The notes beneath the pieces were generated by a model. That model saw only the letters and a program-made list of their open reading frames with translations. It did no database searches and was not told the DNA's origin. A stretch of DNA of 63,691 nt, counting the filler, from Neolecta irregularis DAH-3 (lineage: Eukaryota), in the NCBI GenBank assembly GCA_001929475.1. It is 11 parts of 11 records of this genome, joined end to end, with 100 filler letters (N's around TTAATTAATTAA, not from the genome) between each part and the next. Parts side by side here need not be neighbours in the genome. Positions count along the whole stretch, not along the records: positions 5,929 to 18,710 come from LXFE01003363.1; positions 18,811 to 24,411 come from LXFE01003374.1; positions 24,512 to 37,566 come from LXFE01000367.1; positions 37,667 to 38,700 come from LXFE01000370.1; positions 38,801 to 44,041 come from LXFE01003392.1; positions 44,142 to 45,393 come from LXFE01003400.1; positions 45,494 to 55,377 come from LXFE01003403.1; positions 55,478 to 56,754 come from LXFE01000373.1; 3 more parts are not named here. One strand, 5' to 3'. Made by a program: the position numbers and the translations under genes. Each line of letters opens with the position of its first letter. Position 1 is the stretch's first letter. Shown here piece after piece: positions 1-63,691 of the stretch.

Positions 1-26
1 CTAACCCTAACCCTAACCCTAACCCT
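1..26 (-). repeat. Telomeric repeat (TTAGGG)n, read as (CTAACC)4 on the + strand
   Basis: The window opens with ctaacc x4; this is the canonical fungal TTAGGG telomere repeat. Confidence 0.92.
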
Positions 27-312
27 TATCGCCTGCCCTCCTTGCCCGTTACTGCTCCCCCTCCTCGCTCGTTGCCGCCCCGCCCTCTGGCCTGTTATCG
101 TTATCACCTGCCCGCCTTGCCGGCTATCGCCCCGCCCACCTCGCCCGTTACTACTCCCCCTTCTGGTCCGTTATTGTCCCTGCCCTCTCACCTGTTACTG
201 CCCGCCCTCCTAACCCTGCCCCGCCCTCCTCGCCTGTTATCGCCCTGCCCCCCTCGCCCGTTACTGCTCCCCCTCCTCGCTCTTTACCGCCCTGCCCTCT
301 CACCCGTTATCG
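27..312. repeat. C-rich degenerate subtelomeric repeat
   Basis: Recurring cctgttatcg/gcccgttact motifs, a 27-bp direct repeat at 44-70 and 256-282, and an internal cctaaccct near 209. Confidence 0.7.
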
Positions 313-683
313 GGTTGATATATTAATATCAATCTCGCTGGGTGATATTGAAAATGTCCGGTCTTGAAAAGTCGAAATATTTTCTGTGGTAGGATCGATG
401 GAACCCATCTTGACGATTGGCATTGACATTTCAATACGATAATGTATCCTGCGACAATGAAGATGATATTTGGTAGCAGTATTAAGAAAATATTAATTGT
501 CTCATTAAAAGTCTTATACAGTTAAGTCTATCAGGTCCAAACAAGCAAGTCTAAATTTTGGACTTGCTTACTTGCTAATTTTTGTCCGCCGGACTTGCTT
601 GCTTACTTGCTTACAAAGCAAGCAAATTCTACTTGAAAGTTTTACTTATTAGCAAGTCTGCTTGCGTTTCATATTCTCTGGTA

Positions 684-2036
684 TTATTTGTTGGTTGTAA
701 TGATATTCGCCATACTTGATTCGAAATGTCGTTGCTTGCCGCTTTCAGAAAGTTCAGACTGAAATTCCTGGCCCTCCCCATATACTTTGAAGAGGACAAA
801 TTCCACAAGGTCGCCAGTTAATTGGGCAAAAGGGAGCAACGTTGAATCGGCACGTGCGCTGCAACAAGCAGGCTCCATTACGTAGCCTGCCACATCGATT
901 ACAAGGTGTATCACGGACATCCTGACATTTTGCGTTGCAACAAATCGAACTTGAGGATTCGAGGAATCCATTGTATGGCCAGAATGACGCATAGCTAGTT
1001 TGAACATTTTCAAGGCAGATTGCTCTTTCTGATTCCGTTCGTCCTTCGTGCCAGATAATGGATTCATTTCTTTTGAGTGATCATTATTCGGGCCTTCCCG
1101 TATTACAATGTACTCTCCCGAGCCAACTGAAACGATGAGCAGGTGCAAGTCGTTTTCTTCAATAAACAAAATCTTCTTTTCTGGATCGTAAATCGTGGTA
1201 ATGCCTCGGCTAATAGTCCGGCTGAATATGTCGAGAAAATCCAACACAAAAGACTCAAAAATATCCGAAGAAGGGTCATTATTTGGATCATCTGGAAATA
1301 GCTGCCAGCCCATTTCATCCTCTTTGAAGTTAAATACCCGACTTCCAAAGTCTGTTTCCCGAGATATGCGGTTGTATTTGCGTAGTCGTTCTTCCGGACC
1401 ATGGATATGATTCTTCAATGCAACTCCCTTGGCAAGCCAGCTGTCAAAATCGACTCCTCTTGATGGTTGGCCATACATCGCAGATTTCCTGCATCCGAGT
1501 AGAAAAGGCACGTAAAAGATTTCTTTGAGGGGGGTTTCTGGATGTATGCCATATCCTTGTAATAGATGATTGGTCCACTGCTCCCCTGATTTCTTGCCAA
1601 TATCGTTAGATAATACGGTTAGGATGTCAAATTTTCGCGGCTCACGGAGACTTGAATGTCAGAACTTTCCATTCCGCCATAATTCTTACTCATATACTGC
1701 GATTATCTTCTGACGATCATTTTGTTGTTCTTCCCAGCTCAAATCTGATGCAGTGGTGACAAATTTCATACATAACGTACCCCTACCACCTTTGTGGGCT
1801 ATTATGACGAATGAATTGCACATATACTGTGTAACGATGCATTTCTTTGCACACTGATCTATTGCTTCTTTGTAGCTGAACCACTTCGAAAAAAAATGGT
1901 ATGAGCTAATTTTCCCACCAATTTGGTAATTTTCTTTAGGATAACGATCTGATATATCAATGAAGTGATTGAGATCCGATTCTGCGAAAATATGAAGCGC
2001 ATAAAGCGCGATCAACGAGAAGAGCTTTGGAAACAT
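684..2036 (-). CDS. Secreted protein (~437 aa): signal peptide, PAN/Apple-like domain and a C-terminal domain of unknown function; 2 exons
   Basis: The 39-nt intron 1689-1651 (GTAAGA...CTGAC...AAG) joins ORF 1686-2036 in frame with ORF 684-1511. Hydrophobic N-terminus; CAKKC-x6-CNSF...C spacing. Confidence 0.7.
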
Positions 2037-3280
2037 AAAAAAGGCAAAGAATGGCTTGTGGGAATACTAGTAATGCTGTTAAAACAGTCAGTTATAAACT
2101 GTCTCTCTAATGGACACAAGACATTATTTTATATATTTCCAGAACTGGGCTGTCGCATATGTTTTTCGATGCGACTTTTGAGAACTCCAACACCATCGTG
2201 CGGTTTCTGTCATTTGGGCTCTATTCAGTTTCAAGTTCTGTTATGTCTGCTTATGGATTCACTCTTCCGAGGAATTGAGTCTTGCGACGCGCTTTTCGAG
2301 TCATCTTTTCTCGATCTCAAGCATTATGACCATTAAGTCCCACCGCCCGGCTCAAACAGGGTCAGACATAGAGGACGCCACAAGCTGTGGGCGCCCTCCC
2401 AGTCCAAGACTCTGGACCCGCGGGTGGAAAATGTTCCACACGGACCAGTCAGAAGTGGCGCGCAGGGACAGACAGGTATTTAGGCTTAACACTGTATATC
2501 AATACCAACGGTTATTACTACTAATAACCCATATACGACTTTAAGGCTCAGCGGAGTATAGACCAGACCGGTCAAGTACTCACAACCATGCTCTCAATGT
2601 CATACTAGTTAAATTCACCTTAGCCACTACACTTTAATCAGGAGCTATAGCCTACATGTATCATATCACAGTGCAAGGATACAGGACCAGGTTCCATGCA
2701 GCAACATTACCTAAGCTTTTATTATTCAGTCTCAGATGATTTCGGGGATCATGTCTAAAATATTCTTACCAATACGAGATGTGGCTTGGTGGTATATCAT
2801 TACGGTCTTAATGATGGAGCAAATAAAGAAGGGTAAAAATTCATACCTAACCAAGTTCACGTCTTTAGGTTAGACAATAAAACTTTGTCCTATTTGTACA
2901 TCAAGCGTACAACCTACAGGAAGTCTCTATACTGCCATGCTCCTCAATGTCATACTTGTTGAATTAAAAGAGCTATAACCAGCGTGTATCATATCACGTT
3001 ATACTAACGAGGTTCAGAGGATTGGAGTAATGAGATTCAAAAGGAGAGAATTCCGGCTCTCGAGAATATTCTAAGAATAGCGGACGGATATTATCAAGGC
3101 TTCGGAGATTTCCAGTCTTTGTGTGCTCTGAACATATCAAAAACCTTCAAACAGTGAGTGATGCAGAATGATATTCACATGGTTGAAAGATAACGTTGTT
3201 TAATGGTGGTACAGGGTAGAAGAAATGTTGTTTAATGATAGAATGCAATTCATGCATAAATAAAACAGCACGTAAAACCT

Positions 3281-5158
3281 TTATATGCTAGCCTTCCCTC
3301 TGCTTTCGTAAGGTAAAAATCCCATCAAAATACCAGCAACAAGAAACAAACTCGCACTGACAAAAAGTGGGGTGTTACTTTCGATATTTGTGAAACTAGC
3401 TACGAGAGGTGCAATCATTCCACATATTCGATTGAAGGATGAGGCTAGACCCGTGCCCGTTCCACGATGAGGTGCTGGAAAAACCTCTGGTGTATACGCA
3501 CTAGAAATGGTGAGATGATTGTAGCAAGGGAGCACTTACTACAATACACCGTACATGACGTTTTGTGTTACGGCAGTAGCGCAACTAAATCCCAGAATTG
3601 CCTGTGAGGTTTTTGCATAGGTAAAGAGGAAAAGGAATATTCCTGTAAGAATGGTAGATAATGCCATTACTCCTTTTCGTCCTATTCGTGTATTCACGAG
3701 GTATGAGGCAATAACAGATCCGGGCACTCCGCAAGCTGAGATGATAGCAAAGTTCCGATATGTCTCGTAAATGGAACTAGCTCCTATCTGAGATCCATGA
3801 TTGCTAGAGCAAAGTTATATCAGATCCATAGCAGACACGAACCGCAAATAAATTGGCAAAAATGCGTTGTAAAGAGGATATGCCAATCCGATGAGTCCCC
3901 AAAGCTTAAAACAGTCAATGAGAAAGAAAGAATAGGCGCATTTACAAGAATGATCAATGACGTCGAAAATCCCAATTTCCTTGTCGAATAAAGAGCCTTT
4001 ATATGCTTTGAGTGGAATGTTTCTCTTAAGTTCTTCACTGCAGCAGAAGCGTATATTCTGTGACCATCGTCATTGATTGCCAGCTCCTCGTCGATCTGCT
4101 GGAAATCCTTGAGTACGAGTTTTGACTCCATGTTGTTTTTTGTTGCAACCTCGTTAATAACGTCCATCGCATCCGCATCGCGGCCTTGAGATAATAGCCA
4201 TTTCGGTGATTCCCATAGGTGGAAGATAACATAACGGCAAATGAACATGGAAAGAGTAAGACCACCTATAGTTTAGCAAGTTATAGAAGCATGCACATAC
4301 CCAGCACAAAGTACATATATCTCCATCCAATGTTCTTAATACGTGTACAGTCAATCGCTGATTCGCAAGTATACTTTCCAACTAAAGGCCATGCCACTAG
4401 AGACGCTACAAGCTGTCCAAGACACCACCAAGCGGACAGAGCCGTCAACAAGTTCTGATTGGAACTAGGGATGAATTCGAGGAAAAGAGTTCCATCGACC
4501 GGGAGGTTTCCTCCGATACCAATGCCAACACAAGCGAGCAAAGCTGAAAACCCGACAAAATTGGGAGCACCTCCAATTGCAATGCAAAAGATACCGCCGA
4601 TTGCCAAAGTTGCGTTGAAAGCCAATTTGCGACTATAAAGCCAGATCAACTGAGAACTGTCTTTTGAATACCCAATGATATCTGCGCCAATACCCCATCC
4701 AGTTGCGCCAATCGTCAGACCCACATATAACGAAAGTGTAGCCATAGTAATGTGCTTTGGCGAAAACTCGAGTTCAATACTATTGCATTAAAAAGAGATT
4801 CTGATTAGAAAAGAATACGGAGGCAAACTTATCGCGACAGCTTGAATTATCATATTATCCACAAACCAACCTAAGAGATCAACATCAGATCAGGGAAATA
4901 TTTTATACCAAATCCAGTGAGAATAAAGAGAAACTTTTGATATCGACCAAATCCTAGTCTCTCGAGTTCATTGTTTAGGAGACCAACTTTCCGAGCATAC
5001 GCTTCACCTATACTACCTACGAGAAAATTCTCGGTGCCACTAGCATCCTCTCTTGGATTAATCTGGAGAGCTCTCCCTGATTTGGAGGTAAAAGCAATAT
5101 TGGCGGTAAAAGCTCGATATGGGCTACCTGTGTTTACAATGTTCTCGGATAAGATCAT
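3281..5158 (-). CDS. MFS transporter (SV2-like/sugar-drug family), multi-exon; start uncertain
   Basis: Spliced motifs GFGRYQ, GWFVDNM, ADIIGRKLAFN, GGNLPVDG, ESPKWL and YAYTPEVFPAPHRGTG. Confidence 0.88.
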
Positions 5159-5828
5159 GAAAAATGTCCAAACGAAGAAATTTGAATGGAGAAATAGAAT
5201 TTGGATAAGGTTTATGAGATCAAAAAGAATATCTTGGAGGAATAGATCTGCAAATCCTGTTACAGTCAGCGGATATGTCCGACGGGCTAGATATTTGTAA
5301 CTATTGTCAAAAATGAACAAGTCTTGGTGTGAAGGTCGTCATACGAAAAGGAATTTCTCAGTCCACATTCCTAGTGACTCCACCAAAGTTGGGTTGGAGG
5401 CCCCTGGTTATTGCAGCGAAAAGTTCAGCATGAACGGCTTTGTTGAGAGAAATTACAATAATTAACACAACGTATAAGAAGAGGAACTCGAATGCAATAA
5501 GACAATATTATCCTGTCTAATCTTAGTCCATTTGACAATCGGGGAGTAGAGAAGTATATAAATAGAACATTCCATCTTGTGCCCTCTACTGATTACGCCG
5601 ATTGAAAACTCATACTTGTATAACGAGTTTTGATGATTCGTGAGCGCAACTGATAACGGGATAGAGTGAACAAAATAAAAAAAGTATCTGGAAGCTTGTC
5701 AACATTCTGTGAGTATGTCGTAGAAAAACAGTACACGTAGTATTTTCTGGCTATCTGATGGACTTTTCTATTATTATACGCTTCCTTGGTTTACTACAAT
5801 GACGTGGCTCATACTTGTAAAACTATAA

Positions 5829-5928
5829 NNNNNNNNNNNNNNNNNNNNNNNNNNNNNNNNNNNNNNNNNNNNTTAATTAATTAANNNNNNNNNNNNNNNN
5901 NNNNNNNNNNNNNNNNNNNNNNNNNNNN
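5829..5928. other. Assembly gap with artificial TTAATTAATTAA linker (recurs near 18.7k, 24.4k, 37.6k, 38.7k, 44.0k, 45.4k, 55.4k, 56.8k and 61.7k)
   Basis: The same N-run / six-frame-stop linker / N-run pattern appears at every large gap. Confidence 0.95.
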
Positions 5929-6115
5929 AGCGCCAGATACATGGACATGATCTTGTGCGTGTTTACGACCTGGTCTTTGACAGCAGCGATATTCTGGCAT
6001 GCTGTGGTGGGAGCAGACATAGACAGCAGGGTGGTGATGTCGACGGTATATTTTTGGCGGTGGATAACCGATTCCCGTTCCCGCTCCCGCCAATTTCAAT
6101 TTCAGTGCAAATTCC

Positions 6116-7258
6116 ATGAACGCGCTGACGCTGCTCGCTGCAAAAGTCGACCAGGCCGCGCGCCGCTCTCCCGCGGCCCAGACATCGCCGCTCCCGCAAT
6201 TAAACGCCTCATTAAAAGCCTCCCGCTCGCCTATTTCTTCCTCTTTCGCCACTTTCTCGTCTTTCGCCAGATCCATCCTCGCTTTCGTCCTCCGTATTCT
6301 CCTGCTTCCGCTTAAAATCACAGCGCGCTGTCTATATCGAAATGTATTCAGCCGCTTCTCCCTCTCGAAACCACCAATATCCGACGATCCCAGAACTCCA
6401 TCCTCCTCGGACGAAACAGAAGGCTCAATGGCTTCAGCACGCTCAGTCTTTTCAATTTCTTCAACACGCCGGTCTCCGCGCACTCGTCTGTCTAGCCAGT
6501 CTCACGCTTCTCTAAAATCCCCAAATTCCCCAGACGGCCTCGAAACAGATTGGCTCAAAACCATTCCGCACCCACCAAGACCGCTAATCCCCAAGAAAAT
6601 GCCCGCAAAAACACTCGTCCTCGATCTCGACGAAACCCTGATTCACTCCCTGGTAAAGGGCGGCTCCATGGCCGGCGGGCATATGGTCGAAGTCAAGTTT
6701 GACAGACACGCCATTCTCTATTTCGTCTATAAACGCCCTTTCTGCGACCAGTTTCTCAAAAAGGTGCGGCGTCTTTTGCACCGCTGCTCAGTCCTTGTCT
6801 AGGTTGCAAAATGGTATAATCTGGTCATTTTCACAGCAAGCGTGCAGGAGTATGCCGATCCAGTCATCGACTGGCTCGAAAGCGACCGAAAATACTTTAA
6901 AAAGAGATACTACCGCCAGGTAGATCCTTGTAGATCCCACCGTATTGATACCCAGCATTGCACATTCAAGGATGGGTTCTACATCAAAGACCTGGGAAAG
7001 ATACACGACGATCTCTCAAACATCATGATCTTGGACAATTCGCCCCGAAGCTATATCTCCCATGAAGGTAAAACTACACAGCGCAGCCTCGTCTGATAGG
7101 CAGAAAATGCCATTCCAATCGAAGGTTGGATCAGCGATCCGTCAGACCTCGACCTGCTATGTCTGGTTCCTTTTCTCCATAGTCTGCGATTCGTTACAGA
7201 CGTCCGAACGCTGCTCGGCCTGCGACTAATGGGAAACAGAGACCCGCTGCGGCTGTGA
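6116..7258 (+). CDS. NEM1: Nem1/CTDNEP1-family (NIF/FCP1-like) phosphatase, 4 exons
   Basis: [38 protein letters not shown] and [15 protein letters not shown] after removing 3 introns. Confidence 0.88.
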
Positions 7259-7421
7259 TGACAGTGATAGCCTATTTATACAGTGTCGGAGTTTTGTTTT
7301 TATGAGTTTGTACTTCAACCCATGGTTTGTTTTGTATTCAACTCGATATTATATTGTGGAGAGTCAAAACACCACACCAGTCGATATTGCACCACACCAG
7401 CATTCATTGCCCCTCCATACA

Positions 7422-8450
7422 ATGACTACTCCTCCTATCGAACCCGAAGTCGATCAAGAAGCGCCTGAAATGCCGGCTCGCCCTATAGACCAGTCCGAAG
7501 ACGATAAAGTCAAAACCCTCCGTGAAGCTTTTCCAGGAGTAGAGGAAACCGTCATCCGTGCAATACTCCAGGCATCCAGAGGAAATATTGATCGTTCTAT
7601 AAATGCTCTACTCAGTATCTCGGATCCCTCGTACAAATTCGAACCAGAGTCCCACAATGACGTATGACGGTTCTGCAGCAATCTAATTACAAACCAGTCT
7701 CATTTACCAACTACCACTCCCAGGAACCAGGTCGAGGCAGATGAACAGTACGCCCGTCGACTCGCGGCGGATTACGATCGAAGAATTGCACAAAATCAAT
7801 CAGGTAGGTCTCGCATGGCTTTGCTCCAACTGAGTGCCAGATCGTTCAAAACAACAAAAGCAGCAGAGGGCGTCATCTGAAGAGAGGGAAACCTCCTTCC
7901 TCGACGGTGTGGCATTATTAATCCTACTACTGACAATCCAGACGACTTGCCCGTTATAAAGGAAAACCTCAAACAAGGGTTCAACGATGCAAAGACCAAA
8001 GTCAATGCCTGGGTAACCAAACTCAAGAATCGAATTGATGGCGATGGGCAAGTTTCAAACGATGAACCACTGAGGTACAAGTACAAACGCCAACCAAGTG
8101 AGTCATATGATGCAGACCATCGTGTGCTCGACGACAACTTTTCTGAACTGCATTTGCAAGACAATACCATTGAACAGAAAACAAAACGGCCTGCCGCGAA
8201 CCCTAATCTTTTCAAATCTGGTGGTTCACCTGAGGTATCTACGACTCAGGGTTCAGACCAGCCATCTCGATGGGAGCCGCTAAAGATGAGTTACCCTGCA
8301 AACCAAGACCCTTTTGCTTTGGATGATGACAGTGATGGAGATGCTGAAGAACCAAAAAAGACCAAACAGCTTTCAAATGCTGATCCCTCTGAGTCATCTA
8401 CCCTTCAAGTTCTGACAGAAGAAAAGAAGCCGAAACAACTGTTGGATTAG
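7422..8450 (+). CDS. CUE-domain ubiquitin-binding protein (Cue5-like), 4 exons
   Basis: LREAFPGVEETVIRAILQASRGNIDRSINALLSISDP (CUE domain), QVEADEQYARRL, SFLDDDLPVIKENLKQGF. Confidence 0.82.
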
Positions 8451-8756
8451 ATATTAGTAGCATTCTAATTTTCAAATATGATGTAAATTGGGTGTAGATC
8501 GTCATGTGTGTTTCGCCTCCATCCACACAACTTCATCTCTCCCGCATTCCAATATCCACCCATCAATAATTCGCCAGTAGGATTCACTTTGGATCAAAGT
8601 CGGTATTTATCACCATCGAGTTTGTTCTCCAGCAATTCTGGCGGATATCAAATATCACCCGCATCTCGCTTATATTTCCGTAATCATCCTTCTGGAATCC
8701 CATTCTTGAATTTCAATAGACTATTTGCGCGTCTCGTTGGATTGGATTCTGATTAA

Positions 8757-10811
8757 ATGAGGGGCTTCAAGAATAAAGTGGTATGCCTTACTAATCGTTT
8801 TGAATACAAATTGACCCCCCGTCACAGCTTGCGCGAACTAAGAATCATGACAAGGGCGTTCTTTCATTGAAACGGAAGGACAGCGTCGATAAGAAATCGG
8901 ATAAAAAGGATTCAAAATCAAATGAAAAGCAAGACAAAAGTTCGCGCGTGGAACAAGCAACACCTCTCTCCAAACCCATTTCCAGCCCATCTCTGGTGGT
9001 TACTCCATCGCCAGTAATCGTAGGTTGTTTGCACTTTTATATTCTGAAAAGGGTCTAGTATGCTTCTCCGCCAGGTGTTGCGGAAACTATGCCCGGAGAT
9101 CTTGTTTTGCCAGCTAAACATGGACCAAAGGGAAGTGCTTTTGAACGACTTCAAGTTACTCCAAAAGACGTTACACTATCAGAAACGATGAAAACTCCAA
9201 AAAGACATTCTTCCTCTCGTTTCAGAATAAGTGAATCTCGTGAATTGGAAAAGCTGCCATCGTTTCAGGGTACCCCTCTCCCCCTTTCTTTTAAATGCTA
9301 AATTCTTCAAAAGAAGTTTCTCCTCCGAATCGACAAGACTTGTTTCTGCGAAAACTGGATCAGTGTAACGTAATATTCGATTTTGCCGATGCTGCAGGCG
9401 ATATCAAAAGTAAAGAAATCAAACGAGTTGCATTACATGAATTACTGGACTATGTCGCCAACAACCGTGGCGTGATAACAGAACCGCTTTATGGAAAAGT
9501 CGTTACTATGGTAGTATTGCCTTTTTCGTTTGATTTAACTTGTAGTTTTGCAACAACTTGTTTAGACCTATACCTCCCCCTGTCAATCCTATCGGCGAGA
9601 TATTCGATCCAGAAGAAGATGAACCGGTTTTGGAAGTAGCTTGGCCTCATCTTCAAGTAGTCTATGAGTTTTTCTTACGATTTCTCGAGTCGCCTGACTT
9701 CAATACAAACGTTACAAAACAATACATTGATCATCAATTTATCCTACAAGTGGGTCCTCTTTATTATGATCATTGTTTTAAATGGATAGTTATTAGAACT
9801 CTTTGATAGCGAAGATCCGCGCGAACGAGACTTTTTAAAGACTACTTTACATCGAATTTATGGAAAGTTTTTGAATTTACGCTCATTTATTCGCCGGTCG
9901 ATTAACAATGTGTTTTTCCATTTCGTATACGAGTCTGAACGATTCAATGGAATCGCCGAACTTTTGGAAATTCTCGGAAGGTATGCCGTTTTCTTTTTTT
10001 GAATAGAATGTTCAGACGGTAGTATTATCAATGGATTTGCTCTACCGCTCAAGGATGAACACAAGATGTTTTTGGGCCGAGTGTTAATTCCACTGCATAA
10101 ACCAAAGACATTATCAATGTATCACCCTCAACTGGCTTATTGTATCGTTCAGTTTCTGGAAAAGGATCCTAGTTTAACAGAGGAGGTTTGTCAAGGAGTG
10201 GTTATTATGCTGATATCAGGTTATCCTTGGACTACTGCGATACTGGCCAAAGATAAACAGCCCGAAAGAGGTCATGTTACTAAATGAGATTGAAGATATC
10301 TTTGAAGTCATGGAACCCTCTGAATTCGTCAAAATCCAAGTTCCTTTATTCCACCAATTGGCAAAATCGGTATCGAGTCAACATTTCCAGGCATCATCCT
10401 CTTTAAAGATTCGTTTAATTTAAAAAGGTTGCTGAACGAGCTCTTTACTTTTGGAACAATGAATATTTTTGTAATTTGGTCAGCGATAACGTGAATACGA
10501 TACTACCAATCATGTTCACCGCGCTATATGAAAACTCTCAGAATCACTGGAACAGGTTCTCGGTCTCTACATTTGGGGGTTTAATGTATAGAACAATACA
10601 TGGAATGATTTACCATGCACTAAAGATATTTATGGAAATCAGCCCGGCCTTGTTTGACGAACTCACAAGTGAATACAAGATTATGCAAGATGAACTTCGC
10701 AGTCGTGAACAAGGTCGACAGTTGATGTGGCAGAGAGTCGAAACAGCTGCTCGTAAAAGAATTTCTAGCGGTCTAGTCAAGGATCCGATGACCCGTACTG
10801 CATTTTCATAG
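8757..10811 (+). CDS. RTS1: PP2A B' (B56) regulatory subunit, 10 exons
   Basis: [39 protein letters not shown] and [16 protein letters not shown] (the last needs a GC-AG intron at 10391-10427). Confidence 0.93.
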
Positions 10812-11069
10812 TTGTTGTTTACTAACTTGTTACCAGCTGATACTGAGGTTGGGTTGGGAAAGCTACAGTTGGCCTGAGCAGGGAGTATTCATTCTAGGTA
10901 CTATTTTCTTTTTTTTCTAAAATTAAGGCAAGTGGTATTGTTGCATTTAACTTATGATGAATGTTGAGGAGTTTGGTTATTGTAGTAAATATTGATTGGT
11001 CCAAAGAAAAATAAGATTCCACCATTTCCGCAAGAAACTCCTTATTTATTATACAGGACAATAGAAACG

Positions 11070-12717
11070 TCAATACTCTGCATATAAGACTTCTGCAGCA
11101 CTGCTTTGTACTGAAGGCGCCGAGGGAATGTTGCGAAGACGCTCGACTGTTTGTTCTCTGGATTGTAAATTAAAAGAAGATGGAGGAAGTACATTAGGTG
11201 GTCCAGATATGCGCGAGAATTCTTATTATCCATGCTATTTGGGGGTATACAGATCTTGTAATCTGGCCCAAAGTATCCGATATACTCGTTGAAAGGAATA
11301 TCTAACCTTTAATAAACCAAGGTGGATAAGAAATACCTTCGGCCAGTTCTTCGCCTAGTAGAATTGCTGTTTCATAAGTCCAAGCACGAGCAACATTTTT
11401 GATGGTGTAGCCTCCCTGTGAGGCGGGTTAGTACAATGTGGACAAGGATACATACTCCACCCAACGCAATGAGGGGAATGTTGAAGCTTTTGACAAACTT
11501 TACAGCTTCGGCATGGCCGTGCACTGAAAGATTGAAACATCCTAGTTTATCGCCCGCAAGAGAGTCGGCACCACACTGTAACACTATAGCCTCTTGTTGT
11601 GTCAGAGTGTAAAGAGGGGGATATATACCCGGACGATAGAATTGTATGATACGGCTGATTATTGGTTTGAATACGCTTTCATAAGTTAGATCGTCAATGC
11701 CGTCATTCAAAGGGATGTTGACAGAGTAGTTTTTCCCTGGGCCTATACCTACGTCTCCTAACGCACCTAGGCGGTGAGCGACATAAAAGCAGAATATAAC
11801 CGGTTCCAGGAAAGAACTGGCCAAACTTGTGGAATGAGCATGTCTATAGTAAGATGCTGCTGATGGTGATAGATACCATCACACGATCTGTGGTATAGAA
11901 GAATTCTTCGACGCCGTCTCCATGGTGAATGTCTATCTAACAAGAATGAGCGCGGTCAGGGGCAAAGAGCAGGGCACGTCAATGTACAAGACTCGTTTGT
12001 GATATCTAGGAGTAAGCGAGGGCGGGACGGCTAGTTTACTTTAATAATTCGAGAATGCTCAATACAATGTCGTTGACATAGCAAAACTGGCTTGTCAGTG
12101 TTGGATGCAGCAGTACAGGATACGCCTGATGCTTCGCGTTTCTTTGCATGGTGTAGCCCGCCAGACCAGCTGTATCGTCAGCCAGAATTGACGAATAGAT
12201 CTTGTGCTTGATTGCAATGTCTGCGTCGCCGGAATTGATGCGATCAGCGGCAGAAATAGAACCACCGGCCGAGATGCTGCAGAACTCAAACAAACCATCA
12301 AAGACGGGGCAGTCATCACCAACATTGACTGCCGAGGGTCAGCATGTTATAGCGCTGAGAAGAAAAACAGCGAGCCTGGTGAGGGACGAAGCGGTCCATT
12401 GTTTCTGGCGATACTCTGCTTAGAAAATCGATATACTCGTCGGTGTGGCAGCGGGTCATGTCCTTGGCGGAGGCTCTACGGGGCGTCTGGGCGGTTACAA
12501 TTGAAAAAAAGCAGAGCAAAACGAGAAGATCCATCTTGCGATCCAGACGGTATCCGACAATCAGCGCATGGGTCATGGCCATCCGCAACGGCTTCATTGG
12601 ATGGCCAGGCGCATAGTGGAATGCGCCTACATCAGCTGGATATCAGCAAAAATACATGGTGGATTATGGATCACCGTCAAAAAAATAGGCGATCCGGGGT
12701 GAAGCGGATGGGGACAT
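11070..12717 (-). CDS. clr6: Class I histone deacetylase (Clr6/Rpd3 type), 14 exons
   Basis: [63 protein letters not shown] and [16 protein letters not shown] after removing 13 introns. Confidence 0.92.
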
Positions 12718-12769
12718 GGCACCGGTTCTCCGCCGCGACGCTGTTGACTATTACCCCCGCTCTTAACCT

Positions 12770-12958
12770 CCATTCTCTTATCTCGATTAATTTCTGTTAA
12801 TCCTCGGTTAATCTCGATTAACTCTCGATTAACCCTCGATCAACCTCGATTACCGTCATCGACCTGTATCGACTTCGATTAACCCTCTCTACTCCTCTAT
12901 TAACCTCTATTACCTATTACCAACCTCTATTACCTCTACTACTCTACTACTCTACCCC
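12770..12958. repeat. Degenerate 9-11 bp minisatellite (CTCGATTAA grading into CTCTATTA) in a divergent promoter
   Basis: About 13 imperfect units lie between the HDAC ATG (12717, -) and the kinase ATG (12960, +). Confidence 0.7.
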
Positions 12959-12959
12959 A

Positions 12960-15110
<2,151 letters not shown>

Positions 15111-15554
15111 AAAGATACGAGTTATCGTGACTTTGGGGTTTTGTTTCGTAATTTCTTCGACGGGCGTATTGTTTTATTAGGGATGTTGGTTCACCTAAGA
15201 GGGTTTTACTTGTTTTTAGTTGGATTATCGGGTGTTTCTGTGTTTAGGTAATTTTGGGGGATATATGGGACTCAAGTTTCATTTGAATTGAGCGGATTAT
15301 TTGGACAAATAATTATGATGAGATAATAAAACATCACCGACAAAAATGAATGCAATAGCCACTGAATAGAAATTCTGTGTTGAACAGAGTGATCTAACTA
15401 GCAATATAATCAAATTAACAGACTTTCTGGGTTGGTAATAATTATATGATTTCTAAATGCGGATGGAAAATTGAACTGCATCGAAACCCTTAAAGCGCAA
15501 GGAGACAGCGTTTCCCCATATTAAAATGATTACAGCGCACTCGGCTGGTTTCTA

Positions 15555-16906
15555 ATGAACTACATTGCCCAGCCTTGTCGTTTGCCGGATATTCTTTTGG
15601 TCCATGGCACTGAGCCGTATAATGCAGAGACTCCCTTGCATCGTATTAGACGATATCAAACACTTTGATAATTCTTCAGTTTTAAACGAGAATTGCTCAT
15701 TGTTGGATCCTCGGACTATATTCAGACGGTCAGACGATACTGTCTGTATCTAACCTGTAGTAATCATGGTCCTCTTCCAAATATTCGAGAGAACGATCAT
15801 ATTCTTTATATCAACGGTCTTATCGAACAACCACTTGAACTAAATATGGTCCAACTCAGGAAATTCGACAAACATACTGTCGTAAGTGCTATACAAGTAT
15901 GTTGATGTCGCATGGACGAGTAACAGAAAGTGTGCTGGTAATCGCAGGTCTGAAATGTCAGAAACGGAAACTACACAAGGTCTTCAATGGCGAGCTGGAA
16001 CAATTTCAAATTGTTCATATAGCGGCGCACGGATCGGTCATATATTAAAAAAAGCAAGATGTAGGAAAACAACTGGATTGCATATTGTCATCGCATGTGA
16101 TATACAGAAATGTGATGAAGATGGTAAAACTTTCAGCTCGAGTGACGCTCAGTTTAAGGCAACTATGAGACAAGCATTCCAATCGAAAAAGCAATGAGTG
16201 AAGAGTGTTTGCTGGCATACGAGGTTTTTACTTGTTTCGAAGCTGGACTAATTCTCTAGATGAATGGAAAAGTGTTACCTCGAGAACACGGGTTTCCTGT
16301 AAGAGCGGTGATACCAGGGTTTGCTGGTGCCAGAATGACAAAGTTTGTGACAAGAATTACTGTCCAGGAGAAAGAGAGCAGTTCTTATTATCAGCAACAT
16401 GACTATAAAATTCTCCCACCGCATGTAGATGGGGTCTGTTTTAGGTATTGACATTTAGATTACATCACAGCAACAGGCTTCAGCATACTGGTCAAATGTT
16501 CTCTCGATACAAGAAATGCCTGTGAATTCTGCTATAACGAGCCCTCAGAGCGGTGAAGCTGTGATTAGCAAGGAGGGACGTGTTGAACTTACAGGATATG
16601 CCGTTGCCGGGCCTGGTGGTTGTGTCAAGAGTGTTTATGTAGGAGATGGAGACCATTGGATTGAAGCAAATCTTCAGAAATCCAGCGAACGATGGGCCAT
16701 GGTCTTTTGGAATACTACACTTTTAGATGTGACACCAGAGACAGTCATATATTGTCGAGCTGTAGATGAATCTGGCAAGCTTGATGGTTTTAGCAAAGAC
16801 TGACATGACAGGTAATACTCAACCAAAAAAAGCTGCCTGGAATCTCCGTGGGGTATGCGAAAATTCCTGGCCAAAGGTGCAGAATCTGCTATATAGCGAC
16901 GTATGA
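15555..16906 (+). CDS. Sulfite-oxidase-family molybdopterin oxidoreductase without a cytochrome b5 domain, 8 exons
   Basis: PYNAE, RNHGPLP, QCAGNRRSEM, AYEMNG..LPREHGFPVRAVIPG and RAVDESGNTQP..WNLRGV. Confidence 0.85.
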
Positions 16907-16967
16907 TTGTGAATTAATAAATTGTTCTATATGACCTATGACCTGAAACTCTAGACTGTATAAATAT

Positions 16968-17651
16968 CTAATCCATTCTCATGTAATAGTCGACTACACG
17001 TAAGAAACATTCGAGATGGAAGATATACTGGCAGCTGAAAAGGCTGCGAATCCCGCGCAACCCAGAGCAGCAGCCTGAGGACCTGCTTTCATAGCTAAAG
17101 CACCACCAGTTATACAACCCGCCGCAATACCGTTATACATGTCGTTTTTTGCACGGTACTCAAGTTATTCCACGGCATCGAGGATGGCTTGTACCGATTC
17201 AATACAACACTCTGTCCCAGCAAATATCGCACCCACCATGGCGAAACCTTTTGCTGATGAAAATGTCCTCTTACCCATATCTTTGAACCCTACTCTCATC
17301 TGTTCTTTGAAGGGTTTTTCAAGAAAAGCGGGATCTGCATTGTGCATATCCATAGAGGACCTCTAATAAATATTTCTAGTCTGCCGCAGAAGCGTACATG
17401 AAAGCACCGAAAAGCGCACCGAAACCGAATCCTAGAGCTGAGTTTTTTGCAGATGCTTGCTGTACCTGCAACCCCGGATAAACCAGTTTTGAACACACAT
17501 GAATCCTGTTGTCCATGAGATAGAAATATGCCTAGTGAACAAATACCATTGCTTTTTGCATCATTAGAATTTGCTGCTGCTGCTGCTGCTCCTCTGTTGC
17601 TTGCTCCAGTGCATTAGTATGTGTATGGATAGGCGAAAAGGGATAATTCAT
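16968..17651 (-). CDS. TIM22: Mitochondrial inner-membrane translocase Tim22, 6 exons
   Basis: [73 protein letters not shown]. Confidence 0.9.
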
Positions 17652-17734
17652 GAAGTTTTCCCCGGCTTTTCGAAATTCGAGGCCCGACCTATCTCGTCGA
17701 CATTTGCCGCGCTTTTAAATCTAAAAATAACAGA

Positions 17735-18400
17735 ATGTCAGCAGTCGTAGCTACAGCTATTCTATGTCTCACGCTGGTGCTGTGAGTGCAACGATACATG
17801 TTTACTAGCAGGGTTACTACGCTGGTCAGGGCGGTTCGTTATGCTGGGTTTCGTCGTGGTCGTCAGCCAAAAGACGCCGTCATACACATTTATCTGACGA
17901 ATCTTGCTCATCGGGTGAAGATGCAGAGATTGAGGAACAACAAGCACAATTGAACAAATTGGCCGCTCAAGAAGACTGCAAAATGGCACAAACATGGTGA
18001 TGAGTGCCTTCTAACCACCAGGTATTCATTGTTCGAACAGATCTGGAGATGGGAAAGGGGAAAATTGCTGCGCAGGTGCCCTATCACCAAAAGAATTGTT
18101 TTTTCTTACAAAAAGTGCTGTCACGCCGCAGTCAAAAACGTTCAGTCAATCCAACGAACGAATCCCTTCTTGTTACGAAAATGGGAGTCCTCTGGTCAAG
18201 CAAAAATTGTTCTCAAGTGCGGATCGGAAGAGGAAATGTTGCGCTTACAATGGATTGCACGAGAGGGAAATCTTTGTGCGAATAGTATCCAAGATGCCGG
18301 ACACACACAAATAGCTGCGGGAAGTCGCACAGTATTGGCGATTGGACCTGGTCCTAAAAGCTCAATTGACAAAGTTGCTGGGCATTTGAAACTGCTTTAA
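17735..18400 (+). CDS. PTH2: Peptidyl-tRNA hydrolase 2, 4 exons
   Basis: [58 protein letters not shown]. Confidence 0.9.
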
Positions 18401-18475
18401 CATTAATATTTAATAAACCAATGCCTCCTATCAGTAAACTCCATGACCGTGCCCGAAATATTTCCAAACTCCACC

Positions 18476-18710
18476 CAGATGCCTTTCATTTGCTCTTTTC
18501 AGGTTCTCGAGCCCTGGATGGCGTGTTAAAAGGTTGCAGATTTGGGGTTTCTGCGTCGTCATCGAATGAAATAAGCTCTGCTACTTTATCTCTTGCACTC
18601 AAAGTCAGTAAATCACCCTCAAGACTGCGTACGGTCCTCCTGTTCGAGAGAAACATGTTGCGGGACGCCTCCTGTACCGTTCCGGAGTTGCTCGACGAGA
18701 AATATGAGAG
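18476..18710 (-). CDS. Possible 3' end of a gene truncated by the assembly gap
   Basis: An open frame runs from the gap to a TGA (...ELISFDDDAETP...EPEKSK*). No motif recognised. Confidence 0.3.
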
Positions 18711-18844
18711 NNNNNNNNNNNNNNNNNNNNNNNNNNNNNNNNNNNNNNNNNNNNTTAATTAATTAANNNNNNNNNNNNNNNNNNNNNNNNNNNNNNNNNN
18801 NNNNNNNNNNCTTTACCACCTGGCCTCTACTGCCATCTGGAGCC

Positions 18845-19919
18845 ATGCACGACCACAGAGGCCTTTCTCAAGACATGATGTCTGTTGAAGGCTGCTCCCA
18901 CCCGGCATCAGCTGGAATCGCCAGAGACACAGTCAATAAACCTACGCCGTGCCATGAAAACATGTTTATAGACGATCCTGATGTCCGCATTGCTGCCGAA
19001 GCTCTGGAAGAACTCGGTGCGGGTATTTAAACTTGGCTTTTGGAAACTCTGAGACTCTTTCAGGAAAATCAACTGGAAATCGTCGAGAATCTGTATTCCT
19101 GGACCGTGTGGCGTCGTATCATCCCATCATCTCTTCTGCCGTAAATGCATATGAAGCCTCCAAATCCAAGGTCCCGGGTCTCAGGTTTTCTACAGAGGTG
19201 ATGGAGTCTGTAGCACGACCAGTAACGTCGCGGTTTGATATGGATGCCTTCGCGTGTCGGCAGCTGGATCGCGTAATTGATTTGGTATAGGCAAACTAAA
19301 AAGTCCAGATTGAAAGTAATTTTAATGGGAGTTCCATTGCTATAGTCCCAACTTCTCCGTCTTCCAAATGGCATGGCGTGATCGTGAGTGCTGGAAGTAT
19401 CGGAGCAGCCTTTAGCGAAGAAAGCATCCGGGGGTTACGATACTGCATCCAGTGGCTTCGAGTACCAGCTCATCACGTGGCGATCTGACCCTATGATAGT
19501 TCACTAATAACAACGTAGAATGTATGATTGAACAGATGTTGGACCTATTGTCTCTGAAACCCGAGGACGCTGTTGTGCCGCAATCTGAGATCTCTCATCG
19601 GTTGGCTGTTTTCAAAGCCAACATTGTGGAAACGATCAAGCGGACCGTTGACATGGTAGGCAGGTATGCGGGAAGCGCGCTCCCGGGTCCGGCACGTGTT
19701 CGGGTGCGAGAATATATCTTGGGGATTCCTGGGCGATGGGAGAGGAAATCGGACGGGTCACAGACGGAAGAGACCAAGGTTATGTGTCTTGCGCGCGAGT
19801 GTCTGGAAGTTTTGGCGGGGGTGTGTTCGGTGCTGGAGGACACATTGAGCGGAGCCGAGGACTGGTGCGAGCGGCTGGGGAAGCGGAGCGTGGACCAGGA
19901 TCCAAGAAAGAGAGAGTAG
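18845..19919 (+). CDS. OPI1: Opi1-family transcriptional regulator, 4 exons
   Basis: DPDVRIAAEALEEL, DAFACRQLDRIE, SEESIRGLRYCIQWLR and VGRYAGSALPGPARVRVREYILGIPGRW. Confidence 0.8.
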
Positions 19920-20014
19920 TATTTGTATTGCGAGTGGGGCCAGTGGGACGGGAGGAGGCGGTGTATGAGAGTATGGGTGGGAAAGGGAGCGCGGAGGGAG
20001 TTTTGGGATCTGCG

Positions 20015-22682
20015 ATGATCCGGCTGCCACTGCCCCTGCTGCGGGCGCCACTCCCGCTGCCCCTGTGCCGCCTCCTGTTTGCAGAACGACGGTTCTATCT
20101 AGAGACTGGTCGGTATCACGCTCGGCAATATCGCTCCCGCTCCCCCAACCACTACCCCCAGGCTGTATCCATGTCCACGTCCGCTGCCGCGCTCCCGCCC
20201 TGGCTGTCTCCGCCTGCGGCCAGCCCCACTTCCGCTCCCGCCCTCTCCGTCTGGAACTCCCTGACCCGCTCCAAGGCACTGCCGCCCCTGTTTTCCCTCT
20301 CAACCACTCACTCGCCAGACCGCCTTTGTTCCCATCGATCCCCGCCGCGTCTCCTGGTACAGCTGCGGCCCCACGGTCTACGACGCAAGCCATCTGGGCC
20401 ATGCACGGTGCCCTCTCCCTCTGCTCGCGCCCTCCTCTGACATTTCAGAAACTACGTCACCATAGACATCCTGCGTCGTATCACCGAAGACTATTTTGGC
20501 TACAATGTGACCTTTGTCCAGAATGTCACAGACATCGACGACAAAGTATCCCCGCCCACCAATCCCTCTGACTCGAGATCATAGACCGTGCCCGAGAAAA
20601 TTATCTTTACGAGCGATATACGTCGCAACACCCATCTGCCTCCCCCAAAGTTCTCGAGAAAGTCTCCGCCGCCTGGGAAAAATACAGAGAGTCTCATTTT
20701 CCCTCGTCTCCTCCCGGCCTTGCTGATTTCGTTCGCTGGTCATCCACTCTCGACATCTCCGCAGAGACCGCCAAAGATCAAAAATTCCCTCTCAGGCTAA
20801 AGGCTCTGAAAGTGTCCGCCGCCGCCATACAGTCTCCTTCCGCAACATTTTTCGACAATGTCAGGGATATTTTGGTTCCTGTCTTGGACAGCGAGGTGAG
20901 TCATTTTTTCTACCAAACTGTTTGCTAAATAAATTAGCAAGGCGCATCAGTCGAAGACCCTTCAATTTTTAGATCTTTGGCTGCCTATTGGGAACGACAA
21001 TACGACCTAGATATGGCCAAGTTAAATGTACGGCCCCCGACCGTAATCACTCGAGTATCAGAATATATACCTCAAATCATCGATTTTGTAAAGAAATTAA
21101 TCGATAAAACCTTTGCCTATGAGCATGAGGGAAACGTCTACTTTGACTCGATAAATTACGACAGGAACGGCTATTCTCCTTACGTAAAGCTCGAACCTTG
21201 GAATAAGGGAAATCAAGAATTGATTGCGGATGGGGAAGGGTCTCTCTCGAAAACGACCGGCAAACGTGCAACTAGTGACTTTGCGCTCTGGAAGAAGAGC
21301 AAAGCCGGTCATCCAACCTGGGATAGTCCATGGGGAAAGGTATTATTACCATGTCAAAAGTATCTCAGCGTCTAGGGTCGACCGGGTTGGCACATCGAAT
21401 GCAGCGTGATGGCTTCAGAAGTTTTAGGTGAGCAAATCGATATCCACACCGGAGGAATCGATCTGGCTTTTCCGCATCACGACAATGAGCTTGCCCAGTC
21501 TGAAGCTTACCATGGTTGCAAACAATGGATAAACTATTTTCTTCATACAGGCCATCTCCATATCGAAGGTTTGAAAATGAGCAAGAGTCTCAAGAATTTT
21601 ATCACAATTCAAGAAGCGCTTGAAAAATATTCTTCCAGACAACTACGCCTAGCCTTTCTCCTACAACAATGGAACTCTGGAATTGATTTTAGAGAAAGCC
21701 TAATCAGTGAAGTAAAGGGCTTTGAGAAAACCATGACGGTATCCATCCTATTTTCACCATGTTCTAAATCCAAGAATCTCTTTACCAATGTCAAAGCTTT
21801 GAAAAATGAACATAATGAAAGTGTTGGCAAAGGCCTTACTATCCCCTATCAATATGCCAAACATGAACGCAATCTACTAAATTCGTATGGTTCAAGTCGT
21901 CTAAAACTCCTAATAATAGGCTTGATACATCTCAGAAACGACTCCATGAAGCCCTTTGTGACAACTTTAATACACCTTTAGCCGCGCAAATTTTACTTGA
22001 ACTCGTCAACAAGACAAACATCTATTTGTCGAGCACGCGCAGTGATGCTAATATCTGTCTTGTAACCGATGTTTCATCATGGATTGTCAAAATCCTAGGT
22101 ATTTTTGGCTTTGAAATGAGTCAACTTGGGTGGGCCTCTGCTCAAAACGCTCCTTCTGTATTTCTTGAAACTAAAAGTTCTAACATGTAGTCTGAAAATA
22201 CTGTCATGCCGTATCTTCGAGTCCTCTCATCATTCAGAGATCAAGTTCGATCATTATCAATTGACAAGGCTCCTCATTCCCGTATATTAGCTTTATGTGA
22301 TCGGATACGGGACTTTGATTTGGCGGAACTCGGTGTGTCGCTTGATGATCGCGAATACGGAGCCGCCTTGATCAAATTTGTTGATCGGCAAGATTTAGTT
22401 GCTCAACGTGAAGCCAAGTTCGCGAAAGAGAAGGAAAAAGCCGATAAAAAAGCTGCAATGAAAACTGCAGAAGATGCCAAAAAGAGAGACCGTCTTGAAA
22501 AAGGAAAAACTGTACCCTCTGAAATGTTCAAAACTGCAGAATACAGTCAGTGGGACAATAATGGAATCCCGATACTCGACAAGGAAGGTGTGGAAGTGAA
22601 TAAAAGTCGACGCAAGAAGCTGATAAAAGAATGGGAACTTCAGAAAAAGCTACACGAAGAGTACTTGCTATCAATGAGATAA
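20015..22682 (+). CDS. CRS1: Cysteinyl-tRNA synthetase, ~9 exons; second in-frame ATG at 20171
   Basis: [60 protein letters not shown] and KMSKSLKNF. Confidence 0.94.
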
Positions 22683-22798
22683 TGCATAATAGATCATCTA
22701 GAGCCTTTTTGTTATCAGATTTCTGAGTGTGACTTTATGCCCAATCAGGATCACATATCTCAACGTCACCTCCTTTCAACCTCGACGATTGCACGAAA

Positions 22799-23141
22799 AT
22801 GTCGAGGATATCTTCTGACCACGAATCGCCAATTGTCTCGCTGTATCGAAAGCCTTCTCTAATTAGAATTATTCGGTTTGCTGCTATTAATCTCATTTTG
22901 CCATTTATAAACGGTGTGATGTTGGGATTTGGAGAGATATTTGCACACGAGATTGCGTTCAAACTAGGATGGCGAGGTGCTCGGGTATTCAAACACAAAG
23001 TCGCTTCTGATCTGTGAGGTATCTCCTACCAGCAGGATGATTGGTCCAGCAGTGCAAATTTCCAAACCACGAGCAACTATAAATGACAGAAATTCGACCT
23101 CTCAAGACGAGGTGTTGATGGATCTTGCGAGTTTAGAGTAA
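22799..23141 (+). CDS. MIM1: Mitochondrial import protein Mim1 (Tom13), 2 exons
   Basis: AINLILPFINGVMLGFGEIFAHE and a spliced C-terminus ...IGPAV...DLASLE*. Confidence 0.85.
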
Positions 23142-23322
23142 GATTGAATGAAATGTATTTGGAGTTGATGCGTANNNNNNNNNNGGCAACTATAAATGAC
23201 AGAAATTCGACCTCTCAAGATGAGGTGTTGATGGATCTTGCGAGTTTAGAGTAAGATTGAATGAAATGTATTTGGAGTTGATGCGTATCTATATCTATAA
23301 TACATGTACAAGCAAGTCATTA

Positions 23323-24411
23323 TCATTTTCTTTTTATAAAGGCTTGGGCAGGTCTTATGGCATGTACTGGTCCCGGGTTTTTCCCTTTGTGGAGGACCGC
23401 CTGAGCTTGTGTTGAAACAACCCATTTCTTGAGGGATGTAAATAGCAACTTTGAATCGTCTACTAAATGCCAAGGTTGGTGGGGGGTACCCTTTATCAAA
23501 CTACGGTCGAAATCTTCTTTGGGTGGCAGTCCTACGACCTGGCGAACTTTGGGGATCAACAAAAGGGCGCTTTGGCCCATTTGCATGAGACTAGAGGTAA
23601 TCCAAAAGAGGAAAATTCCCTTTGGATGAGAAAACAAGATTTGAAGGGGCTACCGATTGGAAATTGCACATAAATGGGATTGCAATGATGGCTGCCAGTC
23701 GCATGGCGGTTAATACATTAGGTGATGGTTGAGCCTGAGTTCTTCCAGATAGCATTTGAAACTTGGGAATAAGCGGGGTTGGGGTAGCAAGAATACCTCG
23801 ATGGCTTTGAGGGCTACTGCTCCATTCAAAATGGGGAGGGCATAGGCTGGATCTGGAAGGGCGAGATTTTGAAACCAGAGGATGCCGCCGGTGTCCCAGC
23901 CCAAGCCATGAAGCACGCATAGGTCTGAGATTCCCCAGAAAAAGCCGAGGAAGAGGGGGATCTGGATGAAGGGGACGACGAGGCCTTTGAGGGGAGAGAG
24001 GGGGGACATCCCATGTTTTGCGTAGAGGGAGCTCAACTGCCTATGGGTGGCGGTCAAGGCGTGCTTGTCCTGGGTAACCCTTGCCTCTTGTACTGCCTGG
24101 ATGAGGGGATCGAATTCTGGTTTTAGGAGAGCGATTTTAGCGGTGGTGCTCATTGTGGAGAGGGTGATAGGGGCGACCAGGATGCGGGCGGTGACGGCGA
24201 GCGAAACGACGGCGGCCCACCAGGGCAGGCCGGCATAGACGTGCATGAACTCGAGGCCGTGCTCAATCACGCCACCGGGGCCCCATCCTGCGAGGCCGAG
24301 GGTGTGCAGATCGGCGAGCTGGCGCGAAAGCAAATCATAGGCTTGGGCGCTGAACGCAGGCGCGCTTTCGCTAAACGAGGCGGGCGTCGCAGCAGCAGCA
24401 GCAGCAGCAGC
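23323..24411 (-). CDS. OXA1: Oxa1/YidC membrane insertase; 5' end lies in the gap
   Basis: LEFMHVYAGLPWWAAV, IQIPLFLGFF, GGILWFQNLALPDP and GIFLFWITSS. Confidence 0.88.
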
Positions 24412-24595
24412 NNNNNNNNNNNNNNNNNNNNNNNNNNNNNNNNNNNNNNNNNNNNTTAATTAATTAANNNNNNNNNNNNNNNNNNNNNNNNNNNNNNNNN
24501 NNNNNNNNNNNTCAGCCATTTGCGCTTTTCAGATTGTAGAATATTACTTAAGGGCAAGGAGCCCGCCCTAAATCTTTGTCAATTTATCGCGAACC

Positions 24596-25077
24596 ATGTT
24601 GTCGATCTTTTTGTTCATCGCCTTGTGTGGAAAGCTTTCCTTTGCAGGGTACTATCTTGACAAATTTGATGATCAGAGCCCCTTGGGACTATCGATCCAT
24701 ATGAATCCCCAACTCTTGCACCCGTCTCATATTATCGGTTTCGAAACCCGTGACCAGGTGAGCCAACTCGAAATCTGTGCTGAACACTGCTTCAAAGACA
24801 GTTGGTGTGGTTCTTGCCTTTGGGCAAGTCAACGGGATCCCGGCAACAACTACTACAACTACTTTTGCTACCTATTTGATAGAGAATCGGTTGTGGACGT
24901 TACGCCAGTGAACGCGCCAGTGGACGATTGGCCGGATTTCTTCGGCAGGTACTTCACGAAAATTAGGGTTAGTTGGGACTTAAAAGTCATCTGATGTTTT
25001 AGGTGGAAAGGAAATTCAGCAAGACTCTTTCAGATAAGACTCTTTCAGATATTGATGTCATTACTCAAAGGATGTAA
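24596..25077 (+). CDS. Small secreted PAN/Apple-like cysteine protein; probable intron at 24968-25002
   Basis: Signal peptide MLSIFLFIALCGKLSFAG and CAEHC-x5-CGS...CYLF spacing. A GTTAGT...CTGAT...TAG intron follows the domain. Confidence 0.65.
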
Positions 25078-25742
25078 TTCAACAATAATATTGTAATTCA
25101 ATTATTGTCAATTTTGAGTATTGCCTATTTCCTGTCGCCCATACAACAAACATATACTCCATGGTGGCCAGCTAACCCCTCCAGACACCCGCTCACTACT
25201 GGGATCTCCAGCTTCTGCTGCCATTCCGCCCCCTCGACGCTGCCCTCCGGCCTGCCTATCGCACAAGCGGCCCACCGACCTGCAGCCGGGTATCTACCAG
25301 CAGAGCTCTGGCGACACAAAATGGACATGCCACCCCTCTGGACAGCACCGACAGCCCTACCTCTGGACTGGACAACCCTCTTGCACAAGGCAGAGTCATC
25401 ATCAGCCCCACTGTCCCCAATATGATCCACACCTACGCCTGCCTGCTCTGGTTGCCATGCGGCAGGCGCATCTTCATCCTCATCCACATACACCACCTGC
25501 ATCTCACTTACTTGCCATAATATTACTGCAATCGGATTTCAAGCCTATAAAATAGATAAATGGCTATACCTAGCCTAAGTCAAGTTCACTTATGCTGGTT
25601 TTCGGTAAACCTAGTCTTATCCTTACTCGGGCTTCAATACTTACAGGACATGGGAAAATCCCTTTCAAGGTATAGCTTCCCTGGCAGAAGATGTCCATTT
25701 ATTTCCTATTCCATAAGAACTATATCAACTCTCAAACATACT

Positions 25743-26623
25743 TTATAACCCACGAACAAAGACAACGGTATGGAAATTCTTAACCTCTGAATTTTCAAAC
25801 AGCTCGCTAGTCTTTAACACTTCGCCGCTCTCGACGTGCCATAGACTCAATTTCAACCAATCAGCTCGAGTATTAGAGCAAAATTATACCTGGTCTAAAT
25901 TAATTGTATTATTGACGTTCCGTAATCCCATCCTACCAGTTAGCTGAAGCCTGAGAAGATGTCCACATACATTGTAGCTAACCGATCTAAAACCTTTCCA
26001 TTACTCCAATCTTTTGATACGAAAACCTCCATTTTGGAGTTTCTTGACTTTTCGCCAGGAGGAGCTTCGATCCAAAACCAAACTCTCTTTTCCTGAGGAA
26101 CTTTATCGTCGCCTTTTGCCAGTCTTTTCATTTCTACGATATTATGTTTTGGACCGGGCCTTTTGAGCAAAGCCTGCTTCCTCTCTTCTCCCCACTTCTT
26201 AATTCGTAATAACGCTGATCGTTGTGATTTCTGGAAGGGCGTCTCTGGTGCGCCTGAACAATTATGATCGATTGCATGCCGATCCTTGAGACAATAAATA
26301 TTTCTGCAAATGCATATTGTTCCTGGCGAAGTAGTATCGTTTAGTTCTGTTAAACATTTTGCGCATTTGCCGGTCGCCTTTGAGTTTACTGGCCATTTAT
26401 CTGATATCGGCGATGGGGAATTCTTTTTGGCAAGAAATTTACAAGAGTGTATTTCTGCTTTCCAGTGTTCGTTGCAGAACTTGAGGTTGCAGAATTCGCA
26501 TCTGAATGGGAGAAAATCTAGTATCCTGATTAGTTGTTGCAAAGTCACTGTAAATAAACCAAGCTGTCGACATTCGGCACAGCGGTCCCCTATTTCTTCA
26601 AATTCGCCGACTTGTTGTTCCAT
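25743..26623 (-). CDS. AN1-type zinc-finger protein with C-terminal ubiquitin-like domain (Cuz1/ZFAND1-like), 4 exons
   Basis: IGDRCAECRQLDFLPFRCEFCNLKFCNEH, a second AN1 finger YCLKDRHAIDHNC, KRLAKGDDKVP, GKVLD, NVNN...KLSLWHVESGE...TVVFVRG. Confidence 0.82.
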
Positions 26624-26812
26624 ATGACCTTGATATTTTTGGTTTAAAGATTTACAAGGAATTTGGGCAATTGCGGTTGAAAATGCGGATTTGGCAAATA
26701 AGACGTAAGCGACGGTTCGGAGAACAACAAAGTACTTTCTTTGAAGCATATAAAAAGAAACAACCATCCAAAAATATGATATGAGAAATAACGCCAGATT
26801 TCCACATATTTT

Positions 26813-27748
26813 CTAAGAATCTGCTTTAATGACAGCATTTGACCGATTAATCATTGCCATTCGATGGACCTGCTCCTTTTTCTGAAACACAGAACTTTTG
26901 CCCTCCATAACCTCTAGGACCTCTTGTGCAAATCGAATGCTGAAATTGGTATGGCCCCGTTTATCACATGCGCCACACATCCAGAGCAATGCTTGTCGGT
27001 GACGCTGTCGCTCTTTGAGCGGGACAGGCACCGCAACCTTCTTGGAGCCTTTTGATTGTTGGACAATCTTTACCAACGGAGAGGCAGATTCGACTGCTTG
27101 ACGAAGTGTCTCGACGGGATCGACATGGACTTTCCCGCGCAGGTATTCGAGAATATCTTGAACTAATTTCTGGGCTTTGGATTTTTTCCCTTCTCGCATG
27201 ATTAAATTAACAAAATATGCACACAGAGGATCTGTTCTGACGGGTATATTGATAGACTTGGGATCGACACATAGCTCTTCGGGGTCGGGATTCCCCTGTA
27301 AATCGAACTGGATTCTCTTGAGCCCGTCAGGTCCCTCTAGTCCCATTATTGCTTCTGGAGTATCCTCCAACGCAGTGTTGCCTTGTTCGGATATTTTCTG
27401 GACTGCAATGGAGTCTTCTGGGACTTGGTCGATGGGCGATGGGTTTTCAGGGTCTTCCTTGTCGCTATGCAGAATATTATCGGATGCTGTAGCCTGTTCG
27501 AATATTTTCTGGACTGCAATGGAGTCTTCTTGGACGATGGGCGATGGTTTTTCAGGGCATTCCTTGTCGTTATGCAGAATATTATCGGATGCTGTAGCCT
27601 TTTCTGTGACATTCCCAATGTTTTTGTTGGTGACAATTTTTTTCGTCTGGGGAGGGCGTTTTGCGCGGGAGGATGCAAACCGCAGAAGCAAGCGGTTCTG
27701 CACTGGGAATCGACCCAAAAGTGGCCGCAGGGGAGAAAGAACGAACAT
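26813..27748 (-). CDS. RSM7: Mitochondrial ribosomal protein S7 (uS7m)
   Basis: Arg-rich presequence, FVNLIMREGKKSKAQK, VPVPLKERQRHRQALLW and KKEQVHRMAMINRSN. Confidence 0.88.
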   Translation of the reverse strand: MFVLSPLRPLLGRFPVQNRLLLRFASSRAKRPPQTKKIVTNKNIGNVTEKATASDNILHNDKECPEKPSPIVQEDSIAVQKIFEQATASDNILHSDKEDPENPSPIDQVPEDSIAVQKISEQGNTALEDTPEAIMGLEGPDGLKRIQFDLQGNPDPEELCVDPKSINIPVRTDPLCAYFVNLIMREGKKSKAQKLVQDILEYLRGKVHVDPVETLRQAVESASPLVKIVQQSKGSKKVAVPVPLKERQRHRQALLWMCGACDKRGHTNFSIRFAQEVLEVMEGKSSVFQKKEQVHRMAMINRSNAVIKADS

Positions 27749-27984
27749 TCAAGGCACCGAGTAATGAGAGGTCGGAGATTCCAAAGTTGCTTCGAACGCC
27801 CGTTTGCCATATAACCTCCAGAGAATTCGGCTATCGCCCTCTGGTATCAGCGTTTGAGATATCACAGCGTGTCGCTAACCGCCGGGACCTGCCCTAATCC
27901 GAGTACGGAATCCCGCTATCGCCAACTTCGGGCCAGCTAGCTTACGGTCAAAGGTCATCGTCAAACTTCATTTGCTCCAACGCG

Positions 27985-29730
27985 ATGAATCCAAACAGAG
28001 GAATCCATCCTATGCAGTCGCCCTCTTCAAGAGGAAACATCGGCCGCCCTCCAAGCAGTATGCCCGTCTTCTGCAGCTCAATGCCAGGTACTAAGAGCAT
28101 TTTCTAGACAATGCCAACTCGTGGACATTCAGCAACCCTGGCGCGCTTGCTGCTCCTCCTCTAAGTCAAGGCGTTCCCTTGCAGAGCCGGTTAACCCAGA
28201 ATCATTTGTCAAGTACAGCTCAGTTTTTCCAGCAGTCCCCAAACCCACCCCCGGGAATGCAGTCGCAAGGACCATTTGACCAAAATGATTTCCCAGCCTT
28301 GGGAGCTTCAGGGCCAAACAACCAGAATCGAGACCCAAACTCGAACCAGAGTTATGCAGGGATTTCTAGTGTGCAGCAGCAGCAACAGCAGCAACAGCAG
28401 CAAAATTCGTTTCTCCATCTTTCCCCAAATCGTGCACGATCACCTCCCGGTATCGGAGACGGTCAATATGCTTCTTTGAATGCGTCTTTAAATATTACTG
28501 AAAATGATTTCCCAGCTTTGGCATCTCAGTCTGGAAATATGGGCGGCCGACAAACTCCCCATCATCTGCAGCAGCATCAGATACAGCATCATCAAACAAA
28601 TGGTTATCCACTGCCTCTTTCGCCAAATGAAAATGGTCCCAATTCAATGTCGTCGAATTTTGCTCGAGTAAATGGCCAAGAGGAATTGTCACAGCACCAG
28701 AATTCGCTGTTAGGCTCGTTCAGGAATGGCAATCCGCCGCCTCAGCAGTATGATAATCCGAACCACAGCAATGATCCTTTCAGTATGTTTTCATAGGTCG
28801 TCCCCTACTCATTCTCTAGGAAAAGCCAACGACATTGGTGCTCGGCATTCTTCGGCTATGAACAATCTTATCAATGATTTTTCACGGCAAAATATTAATC
28901 ATCAGGGACCTTTGGAACAGGATAGAAAGGTACGTTTTGAATTTCCTGCTAATCCTTATTTTTTTAAGCTATCGTCTGAATCTCCCAACGTTGCGCTCGG
29001 CACAATAGACGGAAGAATGGTGAATATTCCCAATAGTCCGCCACCTTGCAATGATTCCATGACAGAGACGGAAAAATTCGGGCTGAAAGGGATTCTAGGT
29101 GTGATTAAACAGGATAATCCAGAAAGCATGCTTCTTCCACTGGGGAAGGATTTACATCAATACGGCCTTCCTATTCCTGGAAAGTAAGCAATCCCAGTTC
29201 TTGATGCGGATGCTTAGAATTAAAGTGATCGCCCGCTTTGGTCGACATTCTTTTCCCCATGGGGAGAGCCCACAAGAGCTATGGACGAACCATCATTTTC
29301 ATTACCAGGATGCTATAACGTCTCAGTGCCGCCTCCAATGATACCGAAAGTGGCATCATTCGGCGATGATACATTATTCTACATGTTCTACACGTTTCCC
29401 AGAGATGTTTGCCAGGAACTAGCTGCCCAGGAACTGTATACTTTTCATGGCATATACACTGATGTGCAGTTCCAATCGCGGATGGCGATTCCATAAAGAC
29501 CATCGGGTGTGGTTAACAAAAGACGTTGCAAGTGATCCATACATGAAAAACAATCATTATGAGCGTGGACATTATGTGTTTTTCAATCCAGAGACATGGG
29601 AACGACAGAAGCTGGTATGAGACCTGTGATTTATAGTTACCGACTTGTACAGAAGGACTTTGCATTGGTATACGCTGACCTGGAAAATAGGGCTTTTAAT
29701 CCTCTGTTGGGTTTGCCTGCAATACAGTGA
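27985..29730 (+). CDS. NOT2: CCR4-NOT subunit Not2 with a Q/N-rich N-terminus, 7 exons
   Basis: DFPAL repeats, EKFGLKG, LGKDL, F.LPGCYNV, FGDDTLFYMFYTFPRDVCQELAAQEL.NRGWRFHK and ERGHYVFFNPETWER. Confidence 0.88.
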
Positions 29731-29910
29731 TTGTGACCACTTTATTTGTACTTTGCGAGTATTTTCCAAGGGATGAATGTAGATGTACTTTTTTTCTTTT
29801 GGGCGGGACAAATACATCTTCAGGTCTTGAAAATTTCCAGACTTTCCTCAGTAGCCGGAAGTTGTTATTCCTATTGCTACCCAATGCCGGAGAATATCCA
29901 GTGATTTAAC

Positions 29911-30860
29911 ATGTCGTCCGACATTTCACCTGTAAAGAGACTGGGAATCGACGTCTTTTCGGCGATTTGTGCGGGAAGTCTGGTGCGTTGATTTAATTCA
30001 GGTTTGTTGACGATATAAAAGGTAGCCCCTTTCGTCGCTATGGTAGATCGGCATGAATTTTTCTCTTAACGGAAGATGCTTACGTGTTTTAGGAGTATAA
30101 TAGAAAATGCGAGTGGAAAAAAAAGAATATTTCAGTCTTTGAAACATTCGATTTTAACGATGATTACGAAACCTACTCATTTCTTTTTCTCTCCTGCATA
30201 CAGACTTGTCTTTGTATGTGTACTACGACTAGGTAGATACTAAGATCTGTTAGATGGTGTATTCGTGTACTTATTTTAGTGCAAATTTGGTCGACACAAC
30301 AAGCAATATCGTCTCGAAAAATCCGGATTTAAAACACCAGAGCAACGGAGTCGAAAAGTTTCTCGCCACGTCGAGGTATTTGAATATTGTTCCATCAAAC
30401 ATACTAAGGATACAAGCACCAATATGATACTCGGGGTCTACAAGGATTGTCGTCTAACCAGATGTTTTGGGCAAGGTGTTCCCCGTCGTTTGCCTCTTCC
30501 ATCTTACGCTCTCTTTGTCGCTCGAGACGCACTAACAATTGCTGCGTCATTCAATCTTCCACCACTCCTAGCAACTTATTTCCCCGGAGGTGTAAACACG
30601 GCCCAGCTTGTTTCTCCTTGCGCACTACAGTTTGTTAGCACCCCATTGCATTTATTGGGCCTTGATTTATATAATCGAGAAAAAAAGAACTGGAGAGATC
30701 GATTTGAACAAATTAGAAGAGAATATTTGAGAAGTTCGTTGGCACGCATTGGAAGGATTTTACCGGCGTTTGGTGCATGAAATTGAAGTCTAAATACTGA
30801 TACGCTTTAGGGTTTGGTGGCATCACTAACAGGCATCTCCGTAATTGGTGTTTAGAGTGA
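29911..30860 (+). CDS. Conserved fungal membrane protein, probably mitochondrial (resembles S. pombe C365.16-type proteins), 6 exons
   Basis: LVAPFVAMVDRSIIENASG, YALFVARDALTIAASFNLPP, QFVSTPLHLLGLDLYNR and ARIGRILPAFGFGG. Confidence 0.75.
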
Positions 30861-31359
30861 TATGCACCTTGTTACATTATAACGGGGGAGTTTGATAATC
30901 AAGTTGCTTTCGTTCAATCTCTTTTTGATTATGTTGATTTGTAATAGATCTTTTTAGGTTATTTTCTAATTCATGTTATCCGCGTATGATGTCACGATGG
31001 TTGACGGGATTAACAATTTTATGCAGTGAACTGAAATATGTAATAGCCCACAATTCACACTTATGTGCTCTGTACTCGCTTGGTCTTGTTATACAAGTCC
31101 GGGGTTTTTGATGACGAGCGGGAGTTGTTTCACTTTGGGATTTGAAAACCGGCGATCCAAGGAATAGTCTCAGCGAGACTCTGCTTGAATGGTGCCAGGA
31201 TTTAACAATTGGGGTTTCTAGAATATACTGGCCACGGATGTCAAAATCTGTAAGTAGTGTTCTATTTGAGACATCTTCGGAGACGTCATTAGTCCACTTT
31301 CACTCTGGACTCGAACCTGTCCGCTAACCATCATCCATACATATTATTCTTTAGCTGCC

Positions 31360-31856
31360 ATGGCCAGGATCCGCTCCACCGCCGGGAACTTTGAAGATAT
31401 CCGCTCGGAAATCAGCAACTCAGCTTCGATTAAGGGTCTTACCGCAGCCGAAAGGAAAGCCGCTGCAACATCATCAGCGAAGAACCTGGTTGCCCCAGAT
31501 ATCCCAGCTGTAATCTTCGTCCTACCGCCGTTCTAACTTGTTCCAGTTCGATGTTATATCGCTGCCTCCCGTGTCTATTCGCAAATACAGAGCGGCATAT
31601 AAACTTCCCGGTTCGTCAACAACTCCCTCTTCATCCGCCTCTTCATTGAATGGAATCCAGAAACGCTCGAGTGTAGGGATGCGTGCTTGTGCGGGCAATG
31701 CCCTTCAGAAACATTTCGACTCAATGCATATTCCTAAAGAGCATGAAATCGCTGCACGGTTTTTATATCGCGTGAAAACTCAAGGTCACCTACTTCATTA
31801 CATTGCTCGGCTAATGGCTAGATCGAGAACTCAGAGTTCGTTTTGGCCCGTCATGA
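31360..31856 (+). CDS. SAP30 Sin3-binding-domain protein, 3 exons
   Basis: SLPPVSIRKYRAAYKL and LQKHFDSMHIPKEHEIAARFLYRVKTQDRELRVRF. Confidence 0.72.
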
Positions 31857-32109
31857 TCTTTCCCTTCAATGGTAACACGAAAGCGGTCTTTTTTTCATTA
31901 GAGGATACGGGCGTTATTCTCTTTTTGGGAACATTTATCTATACACGGCTATTTAATTTTCAATGGAGGTTCTCTTTTGTTGTGTTACGAGATAGGCTAA
32001 GTTAATTTGGAGAAGATTTGTGATGGGGGACTCGGATTTAAGTTTCTCAGTCCTAATTGAATTGTATGAGAGTGAATATCAATATCAAAACTCCAAGACT
32101 ACTTCATCT

Positions 32110-33891
32110 CTATACTCCGCTACCGCTGGCCTTTTCCAATATTTCATCGTCGTTATCAGAGTGCCTTAACTTCCTAAAGGCGCGTTTTAGGAATCCGCTG
32201 CCGCAGTCCCCATCCTCACGCGCAGTTGAATCAGGCGGGCTATATGTTCTACTTGTAAGTCCAGTCAACTCGAGAAAACGTACGGTGATGATCGCTTTGC
32301 GTTCTTATCGCCAATGGAATCGGCGAGTTGCTCCAACAGCAATTGCTCATAGGGAGACCATGATCTTGGGGATATTAGCATTCGATTTCCATAAAAGAGC
32401 GCACTTTGGAAATTGAATTTGGAACTCAACTTTCATATCCCCTGGATTCTGCAGTCGGGACTTTTGAAGTTTTGGAATTCCTTTCCCAGGCAGGATCAGG
32501 GTATCTCCAGGTGACACTCCTTGGGGCACCTTCACGTCGACTTCTCCCTCTAATGTTGGTATGGAAATCTGACCTCCAAGTGCGGCTGTGGTCATCGGCA
32601 CTTTGGCCGTATATAGAATATTGAAGCCTTTCCGCTTGAAGAATGGGTGCTCTTGCACACGAATATGAACATATAGATCGCCTTTTTGCCTTCGCTGGGA
32701 TCCTCTATCGGAGGGTGGAGTGTCTCCTTCTCCAGTAACTCTGAGTTTCATTCCATCCTCGACACCTGTATTATTAGAAATGGCTCCCAACAGTATATAC
32801 TACCAGCGGGAATATCAATAGTCACCGTCTTTGACTCTCTTAGGATACCCTCTCCTCCACAACTACTGCACTCCGAACTTTTAGGAATAGAAATTCCAGA
32901 ACCATCGCAAGATTCACATTTCGAAGCCATTTGGAAACCGCCTTGCATGATATGAACACGATGGCCACTCCCACCGCATCGTTTGCACGACGCTCTTTTA
33001 GCGCCTGATTTAAGGCCTGACCCCGAACAAGTTTTACAAGTGGTCAAGGGTTTGATATGAACCGATCTCTTGACCCCTTTGGCGGCATCTATGAAGGAGA
33101 TAGAGATGGGGGCCTACAATTAGTGTATGTCAGAGAATATATCATACATCAATATCCTCTCCAACCATGGTTTGTTGCCCGAATCCACCGAACGACGAAC
33201 TCTGCCCATGCCCATTCGCAAATCCAAACAAGTCGCCAAGATCAATATTCGTAAAGCCCGGGAATCCAGTAAATGATCCAGATTCTCCTTGAGCACCTGC
33301 GCCCCCAAAACCTTGATCAAACGCCACTGAACCCAGTTGATCGTATTGCGTTCTCTTTTGAGGATCTGATAGAATCTAAGATATGACTTCTAGACTAGAA
33401 AAACGACCGGGTATATTACCTCATAAGCGTGTTGTACTTCTTGAAACTTTTCTCGGGCGTTGGATTCTTTGTTGGAATCGGGGTGATATTTCTTCGCTAA
33501 CTAGATCATTAATTTTCTAATATCATTGGTCAAAGTCGTACCGAATAATAAGCAATTTTGATATCTTTGGCGTCTGCGTCTTTGGAGACCCCAAGGACTG
33601 TATACGGATTCTTTGCGCGTTCATTTTGGCTAGCACAAGCATGAAATTTTGATTTCAGAATAGTTAGTATCTCTTTTGTATTTCAAGAAAGCGTACATGA
33701 TGTGATATCCTGGGTCTAACCATCGGCCTAACCCCCACATTAAGATAAAACGTGGCGGACGTTGTGGGATTTCTCGTCGATGTGTTGAATCTACGGTGAT
33801 GCAGATTCAAATTCTTCTCAGCATCGTAAAGGCAGCGGATCGGATTATGACGGTATTTCATCAATGGTTCAAATGCTCTGGCACTGGCCAT
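32110..33891 (-). CDS. MDJ1: Mitochondrial type I DnaJ chaperone, multi-exon
   Basis: [18 protein letters not shown] region, CxxCxGxG repeats, [20 protein letters not shown] and [13 protein letters not shown]. Confidence 0.9.
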
Positions 33892-34068
33892 GTGCGAAAC
33901 CTATGTTATATTCAAGGGCTGCTGAGTGATTGTATGTTGTGGAATCAGGTGGAAGAAAATGCGATATTTTTCAGGAAGTCTCGAATGATGAACTCTGAAT
34001 GTGGTAAGAGGGCTGATTAATCCCAAGCCGCGTCTCGTTGGTAGCCTGTCTCAACCTCCATCGCAGTT

Positions 34069-34707
34069 ATGAGTGAAGGAGCTATTCTGCTTCTCGTCAT
34101 CCTAGCGCTTTTCGTCGGGTATTCTTATTTTGGCAGCGGGAACAGCTCTACAGCTTCTGGAAATGCTTCGCACGGGTCTTTGAGAGGATCCCGGAGGGTG
34201 ACGAAAGATATGATTGAGGTGTGTTTTTGAAGGCACTGTAGATGACGCATATCAGGTAGTCCAGTCTATGTTTCCTACCATCTCGGAACGGTCCATCGCT
34301 TATGATCTGAGCAAGACTGGGTCTGTAGAAGCCACGACTGAGAAACTATTGACAAGTAACACATTGCCGGTATGTCATGACCTCTGTAGCATCTAATTTT
34401 CCAGGAACCTCCAGCGACCTATGTATATATGTTTGCTCCGTCGCAACCAGTCCAGCAGCCTTCAGGGAGAGCATCATCAGCACAAAAGGGACACTCCTAC
34501 CCCGACTTGATTACGAGGTTTCATTTGAACGACAAGGTTAAATCCGGTCTTTATACAAAGCCGGAACCCTTGGGGATTCAATGGAGTGATTCAAAGGCGG
34601 AAAGAGAAGCAATGTTTAAACGAAAACGCGAGCAATTTATCTTACAAGGCCTGAAAAATCAGAAATCGTTTGAGAAGACAAAACTTTCTGCGGCATCACA
34701 TGAATAG
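34069..34707 (+). CDS. Membrane-anchored CUE protein (Cue1/Cue4-like), 3 exons
   Basis: N-terminal TM helix, MIEVVQSMFPTISERSIAYDLSKTGSVEATTEKLL, DLITRFHL and WSDSKAERE. Confidence 0.8.
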
Positions 34708-34817
34708 AGATGACACCTGGTACGGCGTTTACTATGATGTTTCTTCAATTTATCATTGTAGGTAGGAGAAAATAGAAATTATCAACATATTAAACTGTAA
34801 TATCACTTCAAGGATTA

Positions 34818-37566
34818 TTACTGCATAACAACGCTGGTCCCGTCCATAAACCTGGTTCGGTATATTCGATTTGCGTTTGAGAACATGCCTTCTTTCAAGC
34901 TTACAACGATAAACTGGGAGCTGCGGCAATTAGTTGTTTTAAGTGAACCCATAGGCTTACCCTTTAAATCTAGTCTTAATCAAGCGTCCGATATTTTGGG
35001 TATGACTTAAATCTAACGCAGCGTCAACTTCATCAAGAATGTACATTGGTGCTGGCTTGAACTGCAAGAGCGACATAATTAATGCTAATGCGATCAGAGA
35101 CCTGTTATTAGCATGCTATTTCATTAGAAAGTAGCATACCGTTGACCTCCACTCAGTTCAGTCAAACTTTGTTTCCAAACTTTCCCAAGACATACTCTGA
35201 CTTCCAGTCCATCTGAGATATTCTTCCCTTCGGGCGCCTCTAATTTTGCAAAATTTCCAGGTAATAATTCTGCAAATATTTGTCCAAAATCACCATTAAC
35301 TTTCTCCCAAGTCCGTTGCAAGGCTTCTTTTTTATATTCATCGAGCGTAGATATTGTCTCCTCGATTTTCCGTTTATCGCGTCGGACAGTTTTAAGCATT
35401 GTCTTCAAGCTGGATTCTTTCTTTTCGACGCTGTCGATCATGTTCATTACTTTTGCATTAACTTTCTTCTGCAAGCCTTTGAAACGTTCTGTCAATGATT
35501 TTAAGTTATTTTTACATTCAGAAATGTTTTGATTCGCAAAATAATACGGCGTCCCTTGTCGACCAAAGTTGCTATTCCGTAAGACTTGAATACTATTTAA
35601 TTTCGGGAACTTACCTCTTCTCATCACCGATCCACTCGTGCTCGCGTTCCATTTGGACTAATAGACTCTCCACGCCTTGAAGTTCTTTATGGAATTTCTC
35701 GACCTCATGGCGAAGTTTCTGTAACTCTAATCCACTCTCCGTGATTTCAGAATTCTTCTGCCGTGAGGCTTCTTCAAGACTCTTCAACTCATCGTCAAAA
35801 CTGATCATTTTAGCTCGCTCGCTTTCCATTTCAGCGTTGATGAAATCATATTGGTCCTTGATCTTTGAATGGTCTTTATGTAGTGACTGGAGCTCTGATT
35901 GTTGGATTTGTAGTGTACTATTTGCGTCGTCGAGTTGTTCTTGAGCCGCTCCAAGGTCGGCTCCTAATTGTTCTGCATCATGAGTTAGATATCACCAGAA
36001 ATCAATGATACCAGCTTCCAGTTGTATTGTCTGGAATTCTCTCTTGCAATCTTTAACATTTGTACTTTGTTTCAAGATTGAAGCCTTGAGATCATCAAGT
36101 TCTTTCTGGAAATGTTAGAAATTTGTCGATTGCGCAACACACCTGGAGTTCCTTTAGTTTTCCATCCTTATTGTTCTTGAACTCGTTCATGTCCTTCTCA
36201 ATCTTTCTGACATCTTTTGAAGCGTCATCTCCTTTATTCTTTGCTTCAATCATTACCAGTTTCAATTCCCCAATCCGTTTTTTCATGTCTTCAACTTCAT
36301 GAATCAACTAGACCAGTGAGCATTCTCATCGCGATCTACATGCCTTTGAATGCGAATTACTGTTGATCTGTTCCTCGGTAAGCCTTAACTCGTGTCTCTT
36401 CAAGTCCAATTGTTTTTTCAGCGTTTTGGCTTCCGTATTCTTCTCTTGATCCATGTTCATCTGCCGCTCGATAGCATCAAACTCCCTCTTATAAATATTT
36501 ATTTCACGGGTGACTTTGTTTAATTTTTGAAGATGAACTAATAGTCCAGAAGTGCTGACACTGCTGCCACCACTTAACGTACCCGAAGGGTCATAAACAT
36601 CCCCTTCCAGCGTGACACTTTTCAATCGGACAGATGGATTGAATGTTACAGTTTTGGCGGTATCGGCGTCTGCACAAATTAATGTCGAACCAAAGACATA
36701 TTCCATTGCGGCGGAGACTTCACTGTCATATCCTACAAGAGATAACGCAAGGTCGACTTTTCCAGGGGCGAGTTGGTGAGCTGAATCGATTTTCTTTCAT
36801 AGTCAGCATTTTAAGAAGCAATAGGTACCTCTGCTGAAGCGCGAAAGGCGGAAATCCGGTTGAGTGGAATGATAGTTACTCGTTTCCTAAGTTTTCCTTT
36901 CTCAAGGAGTTGAGTTCCTATCACTTCGTTTTCGACGACAACCTATAGTTTTAGTTTTGCTATGAGAAAAATTGCACATTATACAATCTACCACCTGCAC
37001 ATATTTCAAGAGCAGTAGCAGCTTTGAACTTTTCCTGATCCAAAGAGAATAACTGAGCAACGAGACCTTTGACTTTACTCCGATCGAAGTTTGGCGTTGG
37101 ATCCGAATACACAAAGTCAATATTTGCCGCTTTGCGACTAAGATTATCCGCATTCTAACCAATTAACCAAATTTTGATGGAAAAATGGTGCCTCATGCAG
37201 TTCATTGATCATTGCTTGTAATTCGGCTTTCCTAGAAAGATTCGCCTGTTCAGTATCTTCGTTCCAATCAAGATTCTGTAATTCATTTTCCAACCTTGTA
37301 CCCTCAATTCTATGGCTTTCTAATTCTTTCAGCGCGGACATATTCTGATCACGGGCTTTTTTGGCTCGTGGTTCATCGGTTTTAATCTGTTTTTCTAGAT
37401 GCGAGATCTTCAATTTCGCTTGTTCCGATTCCGTTTGGGCATTGGAGATTCGTGTTTTGGCATCTTGCAATTGATCCATGTAGCCAGCATCGTGTCCTTC
37501 CTTTGCAGCCACTCCAGTAATTAGAGTTTGCAATAACTCTTCTTTCGACGATACTTGCTGTTGTTG
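34818..37566 (-). CDS. SMC2: Condensin subunit Smc2/Cut14; 5' part lies in the gap
   Basis: Hinge [63 protein letters not shown] and [12 protein letters not shown]. Confidence 0.95.
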
Positions 37567-37666
37567 NNNNNNNNNNNNNNNNNNNNNNNNNNNNNNNNNN
37601 NNNNNNNNNNTTAATTAATTAANNNNNNNNNNNNNNNNNNNNNNNNNNNNNNNNNNNNNNNNNNNN

Positions 37667-38639
37667 GCATGTCTTTATTGAGTTAAGAAACTGGATGATA
37701 GAGCATGGAGTACTAAAGCAGCAGAAGAGTATAAGCATTGATGAGCAACTTGGGATCTTCTTGATGATTGTTGGCCATGCAGATTCCAATCAAGATGTGC
37801 AGGAGAGATTCCAGTGTAGTGGATCAACTGTTTCGAAATATTTCCTTGAGGTTCTCAATGGCCTTTCCCAGCTATATCTCGAAGTTGTCAATCTACCTAA
37901 TCCCTCTATCATGCCACCAGAGATTCACAGCAATCCAAAATTTTATCCATATTTTCAAAACTGCATTGGGGCTGCAGATGGAACTCATATCCTGGCAAAG
38001 GTGCCTTCAAATGATTTTATAAGTTGTTTCTGCAATTGAAATGACACGCTTTCTCAAAATGTCCTTGGCATTTGCCAGTTTAATTTGCAGTTCTGTTATA
38101 TCTTAGCAGGCTGGGAAGGTTCTGCTCATGATGGGAGAGTTTTGCAATATGCACTCTCTCAAGATGGCAGATTGGTTGTTCCAGATGGCAAATATTATCT
38201 GGTTGATGCAGGTTATGCTATGAAGAAAGGATTCCTTCCTCCCTATAGGGGTATACGATACCATCTACGGGAGCAGATTTTGGCTGCTCAACGACCAAAC
38301 ACCAAAGAAGAGTTATTTAACTTACGACATTCACAACTTCGAAATGCAGTTGAAAGAATTTTTGGTATACTCAAGAAACGGTTTTCTATTCTCAAGATCC
38401 AAATGGAGTATCCATTCCATGTTCAAGCACAAATTGTTCAAGCTTTGGCAGCCTTGCACAATTTTATTACTATACATTCAGTTGATGATGAACTTGAAGA
38501 TTGGGAGGAGGCACATACTCAGGATATGGGAAATGTTGTTCCAATGAATAATAGCACTGAGGATGATCCACAAATGGCTAGGCTTAGGGACGAAATTGCA
38601 TTACAAATGTGGGAGGATTATCAAAGATATACACAATAA
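37667..38639 (+). mobile_element. PIF/Harbinger (DDE_Tnp_4/HARBI1-like) transposase remnant with a premature stop at 38037-38039
   Basis: CIGAADGTHI, SQNVL, LAGWEGSAHDGRVL, YYLVDAGY, FNLRHSQLRNAVERIFGILKKRF and ALHNFI; intronless and flanked by gaps. Confidence 0.92.
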
Positions 38640-38800
38640 TATTTTCAATACCTTAATGTAATACAAATTTGTTTATAAATGGGATGTGGAATAAGAGACC
38701 NNNNNNNNNNNNNNNNNNNNNNNNNNNNNNNNNNNNNNNNNNNNTTAATTAATTAANNNNNNNNNNNNNNNNNNNNNNNNNNNNNNNNNNNNNNNNNNNN

Positions 38801-41607
38801 TGATTCTTTTATCTGCAACGGTCCCAAATACTCTCGAGTTCGCCAGTTGGGTTGGCCGAACGAAAAAGAAAGATATATATGTAATTTCCACACTAAAAAG
38901 GCCGGTCCCGCTGGAATATTTTCTTTGGGTAAACAAGTCGCTGGTCAAGATCGTTGACTCCAATATGAATTTCCTGACGCAAGGGTGACCACTTATCTTT
39001 GGATCCAAGAAAACTAATAATTATAGTTACAAGGAAGCAACCCTTTTAATAAAAAAGCCCAAGGTAACCAAACCTTCTAACGATGCACGAGGTAGAGGTC
39101 AAAAGCATCAATCAACGAATCATCTTGGAAGAGCAAATATTCGGTCACAAACGGACAAATATGTGTTTGTGCATCTGGTAGATTATTTGAAGAAGCAAAA
39201 TCTTCTTCCCGTGGTTGTCTTTGTGTTTTCAAAAAAGCGATGTGAAGAATATGCCAGCACGCTTTCGAACATTGATCTCTCCATCCACTCTGAGAAATCC
39301 GAGATACACATAGCTATTGAGAAGGCAGTAGCTCGTTTAAGGGTTGAAGATCGCCTTCTGCCTCAGATTGCTCGCATGCGAGATTTTCTCGGTCGAGGAA
39401 TTGCTGTCCATCATGGTGGTCTGTTGCCAATCGTCAAAGAAGTAACATCCTCTTCCAAACCATAAACTCATACTAGATTGTAGAGCTGTTGTTTGCCCGC
39501 GGACTGGTCAAAATACTCTTCGCTACAGAAACTTTTGCAATGGTTTCTTCCCTTTTTTTTTAAACGTGTTCAATTATCAGGGTGTCAACATGCCCGCTAA
39601 ATCAGTGGTCTTCTCTAGCATGCGAAAACACGATGGTCAAAGCCTCCGTGACTTACTTCCTGGAGAAATGACGCAAATGGCAGGAAGAGCAGGGCGGCGA
39701 GGACTCGATGTCACTGGCACTGTTATTATTCTTTCTGGACCTGACGAATTACCAAGCGTAACAAAAGTTTCACAACTCCTTATGACATTGTAGTCGACTA
39801 TGTTGTCATCTATTATCCTTGGAAAACCGTCCAAGCTGGAAAGCCAGTTCCGACTGACTTACAATATGATTTTGAATCTCTTACGGGTAGAGACTTTGAA
39901 AATCGAAGAAATGATAAAACGAAGTTTTAGCGAAAATGCAACGCAGTCATTGTTTCCAGAGCAACAGCAGTTAATTACTCACTCTGAAAATTCCTTAGCA
40001 TCGCTCTCTGTTCCAGAATGTGATATCTGCAAGCAGGACCTTTCGGATTGTTATTCCTTAATTATCAAGGCTGCCAAACTACGATGTGCAAGACATACAA
40101 AGGCTATAACGCTTCCGCTTGGCCACCGAATTCTAGCTCCTGGAAGATTTTGCACAATTCGCGAGGATGCATGGTTTCATTTTTGAATAGCTCTGATTAC
40201 CTAGTCCTCGTCGATATACTTGGCAGTGTTACTTAGCGATTTCAGGCATATGGGCCAAGTCCTTCCAACGTGCAAGGGTCTACGGTTTTCACAGAGTTTA
40301 AAAGGCAATCCCAGAAATTGTTTCTGTTTTAACAGACAGTTGGTTCACTGCCATATCTCGGTCCACTTTGCAACTTTTTCCCCCAGTTTTCCTTATTGGA
40401 CAAACCAAATCCATGTCTCTTTAGTATCGATCAAGTCGAATCTATCACCGATTGCGCTTTAAAGGTACTCTTTCCTTCTTTTCTGCTTTTGATATGCAGA
40501 TCAAATCCCCAGAAATCTTGAGCGGTAATGTTGAAAGTCTGCAGAAACTGCAAGATTCTTTTCAGGACTTGTGGCAGCATAACCCTGCTTTTGTCAAAAG
40601 CGAAACGAGCTGGCTCAAGAGCAAGGACGTCGAATTACAAGAGCTCGTGGCAAAATATGAGGGAGCTTTAGTCGGTATCGAAAAAAGTCATTGCATCAAG
40701 TGCCCCAAGTTTTCTTCGCACGTATGAATCTATCTGGGAGTATTGCTTATAAAAGTTTGCGGCATTACATCAAATCGAGACTGTGAGACTGCAAATTCAC
40801 GATTTGAGGCAAACTATGTCAGATCAAAACCTCGAATTGATGCCCGACTACCAACAGCGACTCGCCGTCCTCAGAGATCTTGAGTTCATAAATGAGGACG
40901 CGAACGTACTTTTAAAAGGCCGAGTAGCATGTGAAGTGTGTCTACAATATCCTGTACATGCTGAATATTTTCGCAGATTAATTCTGCGAATTCTTTGGTC
41001 ATCACAGAGTTGGTTTTGGAAAATTTGTTGGTGTCGTTTGAACCAGAGGAAATAGCGGCTTTGCTTTCAGCTTTTGTCTTTGATGAGAAATCCGAGATTG
41101 AGCAGAGTATTTCAGCCCACTTAGAATCGGTATATACTCCAACTTCGCTACTGATTGTCGCAGGGAAAGGAACAAATTTTGAGGATCGCTGAACATGTTC
41201 AAGATATAGAACTAAAACGTCAAGTATCTTCTCTTAATGAAGCCAACATTCTTGGCAATATTCCACGGTTCAGTCTCATGGAAATCGTGTATGAATGGGC
41301 TCGCGGAATGGCATATTCTTTCTCAAATGCGATAGCTGATGAGTGCAGAGTTTCAAACAAATCACGGAGCTCTGCGATAAATCGGAAATATATGGTGTTT
41401 CATTTGAGGGAAGTATAGTGCGCACGATCACAAGACTTTATGATCTTTGCAGAGAAGTCAGAAATGCTAGTAGAATTATTGGAGATACAGCATTATACGA
41501 TAAGCTCGAAACTGTATGTCCTTTGTTCATGGAATAGATTTAACTAGCGCAAGACCATGTCGATGCTGAAGAGGGACATAGTTTTTGCGCCATCTTTGTA
41601 TTTTTAA
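38801..41607 (+). CDS. SKI2: Ski2 DExH RNA helicase; 5' part lies in the gap
   Basis: [76 protein letters not shown] and [11 protein letters not shown]. Confidence 0.93.
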
Positions 41608-42002
41608 GATTTTGGGCCATCGAACTGCTGAAAGTCCGGATATGTCTTATGCAGCAGATAGTTTTTGTTATTATAATATCATCAGAGAAAAGAAAGAGGC
41701 AAAATTGTGCAAATTTAGGGTTGGGGATACAACTTTATGAAAAAGAAGTGATACTAGAGCCGTGACATTTCTCAGAATAACCTCCTGTCATAGAGAAGGA
41801 GCCGAANNNNNNNNNNGAAGTGATACTAGAGCCGTGACATTTCTCAGAATAACCTCCTGTCATAGAGAAGGAGCCGAATTAATACAAATTGCAACACCAG
41901 CAGATTGTATTCATGTCGTGACATGTGCGAGGGGCATCGGAATTCCTTTACCATGCGCTTTTCAGCATGTTGTCCGTTGAGGATGGTGTTGTGTGGCGAT
42001 TT

Positions 42003-42492
42003 TTATTGATGTTGCAGCTCATAACGCTCTCTTGCTTTGCCAAAGAGTTCTTCTTGCTGCCTTAAAAGCTCAGCCTCTGACATTCCCGACTGATCGAGTT
42101 TTGACTGCTTTTTTTCTTTGGACTGGATAGTGAGCTAGTGAATACAGCAAGAATATACTTTTTGCTGCTCCTTGTGTTCTGCAGCGACTTCCTTGATGTC
42201 TGCGATATAATCATTGAACCCTAGATCTTCAAGCGCTTTGATAACATGTTCGGCTGCGATTGTTTTTTTAGATTCGCGTTCACAGATTTCGTTGGCTTCA
42301 GAGGATATTAAATGGACGAATTCGACACAGCAATCGATCAGGAGATCGCGAGTTTCCTTGTTAAAGGTAAGATCGACAGGTAGGATTTCGGCGATAAGTT
42401 TCTGGACGGTAGCTGGGAAGTCAGCTCCAAGGGACGGCGGGATCTGTGCCTTTTGGTAGAGATAAATCGTCGTCTGCTTCTCTTTCCGTCAT
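42003..42492 (-). CDS. NCB2: NC2 beta subunit (Dr1), 3 exons
   Basis: DDLSLPKATVQKLIAEILP, RDLLIDCCVEFVHLISSEANEICE and KKTIAAEHVIKALEDLGF. Confidence 0.9.
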
Positions 42493-42656
42493 TATATACA
42501 CTTTACAAGGGCAAGGAGGATGGCGAGGGCGGTGACGTGGAGAGAATGCTCAGGAGCGGCTAGTATTCTGCTGTGGCGTCGCGCGGGACAGTGGGTGGCT
42601 AAAATAGAACAGGCAATGCAATAATATCACAACAGGCCACCCACGAAATGTGGGTA

Positions 42657-43254
42657 CTACGAACATTCAGCATCTCGAAGTGCTTCCCAGTCGTCCAGAT
42701 CGCTTTGGCCATCATGCTCTGTAACAAAAGGGCATGACGGGAGGCTATTCTCTATGGGAAGGTCATCGTCTATGATCTCGTCTGGACCAGTGTTTTCCAT
42801 ATCACGGGAAACCTGCTGAACCTGCATGGGCACGTCAGAGGCATCTGATCCGGTTGGGTCTGCAGGCGGGTGCCGCAAGTCGTCGAGATACCGCTGACGC
42901 GCGAGCCTGAGCGTTTTGGACCGCCCGGCCTTTTCGACCATCTTTATAGTGTCGCGGAAGGTTGATTTTGGAAACAGCTCGTGCATCCACAGCTGATAGA
43001 ATTGGAGCAGGCGTCCCAGGTCTGCATGCTGGCAGGAGGTTAGTGGGACGGAGCACAGAAGATACCTCATGGCCGTGGCGGTGGAGGCGCAGACGGGTGG
43101 CCGCATGGCGACGCAGCTTGGGCAGACCAGCATCGGAGAGCAGGCTGCGGAGTCAGCGGCGGTGAGCCGATACGGCAGACCGGGCATCGTCGAGGCGGGC
43201 GCGCGGTTTGCGGGTAGCGACAATAACTTCGTCATCGACACGGACGCCGGCCAT
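42657..43254 (-). CDS. CSM3: Replication fork protection subunit Swi3/Csm3/Tipin, 3 exons
   Basis: RKPRARLDDARLLSDAGLPKLR and [38 protein letters not shown]. Confidence 0.85.
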
Positions 43255-43328
43255 GCAATGTGGGTTGTGGGTGAATAAGTGGGCTTGGGTGTATGCGATA
43301 TCCACACGTGCAGAAACTCTTCAACACC

Positions 43329-43931
43329 ATGGCCGCTCCCCGGTTCAAGGCGCCTGCTGCAAAATACCCGACCATCGACATCGACCCGCACTTTTCGCGC
43401 GTCGTGGGCTATGCGCGTCCTGTCGACTGGGCGATTACCGCTGCCTGTACTGCTGCAGGCCCGGCTTTGATGGCGGTGATGAGTGCGGGTCATGTTTTGC
43501 GGCTATTGACCACACAGACGAACTGTCGCCCGTCCGCGCCCGCATCAACCGGCCCGTCTTTTTCCTCTCTTCCACCCTCGGCCTCTTTGGCGGGTTTCTA
43601 CTCGCATACAAGCGTTCCAGCCGTGCGTAGTCCCGCATAGTGGAGCTAATCTGCAGTCCGTTTCTGGGGCTGGACGGAAAATGCACGGGAGCAGGAGATG
43701 GACATGCGGGAAATGACGCAGCGGATTCTCGATGGCAAGCCGCTCTACGGCACCTCAGAACTCTCGCCCCATATGCAGGGCGTCGCCGCCCGCAACTCGC
43801 GCTACTCCGTCCTCATGTTCACCACCATCCCCTGGTTCAACTTTGTCAACCACACCGAGCACGGCGTCGATACCGCAAAGTACTACCAGAACGCCGCCGC
43901 CCAAAAAGAAGCAGCCGCCCCCTCTTCTTGA
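43329..43931 (+). CDS. NADH:ubiquinone oxidoreductase 21/20.9 kDa accessory subunit (NUXM), 3 exons
   Basis: YPTIDIDPHFSRVVGYARP, RFWGWTENAREQEMDMRE and PWFNFVNHTEHGVDTAKYYQ. Confidence 0.88.
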
Positions 43932-44141
43932 TGTACAGCATATACGGCATAGACTTTGTCATTTTTTCACACTGTTGTTTCTTCCCTACAGCCTATCCGC
44001 GACATGAACGCTCCCACAGACTCTTCCCGCGTCTTCTCGCTNNNNNNNNNNNNNNNNNNNNNNNNNNNNNNNNNNNNNNNNNNNNTTAATTAATTAANNN
44101 NNNNNNNNNNNNNNNNNNNNNNNNNNNNNNNNNNNNNNNNN

Positions 44142-44262
44142 ACGATGAGATTCAATGAACATCATACGATGAGATTCAATGATCATACGATGAGATTCAA
44201 TGAACATACGATGAGATTCAATGATCATACGATGAGATTCAATGAACATCATACGATGTAGA
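44142..44262. repeat. Tandem 21-24 bp minisatellite (CATACGATGAGATTCAATGAW) next to a gap
   Basis: About 5-6 near-identical units are directly visible. Confidence 0.85.
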
Positions 44263-44484
44263 TTCAAATCAAACTCAACATTGACACTACTGATCAAGAT
44301 AACGCACCTCGATTTTCCAACAGTATCACCGCATAATACACTACTGATCTTTTTTTGAGTTTTCCAACTATATATCCATGGGAAACCACAAACCAAGCAA
44401 ACACAAGGAAAGAGAGAGAGAGAGAGAACAACCATATCCGCCTCCGGAAGCTCCGACCGATTAGAAAAACCCGGGAAAAATTAA

Positions 44485-45362
44485 CTAGGGAATAGGAAGT
44501 TCATCCTGGAGTTAGTAGAGCAGTATCAAACGACTGACCAAGTTTCCTCGACCGTTGGCTAGCCATTCTTGTTTTACCAATTTTTCTCTGTCTTGGTATA
44601 ACAGTTTATATGCATTACGAATGGTTCCATCGCTGACGCCGGCTACTTCTGCGATGTCTTTACCTGTTTTTGGGACTTTACACATTGCGCTGACGAAAAA
44701 GATTCCGGCGGCAGCTATTGAAATTGGGGAGCGGCCAGCGAGGGTTCCTAGATCTGCGGCGCTCTTGACCAGATCTGCGGACCAGGCCTGGATGAAGGGG
44801 GGCAGGCCTAGTCTGTTGCAGAAGCGGACCATGAGATCCTGGGCGTTTGTGCTTCCGGAGGACTGGTATTGGAGTTCGTTTGAGCTCTGCGGTACGGGTT
44901 CGTCGTTTAGCATTTTTTCGAGAGTCTTGAAGACTCTGCCTATTTCTTTTTTAGGGACGCGGGTGAGGGCGCATATTTCTTTAAAGGTGCGGGGGACGTG
45001 GCATTGGCGGCAGGCGATGAAGATGCAGGCGGCGATGATGCTTTCGTGGGACTTGCCCTTGAGGGCCTTGTTGTCGTCTACTTTTTTGTAGATCTGGCGG
45101 GCGGTGTCGCAGACGATTTTGGTGAGGCCGATGGCGTCGCCCATGGAGCCGATGTCTTTGTAGGCGGAGAGGAGGTTTCTATCATTTTTGTTTTGGGCGG
45201 AGCGGCTCTGGGCCTTTGCGAGTTCGCGAGCACGGCCGGAGCCGCCGTCCTGGCCGGAGATCATAGTCTCGAGCTGGTTGCCGTTGAGGAGGGGGTTTGA
45301 GGCCGCGCCGACGCGGGAGGGGTCGTCGCCGCCCTCGTCGTTTGCAAAAGTGCGCCACTCAC
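44485..45362 (-). CDS. SUA7: Transcription initiation factor TFIIB; 5' end lies in the gap
   Basis: SEWRTFANDEG.DDPSRVG, ACIFIACRQCHVPRTFKEI, AGRSPISIAAA and VAGVSDGTIRNAYK. Confidence 0.93.
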
Positions 45363-45493
45363 TAAAATCAGCGGCGAGGGGCGAGGGGGGGGGNNNNNNN
45401 NNNNNNNNNNNNNNNNNNNNNNNNNNNNNNNNNNNNNTTAATTAATTAANNNNNNNNNNNNNNNNNNNNNNNNNNNNNNNNNNNNNNNNNNNN

Positions 45494-46283
45494 GCTGAAG
45501 CATCTAAATATACCAAAAATTCTCGTATACAAACTATCCAAGCGGAAATGGTATCCATTCTTTTTCCAGAAATAGCATTCATAAAAAGACCCTGCGTGCG
45601 CTCGAACTTCTTCAACTCGACCCTGAATCAAGTTGTTTTATTCTTGATATTGGCTGTGGAAGCGGACTGTCTGGAGAAATTCTAGAACAAGAAGGACACA
45701 CCTGGGTAGGCATGGATATTTCTCCGAGCATGTTGGGTATCTACATCATTTTTCCGCATTGATTGAAATAGGTGTGGCAGTAGAAAGAGATACAGAGGGA
45801 GATTTATTGTTATCGGATATTGGCGCTGGTATTCCATTTCGCCCCGGGTCGTTTGATGCAGCTATTTCGATATCCGTGTTGCAGTGGTTGGGAAACGCAG
45901 ATAAATCGACGAATCGCCCGGTTACTCGATTAACCTGGTTCTTTGAATCACTATACACCAGTCTAAAGAAAAATGGGCGCGCAGTGTTACAATTTTACCC
46001 CGAGAACGACGAACAATGTGCTTGGATTATGAGTTTGGCGAAAAAGGCTGGGTTTGGGGGTGGCTTAGTCGTTGACAATTCCAAAAGTGTGAAAAAGAAA
46101 AAGGTCTATTTGGTCCTTGTCGCCGGTTCTACTTCACTGCCTCTAAATGTCAAGAGCAAGAATGTAAAGGAAACGGGAAAAGATTGGATTCTTAGAAAAA
46201 AGCAACTTTATCGTAAACGAGGAAAGGTGGGAGTTCCCAAAGATTCAAAATATACAGGTAGAAAACGAAGACCTAAATTTTGA
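45494..46283 (+). CDS. BUD23: 18S rRNA m7G methyltransferase Bud23; 5' end lies in the gap
   Basis: [44 protein letters not shown] and [13 protein letters not shown]. Confidence 0.93.
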
Positions 46284-46285
46284 TA

Positions 46286-47392
46286 TTATTGTCTTCTGGG
46301 AGCTGGTTCTCGATCTTTAACCCGAAAATCCCTCTTTGCTTTAGAAAAATCTTTCGTGGGTAGTCCCCATCTCTTCAGTCGTACAACCAAACATGTAGAA
46401 TTGTCTTCCGTACCAACCCTTTCCGCAAACTTGACTACTCGAGAACTCGCTTCTTGAGGACTCGCCGCATGTTTCACGATATCAACGACTTCCTGGTCTG
46501 ACAAGACATCGCCGATTCCATCCGTATACATTACCATAAACGCATAATCCTGCAAATCGGATACTGTAATTAATTCAGGCTCGGCAGTTACACCCAATTT
46601 CTTCTGCCGTATATCTCCGAATGATCGGGTATTCGCCAATACTCCAAACAATCGTTCTTCTCCAAACGGGTCAACATAAACCGAACAAAAACGACGTAAA
46701 CGAGATGATTCAATTTGTGAGTCTGGATGATGAGGATGTGTAAGTGTCTTTGCTCGTCCATCTTTATCGCAAAGGATTATTCTGGCTAGTTAACTGGATA
46801 CCAATTCAGGTATACTTTGTATCTCCAACATGACCAACAATTAATTCCCCGCCCTCCCAAAATGCCCCATTATCAGAGTTTATAATGCCAACACTCGCAC
46901 AGGAACCGCTGATATCGCTAGTATTGTTTTCCCAGAAAGTATAGTCGGTTATGAGGAAACTCAGGTATACCCGTTCCTTCCAATCAAATTGAGACGATTT
47001 TGATATAAACGGCTTGAATCGGCAAAAGTACCCGCCAATCTGTCTAAAGGAGGAAATCGTCGGCTCAATATCGTCTTTCTGTGCCGTTTCCAGTGTTTGA
47101 GGAAGAGTCTGTAAAATATGGTCCACGCATTTTCGACCACCGTGTCTACAAGTCAACACTCTCCTCAGACTGCATACCCGTCAAATATTCCAAAGTACAA
47201 AGGGGAAGAGGGAAGGTCTAGTACTCCAAATTGTTGACTATCTTCATTTCCTTGTCGATTGCCGCGAGAAGAGGTATATCCAACTAAATTTGGCGAATGG
47301 TCAAGTTTAATCTCTATCGTCGGTTTATTCTGGATAGAGTGTTTTAGTAATGTCGAAAAGGCGCGAGTTAAACTTGAAGAACATGTGCGCAT
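46286..47392 (-). CDS. Mitochondrial PP2C phosphatase (Ptc6-like), 3 exons
   Basis: SSRGNRQGNED, FGIFDGHGG, GHVGDTKIILC, LANTRSFGD, TDGIGD and EDNSTCLVV. Confidence 0.85.
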
Positions 47393-47493
47393 CTAGTTAC
47401 ATGCGCGGTGCACCAGTCATTGCAAGCTTGAAACCACAAGGGCCCAAACAACATTTTATCAACACAAATAAAGAAAAAAGATGTTTACTATAT

Positions 47494-48734
47494 TTATGAT
47501 ATACAAAATACAAGTTGACGAAAGTATTTGAGCAAGTGGACCTATTCACAGTCAGTAGCCGATATCACAAGACTTACCCGAAACAATTCCCAGAATATAA
47601 AATCCATTCCGGCAGAACACTCCATATCTTCTTGCCCATTACATTTGACAAGGTTTCTTTGTTTAGTGGGTAGAGTTTCATTCTTGATGTAGATCTCTTG
47701 GCCACAATGACGATACCCAAACTGGACAGGTGGAACCTGGGGAACTGGATCTTGAAAAATCGTGACTCGATAAAATCGCTCTCCCAGTCTCTGCAAGCAT
47801 TGTTAACTGATATTCAAACAAGATTAAAGTACCTCATCAACATAATCTGCAAAATTCTGATTTCCTACACGCGGCGATCCCATCGTCACAACAATGGGGA
47901 CATGTCCCTGATCGTAGAAGTGTATTCCTGCTAAAGTGGCAATTGCACCACCTAATGAATGTCCAACGATGAAAAATTCGTATCCAGTCTCATTGAGGAC
48001 TTGGGTTACTATTCCATCAATATCCTCCAGTNNNNNNNNNNATGTATTCCTGCTAAAGTGGCAATTGCACCACCTAATGAATGTCCGACGATGAAAAATT
48101 CGTATCCAGTCTCATTGAGGACTTGGGTTACTATTCCATCAATATCCTCCAGTGTTTTCCTCCACGCCCGATAGAAACCCAAGTGAACTAATAATTAAAA
48201 CACTCAATAGCTCAGTGACCCACCATAGCACTCGTTACAATCCTTGTTTTTATATTCGGTCTGAATGAGCATTAAATCTGTAAGCACATTTGTGCTAAAC
48301 AAATCCGTTCCTCGAAGAGCCATAATAACTCTTTGATTCTGTTCATCAACGGCTACATAACCAATCACATGAGTCCAAGTTTCAGTCGAGAAAGCCTATT
48401 GATCAATTCCAATCTAATAAAGGAATGAGAACTTTGATGAGTTTAAGATCACCGGCATGCGTACACGACGCACAGTCAAAGGGAAAGGTCAAATAGTGTG
48501 GTGCACAGTAACTTGCCCTTGATTAGTAAAGCTGGTGAGAAAATGATACGCTGGTGCAATCCAATCCGCAGATTGTTTAAGCAACTTGAATACTTGCAAA
48601 GGTACTTTTTTTATGTCAGTATGGCCCATGGAAACAGAGATACCTGTAGTCTCTTCTACTGATTGCGTAGGAAAGGCGTTATATCCTAAAAGTAGAATCG
48701 AGAAAAGGCCAAAAAAGAGAATTTGGTGTATCAT
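47494..48734 (-). CDS. Secreted class 3 lipase, ~7 exons
   Basis: Signal peptide, MALRGT, VHLGFY, VGHSLGGAIA nucleophile motif, TMGSPRVGN and DPVPQVPP. An assembly duplication surrounds the N10 gap at 48032. Confidence 0.85.
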
Positions 48735-49976
48735 TATCGATCAAGTGATATTTTCCCCCGTATTTCCTCCCCATAACTACTGAAATCTGATGCTTAATAG
48801 GGTGTCTCAAATTTAATCGTCAAACAATCAGCTGAAATAAGGGTGAGGGGGGATGTTGAATTTAACTGAGCAAAAGAACTAGCGATGAGGGGTTATACTG
48901 AAGTTTAAAACATATTAAAACTAAATTCGTTTAATGCGAACGAGAATATGGATTTCGGGATATTGAATTCTTTATTTTCGGACAACATAGAGAATGTTTC
49001 GTATGGTGGAGTACAAAGTTGATTTGCCCCACACAATATCAAATCATCAGATTACAATGCGAATAATTACATATTGCGGCCTAGGTCAAACAAGTACATC
49101 TGATTCAGGAAAATGTATAAACTAGGTTCTGAGAGCCTTCATGGCAATCGCCGTTCCTGCTATTTTTCTATATTAGTTCTGCCAGTGTGTCCACCCGCCG
49201 GCGGCTGGGCGGGTGGCCTTTTTTGACAATTTATATAGGTGCAATACCAAATTCACTAAACAACCAAAATTACTAATATAACATGATTTTTATCTGGCCA
49301 TTTCTTTCATTGGTCAAGTATGCTGCACATACAAAGTTCATGTCGTATCATCCTGATCACTGTGTCACGTGATCCGTGACAAATCTTGTGAGCCTAACTT
49401 TGTAAATTGCAATCAATTCGCAACAACCAACCAATGTATTCAAACGAAACAAACACTATCGGGATCAGAATTTAAAGGCAAAAATAATGGTCTGCCAACA
49501 GATTCAATACAAGAAAGTCAAAGGGGGTTACTGCACTCAGCTCGCTCTGCCCAGCACGTACCGCCACATCTCTACCTTTGTAAGAGTCACAGTTCTTACG
49601 GTAGGAATCGTGAAGGCATATCTCATGTGGAGATGTTATCAGTTGTATATAAACCTGTCACATTACGCATATCTAACCCATGTCCACGTACTGAGGTTAG
49701 GTATGCTCTCATGTAAATAGATGTCCACGTACTGAGGTTAGAATAAACTCTAGTCTTATTCGTACTTGGGTCCTCTTCTTTCAACCTTGCTTGGTTCAGA
49801 CTCTTTGGCCCATCCACAACACTGTACAAAGGAGGAATCGGAGATTGACAACGATTAATCTTGATGACTTGAGCAGGAGGAGGATAGCTTGGTTATGAAG
49901 AAGAACATGAGTACTTTACTTGAGGTAAAAATAGATCAGGGACACAAGATATATAGTTAGATACACAGTCCGGGGA

Positions 49977-52900
49977 TTATAGCTCCGACATCTCTATCTC
50001 TTTGGCTTTTTCTAACATGACTGACATTGCAATCCAACCAAGACTTTTGCCAATTCTGTCCTGACTACCTTCATCGACAACCGAAATATAATAGCAGAGC
50101 TGCTCGGGCAAATATATCTTTAGGGCTCTCCAAATGGCCACAGATCTGCAGCCGAATATCGTAAGCCAAATGGTGATATTGTTCGCGAAGAGTTTGTATG
50201 AGATCGTACGATCGTCGCCCACGAGTAGTTGACGAGGCCGAGAGAATACACCCCATAACAACTTCTTCTTCGGTTAGATTGGCTCTTGAAGGGGAGTAAT
50301 CTGTCTGGAATATTTTCAGTTCTTTAACGTACGATCTGTAGATGTCTTCGGCTAACGAACGGTGCTCTCTCCAGCGTTTCTGCGATTGATTGAAAATCCA
50401 CAAATTCAATTTATTCGACCTCAAACGATCAGGCAAGTGCGTTAGATATTTTCCCTCGTAGTCCTTGGTTTGTTGACGGACATTCATACTTCGGAACAAC
50501 ATCCCCAAAGCTTTTTTGCTTTCATAATATACACCACGCTCGCGTTTCGGCCGATGTTGGCTTTCTAGTAAATCTACTGCCCATTCAGGGCGCCTGAAAT
50601 CTGGTCGAGCCGCATCTGTTGCCCGTGGTGCATTACGCATGTTGACCTTGATACCTGTTTTAGGAAAATCAACGGCGGTAGAATGCATCTCAGCCAATGA
50701 AATACATGCGGCTGCCTTTACGCCTTCAGGATCACGGTCGGCTATGTTTTGATGAAGAGAAGCAATTAGACCAAGATTGTCATTCATTATGAAATCAATG
50801 AAAAAGTCAATAATGTCTTTCGCTATGCAGGGTCTATCGAGTTCAAGGGGTTTTGGAGCATGATAGCTTGCCGGAGGAAATATTCGAGGGGGGAGCAAAG
50901 TTTGATCCCAGATCACATTGTAATCATCACCGTCTAAGTCGCCTATACAATTAGCTTTACATCAACTAACATTTACCTCCACCGAGCATGCTAGGCAAAG
51001 GACGATAGCCTTTCTGGCTGAAGACTATGCAGTGATTTAAAGCTCGCAAAGGTGATGACTGATCGACATCGACTGCTTGGGAAAATTGGACGTCACCAGG
51101 ATGCATTGCAGGAGATCTCGACACAATAATCTGTCCAAGGATTTTTACTTTCCGCTGTGTTTGTGAATCTGTGAAAGCCACGTAAACCTCGTCTTCGAGC
51201 AATGTATCAGTCTCATCTAGTATACCTTTCAATAAAGCTGCTCTTGGTACAGGAATTCGGCTTCGATATTTGATTTCTTTGAGCATAAATCGCAGCCCGG
51301 TAGTATTGCAGGAACGGAGAAATTCAGACTCCGCGAGCACATCATAATCAGGGAAGCGCTTTGACAAAAGCTTCATAGTCGTACCCATCCGGATGGCTTG
51401 CCCAAGACCATACAAATTATAAAGACCTTCAATGCGCCGAATATCACTCGATCTTTCTTCAATCAATTTTATCGCTTGATTTTGGAGGTCTAAAAAATGT
51501 TTTATGGGAACCCCGAGGGTTTCAAGAATCGTGATTAGTGGGCGATTGAGGAACATTTGTAGGCTTCTTGTCGCAGCAGATGCAATTTCTAGTATATTGG
51601 CCAAAGGTGCTTCGAATTTGCGCATCGAAGGCCGAAGGCACAACTGACGCCCGAGCAACGATGTATCGAGAGCCACGACACCTTTGGCACCACCAAAGCG
51701 AATCTGAAGTACTGTTGTCTGAGAATCCATATCAAGGGTTTGCAAGACATCTTTGAGAAGCTCTGAAGATATCTTTCCAACTCCATCACTGAAACAGTAG
51801 CCGTTTCGCTCAACATCAGGAATTTTATTGATTTCATGGGGTAACAGTTTGACTGATGCAAGTGTGGTTGTGAAGGCTTGCGCCATTCTTGCCGCATATC
51901 TATGAACACATCAGCTGTTTCTGCATAAAACCGGAAAACCTTGGAGGACAACGGATGCGACTCAGATCACCAATCGAACTGCGGATACCCTCGGGATCAA
52001 TTCGCTGGCCCTTATATTCGAACGGTGTCATAAACCAAACTGTATGTTCTCTCAACGAGCTTTGAGAGTAAGCAAGGTAGCGATATTCCCGTCCAGCCAC
52101 ACTTATGAATGAATGAGCGAGTATTTTCTTGAATCTCTGTTGTAGAATATCGTCGAGAGAAACTTCCGGATTGAAGTGCAATCTCTCAAAATGCTCGTCG
52201 GCAAACGTAACTCTCAAGAAATGGTCGTGATGATTCGGATACAATCGCATTATCCGGTTTCCTTGGTCTACTTCTGGACCCTCGAGGTAAATTCCACTGG
52301 GTGTGCATACAGCTTGATGAACCCAAATGTGGTTTTCTGCCGGAATATCCAAGCGCGATGTTTCTGCCGCAGTAACTGGACTATCAATGACGTCCAGGAT
52401 TGTTTTGCAAAACTCATATTCAGACGGATAAGAGTTTAAAGGAGATCTGATTGCGAGATCTGAAAGTGATCGAAGCCTCGATGCCAGGATACGATCTTTC
52501 AGGCGGCTTGCATATATATTATGTCGAATTTCGTTCATCTCGGAGGGAAGCAAATATGTACTCGAGACTAACCTATGACATTGATGTGCTACAGTAATTG
52601 GTAAAGATCGATAGAAGATGTCCAATTTAGATAAAGTCTCCCTTCCATATTCCCGCTTACTGATCGAGTGAACATTGAAGCAATTTTTGGTATCCCAAAA
52701 TTGTGCCAGTATATGTGACTCGAGGAATTCGAAGCAATAAACATAACAAAAAGCTGCAACGGTACCATGATCTTCATTTATACAGGGCTTACGAGTATCG
52801 GATGGTCTGTAGTCTACGACGCTGTGAAGCAATTCGTTTCTGCCTGCGTTAAGGAACTGTGGCGTCACAGAGTTCTCGATATAAAGCTTATTGTTCGCTT

Positions 52901-53483
52901 TATCTTTAATGAGATGGTTGACTTGGGACTTCTGAATTACGATCTTCATGTTGATGTGGTTAGAAGTATCTATGGGTTCCTCTATGGAACAAACGAAGCG
53001 CCGCCCTTCTGATTCCCAAACAATCTCGATTGCGGAAGATTTCCATTGCTCAAGATATACACCAGTTGAAGACCATACGCCACAGCTGACAGTTCGAAGA
53101 GCTGCAGTTCTCAATGACTTTTCGTTCTCTGGCTCATCGTCAACCAAGGTCTCGTCCTGAAGTTCTGTATGCGCCTTCAGCAAAGCTTCCATTTCGAATT
53201 TCGTAAAATTTCGGACATTTTGAACTAAATTCAGATTCTGTTGTAGACATGTGATCGAGTTTCCTTGAGATATAAAGTCGAGAATCTTTATGCCAATTGG
53301 AGGCGTTGGAACTGTCAACAAACCTTTACCTTTACCTTTACCTTTACCTTTACTTCCAGCAAAAACAACAGCTGTAAAGAATGGCAACTGAGTTGGCCAG
53401 ACCCTTCTTAGTGAGTCGGCGATGCTTTCTCGAAGTGTAGATTCGGTGACATTATAAGGTATACCTGAGATACGAAATTCCAT
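49977..53483 (-). CDS. Cellular RNA-dependent RNA polymerase (RNAi, Rdp1/SAD-1/QDE-1 superfamily), 3 exons; C-terminus possibly frameshifted
   Basis: FSDGVGKIS, QIRFGGAKG, LRPSMRKF, SRSPAMHPGD, GGDLDGDDY (split by the 50943-50976 intron) and HSTAVDFPKTG. Confidence 0.93.
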
Positions 53484-54957
53484 ATTTCCAAGGCGGATTT
53501 ACCAGAATGGAGTCAAGGAGAAAAGTACAGGGAATTGAGTTCAGGTTTGATAGAGGAGACCAATAAAAGGTTGATGATTCGCCAGAATATTACGTCAGTG
53601 GTCTACCCCACCTCGAAGATACACCTGAGACACAAAAAAGCGATGAGAATCTTATACTTCTGACTATATATGGTATGGCAAAAGCTTTTTCAATCTCGGG
53701 TTAGCAGGGGCGCGAGGGGGCTGGTGGGGGTGCAAGGTAGGCGGCAGACTGGGACGGGGGCAGCGGGTCTCCCTGCTTGAGATAGGCAGGGCTGCCAATG
53801 GCGGAATTGTGCAAGGTGGGGAACATGTGGAGCGGGGGCAGCTCGGGGGGCGAGGCGGGGAAGAAGCCCTTGATCAGGCTCTTCAGTAGTACTTTTTTGA
53901 GGAGGGACTTGGCGCGGGCGGGGGAAGAGTGGTTGGGGGCTATGTCTGCCGCGCGGTCGAGCGAGTAAAGGTCATCAAAGTCTGGGGGCTGTAAGAGGCG
54001 CTGTGCATAGCGAACTCCGACCAGGCGTAGAAGAATGGCTGCCAAGCCCCTCGTCGATGTTGACAGCGACTGGCGAACGGGGTGGTGACTGACGAGCAGA
54101 GCGGCGGCAACTGACGAGCGGAACGGTGACTGACGAGTAGGGCGATGGCAGCAATGGGAGATCAGGCAGGTTGGCCTGGTCACGGCGGGAGGCGGGTCGC
54201 ATGGCAGAGTGAGTGGGGTAGTGGAGTAGAGTAGCAGGGGTGGTTGATTAGAGTATCAGGAGTAGTGGACCTAAGTATCCTGAAATCAACCGACGAACTT
54301 GCTCAGCAGGCAATTCAATGTCATCACTAACTAAATGTGACATAGTTATGTGGGAGGAACGGCTGGCAGCTGTACTGTTGGTGGGGCGGTGGTGGTGGTT
54401 GGCATTTAATCAGGTATCACGTGAAATGCCCGTCTGGGCCGGGCTTTTAATGGGCTAGCCCGGTCCCCAACACTAACTGGATCTCATTATTTGGTAACGA
54501 TATCCTCTTTATATACAACTTGAGATTTAACTTATTCCATTCCTTCGTTCACACCCTTCCTATCCACTGGTACCGTACATATCTTATCTAACTTTTAATT
54601 CATAATAACAAGCAACAATGTGGGGACCACCGAGCCCCACAGCCCCCACACGGCAGTCAAGGCTGGATTAGGCCTGTCAGCGGCGGAGGACGGGTGGCAC
54701 TCGCAGGACGGGTGGCATTCGCAGGATGGGTGGCACTCGCCCAATCCGGGAGAGGGGCTGGATGAGGAAAGCAACCCAGATCCGGAGGAGATAGTTTGGA
54801 CGGGTATATAGGTAGGAGAGGAGGCTTAATTTTGTATACCACGAGTTGTTATTGCCACATACGACTACTCAGCAAGCATATCAAATTAAGGCTCACCCGA
54901 GTAGCAGCAAGAGCTGGCTTAATCCTCATATAATCAATCATACATCAGCATAACAAA

Positions 54958-55245
54958 ATGCAATTCACATATCTGCTTATAGCTTTTATAGCCGCAGCCT
55001 CTGGCTCCGACTCTGGCTCCGGCTCCGACTCTGGCTCCGGTTCCGACTCTGGCTCCGACTCTGACTCTGGCTCCGACTCCGACTCTGGCTCCGATTCTGG
55101 CTCCGGCTCTGGCTCCGGCTCCGATTCTGGCTCCGGTTCTGGCTCTGATTCTGGCTCTGGTTCTGGCTCTGGCTCTGGCTCCGGTTCTGTCTCGGGCTCT
55201 AGTGCTGTGTTAATAGCTCCTTTCCCGCAAATTGGTCTAAGATAA
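54958..55245 (+). CDS. Small secreted Ser-Gly/Ser-Asp repeat protein (95 aa)
   Basis: ACAAAATG start context, signal peptide [14 protein letters not shown], and TCT/TCC-GGC/GAC repeats that vary at third codon positions. Confidence 0.6.
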
Positions 55246-55304
55246 GAGTATTTATTTTATTGATGGTTGGTTGGGATTCATTTGTAAATATATCAATTTA
55301 TATT

Positions 55305-55377
55305 TAGGGTGCATTCGGTGTGCGCCAAATTGTATGGAATTTGGCAATTCTTCAAATTCCAATTTTACAAGCGCGTT
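55305..55377 (+). mobile_element. Possible PIF/Harbinger-type terminus (TTA followed by GGGTGCATTCGG) running into a gap
   Basis: A TTA target-like triplet precedes a motif resembling Tourist/PIF terminal inverted repeats. The partner end is not visible. Confidence 0.35.
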
Positions 55378-55639
55378 NNNNNNNNNNNNNNNNNNNNNNN
55401 NNNNNNNNNNNNNNNNNNNNNTTAATTAATTAANNNNNNNNNNNNNNNNNNNNNNNNNNNNNNNNNNNNNNNNNNNNTATATCCTGAGGTCACCTTACCA
55501 TCGATTTTCGCCAGGAACAATAGAATGTCCTTTTTTTGTAAAACATCATATTTATCTAATATGAGCCATGCTACAGCATTGAACATACAAACTGGCTTCA
55601 CAAGAGTGAGAACCAGAGTGACAGTCCAGATTTTATTGG

Positions 55640-56754
55640 AAGTCAAGGAAGAACAAGATATACTACCACCATACTTGGAGGAAAAGCACAGAGTTCAAAA
55701 GTGAGGGGGTAGGATTTTGTGGGGGTAGGAATATGAGGGGGTAGGATTTTGTGGGGGTAGGAATATGAGGGGGTAGGATTTTGTGGGGGTAGGATTTTGT
55801 GGGGGTAGGAATATGAGGGGGTAGGAATATGAGGGGGTAGGATTTTGTGGGGGTAGGTTTCTGTGGGGGTAGGAATATGAGGGGGTAGGTATATATATGA
55901 TGGGGTAGGATATGATAGAGGTAGGAATGTGAAAAGATAGGATAAGAAGGGGGTAGGTATTAGAGAATAGATTCTGGTAATATCTATAGAAGGCAGGTAA
56001 AGTTTTGCAATAAAAAGTATGGTAATATGAAGTAAGAAAAAATATAAAATATACAAGTCAGGTAGACAGACTACTTTGGATAAAATGTATGGTAGTATAA
56101 AGTTAGAAAAGGATATAACATATATAACATTCAAGGTAGGTAAACTATTGGCATGAAAGGTATGATTGTGTATATATAGGTAGACTACTTACTTGGGATA
56201 AAAAGAATGGCAGTGTAATGTAAGAAGAGGATAAGATATACAATATAGGTAAAATATTGGGACAAAAACTATGGCAGTATAACAAAAGAAAAGAATATGA
56301 CATTGATAATATACAAGGCAGGTAAACTGTTGGGCTAACAAGTATGGCAATAGAAAGTCAGAAAAAGATAAGACATATACCTACCATACTTGGAGGAAGA
56401 GCACTGAGTTGAAAAGTGAGAGGGTAGGTATTAGAGGGAATATGCTATCTGAAAGAGGTTCTGGTAATATGCACAGAAGAGGTCAAGAGATACAACAAGG
56501 CAGGTAAACTGTTGGGATAAAAAGTATAACTGTAGGATGTTAGAAAAGGATAAGATATGCAACTACCATACTTGAAGGAACCACACTGAGTTGACATGTG
56601 AGGGGGCTAAGATATGAGGGGGGTAGGTTTTTGAGGGGGTAGGATATGAGGGGGGTAGGTATGAAAGAACTGGATAAGATATACAGCTACCATACTTGGG
56701 AAAAAAGTATAGAGTTGACATATGTGGGAGTAAGATATGAGGGGGGGTAGACTT
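55640..56754. repeat. Purine-rich hierarchical satellite: 16-bp GGGGGTAGG(ATTTTGT/AATATGA) units inside longer ~182-bp repeats
   Basis: About 12 16-mers at 55705-55890; CCATACTTG blocks near 55669, 56384, 56566 and 56690; AGGCAGGTAAA at 55991, 56316 and 56498. Confidence 0.85.
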
Positions 56755-56854
56755 NNNNNNNNNNNNNNNNNNNNNNNNNNNNNNNNNNNNNNNNNNNNTT
56801 AATTAATTAANNNNNNNNNNNNNNNNNNNNNNNNNNNNNNNNNNNNNNNNNNNN

Positions 56855-58043
56855 AGCGTAGACCAAGCTCAGGATTGCGGTCGAAAATACAATATTCGAG
56901 CTACCCCAACATTTATATCTTTATTGAAAGGAGCTATAGTATGTTAAATTGGAAACTATGTCTAACCCAAGGTTGATACCTGGGCTGGCGGAGTCCCTAG
57001 CACCCTCGAATCTAATGTGAAAATGCTTATTGATATGAGTCGTCCTGGTAAATCTCGTATTTTACCTATGCTGAATATCTAGTACATCCTCATGCAAGCC
57101 TTGATCTTCCTATCCTTCGGAAATTCCCTACCGATCCAATTCTATATTCCCGTTTTCCTCCATTAAACAAAGTTTTTCAAAAGATTGAGGGGACATTGTC
57201 ATGCTCGTCTTCTTCTCAACAGAACCAAAATATCTTTAGACAATTGCAAACTTTACTCGAAAGCAGCCAAAACTCCAATGGCAATTCTTTGTCTTTGCCT
57301 AATCTTGGACAAGTTTCAACAGCGTTACAGTATGTCATCAGTACCGTCAAACCTCAAGACCTCTTTCCGTTTGTCGACGCTTTCAGGCTTTGCTTGCTCA
57401 ATCCTCGAGTTTGTGGTTATTTTGCAGACGAAAAGAATGGTAAACCCGGGAATGCGATATTCATTAAATGTTAGACTTTGAAACTATTTCATGCATTCTG
57501 TCTACAGCGCAAAAGGATGGTTGCCCGTTTCAACTACGTCTGGTCACTTTACAACTGGTACAAAACCTTCCAAACATATGGCTGATAGCCGAGTGTTGCA
57601 ATATGTTCACATCTGTGTTATCCCCCCACTTCCTCTCCAGTGCTCGTGTTTCCGAGCTTTTAGTACCTCTTCTTACCATTGGTTTGCTTGACGAAAAAGA
57701 AAATATTCGATTGGCTGCTTCATCCCTGAGTTTTAATACTTGCGCATTGGTCGCTCAAGTTCGAAAGACCAACGACAAGGAGGTTTTAAGCCAATCTCTT
57801 CAGGTTGAGATCGCTGTCGCTTTAAATGAATGCATTCAACGAGAAATTTCGCCCGAGATTTTAGAACGACTGGTCATTGGATTGTCTATGTTATATTATA
57901 TGGGGGCGCAGCAGAGTGAAGTCGAGCAAGTCTGTAAAGCCTTAGGAGTTGCAGATACACTCAAAGGGAAGCTAAGTGATGGCGGCCTGAAGAAGAAATT
58001 GAAGGTGATTATTGACGAAACAATATTGTTGTTACAAGCATAA
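56855..58043 (+). CDS. Thioredoxin-like plus PUL domain protein (PPPDE-Trx-PUL type); 5' end lies in the gap
   Basis: YNIRATPTFI, HPHASL, LFPFVDAFRLCLLNPRVCGYFADE, LRLVTLQL.CNMF and IRLAASSLSFN. Confidence 0.75.
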
Positions 58044-58100
58044 TGGTGCTAAGATGAGGACTTGTATTTTTAAAGACTGGAACCGTGTCATGACTCATTT

Positions 58101-59183
58101 TTATTGCGAAATGGATTTCTTAGTCATCATTTCTTTATACCTTCCTTTCCTCAAAGGATCAATCTGGATAAGCTTATCCAAAATTCCAAGGTCATCTTGC
58201 CCCTTCCTTTGCTTACTCTCTGAAACACCAATTAACACCCATTTGCAGTTTGGTTCAAGATCAAATAGCTCCCCTAACATGGTTTCATCTTCCTTTATGT
58301 CGAACGTGGACCTTAACCATCGGTAGTATAGCCAGATGCTCTGGTCATCTGGATCCGTATATATGGCTGCCTTGATCAAATCAATTTCTATAATTAAAGT
58401 GAAATTATCTAGGTTGGAGGCAAGGGTACCTTTTCGAAGCATAAAGTGCTGTTGAACTGAATCTAAAGTGCAAAAGTATTTTGGCAGCAAGGAGCTCCGA
58501 ACATGCCAGGCGCTAAAATTTGACAGATTTTTCGATATCATCTGCTGAGTAAAATCCAATTCGTCAGCTGCTGTAGCATTCATCTTCTCCAAGATAAATT
58601 TCCTATAAGTCCAGCCGTGAACTAGAAACTCAGCTGCATTGTAAAAGGCCTGCTTGGAATACAGTTCCTCGAGTCAAGAGATAATAACTGATTTGTCAAT
58701 TCCAATTCGGAAGCGTAATTCTTAGTGTAACTCAGCGTCCATTTTCGATGATTCCAGATCCAATAGCATTTAGGAGACATCTGAAGACAGAGAAAACTAA
58801 ACTTCATTTCAGAGAGAAGAAGCTCCTTTTGCGTTTCAGGATTCCTGCGACTGTCAAGTAGGAGTATATCAACCATAAAATCTCACTCCTCGAATATAGT
58901 TAAAAGGACTTCTCTACGATAGTTCCATATAGTGTAGAACTCGGGATTCATCGTCAAAATCTCGTTTGTCAGACTGAGCGACACCATATCGTGTTTTCTT
59001 TCACGTCGCTAGCTGTTAACACTATGGGATATCTGGTATGTATGTGATACTGAACAATGCCCAGACCTAACGAGATCGCGATATTTTTTTATTTTTACCT
59101 GGTCTTTTGTCGCTTTTGACGCATTTCTGGGGATTCCGTGAGACTGTTTCTTAGTTCAAGTCTATTCTGTGTATTATAACCAT
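58101..59183 (-). CDS. BET4: Rab geranylgeranyltransferase alpha subunit, ~6 exons; the first coding exon is the ATG alone
   Basis: MSHGIPR, NPEFYTIWNYRR, PKCYWIWNHRKW, DSRNFHGWTYR, NFSAWHVRS and TDPDDQSIWLY. Confidence 0.88.
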
Positions 59184-59318
59184 ATTCCAGGTTCTCGAGC
59201 AACAATTTGGAGTTCGTCGTAACTGAAACTCCCGAAACGGAAATTGTAAACAAAACACTCAAATCTCCCCACACCACCAACTCAAACCTCTAAAAATCCA
59301 GGTAGTCGAAGTATCGAT

Positions 59319-61108
59319 ATGGACAGTCCAACTTCAAAGATTGGCGAAAATGTTCGCGTAGTAGTGCGTGTGCGCCCATTGAATAAGAGAGGTGAATATT
59401 TCCCAAAGAACTAGGTTTGATATCTGCAGAAATGGAACGCGGCGCTAAATGTCTAATTGCAATGGATAATGACACTCAAGCAACTTCAATTCTCAGACCA
59501 GATGCACGAGACTCTGGGAATGCTCGAGCTGCGAAAAGAGCAAGTAATGATGATTCCAAAACTTTCACCTATGATCGATCTTTATGGTCTGTCAATCCAG
59601 AAGATCCGCATTACGCCGGTCAAGAGTCTCTCTATGACTGTCTGGGTAAGGAGTTCTTGGATCATCTGTTTGCTGGGTACAATACATGCATCTTTGCTTG
59701 TAAGTGTCTATAGTACTCGTGAAGCGTTGACAAGTGCTAGATGGACAAACCGGCTCTGGGAAGACGTTTACAATGGTTTCTTCAAATGCTAGATATAATG
59801 GAGAACTGATATAGTTAGATGGGTAGTAATGATGATCCTGGTTTAGTTCCCCGGACATGCAACGATCTATTTCGTCGAGTTGACAAACTCTCTGACAGCC
59901 ACCAATGCTCAGTGCATATATCCTACTTTGAAATCTACAACGAGAAAGTTCGTGATTTACTAGCTGCTATGGTTAGCGATAACGGAGGTTTGAAAATACG
60001 AGAATCGCCGTGTGATGGTCCCTATGTTGAAGACCTCGCCGAATTCCAGGTGAGTTCGCTGGATGATGTCGAAGCTTTTATGAGCATGGGGAATAAGGCA
60101 TTATCAGACTCTTCAACTTCTTTTTTACAGATAATAGGTCCGCACAACGGCATCTACGGCAATGAATGACCAATCCAGTCGTTCACATGCTGTCTTCACT
60201 ATCGTTCTTCGGCAACTTTTCCAAGATTTAAATTCGAAATCACGTATCGAGAAGATATCCCGATTCAGGTATCTTTTCTATTACTTTACTTGTTGAAGCT
60301 ACCAGGTTGGTAGATCTAGCTGGTTCAGAACGGGCAAATGCTACTGGAGCAACGGGCATTCGTCTGAAGGAAGGCAGTAACATCAACAAGTCATTGACTA
60401 CCCTCGGACGGGTTATCGCGTCTTTGGCTGAAAATGACAATAGAAAAAAGCGCGACGTAGTCCCGTATCGAGATTCTGTAAGACACTCTTTAATTACTGC
60501 GCTTCATTTATTAGACACTCACATATATTCTTAAAGATAGCCTCGGCGGGAATAGCAAAACCGCAATGGTCGCATGTATTTCACCCTCAGATTACGACGA
60601 AACTTTATCCACTCTTCGTTATGCCGATCAAGCCAAACGAATTCGTACTCGAGCTGTCGTGAATGAGAAGGAAAACAACCTTTCAGCGAAACTTTTGAAA
60701 GATCAATTAGAAAATGTCTTATCAAGCCATGTTTCAAGAGGAGTAGAATTGGAAAATCTTAAGAAAGAAAAAGACGAGATGCGACTAATGTTTGAAGAAT
60801 GGGCTCGAAATTTGGGTATCAGCATACCTTTGCCGTCTGCTGATTTACAAGATCGCGAAAACAAAGCCCTCAAAATTGAGCGAGATGCTCTGCGGGCACA
60901 TCTCCGACTAGCTATAGAGTCCTACAAAAATCCAATACCTGTGATTTGCGAAAACAAAGAGGCAGATGTCGAGCGTGAGAAGAATGCCAAAGCAGTCAAC
61001 GATCTCCATGACGAATGGTCTGATCTTTTGCAAGATATTGGTCATTTCAAGCGGGACATTCAAGAAGATATTGCTACTTTTGCCATTGTTGCTACCACGG
61101 CTGCTTGA
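59319..61108 (+). CDS. Kinesin-3 family motor with a short tail, ~8 exons
   Basis: [66 protein letters not shown] and [14 protein letters not shown]. Confidence 0.92.
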
Positions 61109-61265
61109 AAATTGACACCTTTTGCGTTGTTTCTTTCTAGGTGTTTTTGGGGCGGCGCTTGTTCGGTATATGATAGATGGAGCTCTTGTTCGTATTGAGA
61201 TATTATAATCAAATGATCTTGTATATCTACGCCCATCCTCGTGCCATAACGCCGGAAAATAGTCC

Positions 61266-61665
61266 TCACCGTCCCGAGAGTTTCGTGGTTAATTGTGCTA
61301 ACATTGCATCGAGTTCCGAGGACGGGGCTGCACTGCCGGCCTTTGACTTGATATCTTCCAAGAGAGTAATATCTTTGGCGGCAAATGCCAATTTTCCAGC
61401 ATTACCCCAATCCCCAACTTTGAGAAAGAATTCAACACGATTTGAGGGATTACATTTTGGAATAAAAGTTGCAGCTAGCCGCGTATTTCCAGCACCTAGA
61501 CATTCATAGAAGAAAGGCTTAAGAGTTCAGTCTACTACAGTCGTGAAACCGTCCCATACCTCATAGCCAATAGGCGGATTCCTTGACTTTGACCATGCGT
61601 CAATCTGAGAGAAGTCTCGGATAGCTATCAATGCACGCAGTTTGATCCACCAAAACCGTTTGTCC
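61266..61665 (-). CDS. VPS16: Vps16 C-terminal part; the rest lies in the gap
   Basis: DKRFWWIKLRALIAIRD...PPIGYE|PFFYECL...AATFIPKC after removing one intron. Confidence 0.8.
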
Positions 61666-61765
61666 NNNNNNNNNNNNNNNNNNNNNNNNNNNNNNNNNNN
61701 NNNNNNNNNTTAATTAATTAANNNNNNNNNNNNNNNNNNNNNNNNNNNNNNNNNNNNNNNNNNNN

Positions 61766-63691
61766 GCTGCATGGGTGAATATTGCTGGTGATTTCTGCTA
61801 AGTCCTGTTGGTAGAATTCGTCGCGGGTCATTTGACGCTGTGTGCTGACCACTGTGAACGTTGTGAGTATGCATAGCATACTTGCACCATGCTTCGATTA
61901 CACGATAAGGACCTAGCCAACGTGGAAGTAACTTCACCGATTTACCTTCTTTTGCCATTGCTCTTTGGAAATTTTCACTGCTTAGTAGAACCATATCGCC
62001 TATGCTGAATTTAATATGATCTGTTCTCCTTTTATTTGCCTGGATCGTTTGTCTTGCTTTTGCAATCACTAAGTTGTCTTTTGCAATTTCCGTATAGATT
62101 CTCATATTTTCTACTATCTCTTGTGCTCTTGGTGTTCGTGATTCCAATTCTGGAAGACTTGGTAATACCCGTGGTTTACAACCATAAACCAATTCGAATG
62201 GCGTCAATCCAGTTGAACTATTATGGGAATTGTTGATAGAAAATTCTGTGGTTCGAACATGCTCAGCCCAATTCTCTTGAGTATTATCCACACACGTTCT
62301 AAGGATCTGTATGATTGTTTTATTTGCTCTTTCTGTTGATCCATCAGTTTCTGGGTGGAAGGACGTACTCATCTTCAGTTCGATACCGATCATTCTATGG
62401 AGTTCTTTCCATAATTCTCCTGTAAACCGAGGGTCTCGATCTGATACGATAGCTTTTGGTAGGCCATAACGACAGTACCAATTTAACCAGAGGAATTTCG
62501 CCACTTCTGCTGCCGATATTGTCATCTGGATTGGTTCGATCATGACGAGTCCTGAAAGTCTATCAGTAATAACTAGCATTCCGTTGAACCCCTGGGACTC
62601 TCGCATTGGCCCGATAAAATCCATTGAAATCTCCACAAATTTGGAATGTGGTACTGGTAATGAAGCAAGGAATCCCGAAGGTGACTGAGTATTTGACTTT
62701 ACTCTTTGACAGATGTCACAGCTGGAGACATACTTTCGGATATCATTTGACATATTCGGCCACATATAGTTGCTTTTTATATGTTCATATGTTTTGTTGA
62801 ATCCAAAGTGACCTTGTCTATCGTGTGAGGCCTTAAGTAGCTTTGTTTGAAATTCTCCCTTTGGTATTACGATTCTCTCATTGCAAAAGACGAATTCATC
62901 ATTAACTTGGAATGCTGTAAATCTTTCTGGATGATGCTTGATTTCTTTTATAAATTCGTCCTTTTCATATTCAGCTTGTAACAATTCAATTTCTTCCGAG
63001 GAAATTCCCATTTCAGTTATATTAGCTGTTGCAATTGAAATATCGTTGCGTGATAAAGCATCTGCAAATGAATTATTTGCCCCTGAAATATACTGAATAT
63101 CAAAGTCGTAATCTACCAGTTCTACTAGCCATCTTGCCTGACGATTTGACAATGTCTTCTGCTTGTGCCAATACTTCAGTGGTTCATGGTCCGTAAGAAC
63201 AGTAAAATGATATCCAAGTAATAAATGACGCCATTTTCTCAGGGCCCGAATAATTGCCAGCATCTCTCTATCGTAAATGGGGTATTTAGCTTCTGATTCA
63301 TTGAACGACCGAGAACAAAATCCTGCTGGGTGAGCTGTACTCCAATTTAATCCCTGCGAAATCACTGCACCGGTCCCTCTATCACTTGCATCACAAATAA
63401 GCCAAATTTTTTCTCCTTCTTCTATTCGTCTATGGTCTACTGGGCAGAGATAATCTGCTTTTGAAATGAGTTTTTTGAGACTATCGAATGAGTTTTGTTC
63501 TATACTTGTCCATCAAAATGATACTTCTTTCTTTGTCAATTGTGATAATATTGAGACATGCGATGCTAGTCCGGGTATAAATGCTCCCAAGTAATTGACA
63601 AAGCCTAAGAAACTGAAACTTCTTTGGCGTTGTGGTATGGATTCTTTGTTTTCAACACTCAATACTTTTAATCAACAATCAATTAACTCTA
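61766..63691 (-). mobile_element. Ty3/gypsy LTR-retrotransposon pol remnant (end of RT, RNase H, integrase); degenerate
   Basis: FLGFVNY, CDASDRGTGAV, YDREMLAI, TDHEPL, HHCC zinc finger, ISMDFI, SDRDPRF, HPETDGSTER and GPY. Stop at 63513-63515 and a frameshift near 63615. Confidence 0.95.

What the first reader, a model, noticed from the sequence alone, without database searches (positions are those of the whole stretch)
10391..60137. High frequency of obligate GC-AG introns with a weak 'GCAY' donor
Seen: conserved protein motifs are restored by GC-AG introns at 10391-10427 (B56 HFQ|VAERAL, gcatca), 12207-12170 (HDAC IN|WSGG, gcacaa), 13295-13333 (kinase DL|LKPG, gcatcc; in frame, so retention is also possible), 16775-16811 (sulfite oxidase, gcaagc), 17986-18021 (Pth2 CKM|VFIVR, gcacaa), 20276-20318 (CysRS, gcactg), 30051-30092 (gcatga), 36343-36308 (Smc2, gcatgt), 37191-37155 (Smc2, gcacca), 41311-41348 (Ski2 RGM|SFKQI, gcatat), 42449-42413 (Ncb2 LPK|ATVQ, gcacag) and 60098-60137 (kinesin GNK|VRT, gcatta). 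40169-40204 is tentative. That is 12 of roughly 150-160 hand-counted introns (~7-8%). All start GCA, 11 of 12 have a pyrimidine at +4, and only 3 have +5G. Established: GC-AG introns are usually about 1% of introns and compensate with a strict AG|GCAAGT consensus. Inference: 5' splice-site recognition by U1/U6/U5 is altered in this lineage.
Basis: partly seen in the sequence, partly recalled or inferred. Interest (0 to 1): 0.85.

Follow-up and report, generated by a model that had tools for sequence, protein, structure and literature searches.

The report
Unusually many GC-AG introns in Neolecta
About one in twelve of the tiny introns in this stretch of the fungus Neolecta irregularis starts with GC instead of the usual GT, several times the normal fungal rate, and the public gene models checked miss these introns and so mis-predict the proteins.

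Summary
Exons of the window are 100% identical to proteins that their source names as Neolecta irregularis DAH-3. All 13 listed GC...AG segments are at the stated coordinates.

The same holds at the "tentative" site 40169. Pth2 (17986) is probable. Site 30051 is only plausible.

Counting 12 GC-AG among 148 modelled introns gives 8.1% (95% CI 4.3-13.7%). The fungal mean is 1.009% (P about 5e-8).

The GC donors show no U1-consensus compensation. The GT donors are equally weak, about 1.7 bits outside GT, so "GCAY" mirrors the lineage's general G|GTAY donor.

The GC introns are U2-type, not U12-type.

Three deposited gene models contain 0 of 6 GC junction candidates and are garbled there.

The most likely cause is that T-to-C changes at +2 are tolerated because intron length and the branch site define these introns. 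Altered snRNPs could not be tested, because no RNA reads and no whole genome were available.

The parts
10391..10427 (+). GC-AG intron (37 nt, phase 0) in the PP2A B56 subunit gene
   Evidence: Pfam B56: upstream exon ends at profile position 317, downstream exon starts at 318. Sequence.
12170..12207 (-). GC-AG intron (38 nt, phase 2) in the class I histone deacetylase gene
   Evidence: Upstream exon = Clr6 residues 88-126. The next exon starts at residue 128. The split codon supplies 127. The following intron, 12087-12123, is an ordinary GT intron (read).
13295..13333 (+). GC-AG intron (39 nt, in frame, no stop) in a STE20/MST-type kinase gene
   Evidence: The read-through has exactly 13 residues more than STK25 and STK24. 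It spans 54 residues over 42 Pkinase profile positions.
16775..16811 (+). GC-AG intron (37 nt, phase 1) in the sulfite-oxidase-type gene
   Evidence: Pfam Mo-co_dimer: upstream exon ends at 110, downstream exon starts at 112, and the split codon is 111.
17986..18021 (+). Probable GC-AG intron (36 nt, two in-frame stops) just before the PTH2 domain of the peptidyl-tRNA hydrolase 2 gene
   Evidence: The first residue after the segment is PTH2 profile position 4. The read-through contains stops. The only two in-frame GT alternatives score at least 11 log units lower.
20276..20318 (+). GC-AG intron (43 nt, phase 0) after the first exon of the cysteinyl-tRNA synthetase gene
   Evidence: The spliced N-terminus aligns without gaps to 9 homologs (8 fungal, 1 insect); the 6 that keep the LT[RKH][SQT]K motif match it. 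Exon 2 starts at residue 49-50 of a solved CysRS.
30051..30092 (+). Plausible GC-AG intron (42 nt, phase 2) in a small gene of no recognised family
   Evidence: With this segment and three GT introns removed, an ORF runs from the ATG at 29911 to the stop at 30780. No Pfam family matches. In-frame GT alternatives exist but score about 9 or more log units lower.
36308..36343 (-). GC-AG intron (36 nt, phase 0, in-frame stops) in the Smc2 coiled coil
   Evidence: Gapless against six orthologs, whereas the deposited model lacks 3 residues. 20 of 80 fungal loci are split at the same position; of the 12 with clean splice solutions, 11 have GT donors.
37155..37191 (-). GC-AG intron (37 nt, phase 0) before the Smc2 hinge
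   Evidence: 41-44 of 57 identical to six orthologs after the junction, against 6-8 of 60 for the deposited read-through model. No in-frame GT alternative exists. 72 of 74 other fungal loci have no intron at this position.
40169..40204 (+).
   Evidence: The spliced sequence tracks the orthologs' arch segment, while the deposited model is in another frame. The exon budget of 75 codons fits 76 profile positions.
40305..40339 (+). Ambiguous candidate GC-AG intron (35 nt), not counted
   Evidence: A frame change is required here. A GT donor 9 nt upstream also keeps the frame, and the region is too divergent to decide.
41311..41348 (+). GC-AG intron (38 nt, phase 0) in the Ski2 DSHCT domain
   Evidence: Pfam DSHCT: upstream exon ends at 112, and residue 6 of the downstream exon is at 115. 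tblastn of orthologs starts the exon exactly at 41349. The deposited model reads through out of frame.
42413..42449 (-). GC-AG intron (37 nt, phase 1) after the 14-codon first exon of the NC2-beta (Ncb2/Dr1) gene
   Evidence: Exon 1 plus the split codon gives the N-terminal motif found directly before the histone fold in orthologs: 14 of 98 match 8 of 9 residues, and 90 of 98 have the Ala. Exon 2 aligns to NC2 beta from residue 21 of chain 1jfi_B.
60098..60137 (+). GC-AG intron (40 nt, phase 0) in a kinesin motor gene
   Evidence: Pfam Kinesin: upstream exon ends at 186, and residue 2 of the downstream exon is at 188.

Best explanation
The window comes from Neolecta irregularis or a near-identical strain, an intron-rich early-diverging ascomycete. 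At least 11, and probably 12-13, of about 148 very short spliceosomal introns begin with GC instead of GT.

They are ordinary U2-type introns. They have the same length as the GT introns (median 37 nt), the same CTRAY branch 7-10 nt before the AG, and the same weak donor context G|G(T/C)AY.

The most likely origin is a T-to-C transition at position +2 of GT introns. Such changes would be tolerated, and would drift to about 8%, because the 5' splice-site sequence carries very little information in this lineage. Introns would then be defined mainly by their narrow length window and by the branch and 3' signals.

Some requirement remains visible: invariant +3 A, frequent -1 G and a slightly stronger branch site.

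Shown here: existence, exact boundaries, frequency in this window, absence of U1-consensus compensation, non-U12 character, and absence from three deposited gene models.

Inferred: that these introns are spliced in vivo at these boundaries, that the rate holds genome-wide, and that tolerance reflects relaxed selection or drift rather than changed snRNPs.
For: - Seamless junctions by Pfam, PDB or orthologs at 11 sites.
- Every in-frame GT alternative scores at least about 4 log units lower. All but one of the listed ones at the counted sites (a same-length shift at SUOX) would also change protein length.
- 12 of 148 = 8.1%, P = 4.6e-8 against 1.009%.
- GC exceeds all 14 control dinucleotides at four penalties on the coding strand.
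- GT donors carry 1.68 bits over 7 positions, against about 5.4 bits in the branch 7-mer.
- GC and GT introns compared: length median 37 for both; +3 A 12/12 against 66% (p = 0.018); branch score 5.23 against 4.57 (p = 0.04); U1-consensus matches 3.25 against 2.90 of 7, not significant.
- GC intron scores fall within the GT score distribution: mean 11.8 against 10.7, SD 2.1.
- At the shared Smc2 intron position, other fungi use GT in 11 of 12 clean cases. This fits a GT-to-GC switch.
- Subtype switching between GT-AG and GC-AG is described as common in vertebrates (PMC1557818, passages seen).
Against: - No transcript evidence: no RNA holder was listed and no genome is held, so splicing in vivo and the genome-wide rate are inferred.
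- n = 12 gives little power, and none of the single-position p-values survives strict multiple-test correction.
- +6 pyrimidine is depleted in GC introns (4/12 against 76%, p = 0.004), and simple drift does not predict that.
- At the loosest penalty on both strands GC was not separable from controls (GC 51 against AT 52).
- Scoring by intron signals alone shows no GC excess (threshold 11: GC 28, controls 16-39). The case therefore rests on reading frame and homology.
- 5 of 28 GT junctions differ from the deposited models.
- A change in the splicing machinery is not excluded.
Confidence: 0.7

Rival explanations
1. One reading: a lineage-specific change in the 5' splice-site recognition machinery removes discrimination at +2 and the need for U1 complementarity. 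Candidates are the U1 snRNA 5' end, U6 ACAGAGA, U5 loop 1, U1-C, Luc7 or Prp8. GC donors would then be functionally equivalent to GT.
For: There is no U1-consensus compensation in GC introns, and donor information is very low overall. The frequency is about 8 times the fungal mean and about 4 times a transcript-curated fungal benchmark of 1.85%. A U1 variant has been proposed for GA donors in two animals (PMC7072748, abstract and legend passages seen).
Against: GC is still only about 8%, so T at +2 remains strongly preferred. +3 A is invariant and -1 G is enriched in GC introns, as expected if standard contacts still matter. No other non-GT donor rises above the control level. Nothing about snRNAs or spliceosomal proteins could be examined.
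Confidence: 0.2
2. The window is unrepresentative. GC-AG introns are clustered here by chance or by local effects, and the genome-wide rate is close to the usual 1-2%.
For: Only 63.7 kb and about 35 gene models were examined. No other DNA of this genome could be read, and the metagenome scan found no close relative.
Against: The 12 introns lie in 10 different, functionally unrelated genes spread over 50 kb (and the parts list). The binomial P against 1.009% is 4.6e-8. The deposited models of three genes all avoid GC donors, so published statistics cannot speak against a high rate.
Confidence: 0.08
3. Artefact: the C at +2 is an assembly or sequencing error, or the segments are retained or spliced at nearby GT sites, so there are no true GC-AG introns.
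For: There is no read-level or transcript evidence. The kinase segment is in frame without a stop, so it could be retained. The deposited Smc2 model uses a GT alternative at 36343.
Against: It would take 11 or more independent errors, each exactly at intron position +2. Retention gives stops or frameshifts at all 13 sites but the kinase, which is the only one that reads on in frame. The GT alternatives delete or insert conserved residues. Homologs lack the 13 kinase residues.
Confidence: 0.04

Closest known systems
U2-type GC-AG introns of model eukaryotes (0.37-0.87% of introns in five species, Sheth et al. 2006, PMC1557818; fungal mean 1.009%, Frey & Pucker 2020, PMC7072748; passages seen)
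   Same: GC at +1/+2, AG at the 3' end, a U2-type branch site, and interchangeability with GT-AG at homologous positions.
   Different: The frequency is about 8 times higher. There is no heightened match of the rest of the donor to the U1 consensus, which is the documented hallmark of the class.
Elevated GC/AG introns of cyst nematodes (Globodera rostochiensis 3.46%, G. pallida 3.53%; PMC4901422, passages seen)
   Same: A lineage-wide rise of GC donors whose flanks look like those of the GT donors of the same genome. Automated annotation missed them, and they were found only by curation.
   Different: The Globodera donors of both kinds fit a strong CAGG[T|C]AAGT consensus, and that finding rests on RNA-seq. 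Here the shared consensus is very weak, the local rate is more than twice as high, and transcript evidence is lacking.
Dinoflagellate (Symbiodinium) introns with GC and GA donors rivalling GT (PMC5177918, table passage seen)
   Same: Large-scale use of GC at the donor.
   Different: Dinoflagellates also use GA and have long introns and other unusual gene-expression features. Here only GC rises above the controls, and introns are 33-44 nt with a fungal CTRAY branch site.
Ganoderma lingzhi manually curated annotation (GC-AG 1.85%, 1706 introns; PMC11590231, abstract and table passages seen)
   Same: A fungus in which curation raised the GC-AG share above the automated value (1.26% to 1.85%).
   Different: That share is about 4 times lower than in this window.

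Membership tests
U2-type GC-AG spliceosomal introns | Intron begins with GC and ends with AG | tested here: met
   All 13 segments.
U2-type GC-AG spliceosomal introns | Removal at exactly these boundaries restores the reading frame and the conserved protein | tested here: met
   11 sites are seamless against Pfam, PDB or orthologs. Pth2 is probable. 30051 rests on ORF continuity only.
U2-type GC-AG spliceosomal introns | U2-type branch site at the usual distance from the 3' splice site | tested here: met
   CTRAY-like motif with the branch A 7-10 nt from the AG in all 12 counted introns. The GT introns peak at 7-8 nt.
U2-type GC-AG spliceosomal introns | The rest of the donor matches the U1 consensus more closely than GT donors do (compensation for the +2 mismatch) | tested here: not met
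   3.25 against 2.90 matches of 7, not significant. +5 G in 3/12 against 40%. Only +3 A (12/12 against 66%) stands out. Power is limited at n = 12.
U2-type GC-AG spliceosomal introns | The spliced junction is observed in RNA | not testable with these tools
   No RNA run was listed, so read laying could not be used.
U12-type GC-AG introns (GCATCC donor; Sheth et al. 2006) | Donor GCATCC(TT) and a TCCTTAAC-like branch site 10-15 nt from the 3' end | tested here: not met
   The best donor match to ATCCTT is 4/6. No branch match of 7/8 or better was found, and the 6/8 matches lie 20-22 nt away. GT introns show the same range of chance matches.

The most novel reading that the evidence does not exclude
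Genome-wide, roughly 8% of Neolecta irregularis introns are GC-AG. By rough extrapolation from this window that would be on the order of a couple of thousand introns, and it would be the highest rate I found reported for any fungus. On this reading they are tolerated because 5' splice-site recognition has been mechanistically relaxed in this lineage by a change in an snRNA or a U1/U5/U6-associated protein. Neither the +2 base nor U1 complementarity would then matter much, and ultra-short introns would be defined by length and branch site.
Probability: 0.2. Interest if true: 0.8.

Novelty: new variant of a known kind. Interest (0 to 1): 0.6.

Why it matters
First, it would be the highest GC-AG share I found reported for a fungus. 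It comes without the textbook compensation, in a lineage whose 5' splice sites carry almost no sequence information. That makes Neolecta a natural test case for how very short introns are recognised, and for how strongly position +2 is really constrained.

Second, it has a practical consequence. In the three deposited gene models I could inspect, 0 of 6 GC junction candidates are present. The resulting proteins are frameshifted, truncated, shortened or fused to a neighbouring gene.

Eleven of about 35 gene models in the window carry such an intron (and the parts list). If that holds genome-wide, a large share of the public proteome of this species is wrong in places. The species is much used in studies of fungal multicellularity and intron evolution, so gene-family, selection and intron gain/loss analyses built on its proteome would be affected (for example PMC7940399, passages seen).

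No paper in the searched library holds both 'Neolecta irregularis' and 'GC-AG'. The genome paper's main text has no occurrence of 'intron' or 'splice'. Its supplementary methods could not be opened and may bear on this.

Tried and rejected
- RNA evidence: no RNA holder was listed for window:10200-20199, so read laying could not be used.
- Whole genome: none is held.
- A loose motif filter (donor dinucleotide + branch + YAG) has no discriminating power; every dinucleotide comes out at about 7%.
- A strict GTRNGT seed found only 10 introns, against 16 for a control pattern.
- The first heuristic gene finder over-predicted, at about 390 introns per strand.
- Scoring by intron signals alone does not separate GC from the controls.
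- Gene-finder GC calls rejected:
  - 12087-12125 is really a GT intron at 12123.
  - 63527-63561 is an edge artefact with a 1-codon exon.
  - 26245-26279 lies inside a motif I recognise from memory as an AN1-type zinc finger, which reads through intact.
  - 27867-27903 has an adjacent GT donor.
  - 61852-61885 lies in a retroelement pol gene with a GT donor 4 nt away.
- Searches that found nothing:
  - Pfam found nothing for the 15-residue HDAC middle exon; the PDB search did.
  - The PDB search with CysRS exon 1 found nothing; orthologs settled that site.
  - Pfam found nothing for the 30051 gene.
  - Rfam found no RNA family in the window, so no snRNA gene could be inspected.
- U12-type GC-AG introns were considered and rejected.
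- The metagenome scan found no close relative of Neolecta (best identity 66%). Independent DNA confirmation of C at +2, and conservation in sister species, therefore could not be tested.
- Notes of this scan: none on this genome, and the three listed from other genomes did not bear on it.

Full report
**What the window is.** The window is 63,691 bases at 39-48% G+C, with 24 runs of N. Exons of three genes are 100% identical to proteins whose source names them as Smc2, cysteine--tRNA ligase and an ATP-dependent RNA helicase of Neolecta irregularis DAH-3. The DNA is therefore from that early-diverging ascomycete or a near-identical strain. No whole genome is held and no RNA run was listed, so all evidence is comparative and statistical.

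**Intron landscape.** I wrote a semi-Markov gene finder that combines codon log-odds with explicit short introns, trained iteratively on GT-AG introns only.
- It converged on about 156 GT introns, tightly peaked at 34-42 nt.
- After resolving strands, about 35 gene models hold 150 introns, 136 GT and 14 GC before curation.
- In three genes, 23 of 28 GT junctions are identical in the deposited protein models. Most mismatches lie next to GC sites.
- The GT donors are very weak: -1 G 57%, +3 A 66%, +4 Y 72%, +5 G 40%, or 1.68 bits over seven positions outside GT. The branch 7-mer carries about 5.4 bits (an upward-biased figure), and the branch A lies mostly 6-12 nt from the AG.

**Is GC more than chance?** I allowed all 16 donor dinucleotides at equal prior and counted only the coding strand of kept genes, at four penalties.

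| Measure | -9 | -10 | -11 | -12 |
|---|---|---|---|---|
| GC introns | 18 | 16 | 13 | 11 |
| Mean of the 14 controls | 7.9 | 5.4 | 4.0 | 3.0 |
| Maximum of the 14 controls | 15 | 10 | 7 | 5 |

Against this: on both strands at the loosest penalty GC (51) was not separable from AT (52). Intron-signal scores alone show no GC excess. It misplaced two (HDAC and kinase) and did not model the 30051 gene. The case therefore rests on homology.

**Junction tests.** Flanking exons were given to the tools as unaltered window references, and the coordinates in profiles or homologs were compared.
- B56: 317|318.
- Kinesin: 186|187.
- Sulfite oxidase: 110|112, with the split codon as 111.
- Ski2 DSHCT: 112 then about 113-115, with tblastn placing the exon start exactly at 41349.
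- HDAC: the upstream exon is Clr6 residues 88-126, the 15-residue middle exon is 128-142, and the split codon is 127. The same one-residue gap appears in HDAC1.
- Kinase: the read-through has exactly 13 surplus residues relative to STK25 and STK24, which equals the 39-nt segment.
- CysRS: exon 1 joins exon 2 without a gap against 9 homologs (8 fungal, 1 insect); the 6 that keep the LT[RKH][SQT]K motif match it.
- Smc2 37191: 41-44 of 57 identical to six orthologs after the junction.
- Smc2 36343: gapless against the same orthologs.
- Ncb2: exon 1 plus the split codon gives the conserved N-terminal motif. 14 of 98 usable orthologs match 8 of 9 residues, and 90 of 98 have the Ala.
The spliced arch segment tracks the orthologs, and the exon budget fits (75 codons for 76 profile positions).
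- Pth2 is probable. The PTH2 profile begins 3 residues before the junction, the segment has in-frame stops, and the only two in-frame GT alternatives score at least 11 log units lower.
- 30051 is plausible only. It has a continuous ORF but no family match and no homolog test.
- 40305-40339 is ambiguous and is not counted.
- Three further candidates were rejected.
- At every site the GC intron outscores all in-frame GT alternatives by at least about 4 log units, with the dinucleotide itself excluded from scoring.

**Frequency and context.**
- 12 GC-AG of 148 introns is 8.1% (95% CI 4.3-13.7%), with P = 4.6e-8 against 1.009%.
- Published values (passages seen):
  - fungal mean 1.009% (PMC7072748);
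  - 0.37-0.87% in five model species, with compensation by a closer U1 match (PMC1557818);
  - 1.85% in a manually curated Ganoderma annotation (PMC11590231);
  - 3.46% in Globodera, called the highest for any nematode and missed by automated annotation (PMC4901422);
  - GC and GA donors rivalling GT in Symbiodinium (PMC5177918).
- Compared with GT introns here, GC introns have the same length (median 37 nt).
- They show no more U1-consensus matches (3.25 against 2.90 of 7).
- +5 G is found in 3 of 12.
- +3 A is found in 12 of 12 (p = 0.018) and -1 G in 10 of 12.
- The branch score is slightly higher (p = 0.04).
- +6 pyrimidines are fewer (4/12 against 76%, p = 0.004).
- They are not U12-type.

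**Public annotation.** The three deposited models contain 0 of 6 GC junction candidates.
- The Smc2 model reads through one site into about 45 frameshifted residues, and at the other uses a shifted GT-AG pair that loses 3 conserved residues.
- The CysRS model skips the true first exon and is fused to the upstream Opi1-like gene.
- The Ski2 model is out of frame at two sites.
- No paper in the library holds both 'Neolecta irregularis' and 'GC-AG', and three hold 'GC-AG' with 'Taphrinomycotina' (listing only).
- The genome paper's main text never mentions introns or splicing.

**Origin.** At the Smc2 36343 position, 20 of 80 fungal metagenome loci are split at the same residue. Of 12 clean solutions, 11 use GT, with six distinct donor sequences. 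At the 37191 position, 72 of 74 loci have no intron. GC donors thus occur both in an old, shared intron, where the ancestral state was most simply GT, and in an intron that is not widely shared.

**Interpretation.** The simplest reading is standard U2-type splicing in a lineage where the donor sequence contributes little and T-to-C at +2 is only weakly deleterious.

As a rough inference of my own, a C:T ratio of about 0.09 at +2, against a near-even mutational expectation, implies scaled selection of about 2. For a 1% share the figure would be about 4-5. Either weaker selection or stronger drift would therefore suffice.

Nothing here tests it directly.

**Verdict.** The 'weak GCAY donor' is the lineage's general donor with C at +2. 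The mechanism remains open. This is a new variant of a known kind, with real consequences for the annotation of this species.

Noticed in passing
window 37695-38639 (+), with flanks 34818-37479 (-) and 38965-41607 (+): A DDE_Tnp_4 / HTH_Tnp_4 (Harbinger/PIF-type) transposase gene lies between an Smc2 gene that lacks its N-terminal third and a Ski2 gene that lacks its N-terminal half. Runs of N flank it, so this may be a transposon insertion zone or an assembly join.
   Followed up: partly
window 61718-63564 (-): A Ty3/gypsy-type pol remnant (RT_RNaseH, Integrase_H2C2, rve, Tf2-1 SH3). The short 'introns' the gene finder placed in it may simply patch frameshifts.
   Followed up: partly
window 50071-53483 (-): An RNA-dependent RNA polymerase gene (Pfam RdRP plus the fungal RdRP PH-like domain), i.e. 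an RNAi-pathway component.
   Followed up: partly
window 18845-19600 (+) and 20171-22682 (+): An Opi1-like gene lies directly upstream of CysRS.
   Followed up: yes
exon starts after the GC introns at 10428, 16812, 18022 and 60138: 4 of 13 GC introns are followed by an exon that begins with GT, against 12 of 136 GT introns (no test was run). This may be chance or a proto-splice-site footprint.
   Followed up: no
GC introns, donor position +6: A pyrimidine at +6 is found in only 4 of 12 GC introns against 76% of GT introns (p = 0.004, uncorrected). This remains unexplained.
   Followed up: no
proteins P0361-P0510 (NC2-beta relatives), residues just before the histone fold: Many database NC2-beta predictions from other organisms carry unrelated residues exactly where properly modelled orthologs have the D-D-L-S-L-P-K-A motif. 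This suggests that an intron at this position is widely mis-annotated.
   Followed up: partly
window 41376-41396 (+): The Ski2 DSHCT region has a 7-residue insertion relative to orthologs, just before the conserved EGSIVR motif. It is too short to be an intron in this genome.
   Followed up: no

Follow-up and report, generated by a model that had tools for sequence, protein, structure and literature searches.

Predicted introns of 33-43 nt with minimal donor sites in conserved genes of Neolecta irregularis DAH-3

Typical fungal U2-type introns combine a GTRNGT donor with a CTRAY branch site and a YAG acceptor and have median lengths of about 50-70 nt, and U2-type introns with GC-AG ends are usually rare, the GC being offset by a strong consensus. 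Ciliate introns reportedly measure about 25 nt and avoid stop-free lengths divisible by 3, and the tiny introns of Paramecium, reportedly described by Jaillon and colleagues in 2008, are said to show very narrow lengths near the physical minimum and ends of approximately GTA...YAG. For Aspergillus fumigatus a median intron length of 61 is given in the accessible passages of Irimia and Roy (2008; PMC2483917), which also assign 1-4 bits of donor information to intron-rich species, and GC-AG introns amount to about 1% in fungi according to the accessible part of Frey and Pucker (2020). Neolecta and its sister lineage Pneumocystis are both intron-rich within the Taphrinomycotina. The available passages on Pneumocystis introns describe a compact genome with 4.5-5 short introns per gene, averaging 61 nt in P. 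jirovecii and 54 nt in P. carinii, and these passages hold no account of donor information. For Neolecta, a supplementary table of the genome paper lists an average intron length of 42 bp and 4.3 introns per gene; that paper also reports RNA-seq, the word 'intron' occurs 0 times in its main text, and among the literature matches listed for Neolecta no title or abstract deals with splice signals.

We analysed a window of 63,691 nucleotides (filler included) from N. irregularis DAH-3 (GenBank assembly GCA_001929475.1), composed of 11 parts of the genome joined end to end. The gene for a class I histone deacetylase (HDAC) was rebuilt from the window, with its ATG starting at 12717 and its stop codon ending at 11070 (Table 1), and taking out 13 introns led to an open class I HDAC frame. 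In a protein alignment, for which 12 of 120 fetched proteins were used, all 13 junctions were free of gaps when compared to 11 homologs, and the measured lengths of 33-41 nt are those that a first-pass annotation had claimed for 13 introns of this gene. The 13 donor hexamers listed there were identical upon rebuilding, with a G at +5 in only one of them (GTATGT, 11455-11416), and a branch-like A was found 6-12 nt from the 3' end, in close agreement with the 5-12 nt proposed. Judged from sequence comparison, the 13 short HDAC introns are real, and the earlier observation is confirmed. The deposited Neolecta HDAC protein (P0002; 426 aa) carries insertions of 12 and roughly 25 residues relative to the homologs, corresponding to the retention of intron 2 and to a misreading of intron 4, exon 5 and intron 5. 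The conserved catalytic stretch is regained only with the GC donor of intron 4 (GCACAA, 12207-12170), whose acceptor has no GT at 25-59 nt upstream.

For a census across the window, the Pfam coordinates of colinear fragments were used to predict intron lengths before splice sites were inspected. At 31 of 33 such junctions, the length implied by the profile was matched exactly by a G[TC]..AG pair, 26 of these pairs being GT-AG, compared to a hand estimate of near 4 exact-length GT-AG matches expected by chance. In total, 50 introns from 17 genes were obtained, with a mean length of 37.08 nt (SD 2.72, median 36.5) and individual lengths of 33 nt (2 introns), 34 (8), 35 (8), 36 (7), 37 (6), 38 (3), 39 (3), 40 (6), 41 (4), 42 (2) and 43 nt (1). 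The earlier claim that the short-intron pattern spans the window holds for all 50 homology-located introns, which, as far as sequence comparison can tell, are of the same minimal-donor, near-fixed-length type throughout. All 50 begin with GT or GC and end with AG, which was a selection criterion for 32 of them and is forced by the alignment for the 13 HDAC introns. Intron removal restores the conserved reading frame for HDAC, at the Pfam junctions and at those checked against homologs or structures, and for several non-HDAC introns the junctions agree with solved structures at the residue level. As the census requires GT/GC..AG ends, its design passes over introns with any other ends, and as it covers conserved domains only, long introns in unconserved parts could escape; an annotation-wide mean of 42 bp, above the census mean of 37, hints at a tail of long introns outside conserved domains.

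Several candidates and procedures were set aside. The PUL junction, with an implied length of 53, was left out since no candidate fits, and Opi1 fragments as well as kinase and cysteinyl-tRNA synthetase fragment pairs with further exons in their gaps were not taken as single junctions. An exact-length GC candidate in kinesin-3 (60212-60254) proved false, and another in SMC (36794-36840) was set aside by judgement only. An ab initio dynamic-programming gene finder (flat length prior, then bootstrapped) recovered about 8-9 of the 13 HDAC introns together with many false ones of 50-70 nt, and its histogram was discarded. Model-free counts of GT..CTRAY..AG by length only slightly exceeded expectation at 34-38 nt (99 vs about 70 from 40 Markov simulations), with a background too high for the scan to be useful.

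A micro-exon of 19 nt had been claimed for the STE20-type kinase gene and, judged from sequence comparison, it is real: the joined frame runs through the HRD and DFG motifs, and the 20 Pfam Pkinase positions absent between the fragments (118 to 138) equal 19 + 42 nt of exon. The stretch of 60 nt in which this micro-exon sits is duplicated on either side of an assembly gap of 10 N, and the position given in Table 1 lies in the second copy.

Table 1. Positions in the window of the HDAC gene, of the 50 census introns and of two further features.
Feature	Position	Strand	Length (nt)	Remarks
Class I histone deacetylase gene	11070..12717	minus		deposited name Clr6; 14 exons, 13 introns, 389 aa spliced
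HDAC intron 1	12636..12674	minus	39	GTGATC..CAG, branch CTGAT
HDAC intron 2	12487..12522	minus	36	GTTTTG..CAG; divisible by 3, no in-frame stop; kept in deposited protein
HDAC intron 3	12329..12368	minus	40	GTTTTT..CAG, CTGAC
HDAC intron 4	12170..12207	minus	38	GC-AG (GCACAA..CAG), CTGAC; absent from deposited model
HDAC intron 5	12087..12123	minus	37	GTATCC..CAG, CTGAC
HDAC intron 6	12006..12039	minus	34	GTAAAC..TAG, CTTAC
HDAC intron 7	11937..11977	minus	41	GTGCCC..TAG
HDAC intron 8	11844..11876	minus	33	GTATCT..TAG, CTTAC
HDAC intron 9	11767..11800	minus	34	GTTATA..TAG, CTCAC
HDAC intron 10	11593..11628	minus	36	GTATAT..AAG, CTGAC; divisible by 3, no in-frame stop
HDAC intron 11	11416..11455	minus	40	GTATGT..CAG, CTAAC; sole HDAC donor with +5G
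HDAC intron 12	11302..11336	minus	35	GTATTT..TAG
HDAC intron 13	11158..11192	minus	35	GTACTT..CAG
STE20-type kinase intron	13222..13256	plus	35	
Kinase intron	13295..13333	plus	39	GC-AG (GCATCC..CAG); in frame, stop-free; 13-residue insertion vs STK25 4nzw_B
Kinase intron, 5' of micro-exon	13424..13458	plus	35	first copy of duplicated flank
Kinase micro-exon	13529..13547	plus	19	second copy; also at 13459-13477
Kinase intron	13548..13581	plus	34	GAG acceptor
Kinase intron	13624..13660	plus	37	
Kinase intron	13777..13809	plus	33	
NIF phosphatase intron	6764..6802	plus	39	
NIF phosphatase intron	7068..7103	plus	36	
B56 intron	9511..9545	plus	35	tandem GTAGTA donor, 3-nt ambiguity
B56 intron	9750..9789	plus	40	
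B56 intron	9981..10022	plus	42	
B56 intron	10186..10219	plus	34	
B56 intron	10391..10427	plus	37	GC-AG (GCATCA..AAG)
B56 intron	10556..10591	plus	36	in frame, stop-free; 12-residue insertion vs PDB 8u1x_B
Molybdopterin oxidoreductase intron	15897..15930	plus	34	
Molybdopterin oxidoreductase intron	16124..16158	plus	35	profile-implied 32
Molybdopterin oxidoreductase intron	16224..16259	plus	36	
Tim17 intron	17159..17194	minus	36	GAG acceptor
PTH2 intron	18076..18115	plus	40	
Cysteinyl-tRNA synthetase intron	20408..20448	plus	41	
Cysteinyl-tRNA synthetase intron	21340..21375	plus	36	
ZFAND1 intron	25854..25889	minus	36	GT-TG; outside the 50; sole frame-compatible choice
DnaJ intron	32766..32803	minus	38	tandem GTAGTA donor, 3-nt ambiguity
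DnaJ intron	33501..33541	minus	41	
SMC hinge intron	36794..36828	minus	35	preferred to 47-nt GC candidate; least certain of 50
Ski2/Mtr4-like helicase intron	41130..41163	plus	34	
Ski2/Mtr4-like helicase intron	41311..41348	plus	38	GC-AG (GCATAT..CAG)
Swi3 intron	43029..43065	minus	37	
Complex I 21-kDa subunit intron	43483..43517	plus	35	
PP2C intron	46782..46815	minus	34	
RdRP intron	50943..50976	minus	34	
RdRP intron	51900..51939	minus	40	
Kinesin-3 intron	59700..59740	plus	41	
Kinesin-3 intron	59776..59818	plus	43	
Kinesin-3 intron	60098..60137	plus	40	GC-AG (GCATTA..TAG)
Kinesin-3 intron	60269..60305	plus	37	replaces false GC candidate
Kinesin-3 intron	60478..60514	plus	37	
Vps16 intron	61518..61559	minus	42	

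Position weight matrices were based on the 50 introns and branch statistics on 48. At the donors, G occupies -1 in 35 cases and A occupies +3 in 33, T is found at +4 in 25 and A in only 8, and +5 is uninformative (A 11, C 13, G 12, T 14), the 12 of 50 for G comparing with a background of 0.22. Only 4 of the 50 match GTRNGT, and positions +3 to +6 hold a corrected ~0.87 bit (n = 50), as would be expected from the description of almost information-free donors in the first-pass annotation. Five of the introns are GC-AG, all starting with GCA; four are fixed at the residue level by homologs or solved structures and the helicase one by frame and motif, and in all five a GT is absent at 33-49 nt from the acceptor. 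Competing GTs within the allowed window were at most marginally depleted, with 5/247 vs 4.4% on the exon side (one-sided p = 0.037), 7/156 on the intron side (p = 0.62) and p = 0.10 for both sides. In 39 of the 50, the donor is the first GT met at a distance of 33 nt or more, but this is about what the short distances by themselves would produce, and the rule was rejected. The U12-type consensus consists of an [AG]TATCCTT donor with a TCCTTAAC-type branch. By eye, no such combination of extended donor and branch box was found among the 50; the few GTATC[CT] donors have CTGAC, CTTAC or CTAAC branches and are what the GTAT bias would lead one to expect.

The branch sites had been called loose, a description that does not hold. 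YTNAY is present in 39 of 48 introns and CTRAY in 20 of 48, and the EM branch motif, the most informative internal element of these introns, reached 243 bits, above all 30 shuffles (195 ± 8.5). The branch A lies 6-17 nt from the 3' end, with a mode of 8 (n = 48). For 24 introns the branch is unambiguous; in these, the distance from 5'ss to branch has an SD of 2.5 and that from branch to 3'ss an SD of 1.3, with r = -0.02 between them, and this lack of mutual compensation indicates two separate spacings and not one total-length ruler. A correlation of r = -0.53 obtained with all 48 was an artefact of branch mis-assignment and was gone in the unambiguous subset. Lengths divisible by 3 occur in 14 of the 50 introns, 4 of which are without an in-frame stop. 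In an earlier set of 48, 12 were divisible by 3 (not significant, P = 0.14) and 10 of these 12 contained an in-frame stop vs 6.6 in shuffles (p = 0.035); two more stop-free in-frame introns, in kinase and B56, were found afterwards and weakened this signal of stop enrichment.

The contribution of individual features was studied by leave-one-gene-out scoring of 34 true introns among 3,883 G[TC]..AG candidates. With all terms in the model, 25 of the 34 were recovered exactly, and removal of the length term reduced this number to 16 (13 when candidates could reach 300 nt), removal of the branch term to 17 and removal of donor context to 22, while branch, length and T/C terms alone recovered 21. 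The full model misses 9 of 34, indicating that some information is missing. The proposal that a length ruler plus the branch point define the introns is thus partly supported: the length and branch ablations are the costliest, but the two spacings do not behave as a single ruler. That the ruler also accounts for the tolerance of GC donors and TG acceptors agrees with the lack of a suitably placed GT in the GC-AG introns and with the ZFAND1 intron, whose CTGAT branch A, by eye, is separated from the TG by 7 nt and from the donor by 28 nt, a normal spacing. What these data back is the information content of the ruler, not a mechanism.

Common to fungal U2-type introns and those of Neolecta are GT/GC..AG ends, a CTRAY-like branch near the 3' end, the lack of a long polypyrimidine tract and, as we propose, recognition across the intron. 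In contrast to typical fungi, the window introns average 37 nt (SD 2.7), with +5G at background, and show neither the GTRNGT/+5G donor nor the median of at least 50 nt of the canonical profile. The GC-AG introns have the same ordinary branch and AG as usual GC-AG introns, but they make up 10% in this window and begin with GCA[T/C] without +5G. Narrow lengths near the minimum and ends reduced to about GTA...YAG are features reportedly shared with Paramecium, whereas Neolecta introns differ from those of ciliates in being longer and in keeping a clear branch motif; they also include lengths divisible by 3, some of them stop-free. They are also shorter than those of Pneumocystis, be it by annotation (42 bp) or in the window (37 nt). 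With 4.3 introns per gene and a degenerate 5' splice site Neolecta resembles weak-donor, intron-rich genomes; its ~0.9 bit is no higher than the lower limit of the 1-4 bit range, although background models may differ, and its branch is both stronger and less variable in position than the accessible passages of Irimia and Roy (2008; PMC2483917) report for such species.

We consider it probable that these are shrunken U2-type introns recognised by intron definition through the spacing of a branch/3' module. They would be ordinary introns of the major spliceosome, reduced genome-wide to just above the spliceosome minimum (a floor of 33-34 nt here), whose 5' splice site has degenerated to approximately an exonic G followed by G[T/C]A. 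The signals left would be a branch motif, YTNAY, in which T and A hardly vary, a short fixed gap of about 8 ± 1.3 nt from branch A to YAG and a fixed gap of about 27 ± 2.5 nt from donor to branch A, in an intron interior that is also poor in G and rich in T. As the branch and two fixed gaps are what remains, intron definition is the most likely mode of recognition. A donor would be accepted for its right distance 5' of a good branch/3' module and not for U1/U6 pairing, and under this scheme GC donors and sometimes other ends could function wherever a competing GT is missing. Our data show the introns, their lengths, the signal statistics and the terms that discriminate; that the spliceosome actually uses this spacing we infer.

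Narrow lengths can also come from shrinkage onto a steric minimum, with introns piling up there through deletion bias and selection for compactness, the spliceosome not reading length and specificity coming from cues outside our model, for example the sequence of the exons, the folding of the RNA, co-transcriptional order or the degradation of mis-spliced transcripts. The sharp lower edge and right tail of the length distribution, the independence of the two spacings, the introns on which the full signal model fails and the lack of GT depletion inside introns are all in line with this explanation, as are the dense short introns of Pneumocystis, 42-49% of them showing retention alongside a full NMD set in the accessible text of Ma (2016). 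However, a donor context of only about 0.9 bit seems to make some positional information necessary, no ablation does more damage than that of the length term, and GC donors occur only where GT is absent at 33-49 nt, so that we regard a pile-up as possible but clearly the weaker account. A gene-model artefact, in which short introns would result from hand-fitting GT..AG pairs around stops, is very improbable: GT and AG are common, the ab initio finder gave many false introns and one exact-length GC candidate proved false, but the HDAC junctions are all gap-free, the lengths predicted ahead from Pfam coordinates were exact at 31 of 33 junctions, and junctions were confirmed at the residue level against solved structures.

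A stronger version of spacing-based recognition, which we think unlikely, would have donor pairing at +4 to +6 largely abandoned and the 5' cut chosen genome-wide by a ruler reaching ~27 nt upstream from the bound branch module. The donor might then be any G[T/C/A]A within a window of roughly 10 nt, the 3' cut would fall about 8 nt past the branch even at a non-AG, and a tie to altered U1/U6 or to lost 5' splice-site proofreading factors is conceivable. Somewhat more doubtful still is that the machinery itself has changed, with U1/U6 snRNAs or factors tuning the 5' splice site differing such that +4 to +6 go uninspected, the short length being a separate trait. The excess of T over A at +4 and the uninformative +5 would fit, and METTL16, the U6 m6A writer, is a candidate, as the accessible part of one paper (Parker et al., 2023; PMC10581693) links it to the +4 preference and, together with SNRNP27K, to 5' splice-site variation. 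Against this, weak donors are general in intron-rich species without altered snRNAs, according to the passages at hand of Irimia and Roy (2008; PMC2483917). An Rfam scan found no snRNA genes in the window (0 matches).

Standard gene finders mis-model such Neolecta genes. In the deposited HDAC protein one intron is retained and the GC-AG intron is treated as coding, so that the catalytic motif is destroyed, and the stop-free in-frame introns of kinase and B56, if read through, would add 12-13 false residues. These errors are passed on to comparative studies based on the mis-modelled public proteome or on the intron counts of Neolecta. If the pattern is genome-wide, Neolecta would represent the fungal extreme of intron miniaturisation and would offer a natural test of the minimal sequence that a spliceosome needs and of whether donor pairing can be replaced by spacing.

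Of the HDAC exons, the longest (11456-11590, minus strand) showed 100% identity to the deposited protein 'Histone deacetylase clr6 [Neolecta irregularis DAH-3]' (P0002), which identifies the window as nuclear DNA from this early-diverging ascomycete. The class I histone deacetylase model of the first-pass annotation was reproduced exactly, with its 13 introns and all listed donors, only one of the 13 having +5G. In order, the introns measured 39, 36, 40, 38, 37, 34, 41, 33, 34, 36, 40, 35 and 35 nt, the spliced frame of 389 aa was open throughout, and alignment with 11 homologs (12 of 120 fetched proteins were used) revealed no gap at any of the 13 junctions. Homology forces the GC donor GCACAA of intron 4. 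In contrast, P0002 (426 aa) retains the in-frame 36-nt intron 2 and also translates both GC-AG intron 4 and intron 5, with the 46-nt exon 5 between them read in a wrong frame; this read-through replaces a conserved catalytic stretch. Because it keeps intron 2 and misreads intron 4 to intron 5, the public model is wrong at these introns and the first-pass model is the better one.

For a census of introns, our own gene finder was set aside as its output was too noisy. Instead, stop-to-stop fragments were translated and scanned against Pfam, comprising the 300 best by coding score among 1,854 and 355 more of at least 20 aa from the gene strand of 20 loci (four fragments were scanned twice). Where consecutive fragments matched consecutive parts of a profile, an implied intron length was obtained by subtracting three profile gaps' worth of nucleotides (3 × profile gap) from the genomic gap, without recourse to splice-site information. 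At 33 junctions the implied lengths were 32-43 nt, save for uncertain values of 47 and 53, and at 31 of them a frame-compatible G[TC]..AG pair was found at exactly the implied length; 26 of these 31 were GT-AG, with a chance expectation, by our estimate, near 4. One of the 33 junctions differs by 3 nt from the implied length, and the PUL junction, with no matching G[TC]..AG candidate among its frame-compatible pairs, was left out. A kinesin GC candidate of exact length (60212-60254) proved false on hand check, the real intron being a 37-nt GT intron at 60269-60305. For the SMC intron we tentatively preferred a 35-nt GT candidate to the exact-length GC one, and three kinase introns flanking the micro-exon were placed by motif and profile continuity. 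Being in frame and stop-free, the kinase GC-AG intron and the 36-nt B56 intron escape open-frame logic; they were recognized from insertions relative to solved structures. In total, the census holds 50 introns of 17 genes in one 64-kb window, with GT/GC..AG ends, lying in conserved domains and with junctions placed by homology; an uncertainty of 3-12 nt attaches to one or two of the curated choices (SMC and the tandem GTAGTA donors).

Positions of the HDAC gene and of selected introns in the window
Feature	Position	Strand	Remark
HDAC gene	ATG 12717, stop end 11070	-	rebuilt from window sequence
HDAC intron 2	12487-12522	-	divisible by 3, stop-free
Intron	11593-11628	-	divisible by 3, stop-free
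HDAC GC-AG intron	12170-12207	-	
B56 GC-AG intron	start 10391		
B56 intron, 36 nt	10556-10591	+	12-residue insertion vs 8u1x_B; in frame, divisible by 3, stop-free
Kinase GC-AG intron, 39 nt	13295-13333	+	13-residue insertion vs STK25 structure; in frame, divisible by 3, stop-free
Helicase GC-AG intron	start 41311		
Kinesin GC-AG intron	start 60098		
ZFAND1 GT-TG intron	25854-25889	-	sole frame-compatible choice

The description of tiny introns with near-empty donors across the window was borne out, and the pattern is real and window-wide. Lengths of the 50 introns were 33-43 nt (mean 37.08, median 36.5, SD 2.72). At the donor, G occupied position -1 in 35 of 50 cases, +2 was T in 45 and C in 5, +3 was A in 33, G in 9, T in 8 and never C, +4 was T in 25, and +5 was nearly even (A 11, C 13, G 12, T 14); GTRNGT occurred in 4 and GTA in 28 donors. 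Summed and corrected, positions +3 to +6 carry about 0.87 bit, whereas a passage in Irimia and Roy (2008; PMC2483917) gives 1-4 bits in intron-rich species, against a minimum of 5 in intron-poor ones, although backgrounds may differ. Acceptors were TAG (20), CAG (20), AAG (8) and GAG (2), and the intron interior was rich in T (0.36) and poor in G (0.16).

Five of the 50 introns were GC-AG, each beginning with GCA followed by T or C. A section of Frey and Pucker (2020) reports a fungal average of about 1% GC-AG and 98.7% GT-AG; at a rate of 1.3%, at least five such introns would have a probability of 5e-4. Those of B56, HDAC, kinase and kinesin are fixed at the residue level, and that of the Ski2/Mtr4-like helicase is based on frame and motif. 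Branch geometry is normal in the GT-TG intron of ZFAND1: by eye, 28 nt separate the A of its CTGAT from the donor, and 7 nt separate it from the terminal TG. There is an AG 11 nt before this terminus; it precedes the branch, and its use would break the frame. Tandem GTAGTA donors at 9511-9545 (+) and 32766-32803 (-) offer two in-frame choices 3 nt apart, between which homology cannot decide.

Branch sites had been described as loose, a claim that did not hold. Run over the final 22 nt of 48 introns (two more were added later), an EM motif search yielded [C/T]-T-N-A-[C/T], with T and A each at 95% and a score of 243 bits versus 195 ± 8.5 for 30 interior shuffles. YTNAY was present in 39 and CTRAY in 20 of the 48, and the distance of the branch A was 6-17 nt to the 3' end (mode 8) and 27.3 ± 3.2 nt to the donor. 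Because of this motif score, YTNAY frequency and placement, the branch is the strongest internal signal of these introns.

The proposal that introns are defined largely by a fixed length of ~35-40 nt plus the branch point stood in part. In an ablation with PWMs trained leave-one-gene-out, covering eight regions with all introns believed known (3,883 G[TC]..AG candidates of 20-100 nt, of which 34 are true introns), all terms together recovered 25 of 34 introns exactly. Recovery fell to 16 without length (13 if candidates reach 300 nt), to 17 without branch and to 22 without donor context, and was 24 without composition and 26 without acceptor context; branch, length and the T/C choice alone recovered 21. 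Most usable information thus sits in length and branch, and donor context adds little. The full model left 9 of 34 introns unexplained, and the donor-to-branch and branch-to-3'-end spacings proved independent: in 24 introns with a single CTNAY their SDs were 2.5 and 1.3 with r = -0.02, the negative correlation over all 48 introns (r = -0.53) being an artefact of branch mis-assignment. The constraint is on two independent spacings, not on a compensated total length.

Most likely, as read from the sequence, these would be U2-type introns of the ordinary kind that have shrunk to a size slightly above the steric minimum. Recognition would run across the intron, by way of a good branch module together with two fixed spacings, and pairing at the donor would be almost dispensable. 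Under the main rival, the narrow length would reflect no more than evolutionary piling-up at the minimum, and the spliceosome would not read length. Exactly one GT yielding 33-43 nt was present in 35 of 50 introns and none in five, all GC-AG; extra GTs numbered 5 of 247 on the exon side versus 4.4% in local exon controls (one-sided p = 0.037) and 7 of 156 on the intron side (p = 0.62), with p = 0.10 for both sides combined, so that depletion of competing donors is suggestive only.

Intron density was very uneven, with two located introns in the RdRP (50074-53498, minus strand), which forms long open fragments across about 3.4 kb, versus 13 in 1.65 kb of HDAC; TFIIB (44515-45393) and mitochondrial S7 (26816-27748) are each a single long open fragment. 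A Harbinger-type transposase (37668-38636, plus strand) carries HTH_Tnp_4 and DDE_Tnp_4, and a Ty3-type pol fragment (61767-63512, minus strand) has RNase H and integrase in a 582-aa open frame, in which the Pfam scan found no introns. An Rfam scan of the whole window gave no match. Two 10-N gaps have identical sequence on either side, 60 nt at 13505-13514 and 62 nt at 41807-41816, and these copies look like unmerged assembly overlaps; the duplication at 13445-13574 doubles the kinase micro-exon and adjoining intron parts. Two further 10-N gaps, at 23175 and 48032, lack flanking copies of this kind. A pattern of 44 N, 12 bases and 44 N recurs in eleven places (e.g. 5829-5928, 18711-18810, 24412-24511) and may be either masking or a scaffolding convention.

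The genome paper (Nguyen et al., 2017) does not use the word 'intron' in its main text; its Supplementary Table 1 lists an average intron length of 42 bp, at 4.3 introns per gene. Values excerpted for Pneumocystis are 4.5-5 introns per gene, with longer means of 61 and 54 nt. A passage in Cisse et al. (2021) gives 4,202 as the number of Neolecta introns at homologous sites and attributes about 26% of these to independent gain, and in Lim et al. (2021) the Neolecta genome is merely one listed source. Among the papers searched, no title or abstract gives an account of Neolecta donor, branch or length statistics.

Length was divisible by 3 in 12 of 48 introns (P = 0.14), and 10 of those 12 contain an in-frame stop versus 6.6 expected (p = 0.035). 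After the two additions, 14 of 50 were divisible by 3 and 4 of the 14 stop-free; these counts give no clear sign of policing of the ciliate kind. Retention of the four stop-free introns would insert 12-13 residues without a premature stop.

Follow-up and report, generated by a model that had tools for sequence, protein, structure and literature searches.

A probable GT-TG mini-intron in a ZFAND1/Cuz1-like gene of Neolecta irregularis

The window, by which we mean the whole stretch of 63,691 nucleotides of Neolecta irregularis DNA analysed here, contains spacers of a regular pattern (44 N, 12 letters, 44 N) at 5829-5928, 18711-18810, 24412-24511, 37567-37666 and in eight more places. It has the look of distinct contigs joined in a row, so that gene order carries no meaning beyond a spacer. 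Contigs from two public runs, X1 and X2, neither of which is recorded as RNA, were placed on the N-free stretch 24512-37566. The minus strand of this stretch carries, at 26623..25743, a predicted gene of the ZFAND1/Cuz1 type, with AN1 fingers and a ubiquitin-like domain; the family is represented by ZFAND1 in human and Cuz1 in yeast. ZFAND1/Cuz1 proteins have a role in the Cdc48/p97-proteasome system. Just downstream of the gene, 24512-25400 is a multi-copy repeat, where the word depth of the X1 DNA rises to 2331-3634 from about 380 around it (6-10x) and both runs show many variant letters, joints and loose ends. Elsewhere in the window, an ORF at 38040-38636 (plus strand) with a DDE_Tnp_4 transposase domain (PF13359, E 2.5e-20) represents a copy or a remnant of a Harbinger/PIF-like transposon. 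Three adjoining ORFs at 50074-53498 (minus strand) make up a large gene for an RNA-dependent RNA polymerase, with PF05183 and the fungal RdRP PH-like domain PF25358, which belongs to QDE-1-like RNA-silencing machinery.

The coding region of the ZFAND1-like gene (25743..26623, minus strand, as are all features of the gene below) comprises four exons with a CDS of 765 nt, and the 254-residue product carries two AN1 zinc fingers followed by a C-terminal ubiquitin-like domain of the ZFAND1 type. Exon 1 (26560..26623) begins with the ATG at 26623..26621. Intron 1 (26518..26559; 42 nt, GTTTAT...CTAAT...TAG) was assigned because its removal alone restores the C-x2-C...C-x2-C spacing of the AN1 finger, and a piece of one X2 contig, record 9, begins directly after it at 26517. 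Exon 2 (25971..26517; 547 nt) corresponds to positions 59-606 of this record, with 0 other letters. It is followed by intron 2 (25933..25970; 38 nt, GTATGT...CTAAC TGGTAG), the X2 piece ending at 25970, and by exon 3 (25890..25932; 43 nt), which encodes ...MGLRNVNNTINLDQ and fits record positions 607-648. Beyond the third intron, the subject of this report, exon 4 (25743..25853) encodes the second half of the ubiquitin-like domain up to the stop codon TAA at 25745..25743 and is covered by record positions 649-1366. The record extends 607 nt past the stop codon, into the 24512-25400 repeat.

Pfam matches were taken exon by exon, not on the spliced protein: the translation of exon 2 alone matches PF01428 (zf-AN1) in 2 stretches (E 1.1e-11, 45.1 bits, cut-off 27.9), and that of exon 4 alone matches positions 34-68/69 of PF25327 (UBL_ZFAND1; E 1.2e-5), its 25.8 bits falling just below the cut-off of 27 because it holds only half a domain. 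Of 47 candidates from a word-indexed protein library, 3 were homologues (34-37% identity), and an exhaustive protein library returned 261 proteins at E <= 0.001, the best of them 40-42% identical; the best named homologue is protein P0004 of Saitoella complicata (40% identity). The Neolecta protein has the family's domain order (PF01428, PF25327) and 34-42% identity to its fungal homologues, and nothing unusual was noticed in it. What is odd about the gene is confined to its third intron.

Intron 3 (25854..25889; 36 nt) lies between the end of exon 3, ...GAC CAG at 25890, and the start of exon 4, AAA TTG AGT CTA TGG CAC GTC GAG at 25853, and reads GTATAA ... CTAAT ... CTCGAG CTGAT TGGTTG. Its 5' splice site, GTATAA (25884..25889), has the GT start and agrees with a GTAnGn-like U2 consensus, except that position 5 is A, not G; the RNA-supported intron at 29436-29469 has the comparable donor GTATAC. 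Letters 4-6 of the donor form a TAA at 25886..25884, in frame with both flanking exons. The probable branch motif is CTGAT (25860..25864), an assignment that would make the A at 25861 (intron position 29) the branch nucleotide, at a distance of 7 nt from the intron end. The terminal AG required of a U2-type intron is absent, the letters being TTG both in the window and in contig 6 of the X1 DNA. Around the terminal TG (25854..25855), position -3 is T and position +1 is A. As a whole, the 3' end closely matches the one of intron 2 (CTGAT TGGTTG vs CTAAC TGGTAG). U12-type (minor) introns are marked by an invariable donor, RTATCCTT, and by a branch site resembling TCCTTAAC. We rejected this class for intron 3, since its donor GTATAATT and its branch motifs CTAAT and CTGAT match neither consensus. 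Cutting one base further left would give GG-TT boundaries and the same mRNA, and is less likely because both the GT donor and the terminal G would be destroyed.

The TG has three AGs around it, one 11 nt before it and two after it, at 8 and 24 nt. The upstream one belongs to a decoy (25865..25876) made up of CTAAT at 25876..25872, with its A at intron position 17, and an AG at 25866..25865 that ends at position 25; its use would remove 25 nt (1 mod 3) and break the frame. The next AG, 8 nt past the TG (25846..25847) and separated from the branch A by 15 nt, would define a 44-nt intron (2 mod 3), with a frameshift and an early stop. The third AG (25830..25831; positions 59-60) is in frame, at the cost of deleting KLSLWHVE. 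Furthermore, between the conserved NVNN and LSLWH the sole GT is that of the GTATAA donor and the sole AG after it breaks the frame, so that no canonical intron can join both conserved halves. Folding of 25900..25815 gave an MFE of -19.3 kcal/mol (z -0.30), with 68/200 shuffles as stable; a fold no better than shuffles offers no sign of structure that hides the AG at 44. A sequence-only reading had proposed a GT...TTG intron between these exons; its positions, letters and flanks were exact to the base, and its account of the in-frame TAA (frame 0) and of the AGs at positions 25, 44 and 60 holds in full.

Alignment to homologues supplies the reason for removing the segment. Exon 3 (...NVNN TINLDQ) and exon 4 (KLSLWHVE SG ... 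HTVVFVRGL) together match the NxNN, the variable-length loop, the [KR]L.[LIV][FW]H[VI]E motif and the C-terminal strands of the homologues. Specifically, KLSLWHVE aligns with RLRVFHVE, RLQLFHIE and KLRIFHVE in P0002, P0001 and P0003, respectively, which bears out the likeness to a RLRVFHVE-type fungal motif that the sequence-only reading had pointed out. Since both exons align with the same homologues, they must share a reading frame, and the intervening TAA must be removed.

Possible products were then compared on an in-house profile built from 133 homologues of 230-340 aa, taken from 153 proteins (P0001-P0153). Removal of the 36 nt up to the TG scored highest (215.0 bits), followed by in-frame removals of 39 nt (212.7 bits), 33 nt (212.1 bits) and 30 nt (211.0 bits), and residues 5-252 of the spliced protein were aligned through profile position 273/298 vs 233 for the truncated form. 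The isoforms with AG ends scored 192.9 bits (position 60), 187.7 bits (position 25) and 186.2 bits (position 44; 230 aa), and retention of the intron scored 186.4 bits. On this comparison of translated sequences, the protein demands an in-frame removal of about 36 nt and leaves the exact base unfixed, 36 differing from 33 or 39 nt by just 2-3 bits. A complete, conserved ubiquitin-like domain results from no junction other than the TG one.

Transcript evidence comes from X2. Every one of the 10 joints listed for this run skips 34-51 nt with GT..AG boundaries (CT..AC for minus-strand genes), and X1 contig 8 covers 27571-37566 gaplessly, running through the introns that X2 skips. This difference identifies X2 as spliced cDNA. 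Record 9 (1366 nt) places positions 59-606 on 26517..25970 and 649-1366 on 25853..25136, with 42 letters between, and its first 58 letters fit exon 1. Forty-two letters are expected: exon 3 has 43 nt, but the G that opens it is equivalent to the one that opens intron 2, and the alignment assigned this G to the preceding piece. The coordinates of the record therefore equal exons 2, 3 and 4 minus 25889..25854, and the transcript resumes at 25853, the base after TTG; this 25890|25853 junction is read from the record's coordinates, not from junction letters, and the 42 letters are assigned by length. None of the AGs at positions 25, 44 and 60 is used as a point of resumption in the record, and intron 3 is not retained in it. 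The in-frame non-AG ends at 30, 33 and 39 nt, which the profile allows, are incompatible with the same coordinates and were rejected.

Non-canonical 'introns' in cDNA are often artefacts, and we considered that reverse-transcriptase template switching or a chimeric or misplaced contig created the junction, the gene truly ending at the TAA as a truncated protein or pseudogene. That the junction is known from record coordinates and not from letters leaves some room for this account. Nevertheless, the two sides of the junction have just 1 nt (G) in common, too little for template switching, and removal keeps the frame and restores the profile match to 273/298 vs 233 on truncation. Exon 4 also has an open frame of 36 codons with a match to UBL_ZFAND1, and the boundaries coincide with a GT donor and with a branch motif at a normal distance. 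We regard an artefact as scarcely credible.

At the DNA level, X1 contig 6 (2106 nt, 25390-27495, word depth 376) agrees with the window with 0 other letters, confirming TTG. X1 may be the sample from which the window itself was assembled, so that this agreement excludes an assembly slip without adding an independent individual. The two runs carry different organism codes and the X2 RNA may come from a slightly different genotype, though it shows only about one to three differences from the window in the unique parts of 13 kb. One of the positions at which RNA and DNA differ is 34555 (plus strand), where X2 has A>G at full depth (192.2/192.2) and X1 has it in 0/383.8; the change would turn ACA (Thr) into GCA (Ala) in a plus-strand ORF and is either a difference of sample genotype or A-to-I editing.

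A second alternative follows from these samples, namely that the RNA donor has TAG at the end of intron 3. The T at 25855 in the DNA sample would then be either a read error or a private variant that damages the gene. The differing organism codes, the clean RNA-DNA difference at 34555 and the possible origin of the window from X1 are compatible with it, and TGGTTG is one letter away from a normal acceptor such as the TGGTAG of intron 2. Against it, a depth of 376 with no alternative letter makes a read or assembly error unlikely, and at roughly 1-3 X2 differences per 13 kb a change at exactly 25855 has an a priori chance of about 1 in 10,000. We therefore judge such a difference between donor and window very improbable. 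Overall, contig and profile data speak for the sequence-only reading: base 25855 is T on the minus strand in X1 (depth 376, 0 differences, in a run that is possibly the window's source), record 9 resumes at 25853 by arithmetic on its positions, with neither the position-60 AG nor retention in evidence, and the 133-homologue profile prefers the TG product at 215.0 bits. Removal through the TTG acceptor is thus supported from three sides, by transcript coordinates, protein profile and DNA contig.

Apart from its last two letters, intron 3 resembles the introns around it. Our reference set comprised 12 RNA-supported GT-AG introns of the window, namely the 10 X2 joints listed and introns 1 and 2 of the ZFAND1-like gene. 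These are 34-51 nt long. From the A of their 3'-most CTNAY-like motif it is 6-13 nt to the intron end, and the donor is never closer to it than 27 nt; one intron has two candidate branch motifs, 10 and 16 nt from its end. The 36-nt length of intron 3 and the 7-nt distance from its branch A to its end fall inside the local range, just as had been proposed from length and from the CTGAT + 6 nt spacing. The same 7-nt distance recurs in intron 2 (CTAAC TGGTAG) and in the intron at 29436-29469, which also uses CTGAT. In addition, the RNA-supported 38-nt intron at 35102-35139 (minus strand) contains an internal CTAAT followed by a TAG that ends at position 24 and is unused. This parallels the decoy of intron 3, with its AG at position 25, and suggests a lower length limit, with a minimum intron length near 30 nt. 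A window-wide scan for introns that join ORFs had little to add: in its loose form it returned 64 AG and 12 TG ends, TG not exceeding other non-AG ends (11-36), and in its strict form, with a codon-usage score, just 2 AG candidates passed, leaving it powerless.

The AG end of introns is among the most invariant signals of eukaryotic genes, and the main human survey concluded that TG acts only beside AG. In its 36 genes, TG 3' sites of U2-dependent introns are exclusively alternatives to an AG no further than 28 nt away, and they prefer pyrimidine at -3 and purine at +1 (Szafranski et al. 2007, Genome Biol 8:R154, PMC2374985). Intron 3 shares with those sites the GT donor, the terminal TG, the T at -3 and A at +1, AGs within 28 nt and a TG junction in a transcript. 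The likeness raises a third alternative, a TG-AG tandem in which the spliceosome, as proposed for human TG sites, commits to the intron via one of the flanking AGs, either the one 11 nt before the TG or the one 8 nt after it. TG would then be one of several 3' choices, and frameshifted AG mRNAs would be made but degraded. Both AGs lie within the 28-nt limit, and by the survey's account human TG is never the sole 3' site (PMC2374985). The AG at position 44 lies 15 nt from the branch A, further than the 6-13 nt seen in the local introns but within the 16 nt possible for the intron with two motifs. Moreover, contigs drop rare isoforms and X2 offers one contig at this locus, so that some use of the AG at 44 or 25 beside the TG is possible. 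That one contig, however, carries the TG junction, and as no AG alternative keeps the frame, TG would be the sole productive site even in a tandem; nothing here indicates that an AG is required. We consider dependence on a helper AG unlikely, while giving it more weight than either of the preceding alternatives. The same points bear on the earlier description of the TG as obligate and constitutive: it holds only in the sense that the TG form is the assembled one and the sole full-length one.

Taken together, the evidence makes it very probable that 25889..25854 is a genuine U2-type mini-intron with GT-TG ends, and that no other splice of this conserved gene is productive. It differs from the human sites of the survey in that those stand only beside a productive AG, whereas the Neolecta AGs give no frame-keeping product; furthermore, the intron is 36 nt long and its TG sits at the normal acceptor place, 7 nt from the branch motif (PMC2374985). 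GT-TG introns are also already accepted in fungi, a manually curated Ganoderma lingzhi annotation counting 22 of them, 0.024% of all introns (BMC Biol 2024, PMC11590231). There, as here, fungal GT-TG introns are taken as real and their neglect damages gene models. In contrast, G. lingzhi is a basidiomycete with introns of ordinary size, and the present case is a single intron, dissected base by base, from an ascomycete with mini-introns. Intron 3 is a rare but real exception of splicing, a further case of a kind already known. No printed description of TG acceptors in Neolecta was found in the literature searched, and the main text of the N. irregularis genome paper does not contain the words 'intron', 'splice', 'transcriptome' or 'RNA-seq' (PMC5309816). 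A metagenome scan with exon 2 gave 115 matched stretches, 3 of which encode relatives (49% identical over 37 residues each), with no close relative and no orthologous intron found among them.

A precedent for relaxed acceptor choice comes from Saccharomyces cerevisiae. Cells without Prp18 use branch-proximal non-YAG 'BG' sites, UG included, and Prp18/Slu7 are dispensable where the distance from branch to 3' splice site is short (Roy et al. 2023, NAR, PMC10711555). The parallel with intron 3 is that a G-ending non-AG site near the branch is used and that short distance relaxes the dependence on second-step factors. The yeast case, by contrast, is a loss of fidelity in a mutant, with mostly unproductive products, whereas the Neolecta site serves a wild organism and gives the functional mRNA.

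How a TG might be accepted can be proposed in outline. Intron 3 would be defined by its GTATAA donor and CTGAT branch motif, and the upstream CTAAT with its AG would be ignored, as its A is just 17 nt away from the donor and the resulting intron, at 25 nt, would be shorter than is workable here. At exon ligation the spliceosome would then dock nucleotides at a preferred 7-nt distance from the branch A. In cryo-EM work, as summarised in the cited paper, the last intron G pairs with the first G and the A at -2 pairs with the branch adenosine (PMC12707134), and a TG end thus keeps the first contact and loses the second. The terminal G would retain its pairing partner, the G that opens the intron, and U at -2, in place of the A that normally contacts the branch adenosine, would be tolerated. 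The AG 8 nt downstream would either not be reached or give a frameshifted, unstable mRNA that is lost. Distance from the branch, in this scheme, may do most of the 3' site selection in Neolecta mini-introns.

The intron also offers an explanation for a gap in the public record. Neither public protein library holds a model of the ZFAND1-like gene, nothing in them being more than 42% identical to its product. Other genes of the same contig are present, such as DnaJ P0275. An ORF of the window matches an N. irregularis DnaJ protein at 99% identity, and the best hit of a neighbouring cysteinyl-tRNA synthetase ORF is a Neolecta irregularis DAH-3 protein, 934/934 residues of which are covered by exact 8-residue words in the reading frames of the window. 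Evidently, the public N. irregularis proteome has no model of the ZFAND1-like gene. The non-AG intron is the likely reason, as gene finders restricted to AG cannot build such a model, and other N. irregularis genes may be missed by them in the same way. Separately, the mitochondrial DnaJ (Mdj1-like) gene contains a possible second GT-TG intron at 33656-33696 (minus strand; 41 nt, GTACGC ... TACTAAC ... CTG), in which 8 nt separate the branch A from the TG. Its removal would fuse an upstream ORF of 65 codons (33697-33891), which begins with ATG, in phase with the exon of the J domain. In the public model P0275, translation begins 14 codons ahead of this donor, and the intron is a 67-nt GT-AG one with a branch-to-AG distance of 34 nt, unusual for this genome.

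A wider reading, which we advance tentatively and hold to be somewhat less probable than its contrary, is that N. irregularis, with introns shrunk to about 31-51 nt, picks its 3' sites by a ruler of some 7-9 nt from the branch with a relaxed need for A at -2, so that UG would be the sole constitutive acceptor in many genes, in about 0.1-1% of introns, without a helper AG. What the locus itself presents is a conserved housekeeping gene in which TG is the only acceptor that gives a working protein. With its TG at the normal acceptor place, the 36-nt intron is a clean natural substrate for studying how position -2 is read, and with it the question of distance versus sequence. If the ruler reading is true, the share of UG acceptors would exceed that of other fungi several-fold to tens-fold, and AG-only gene finders would systematically lose or mistranslate the affected genes. 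Neolecta would then have a natural spliceosome with a 'low-fidelity second step', like that of the yeast prp18 deletion, fixed in a wild lineage.
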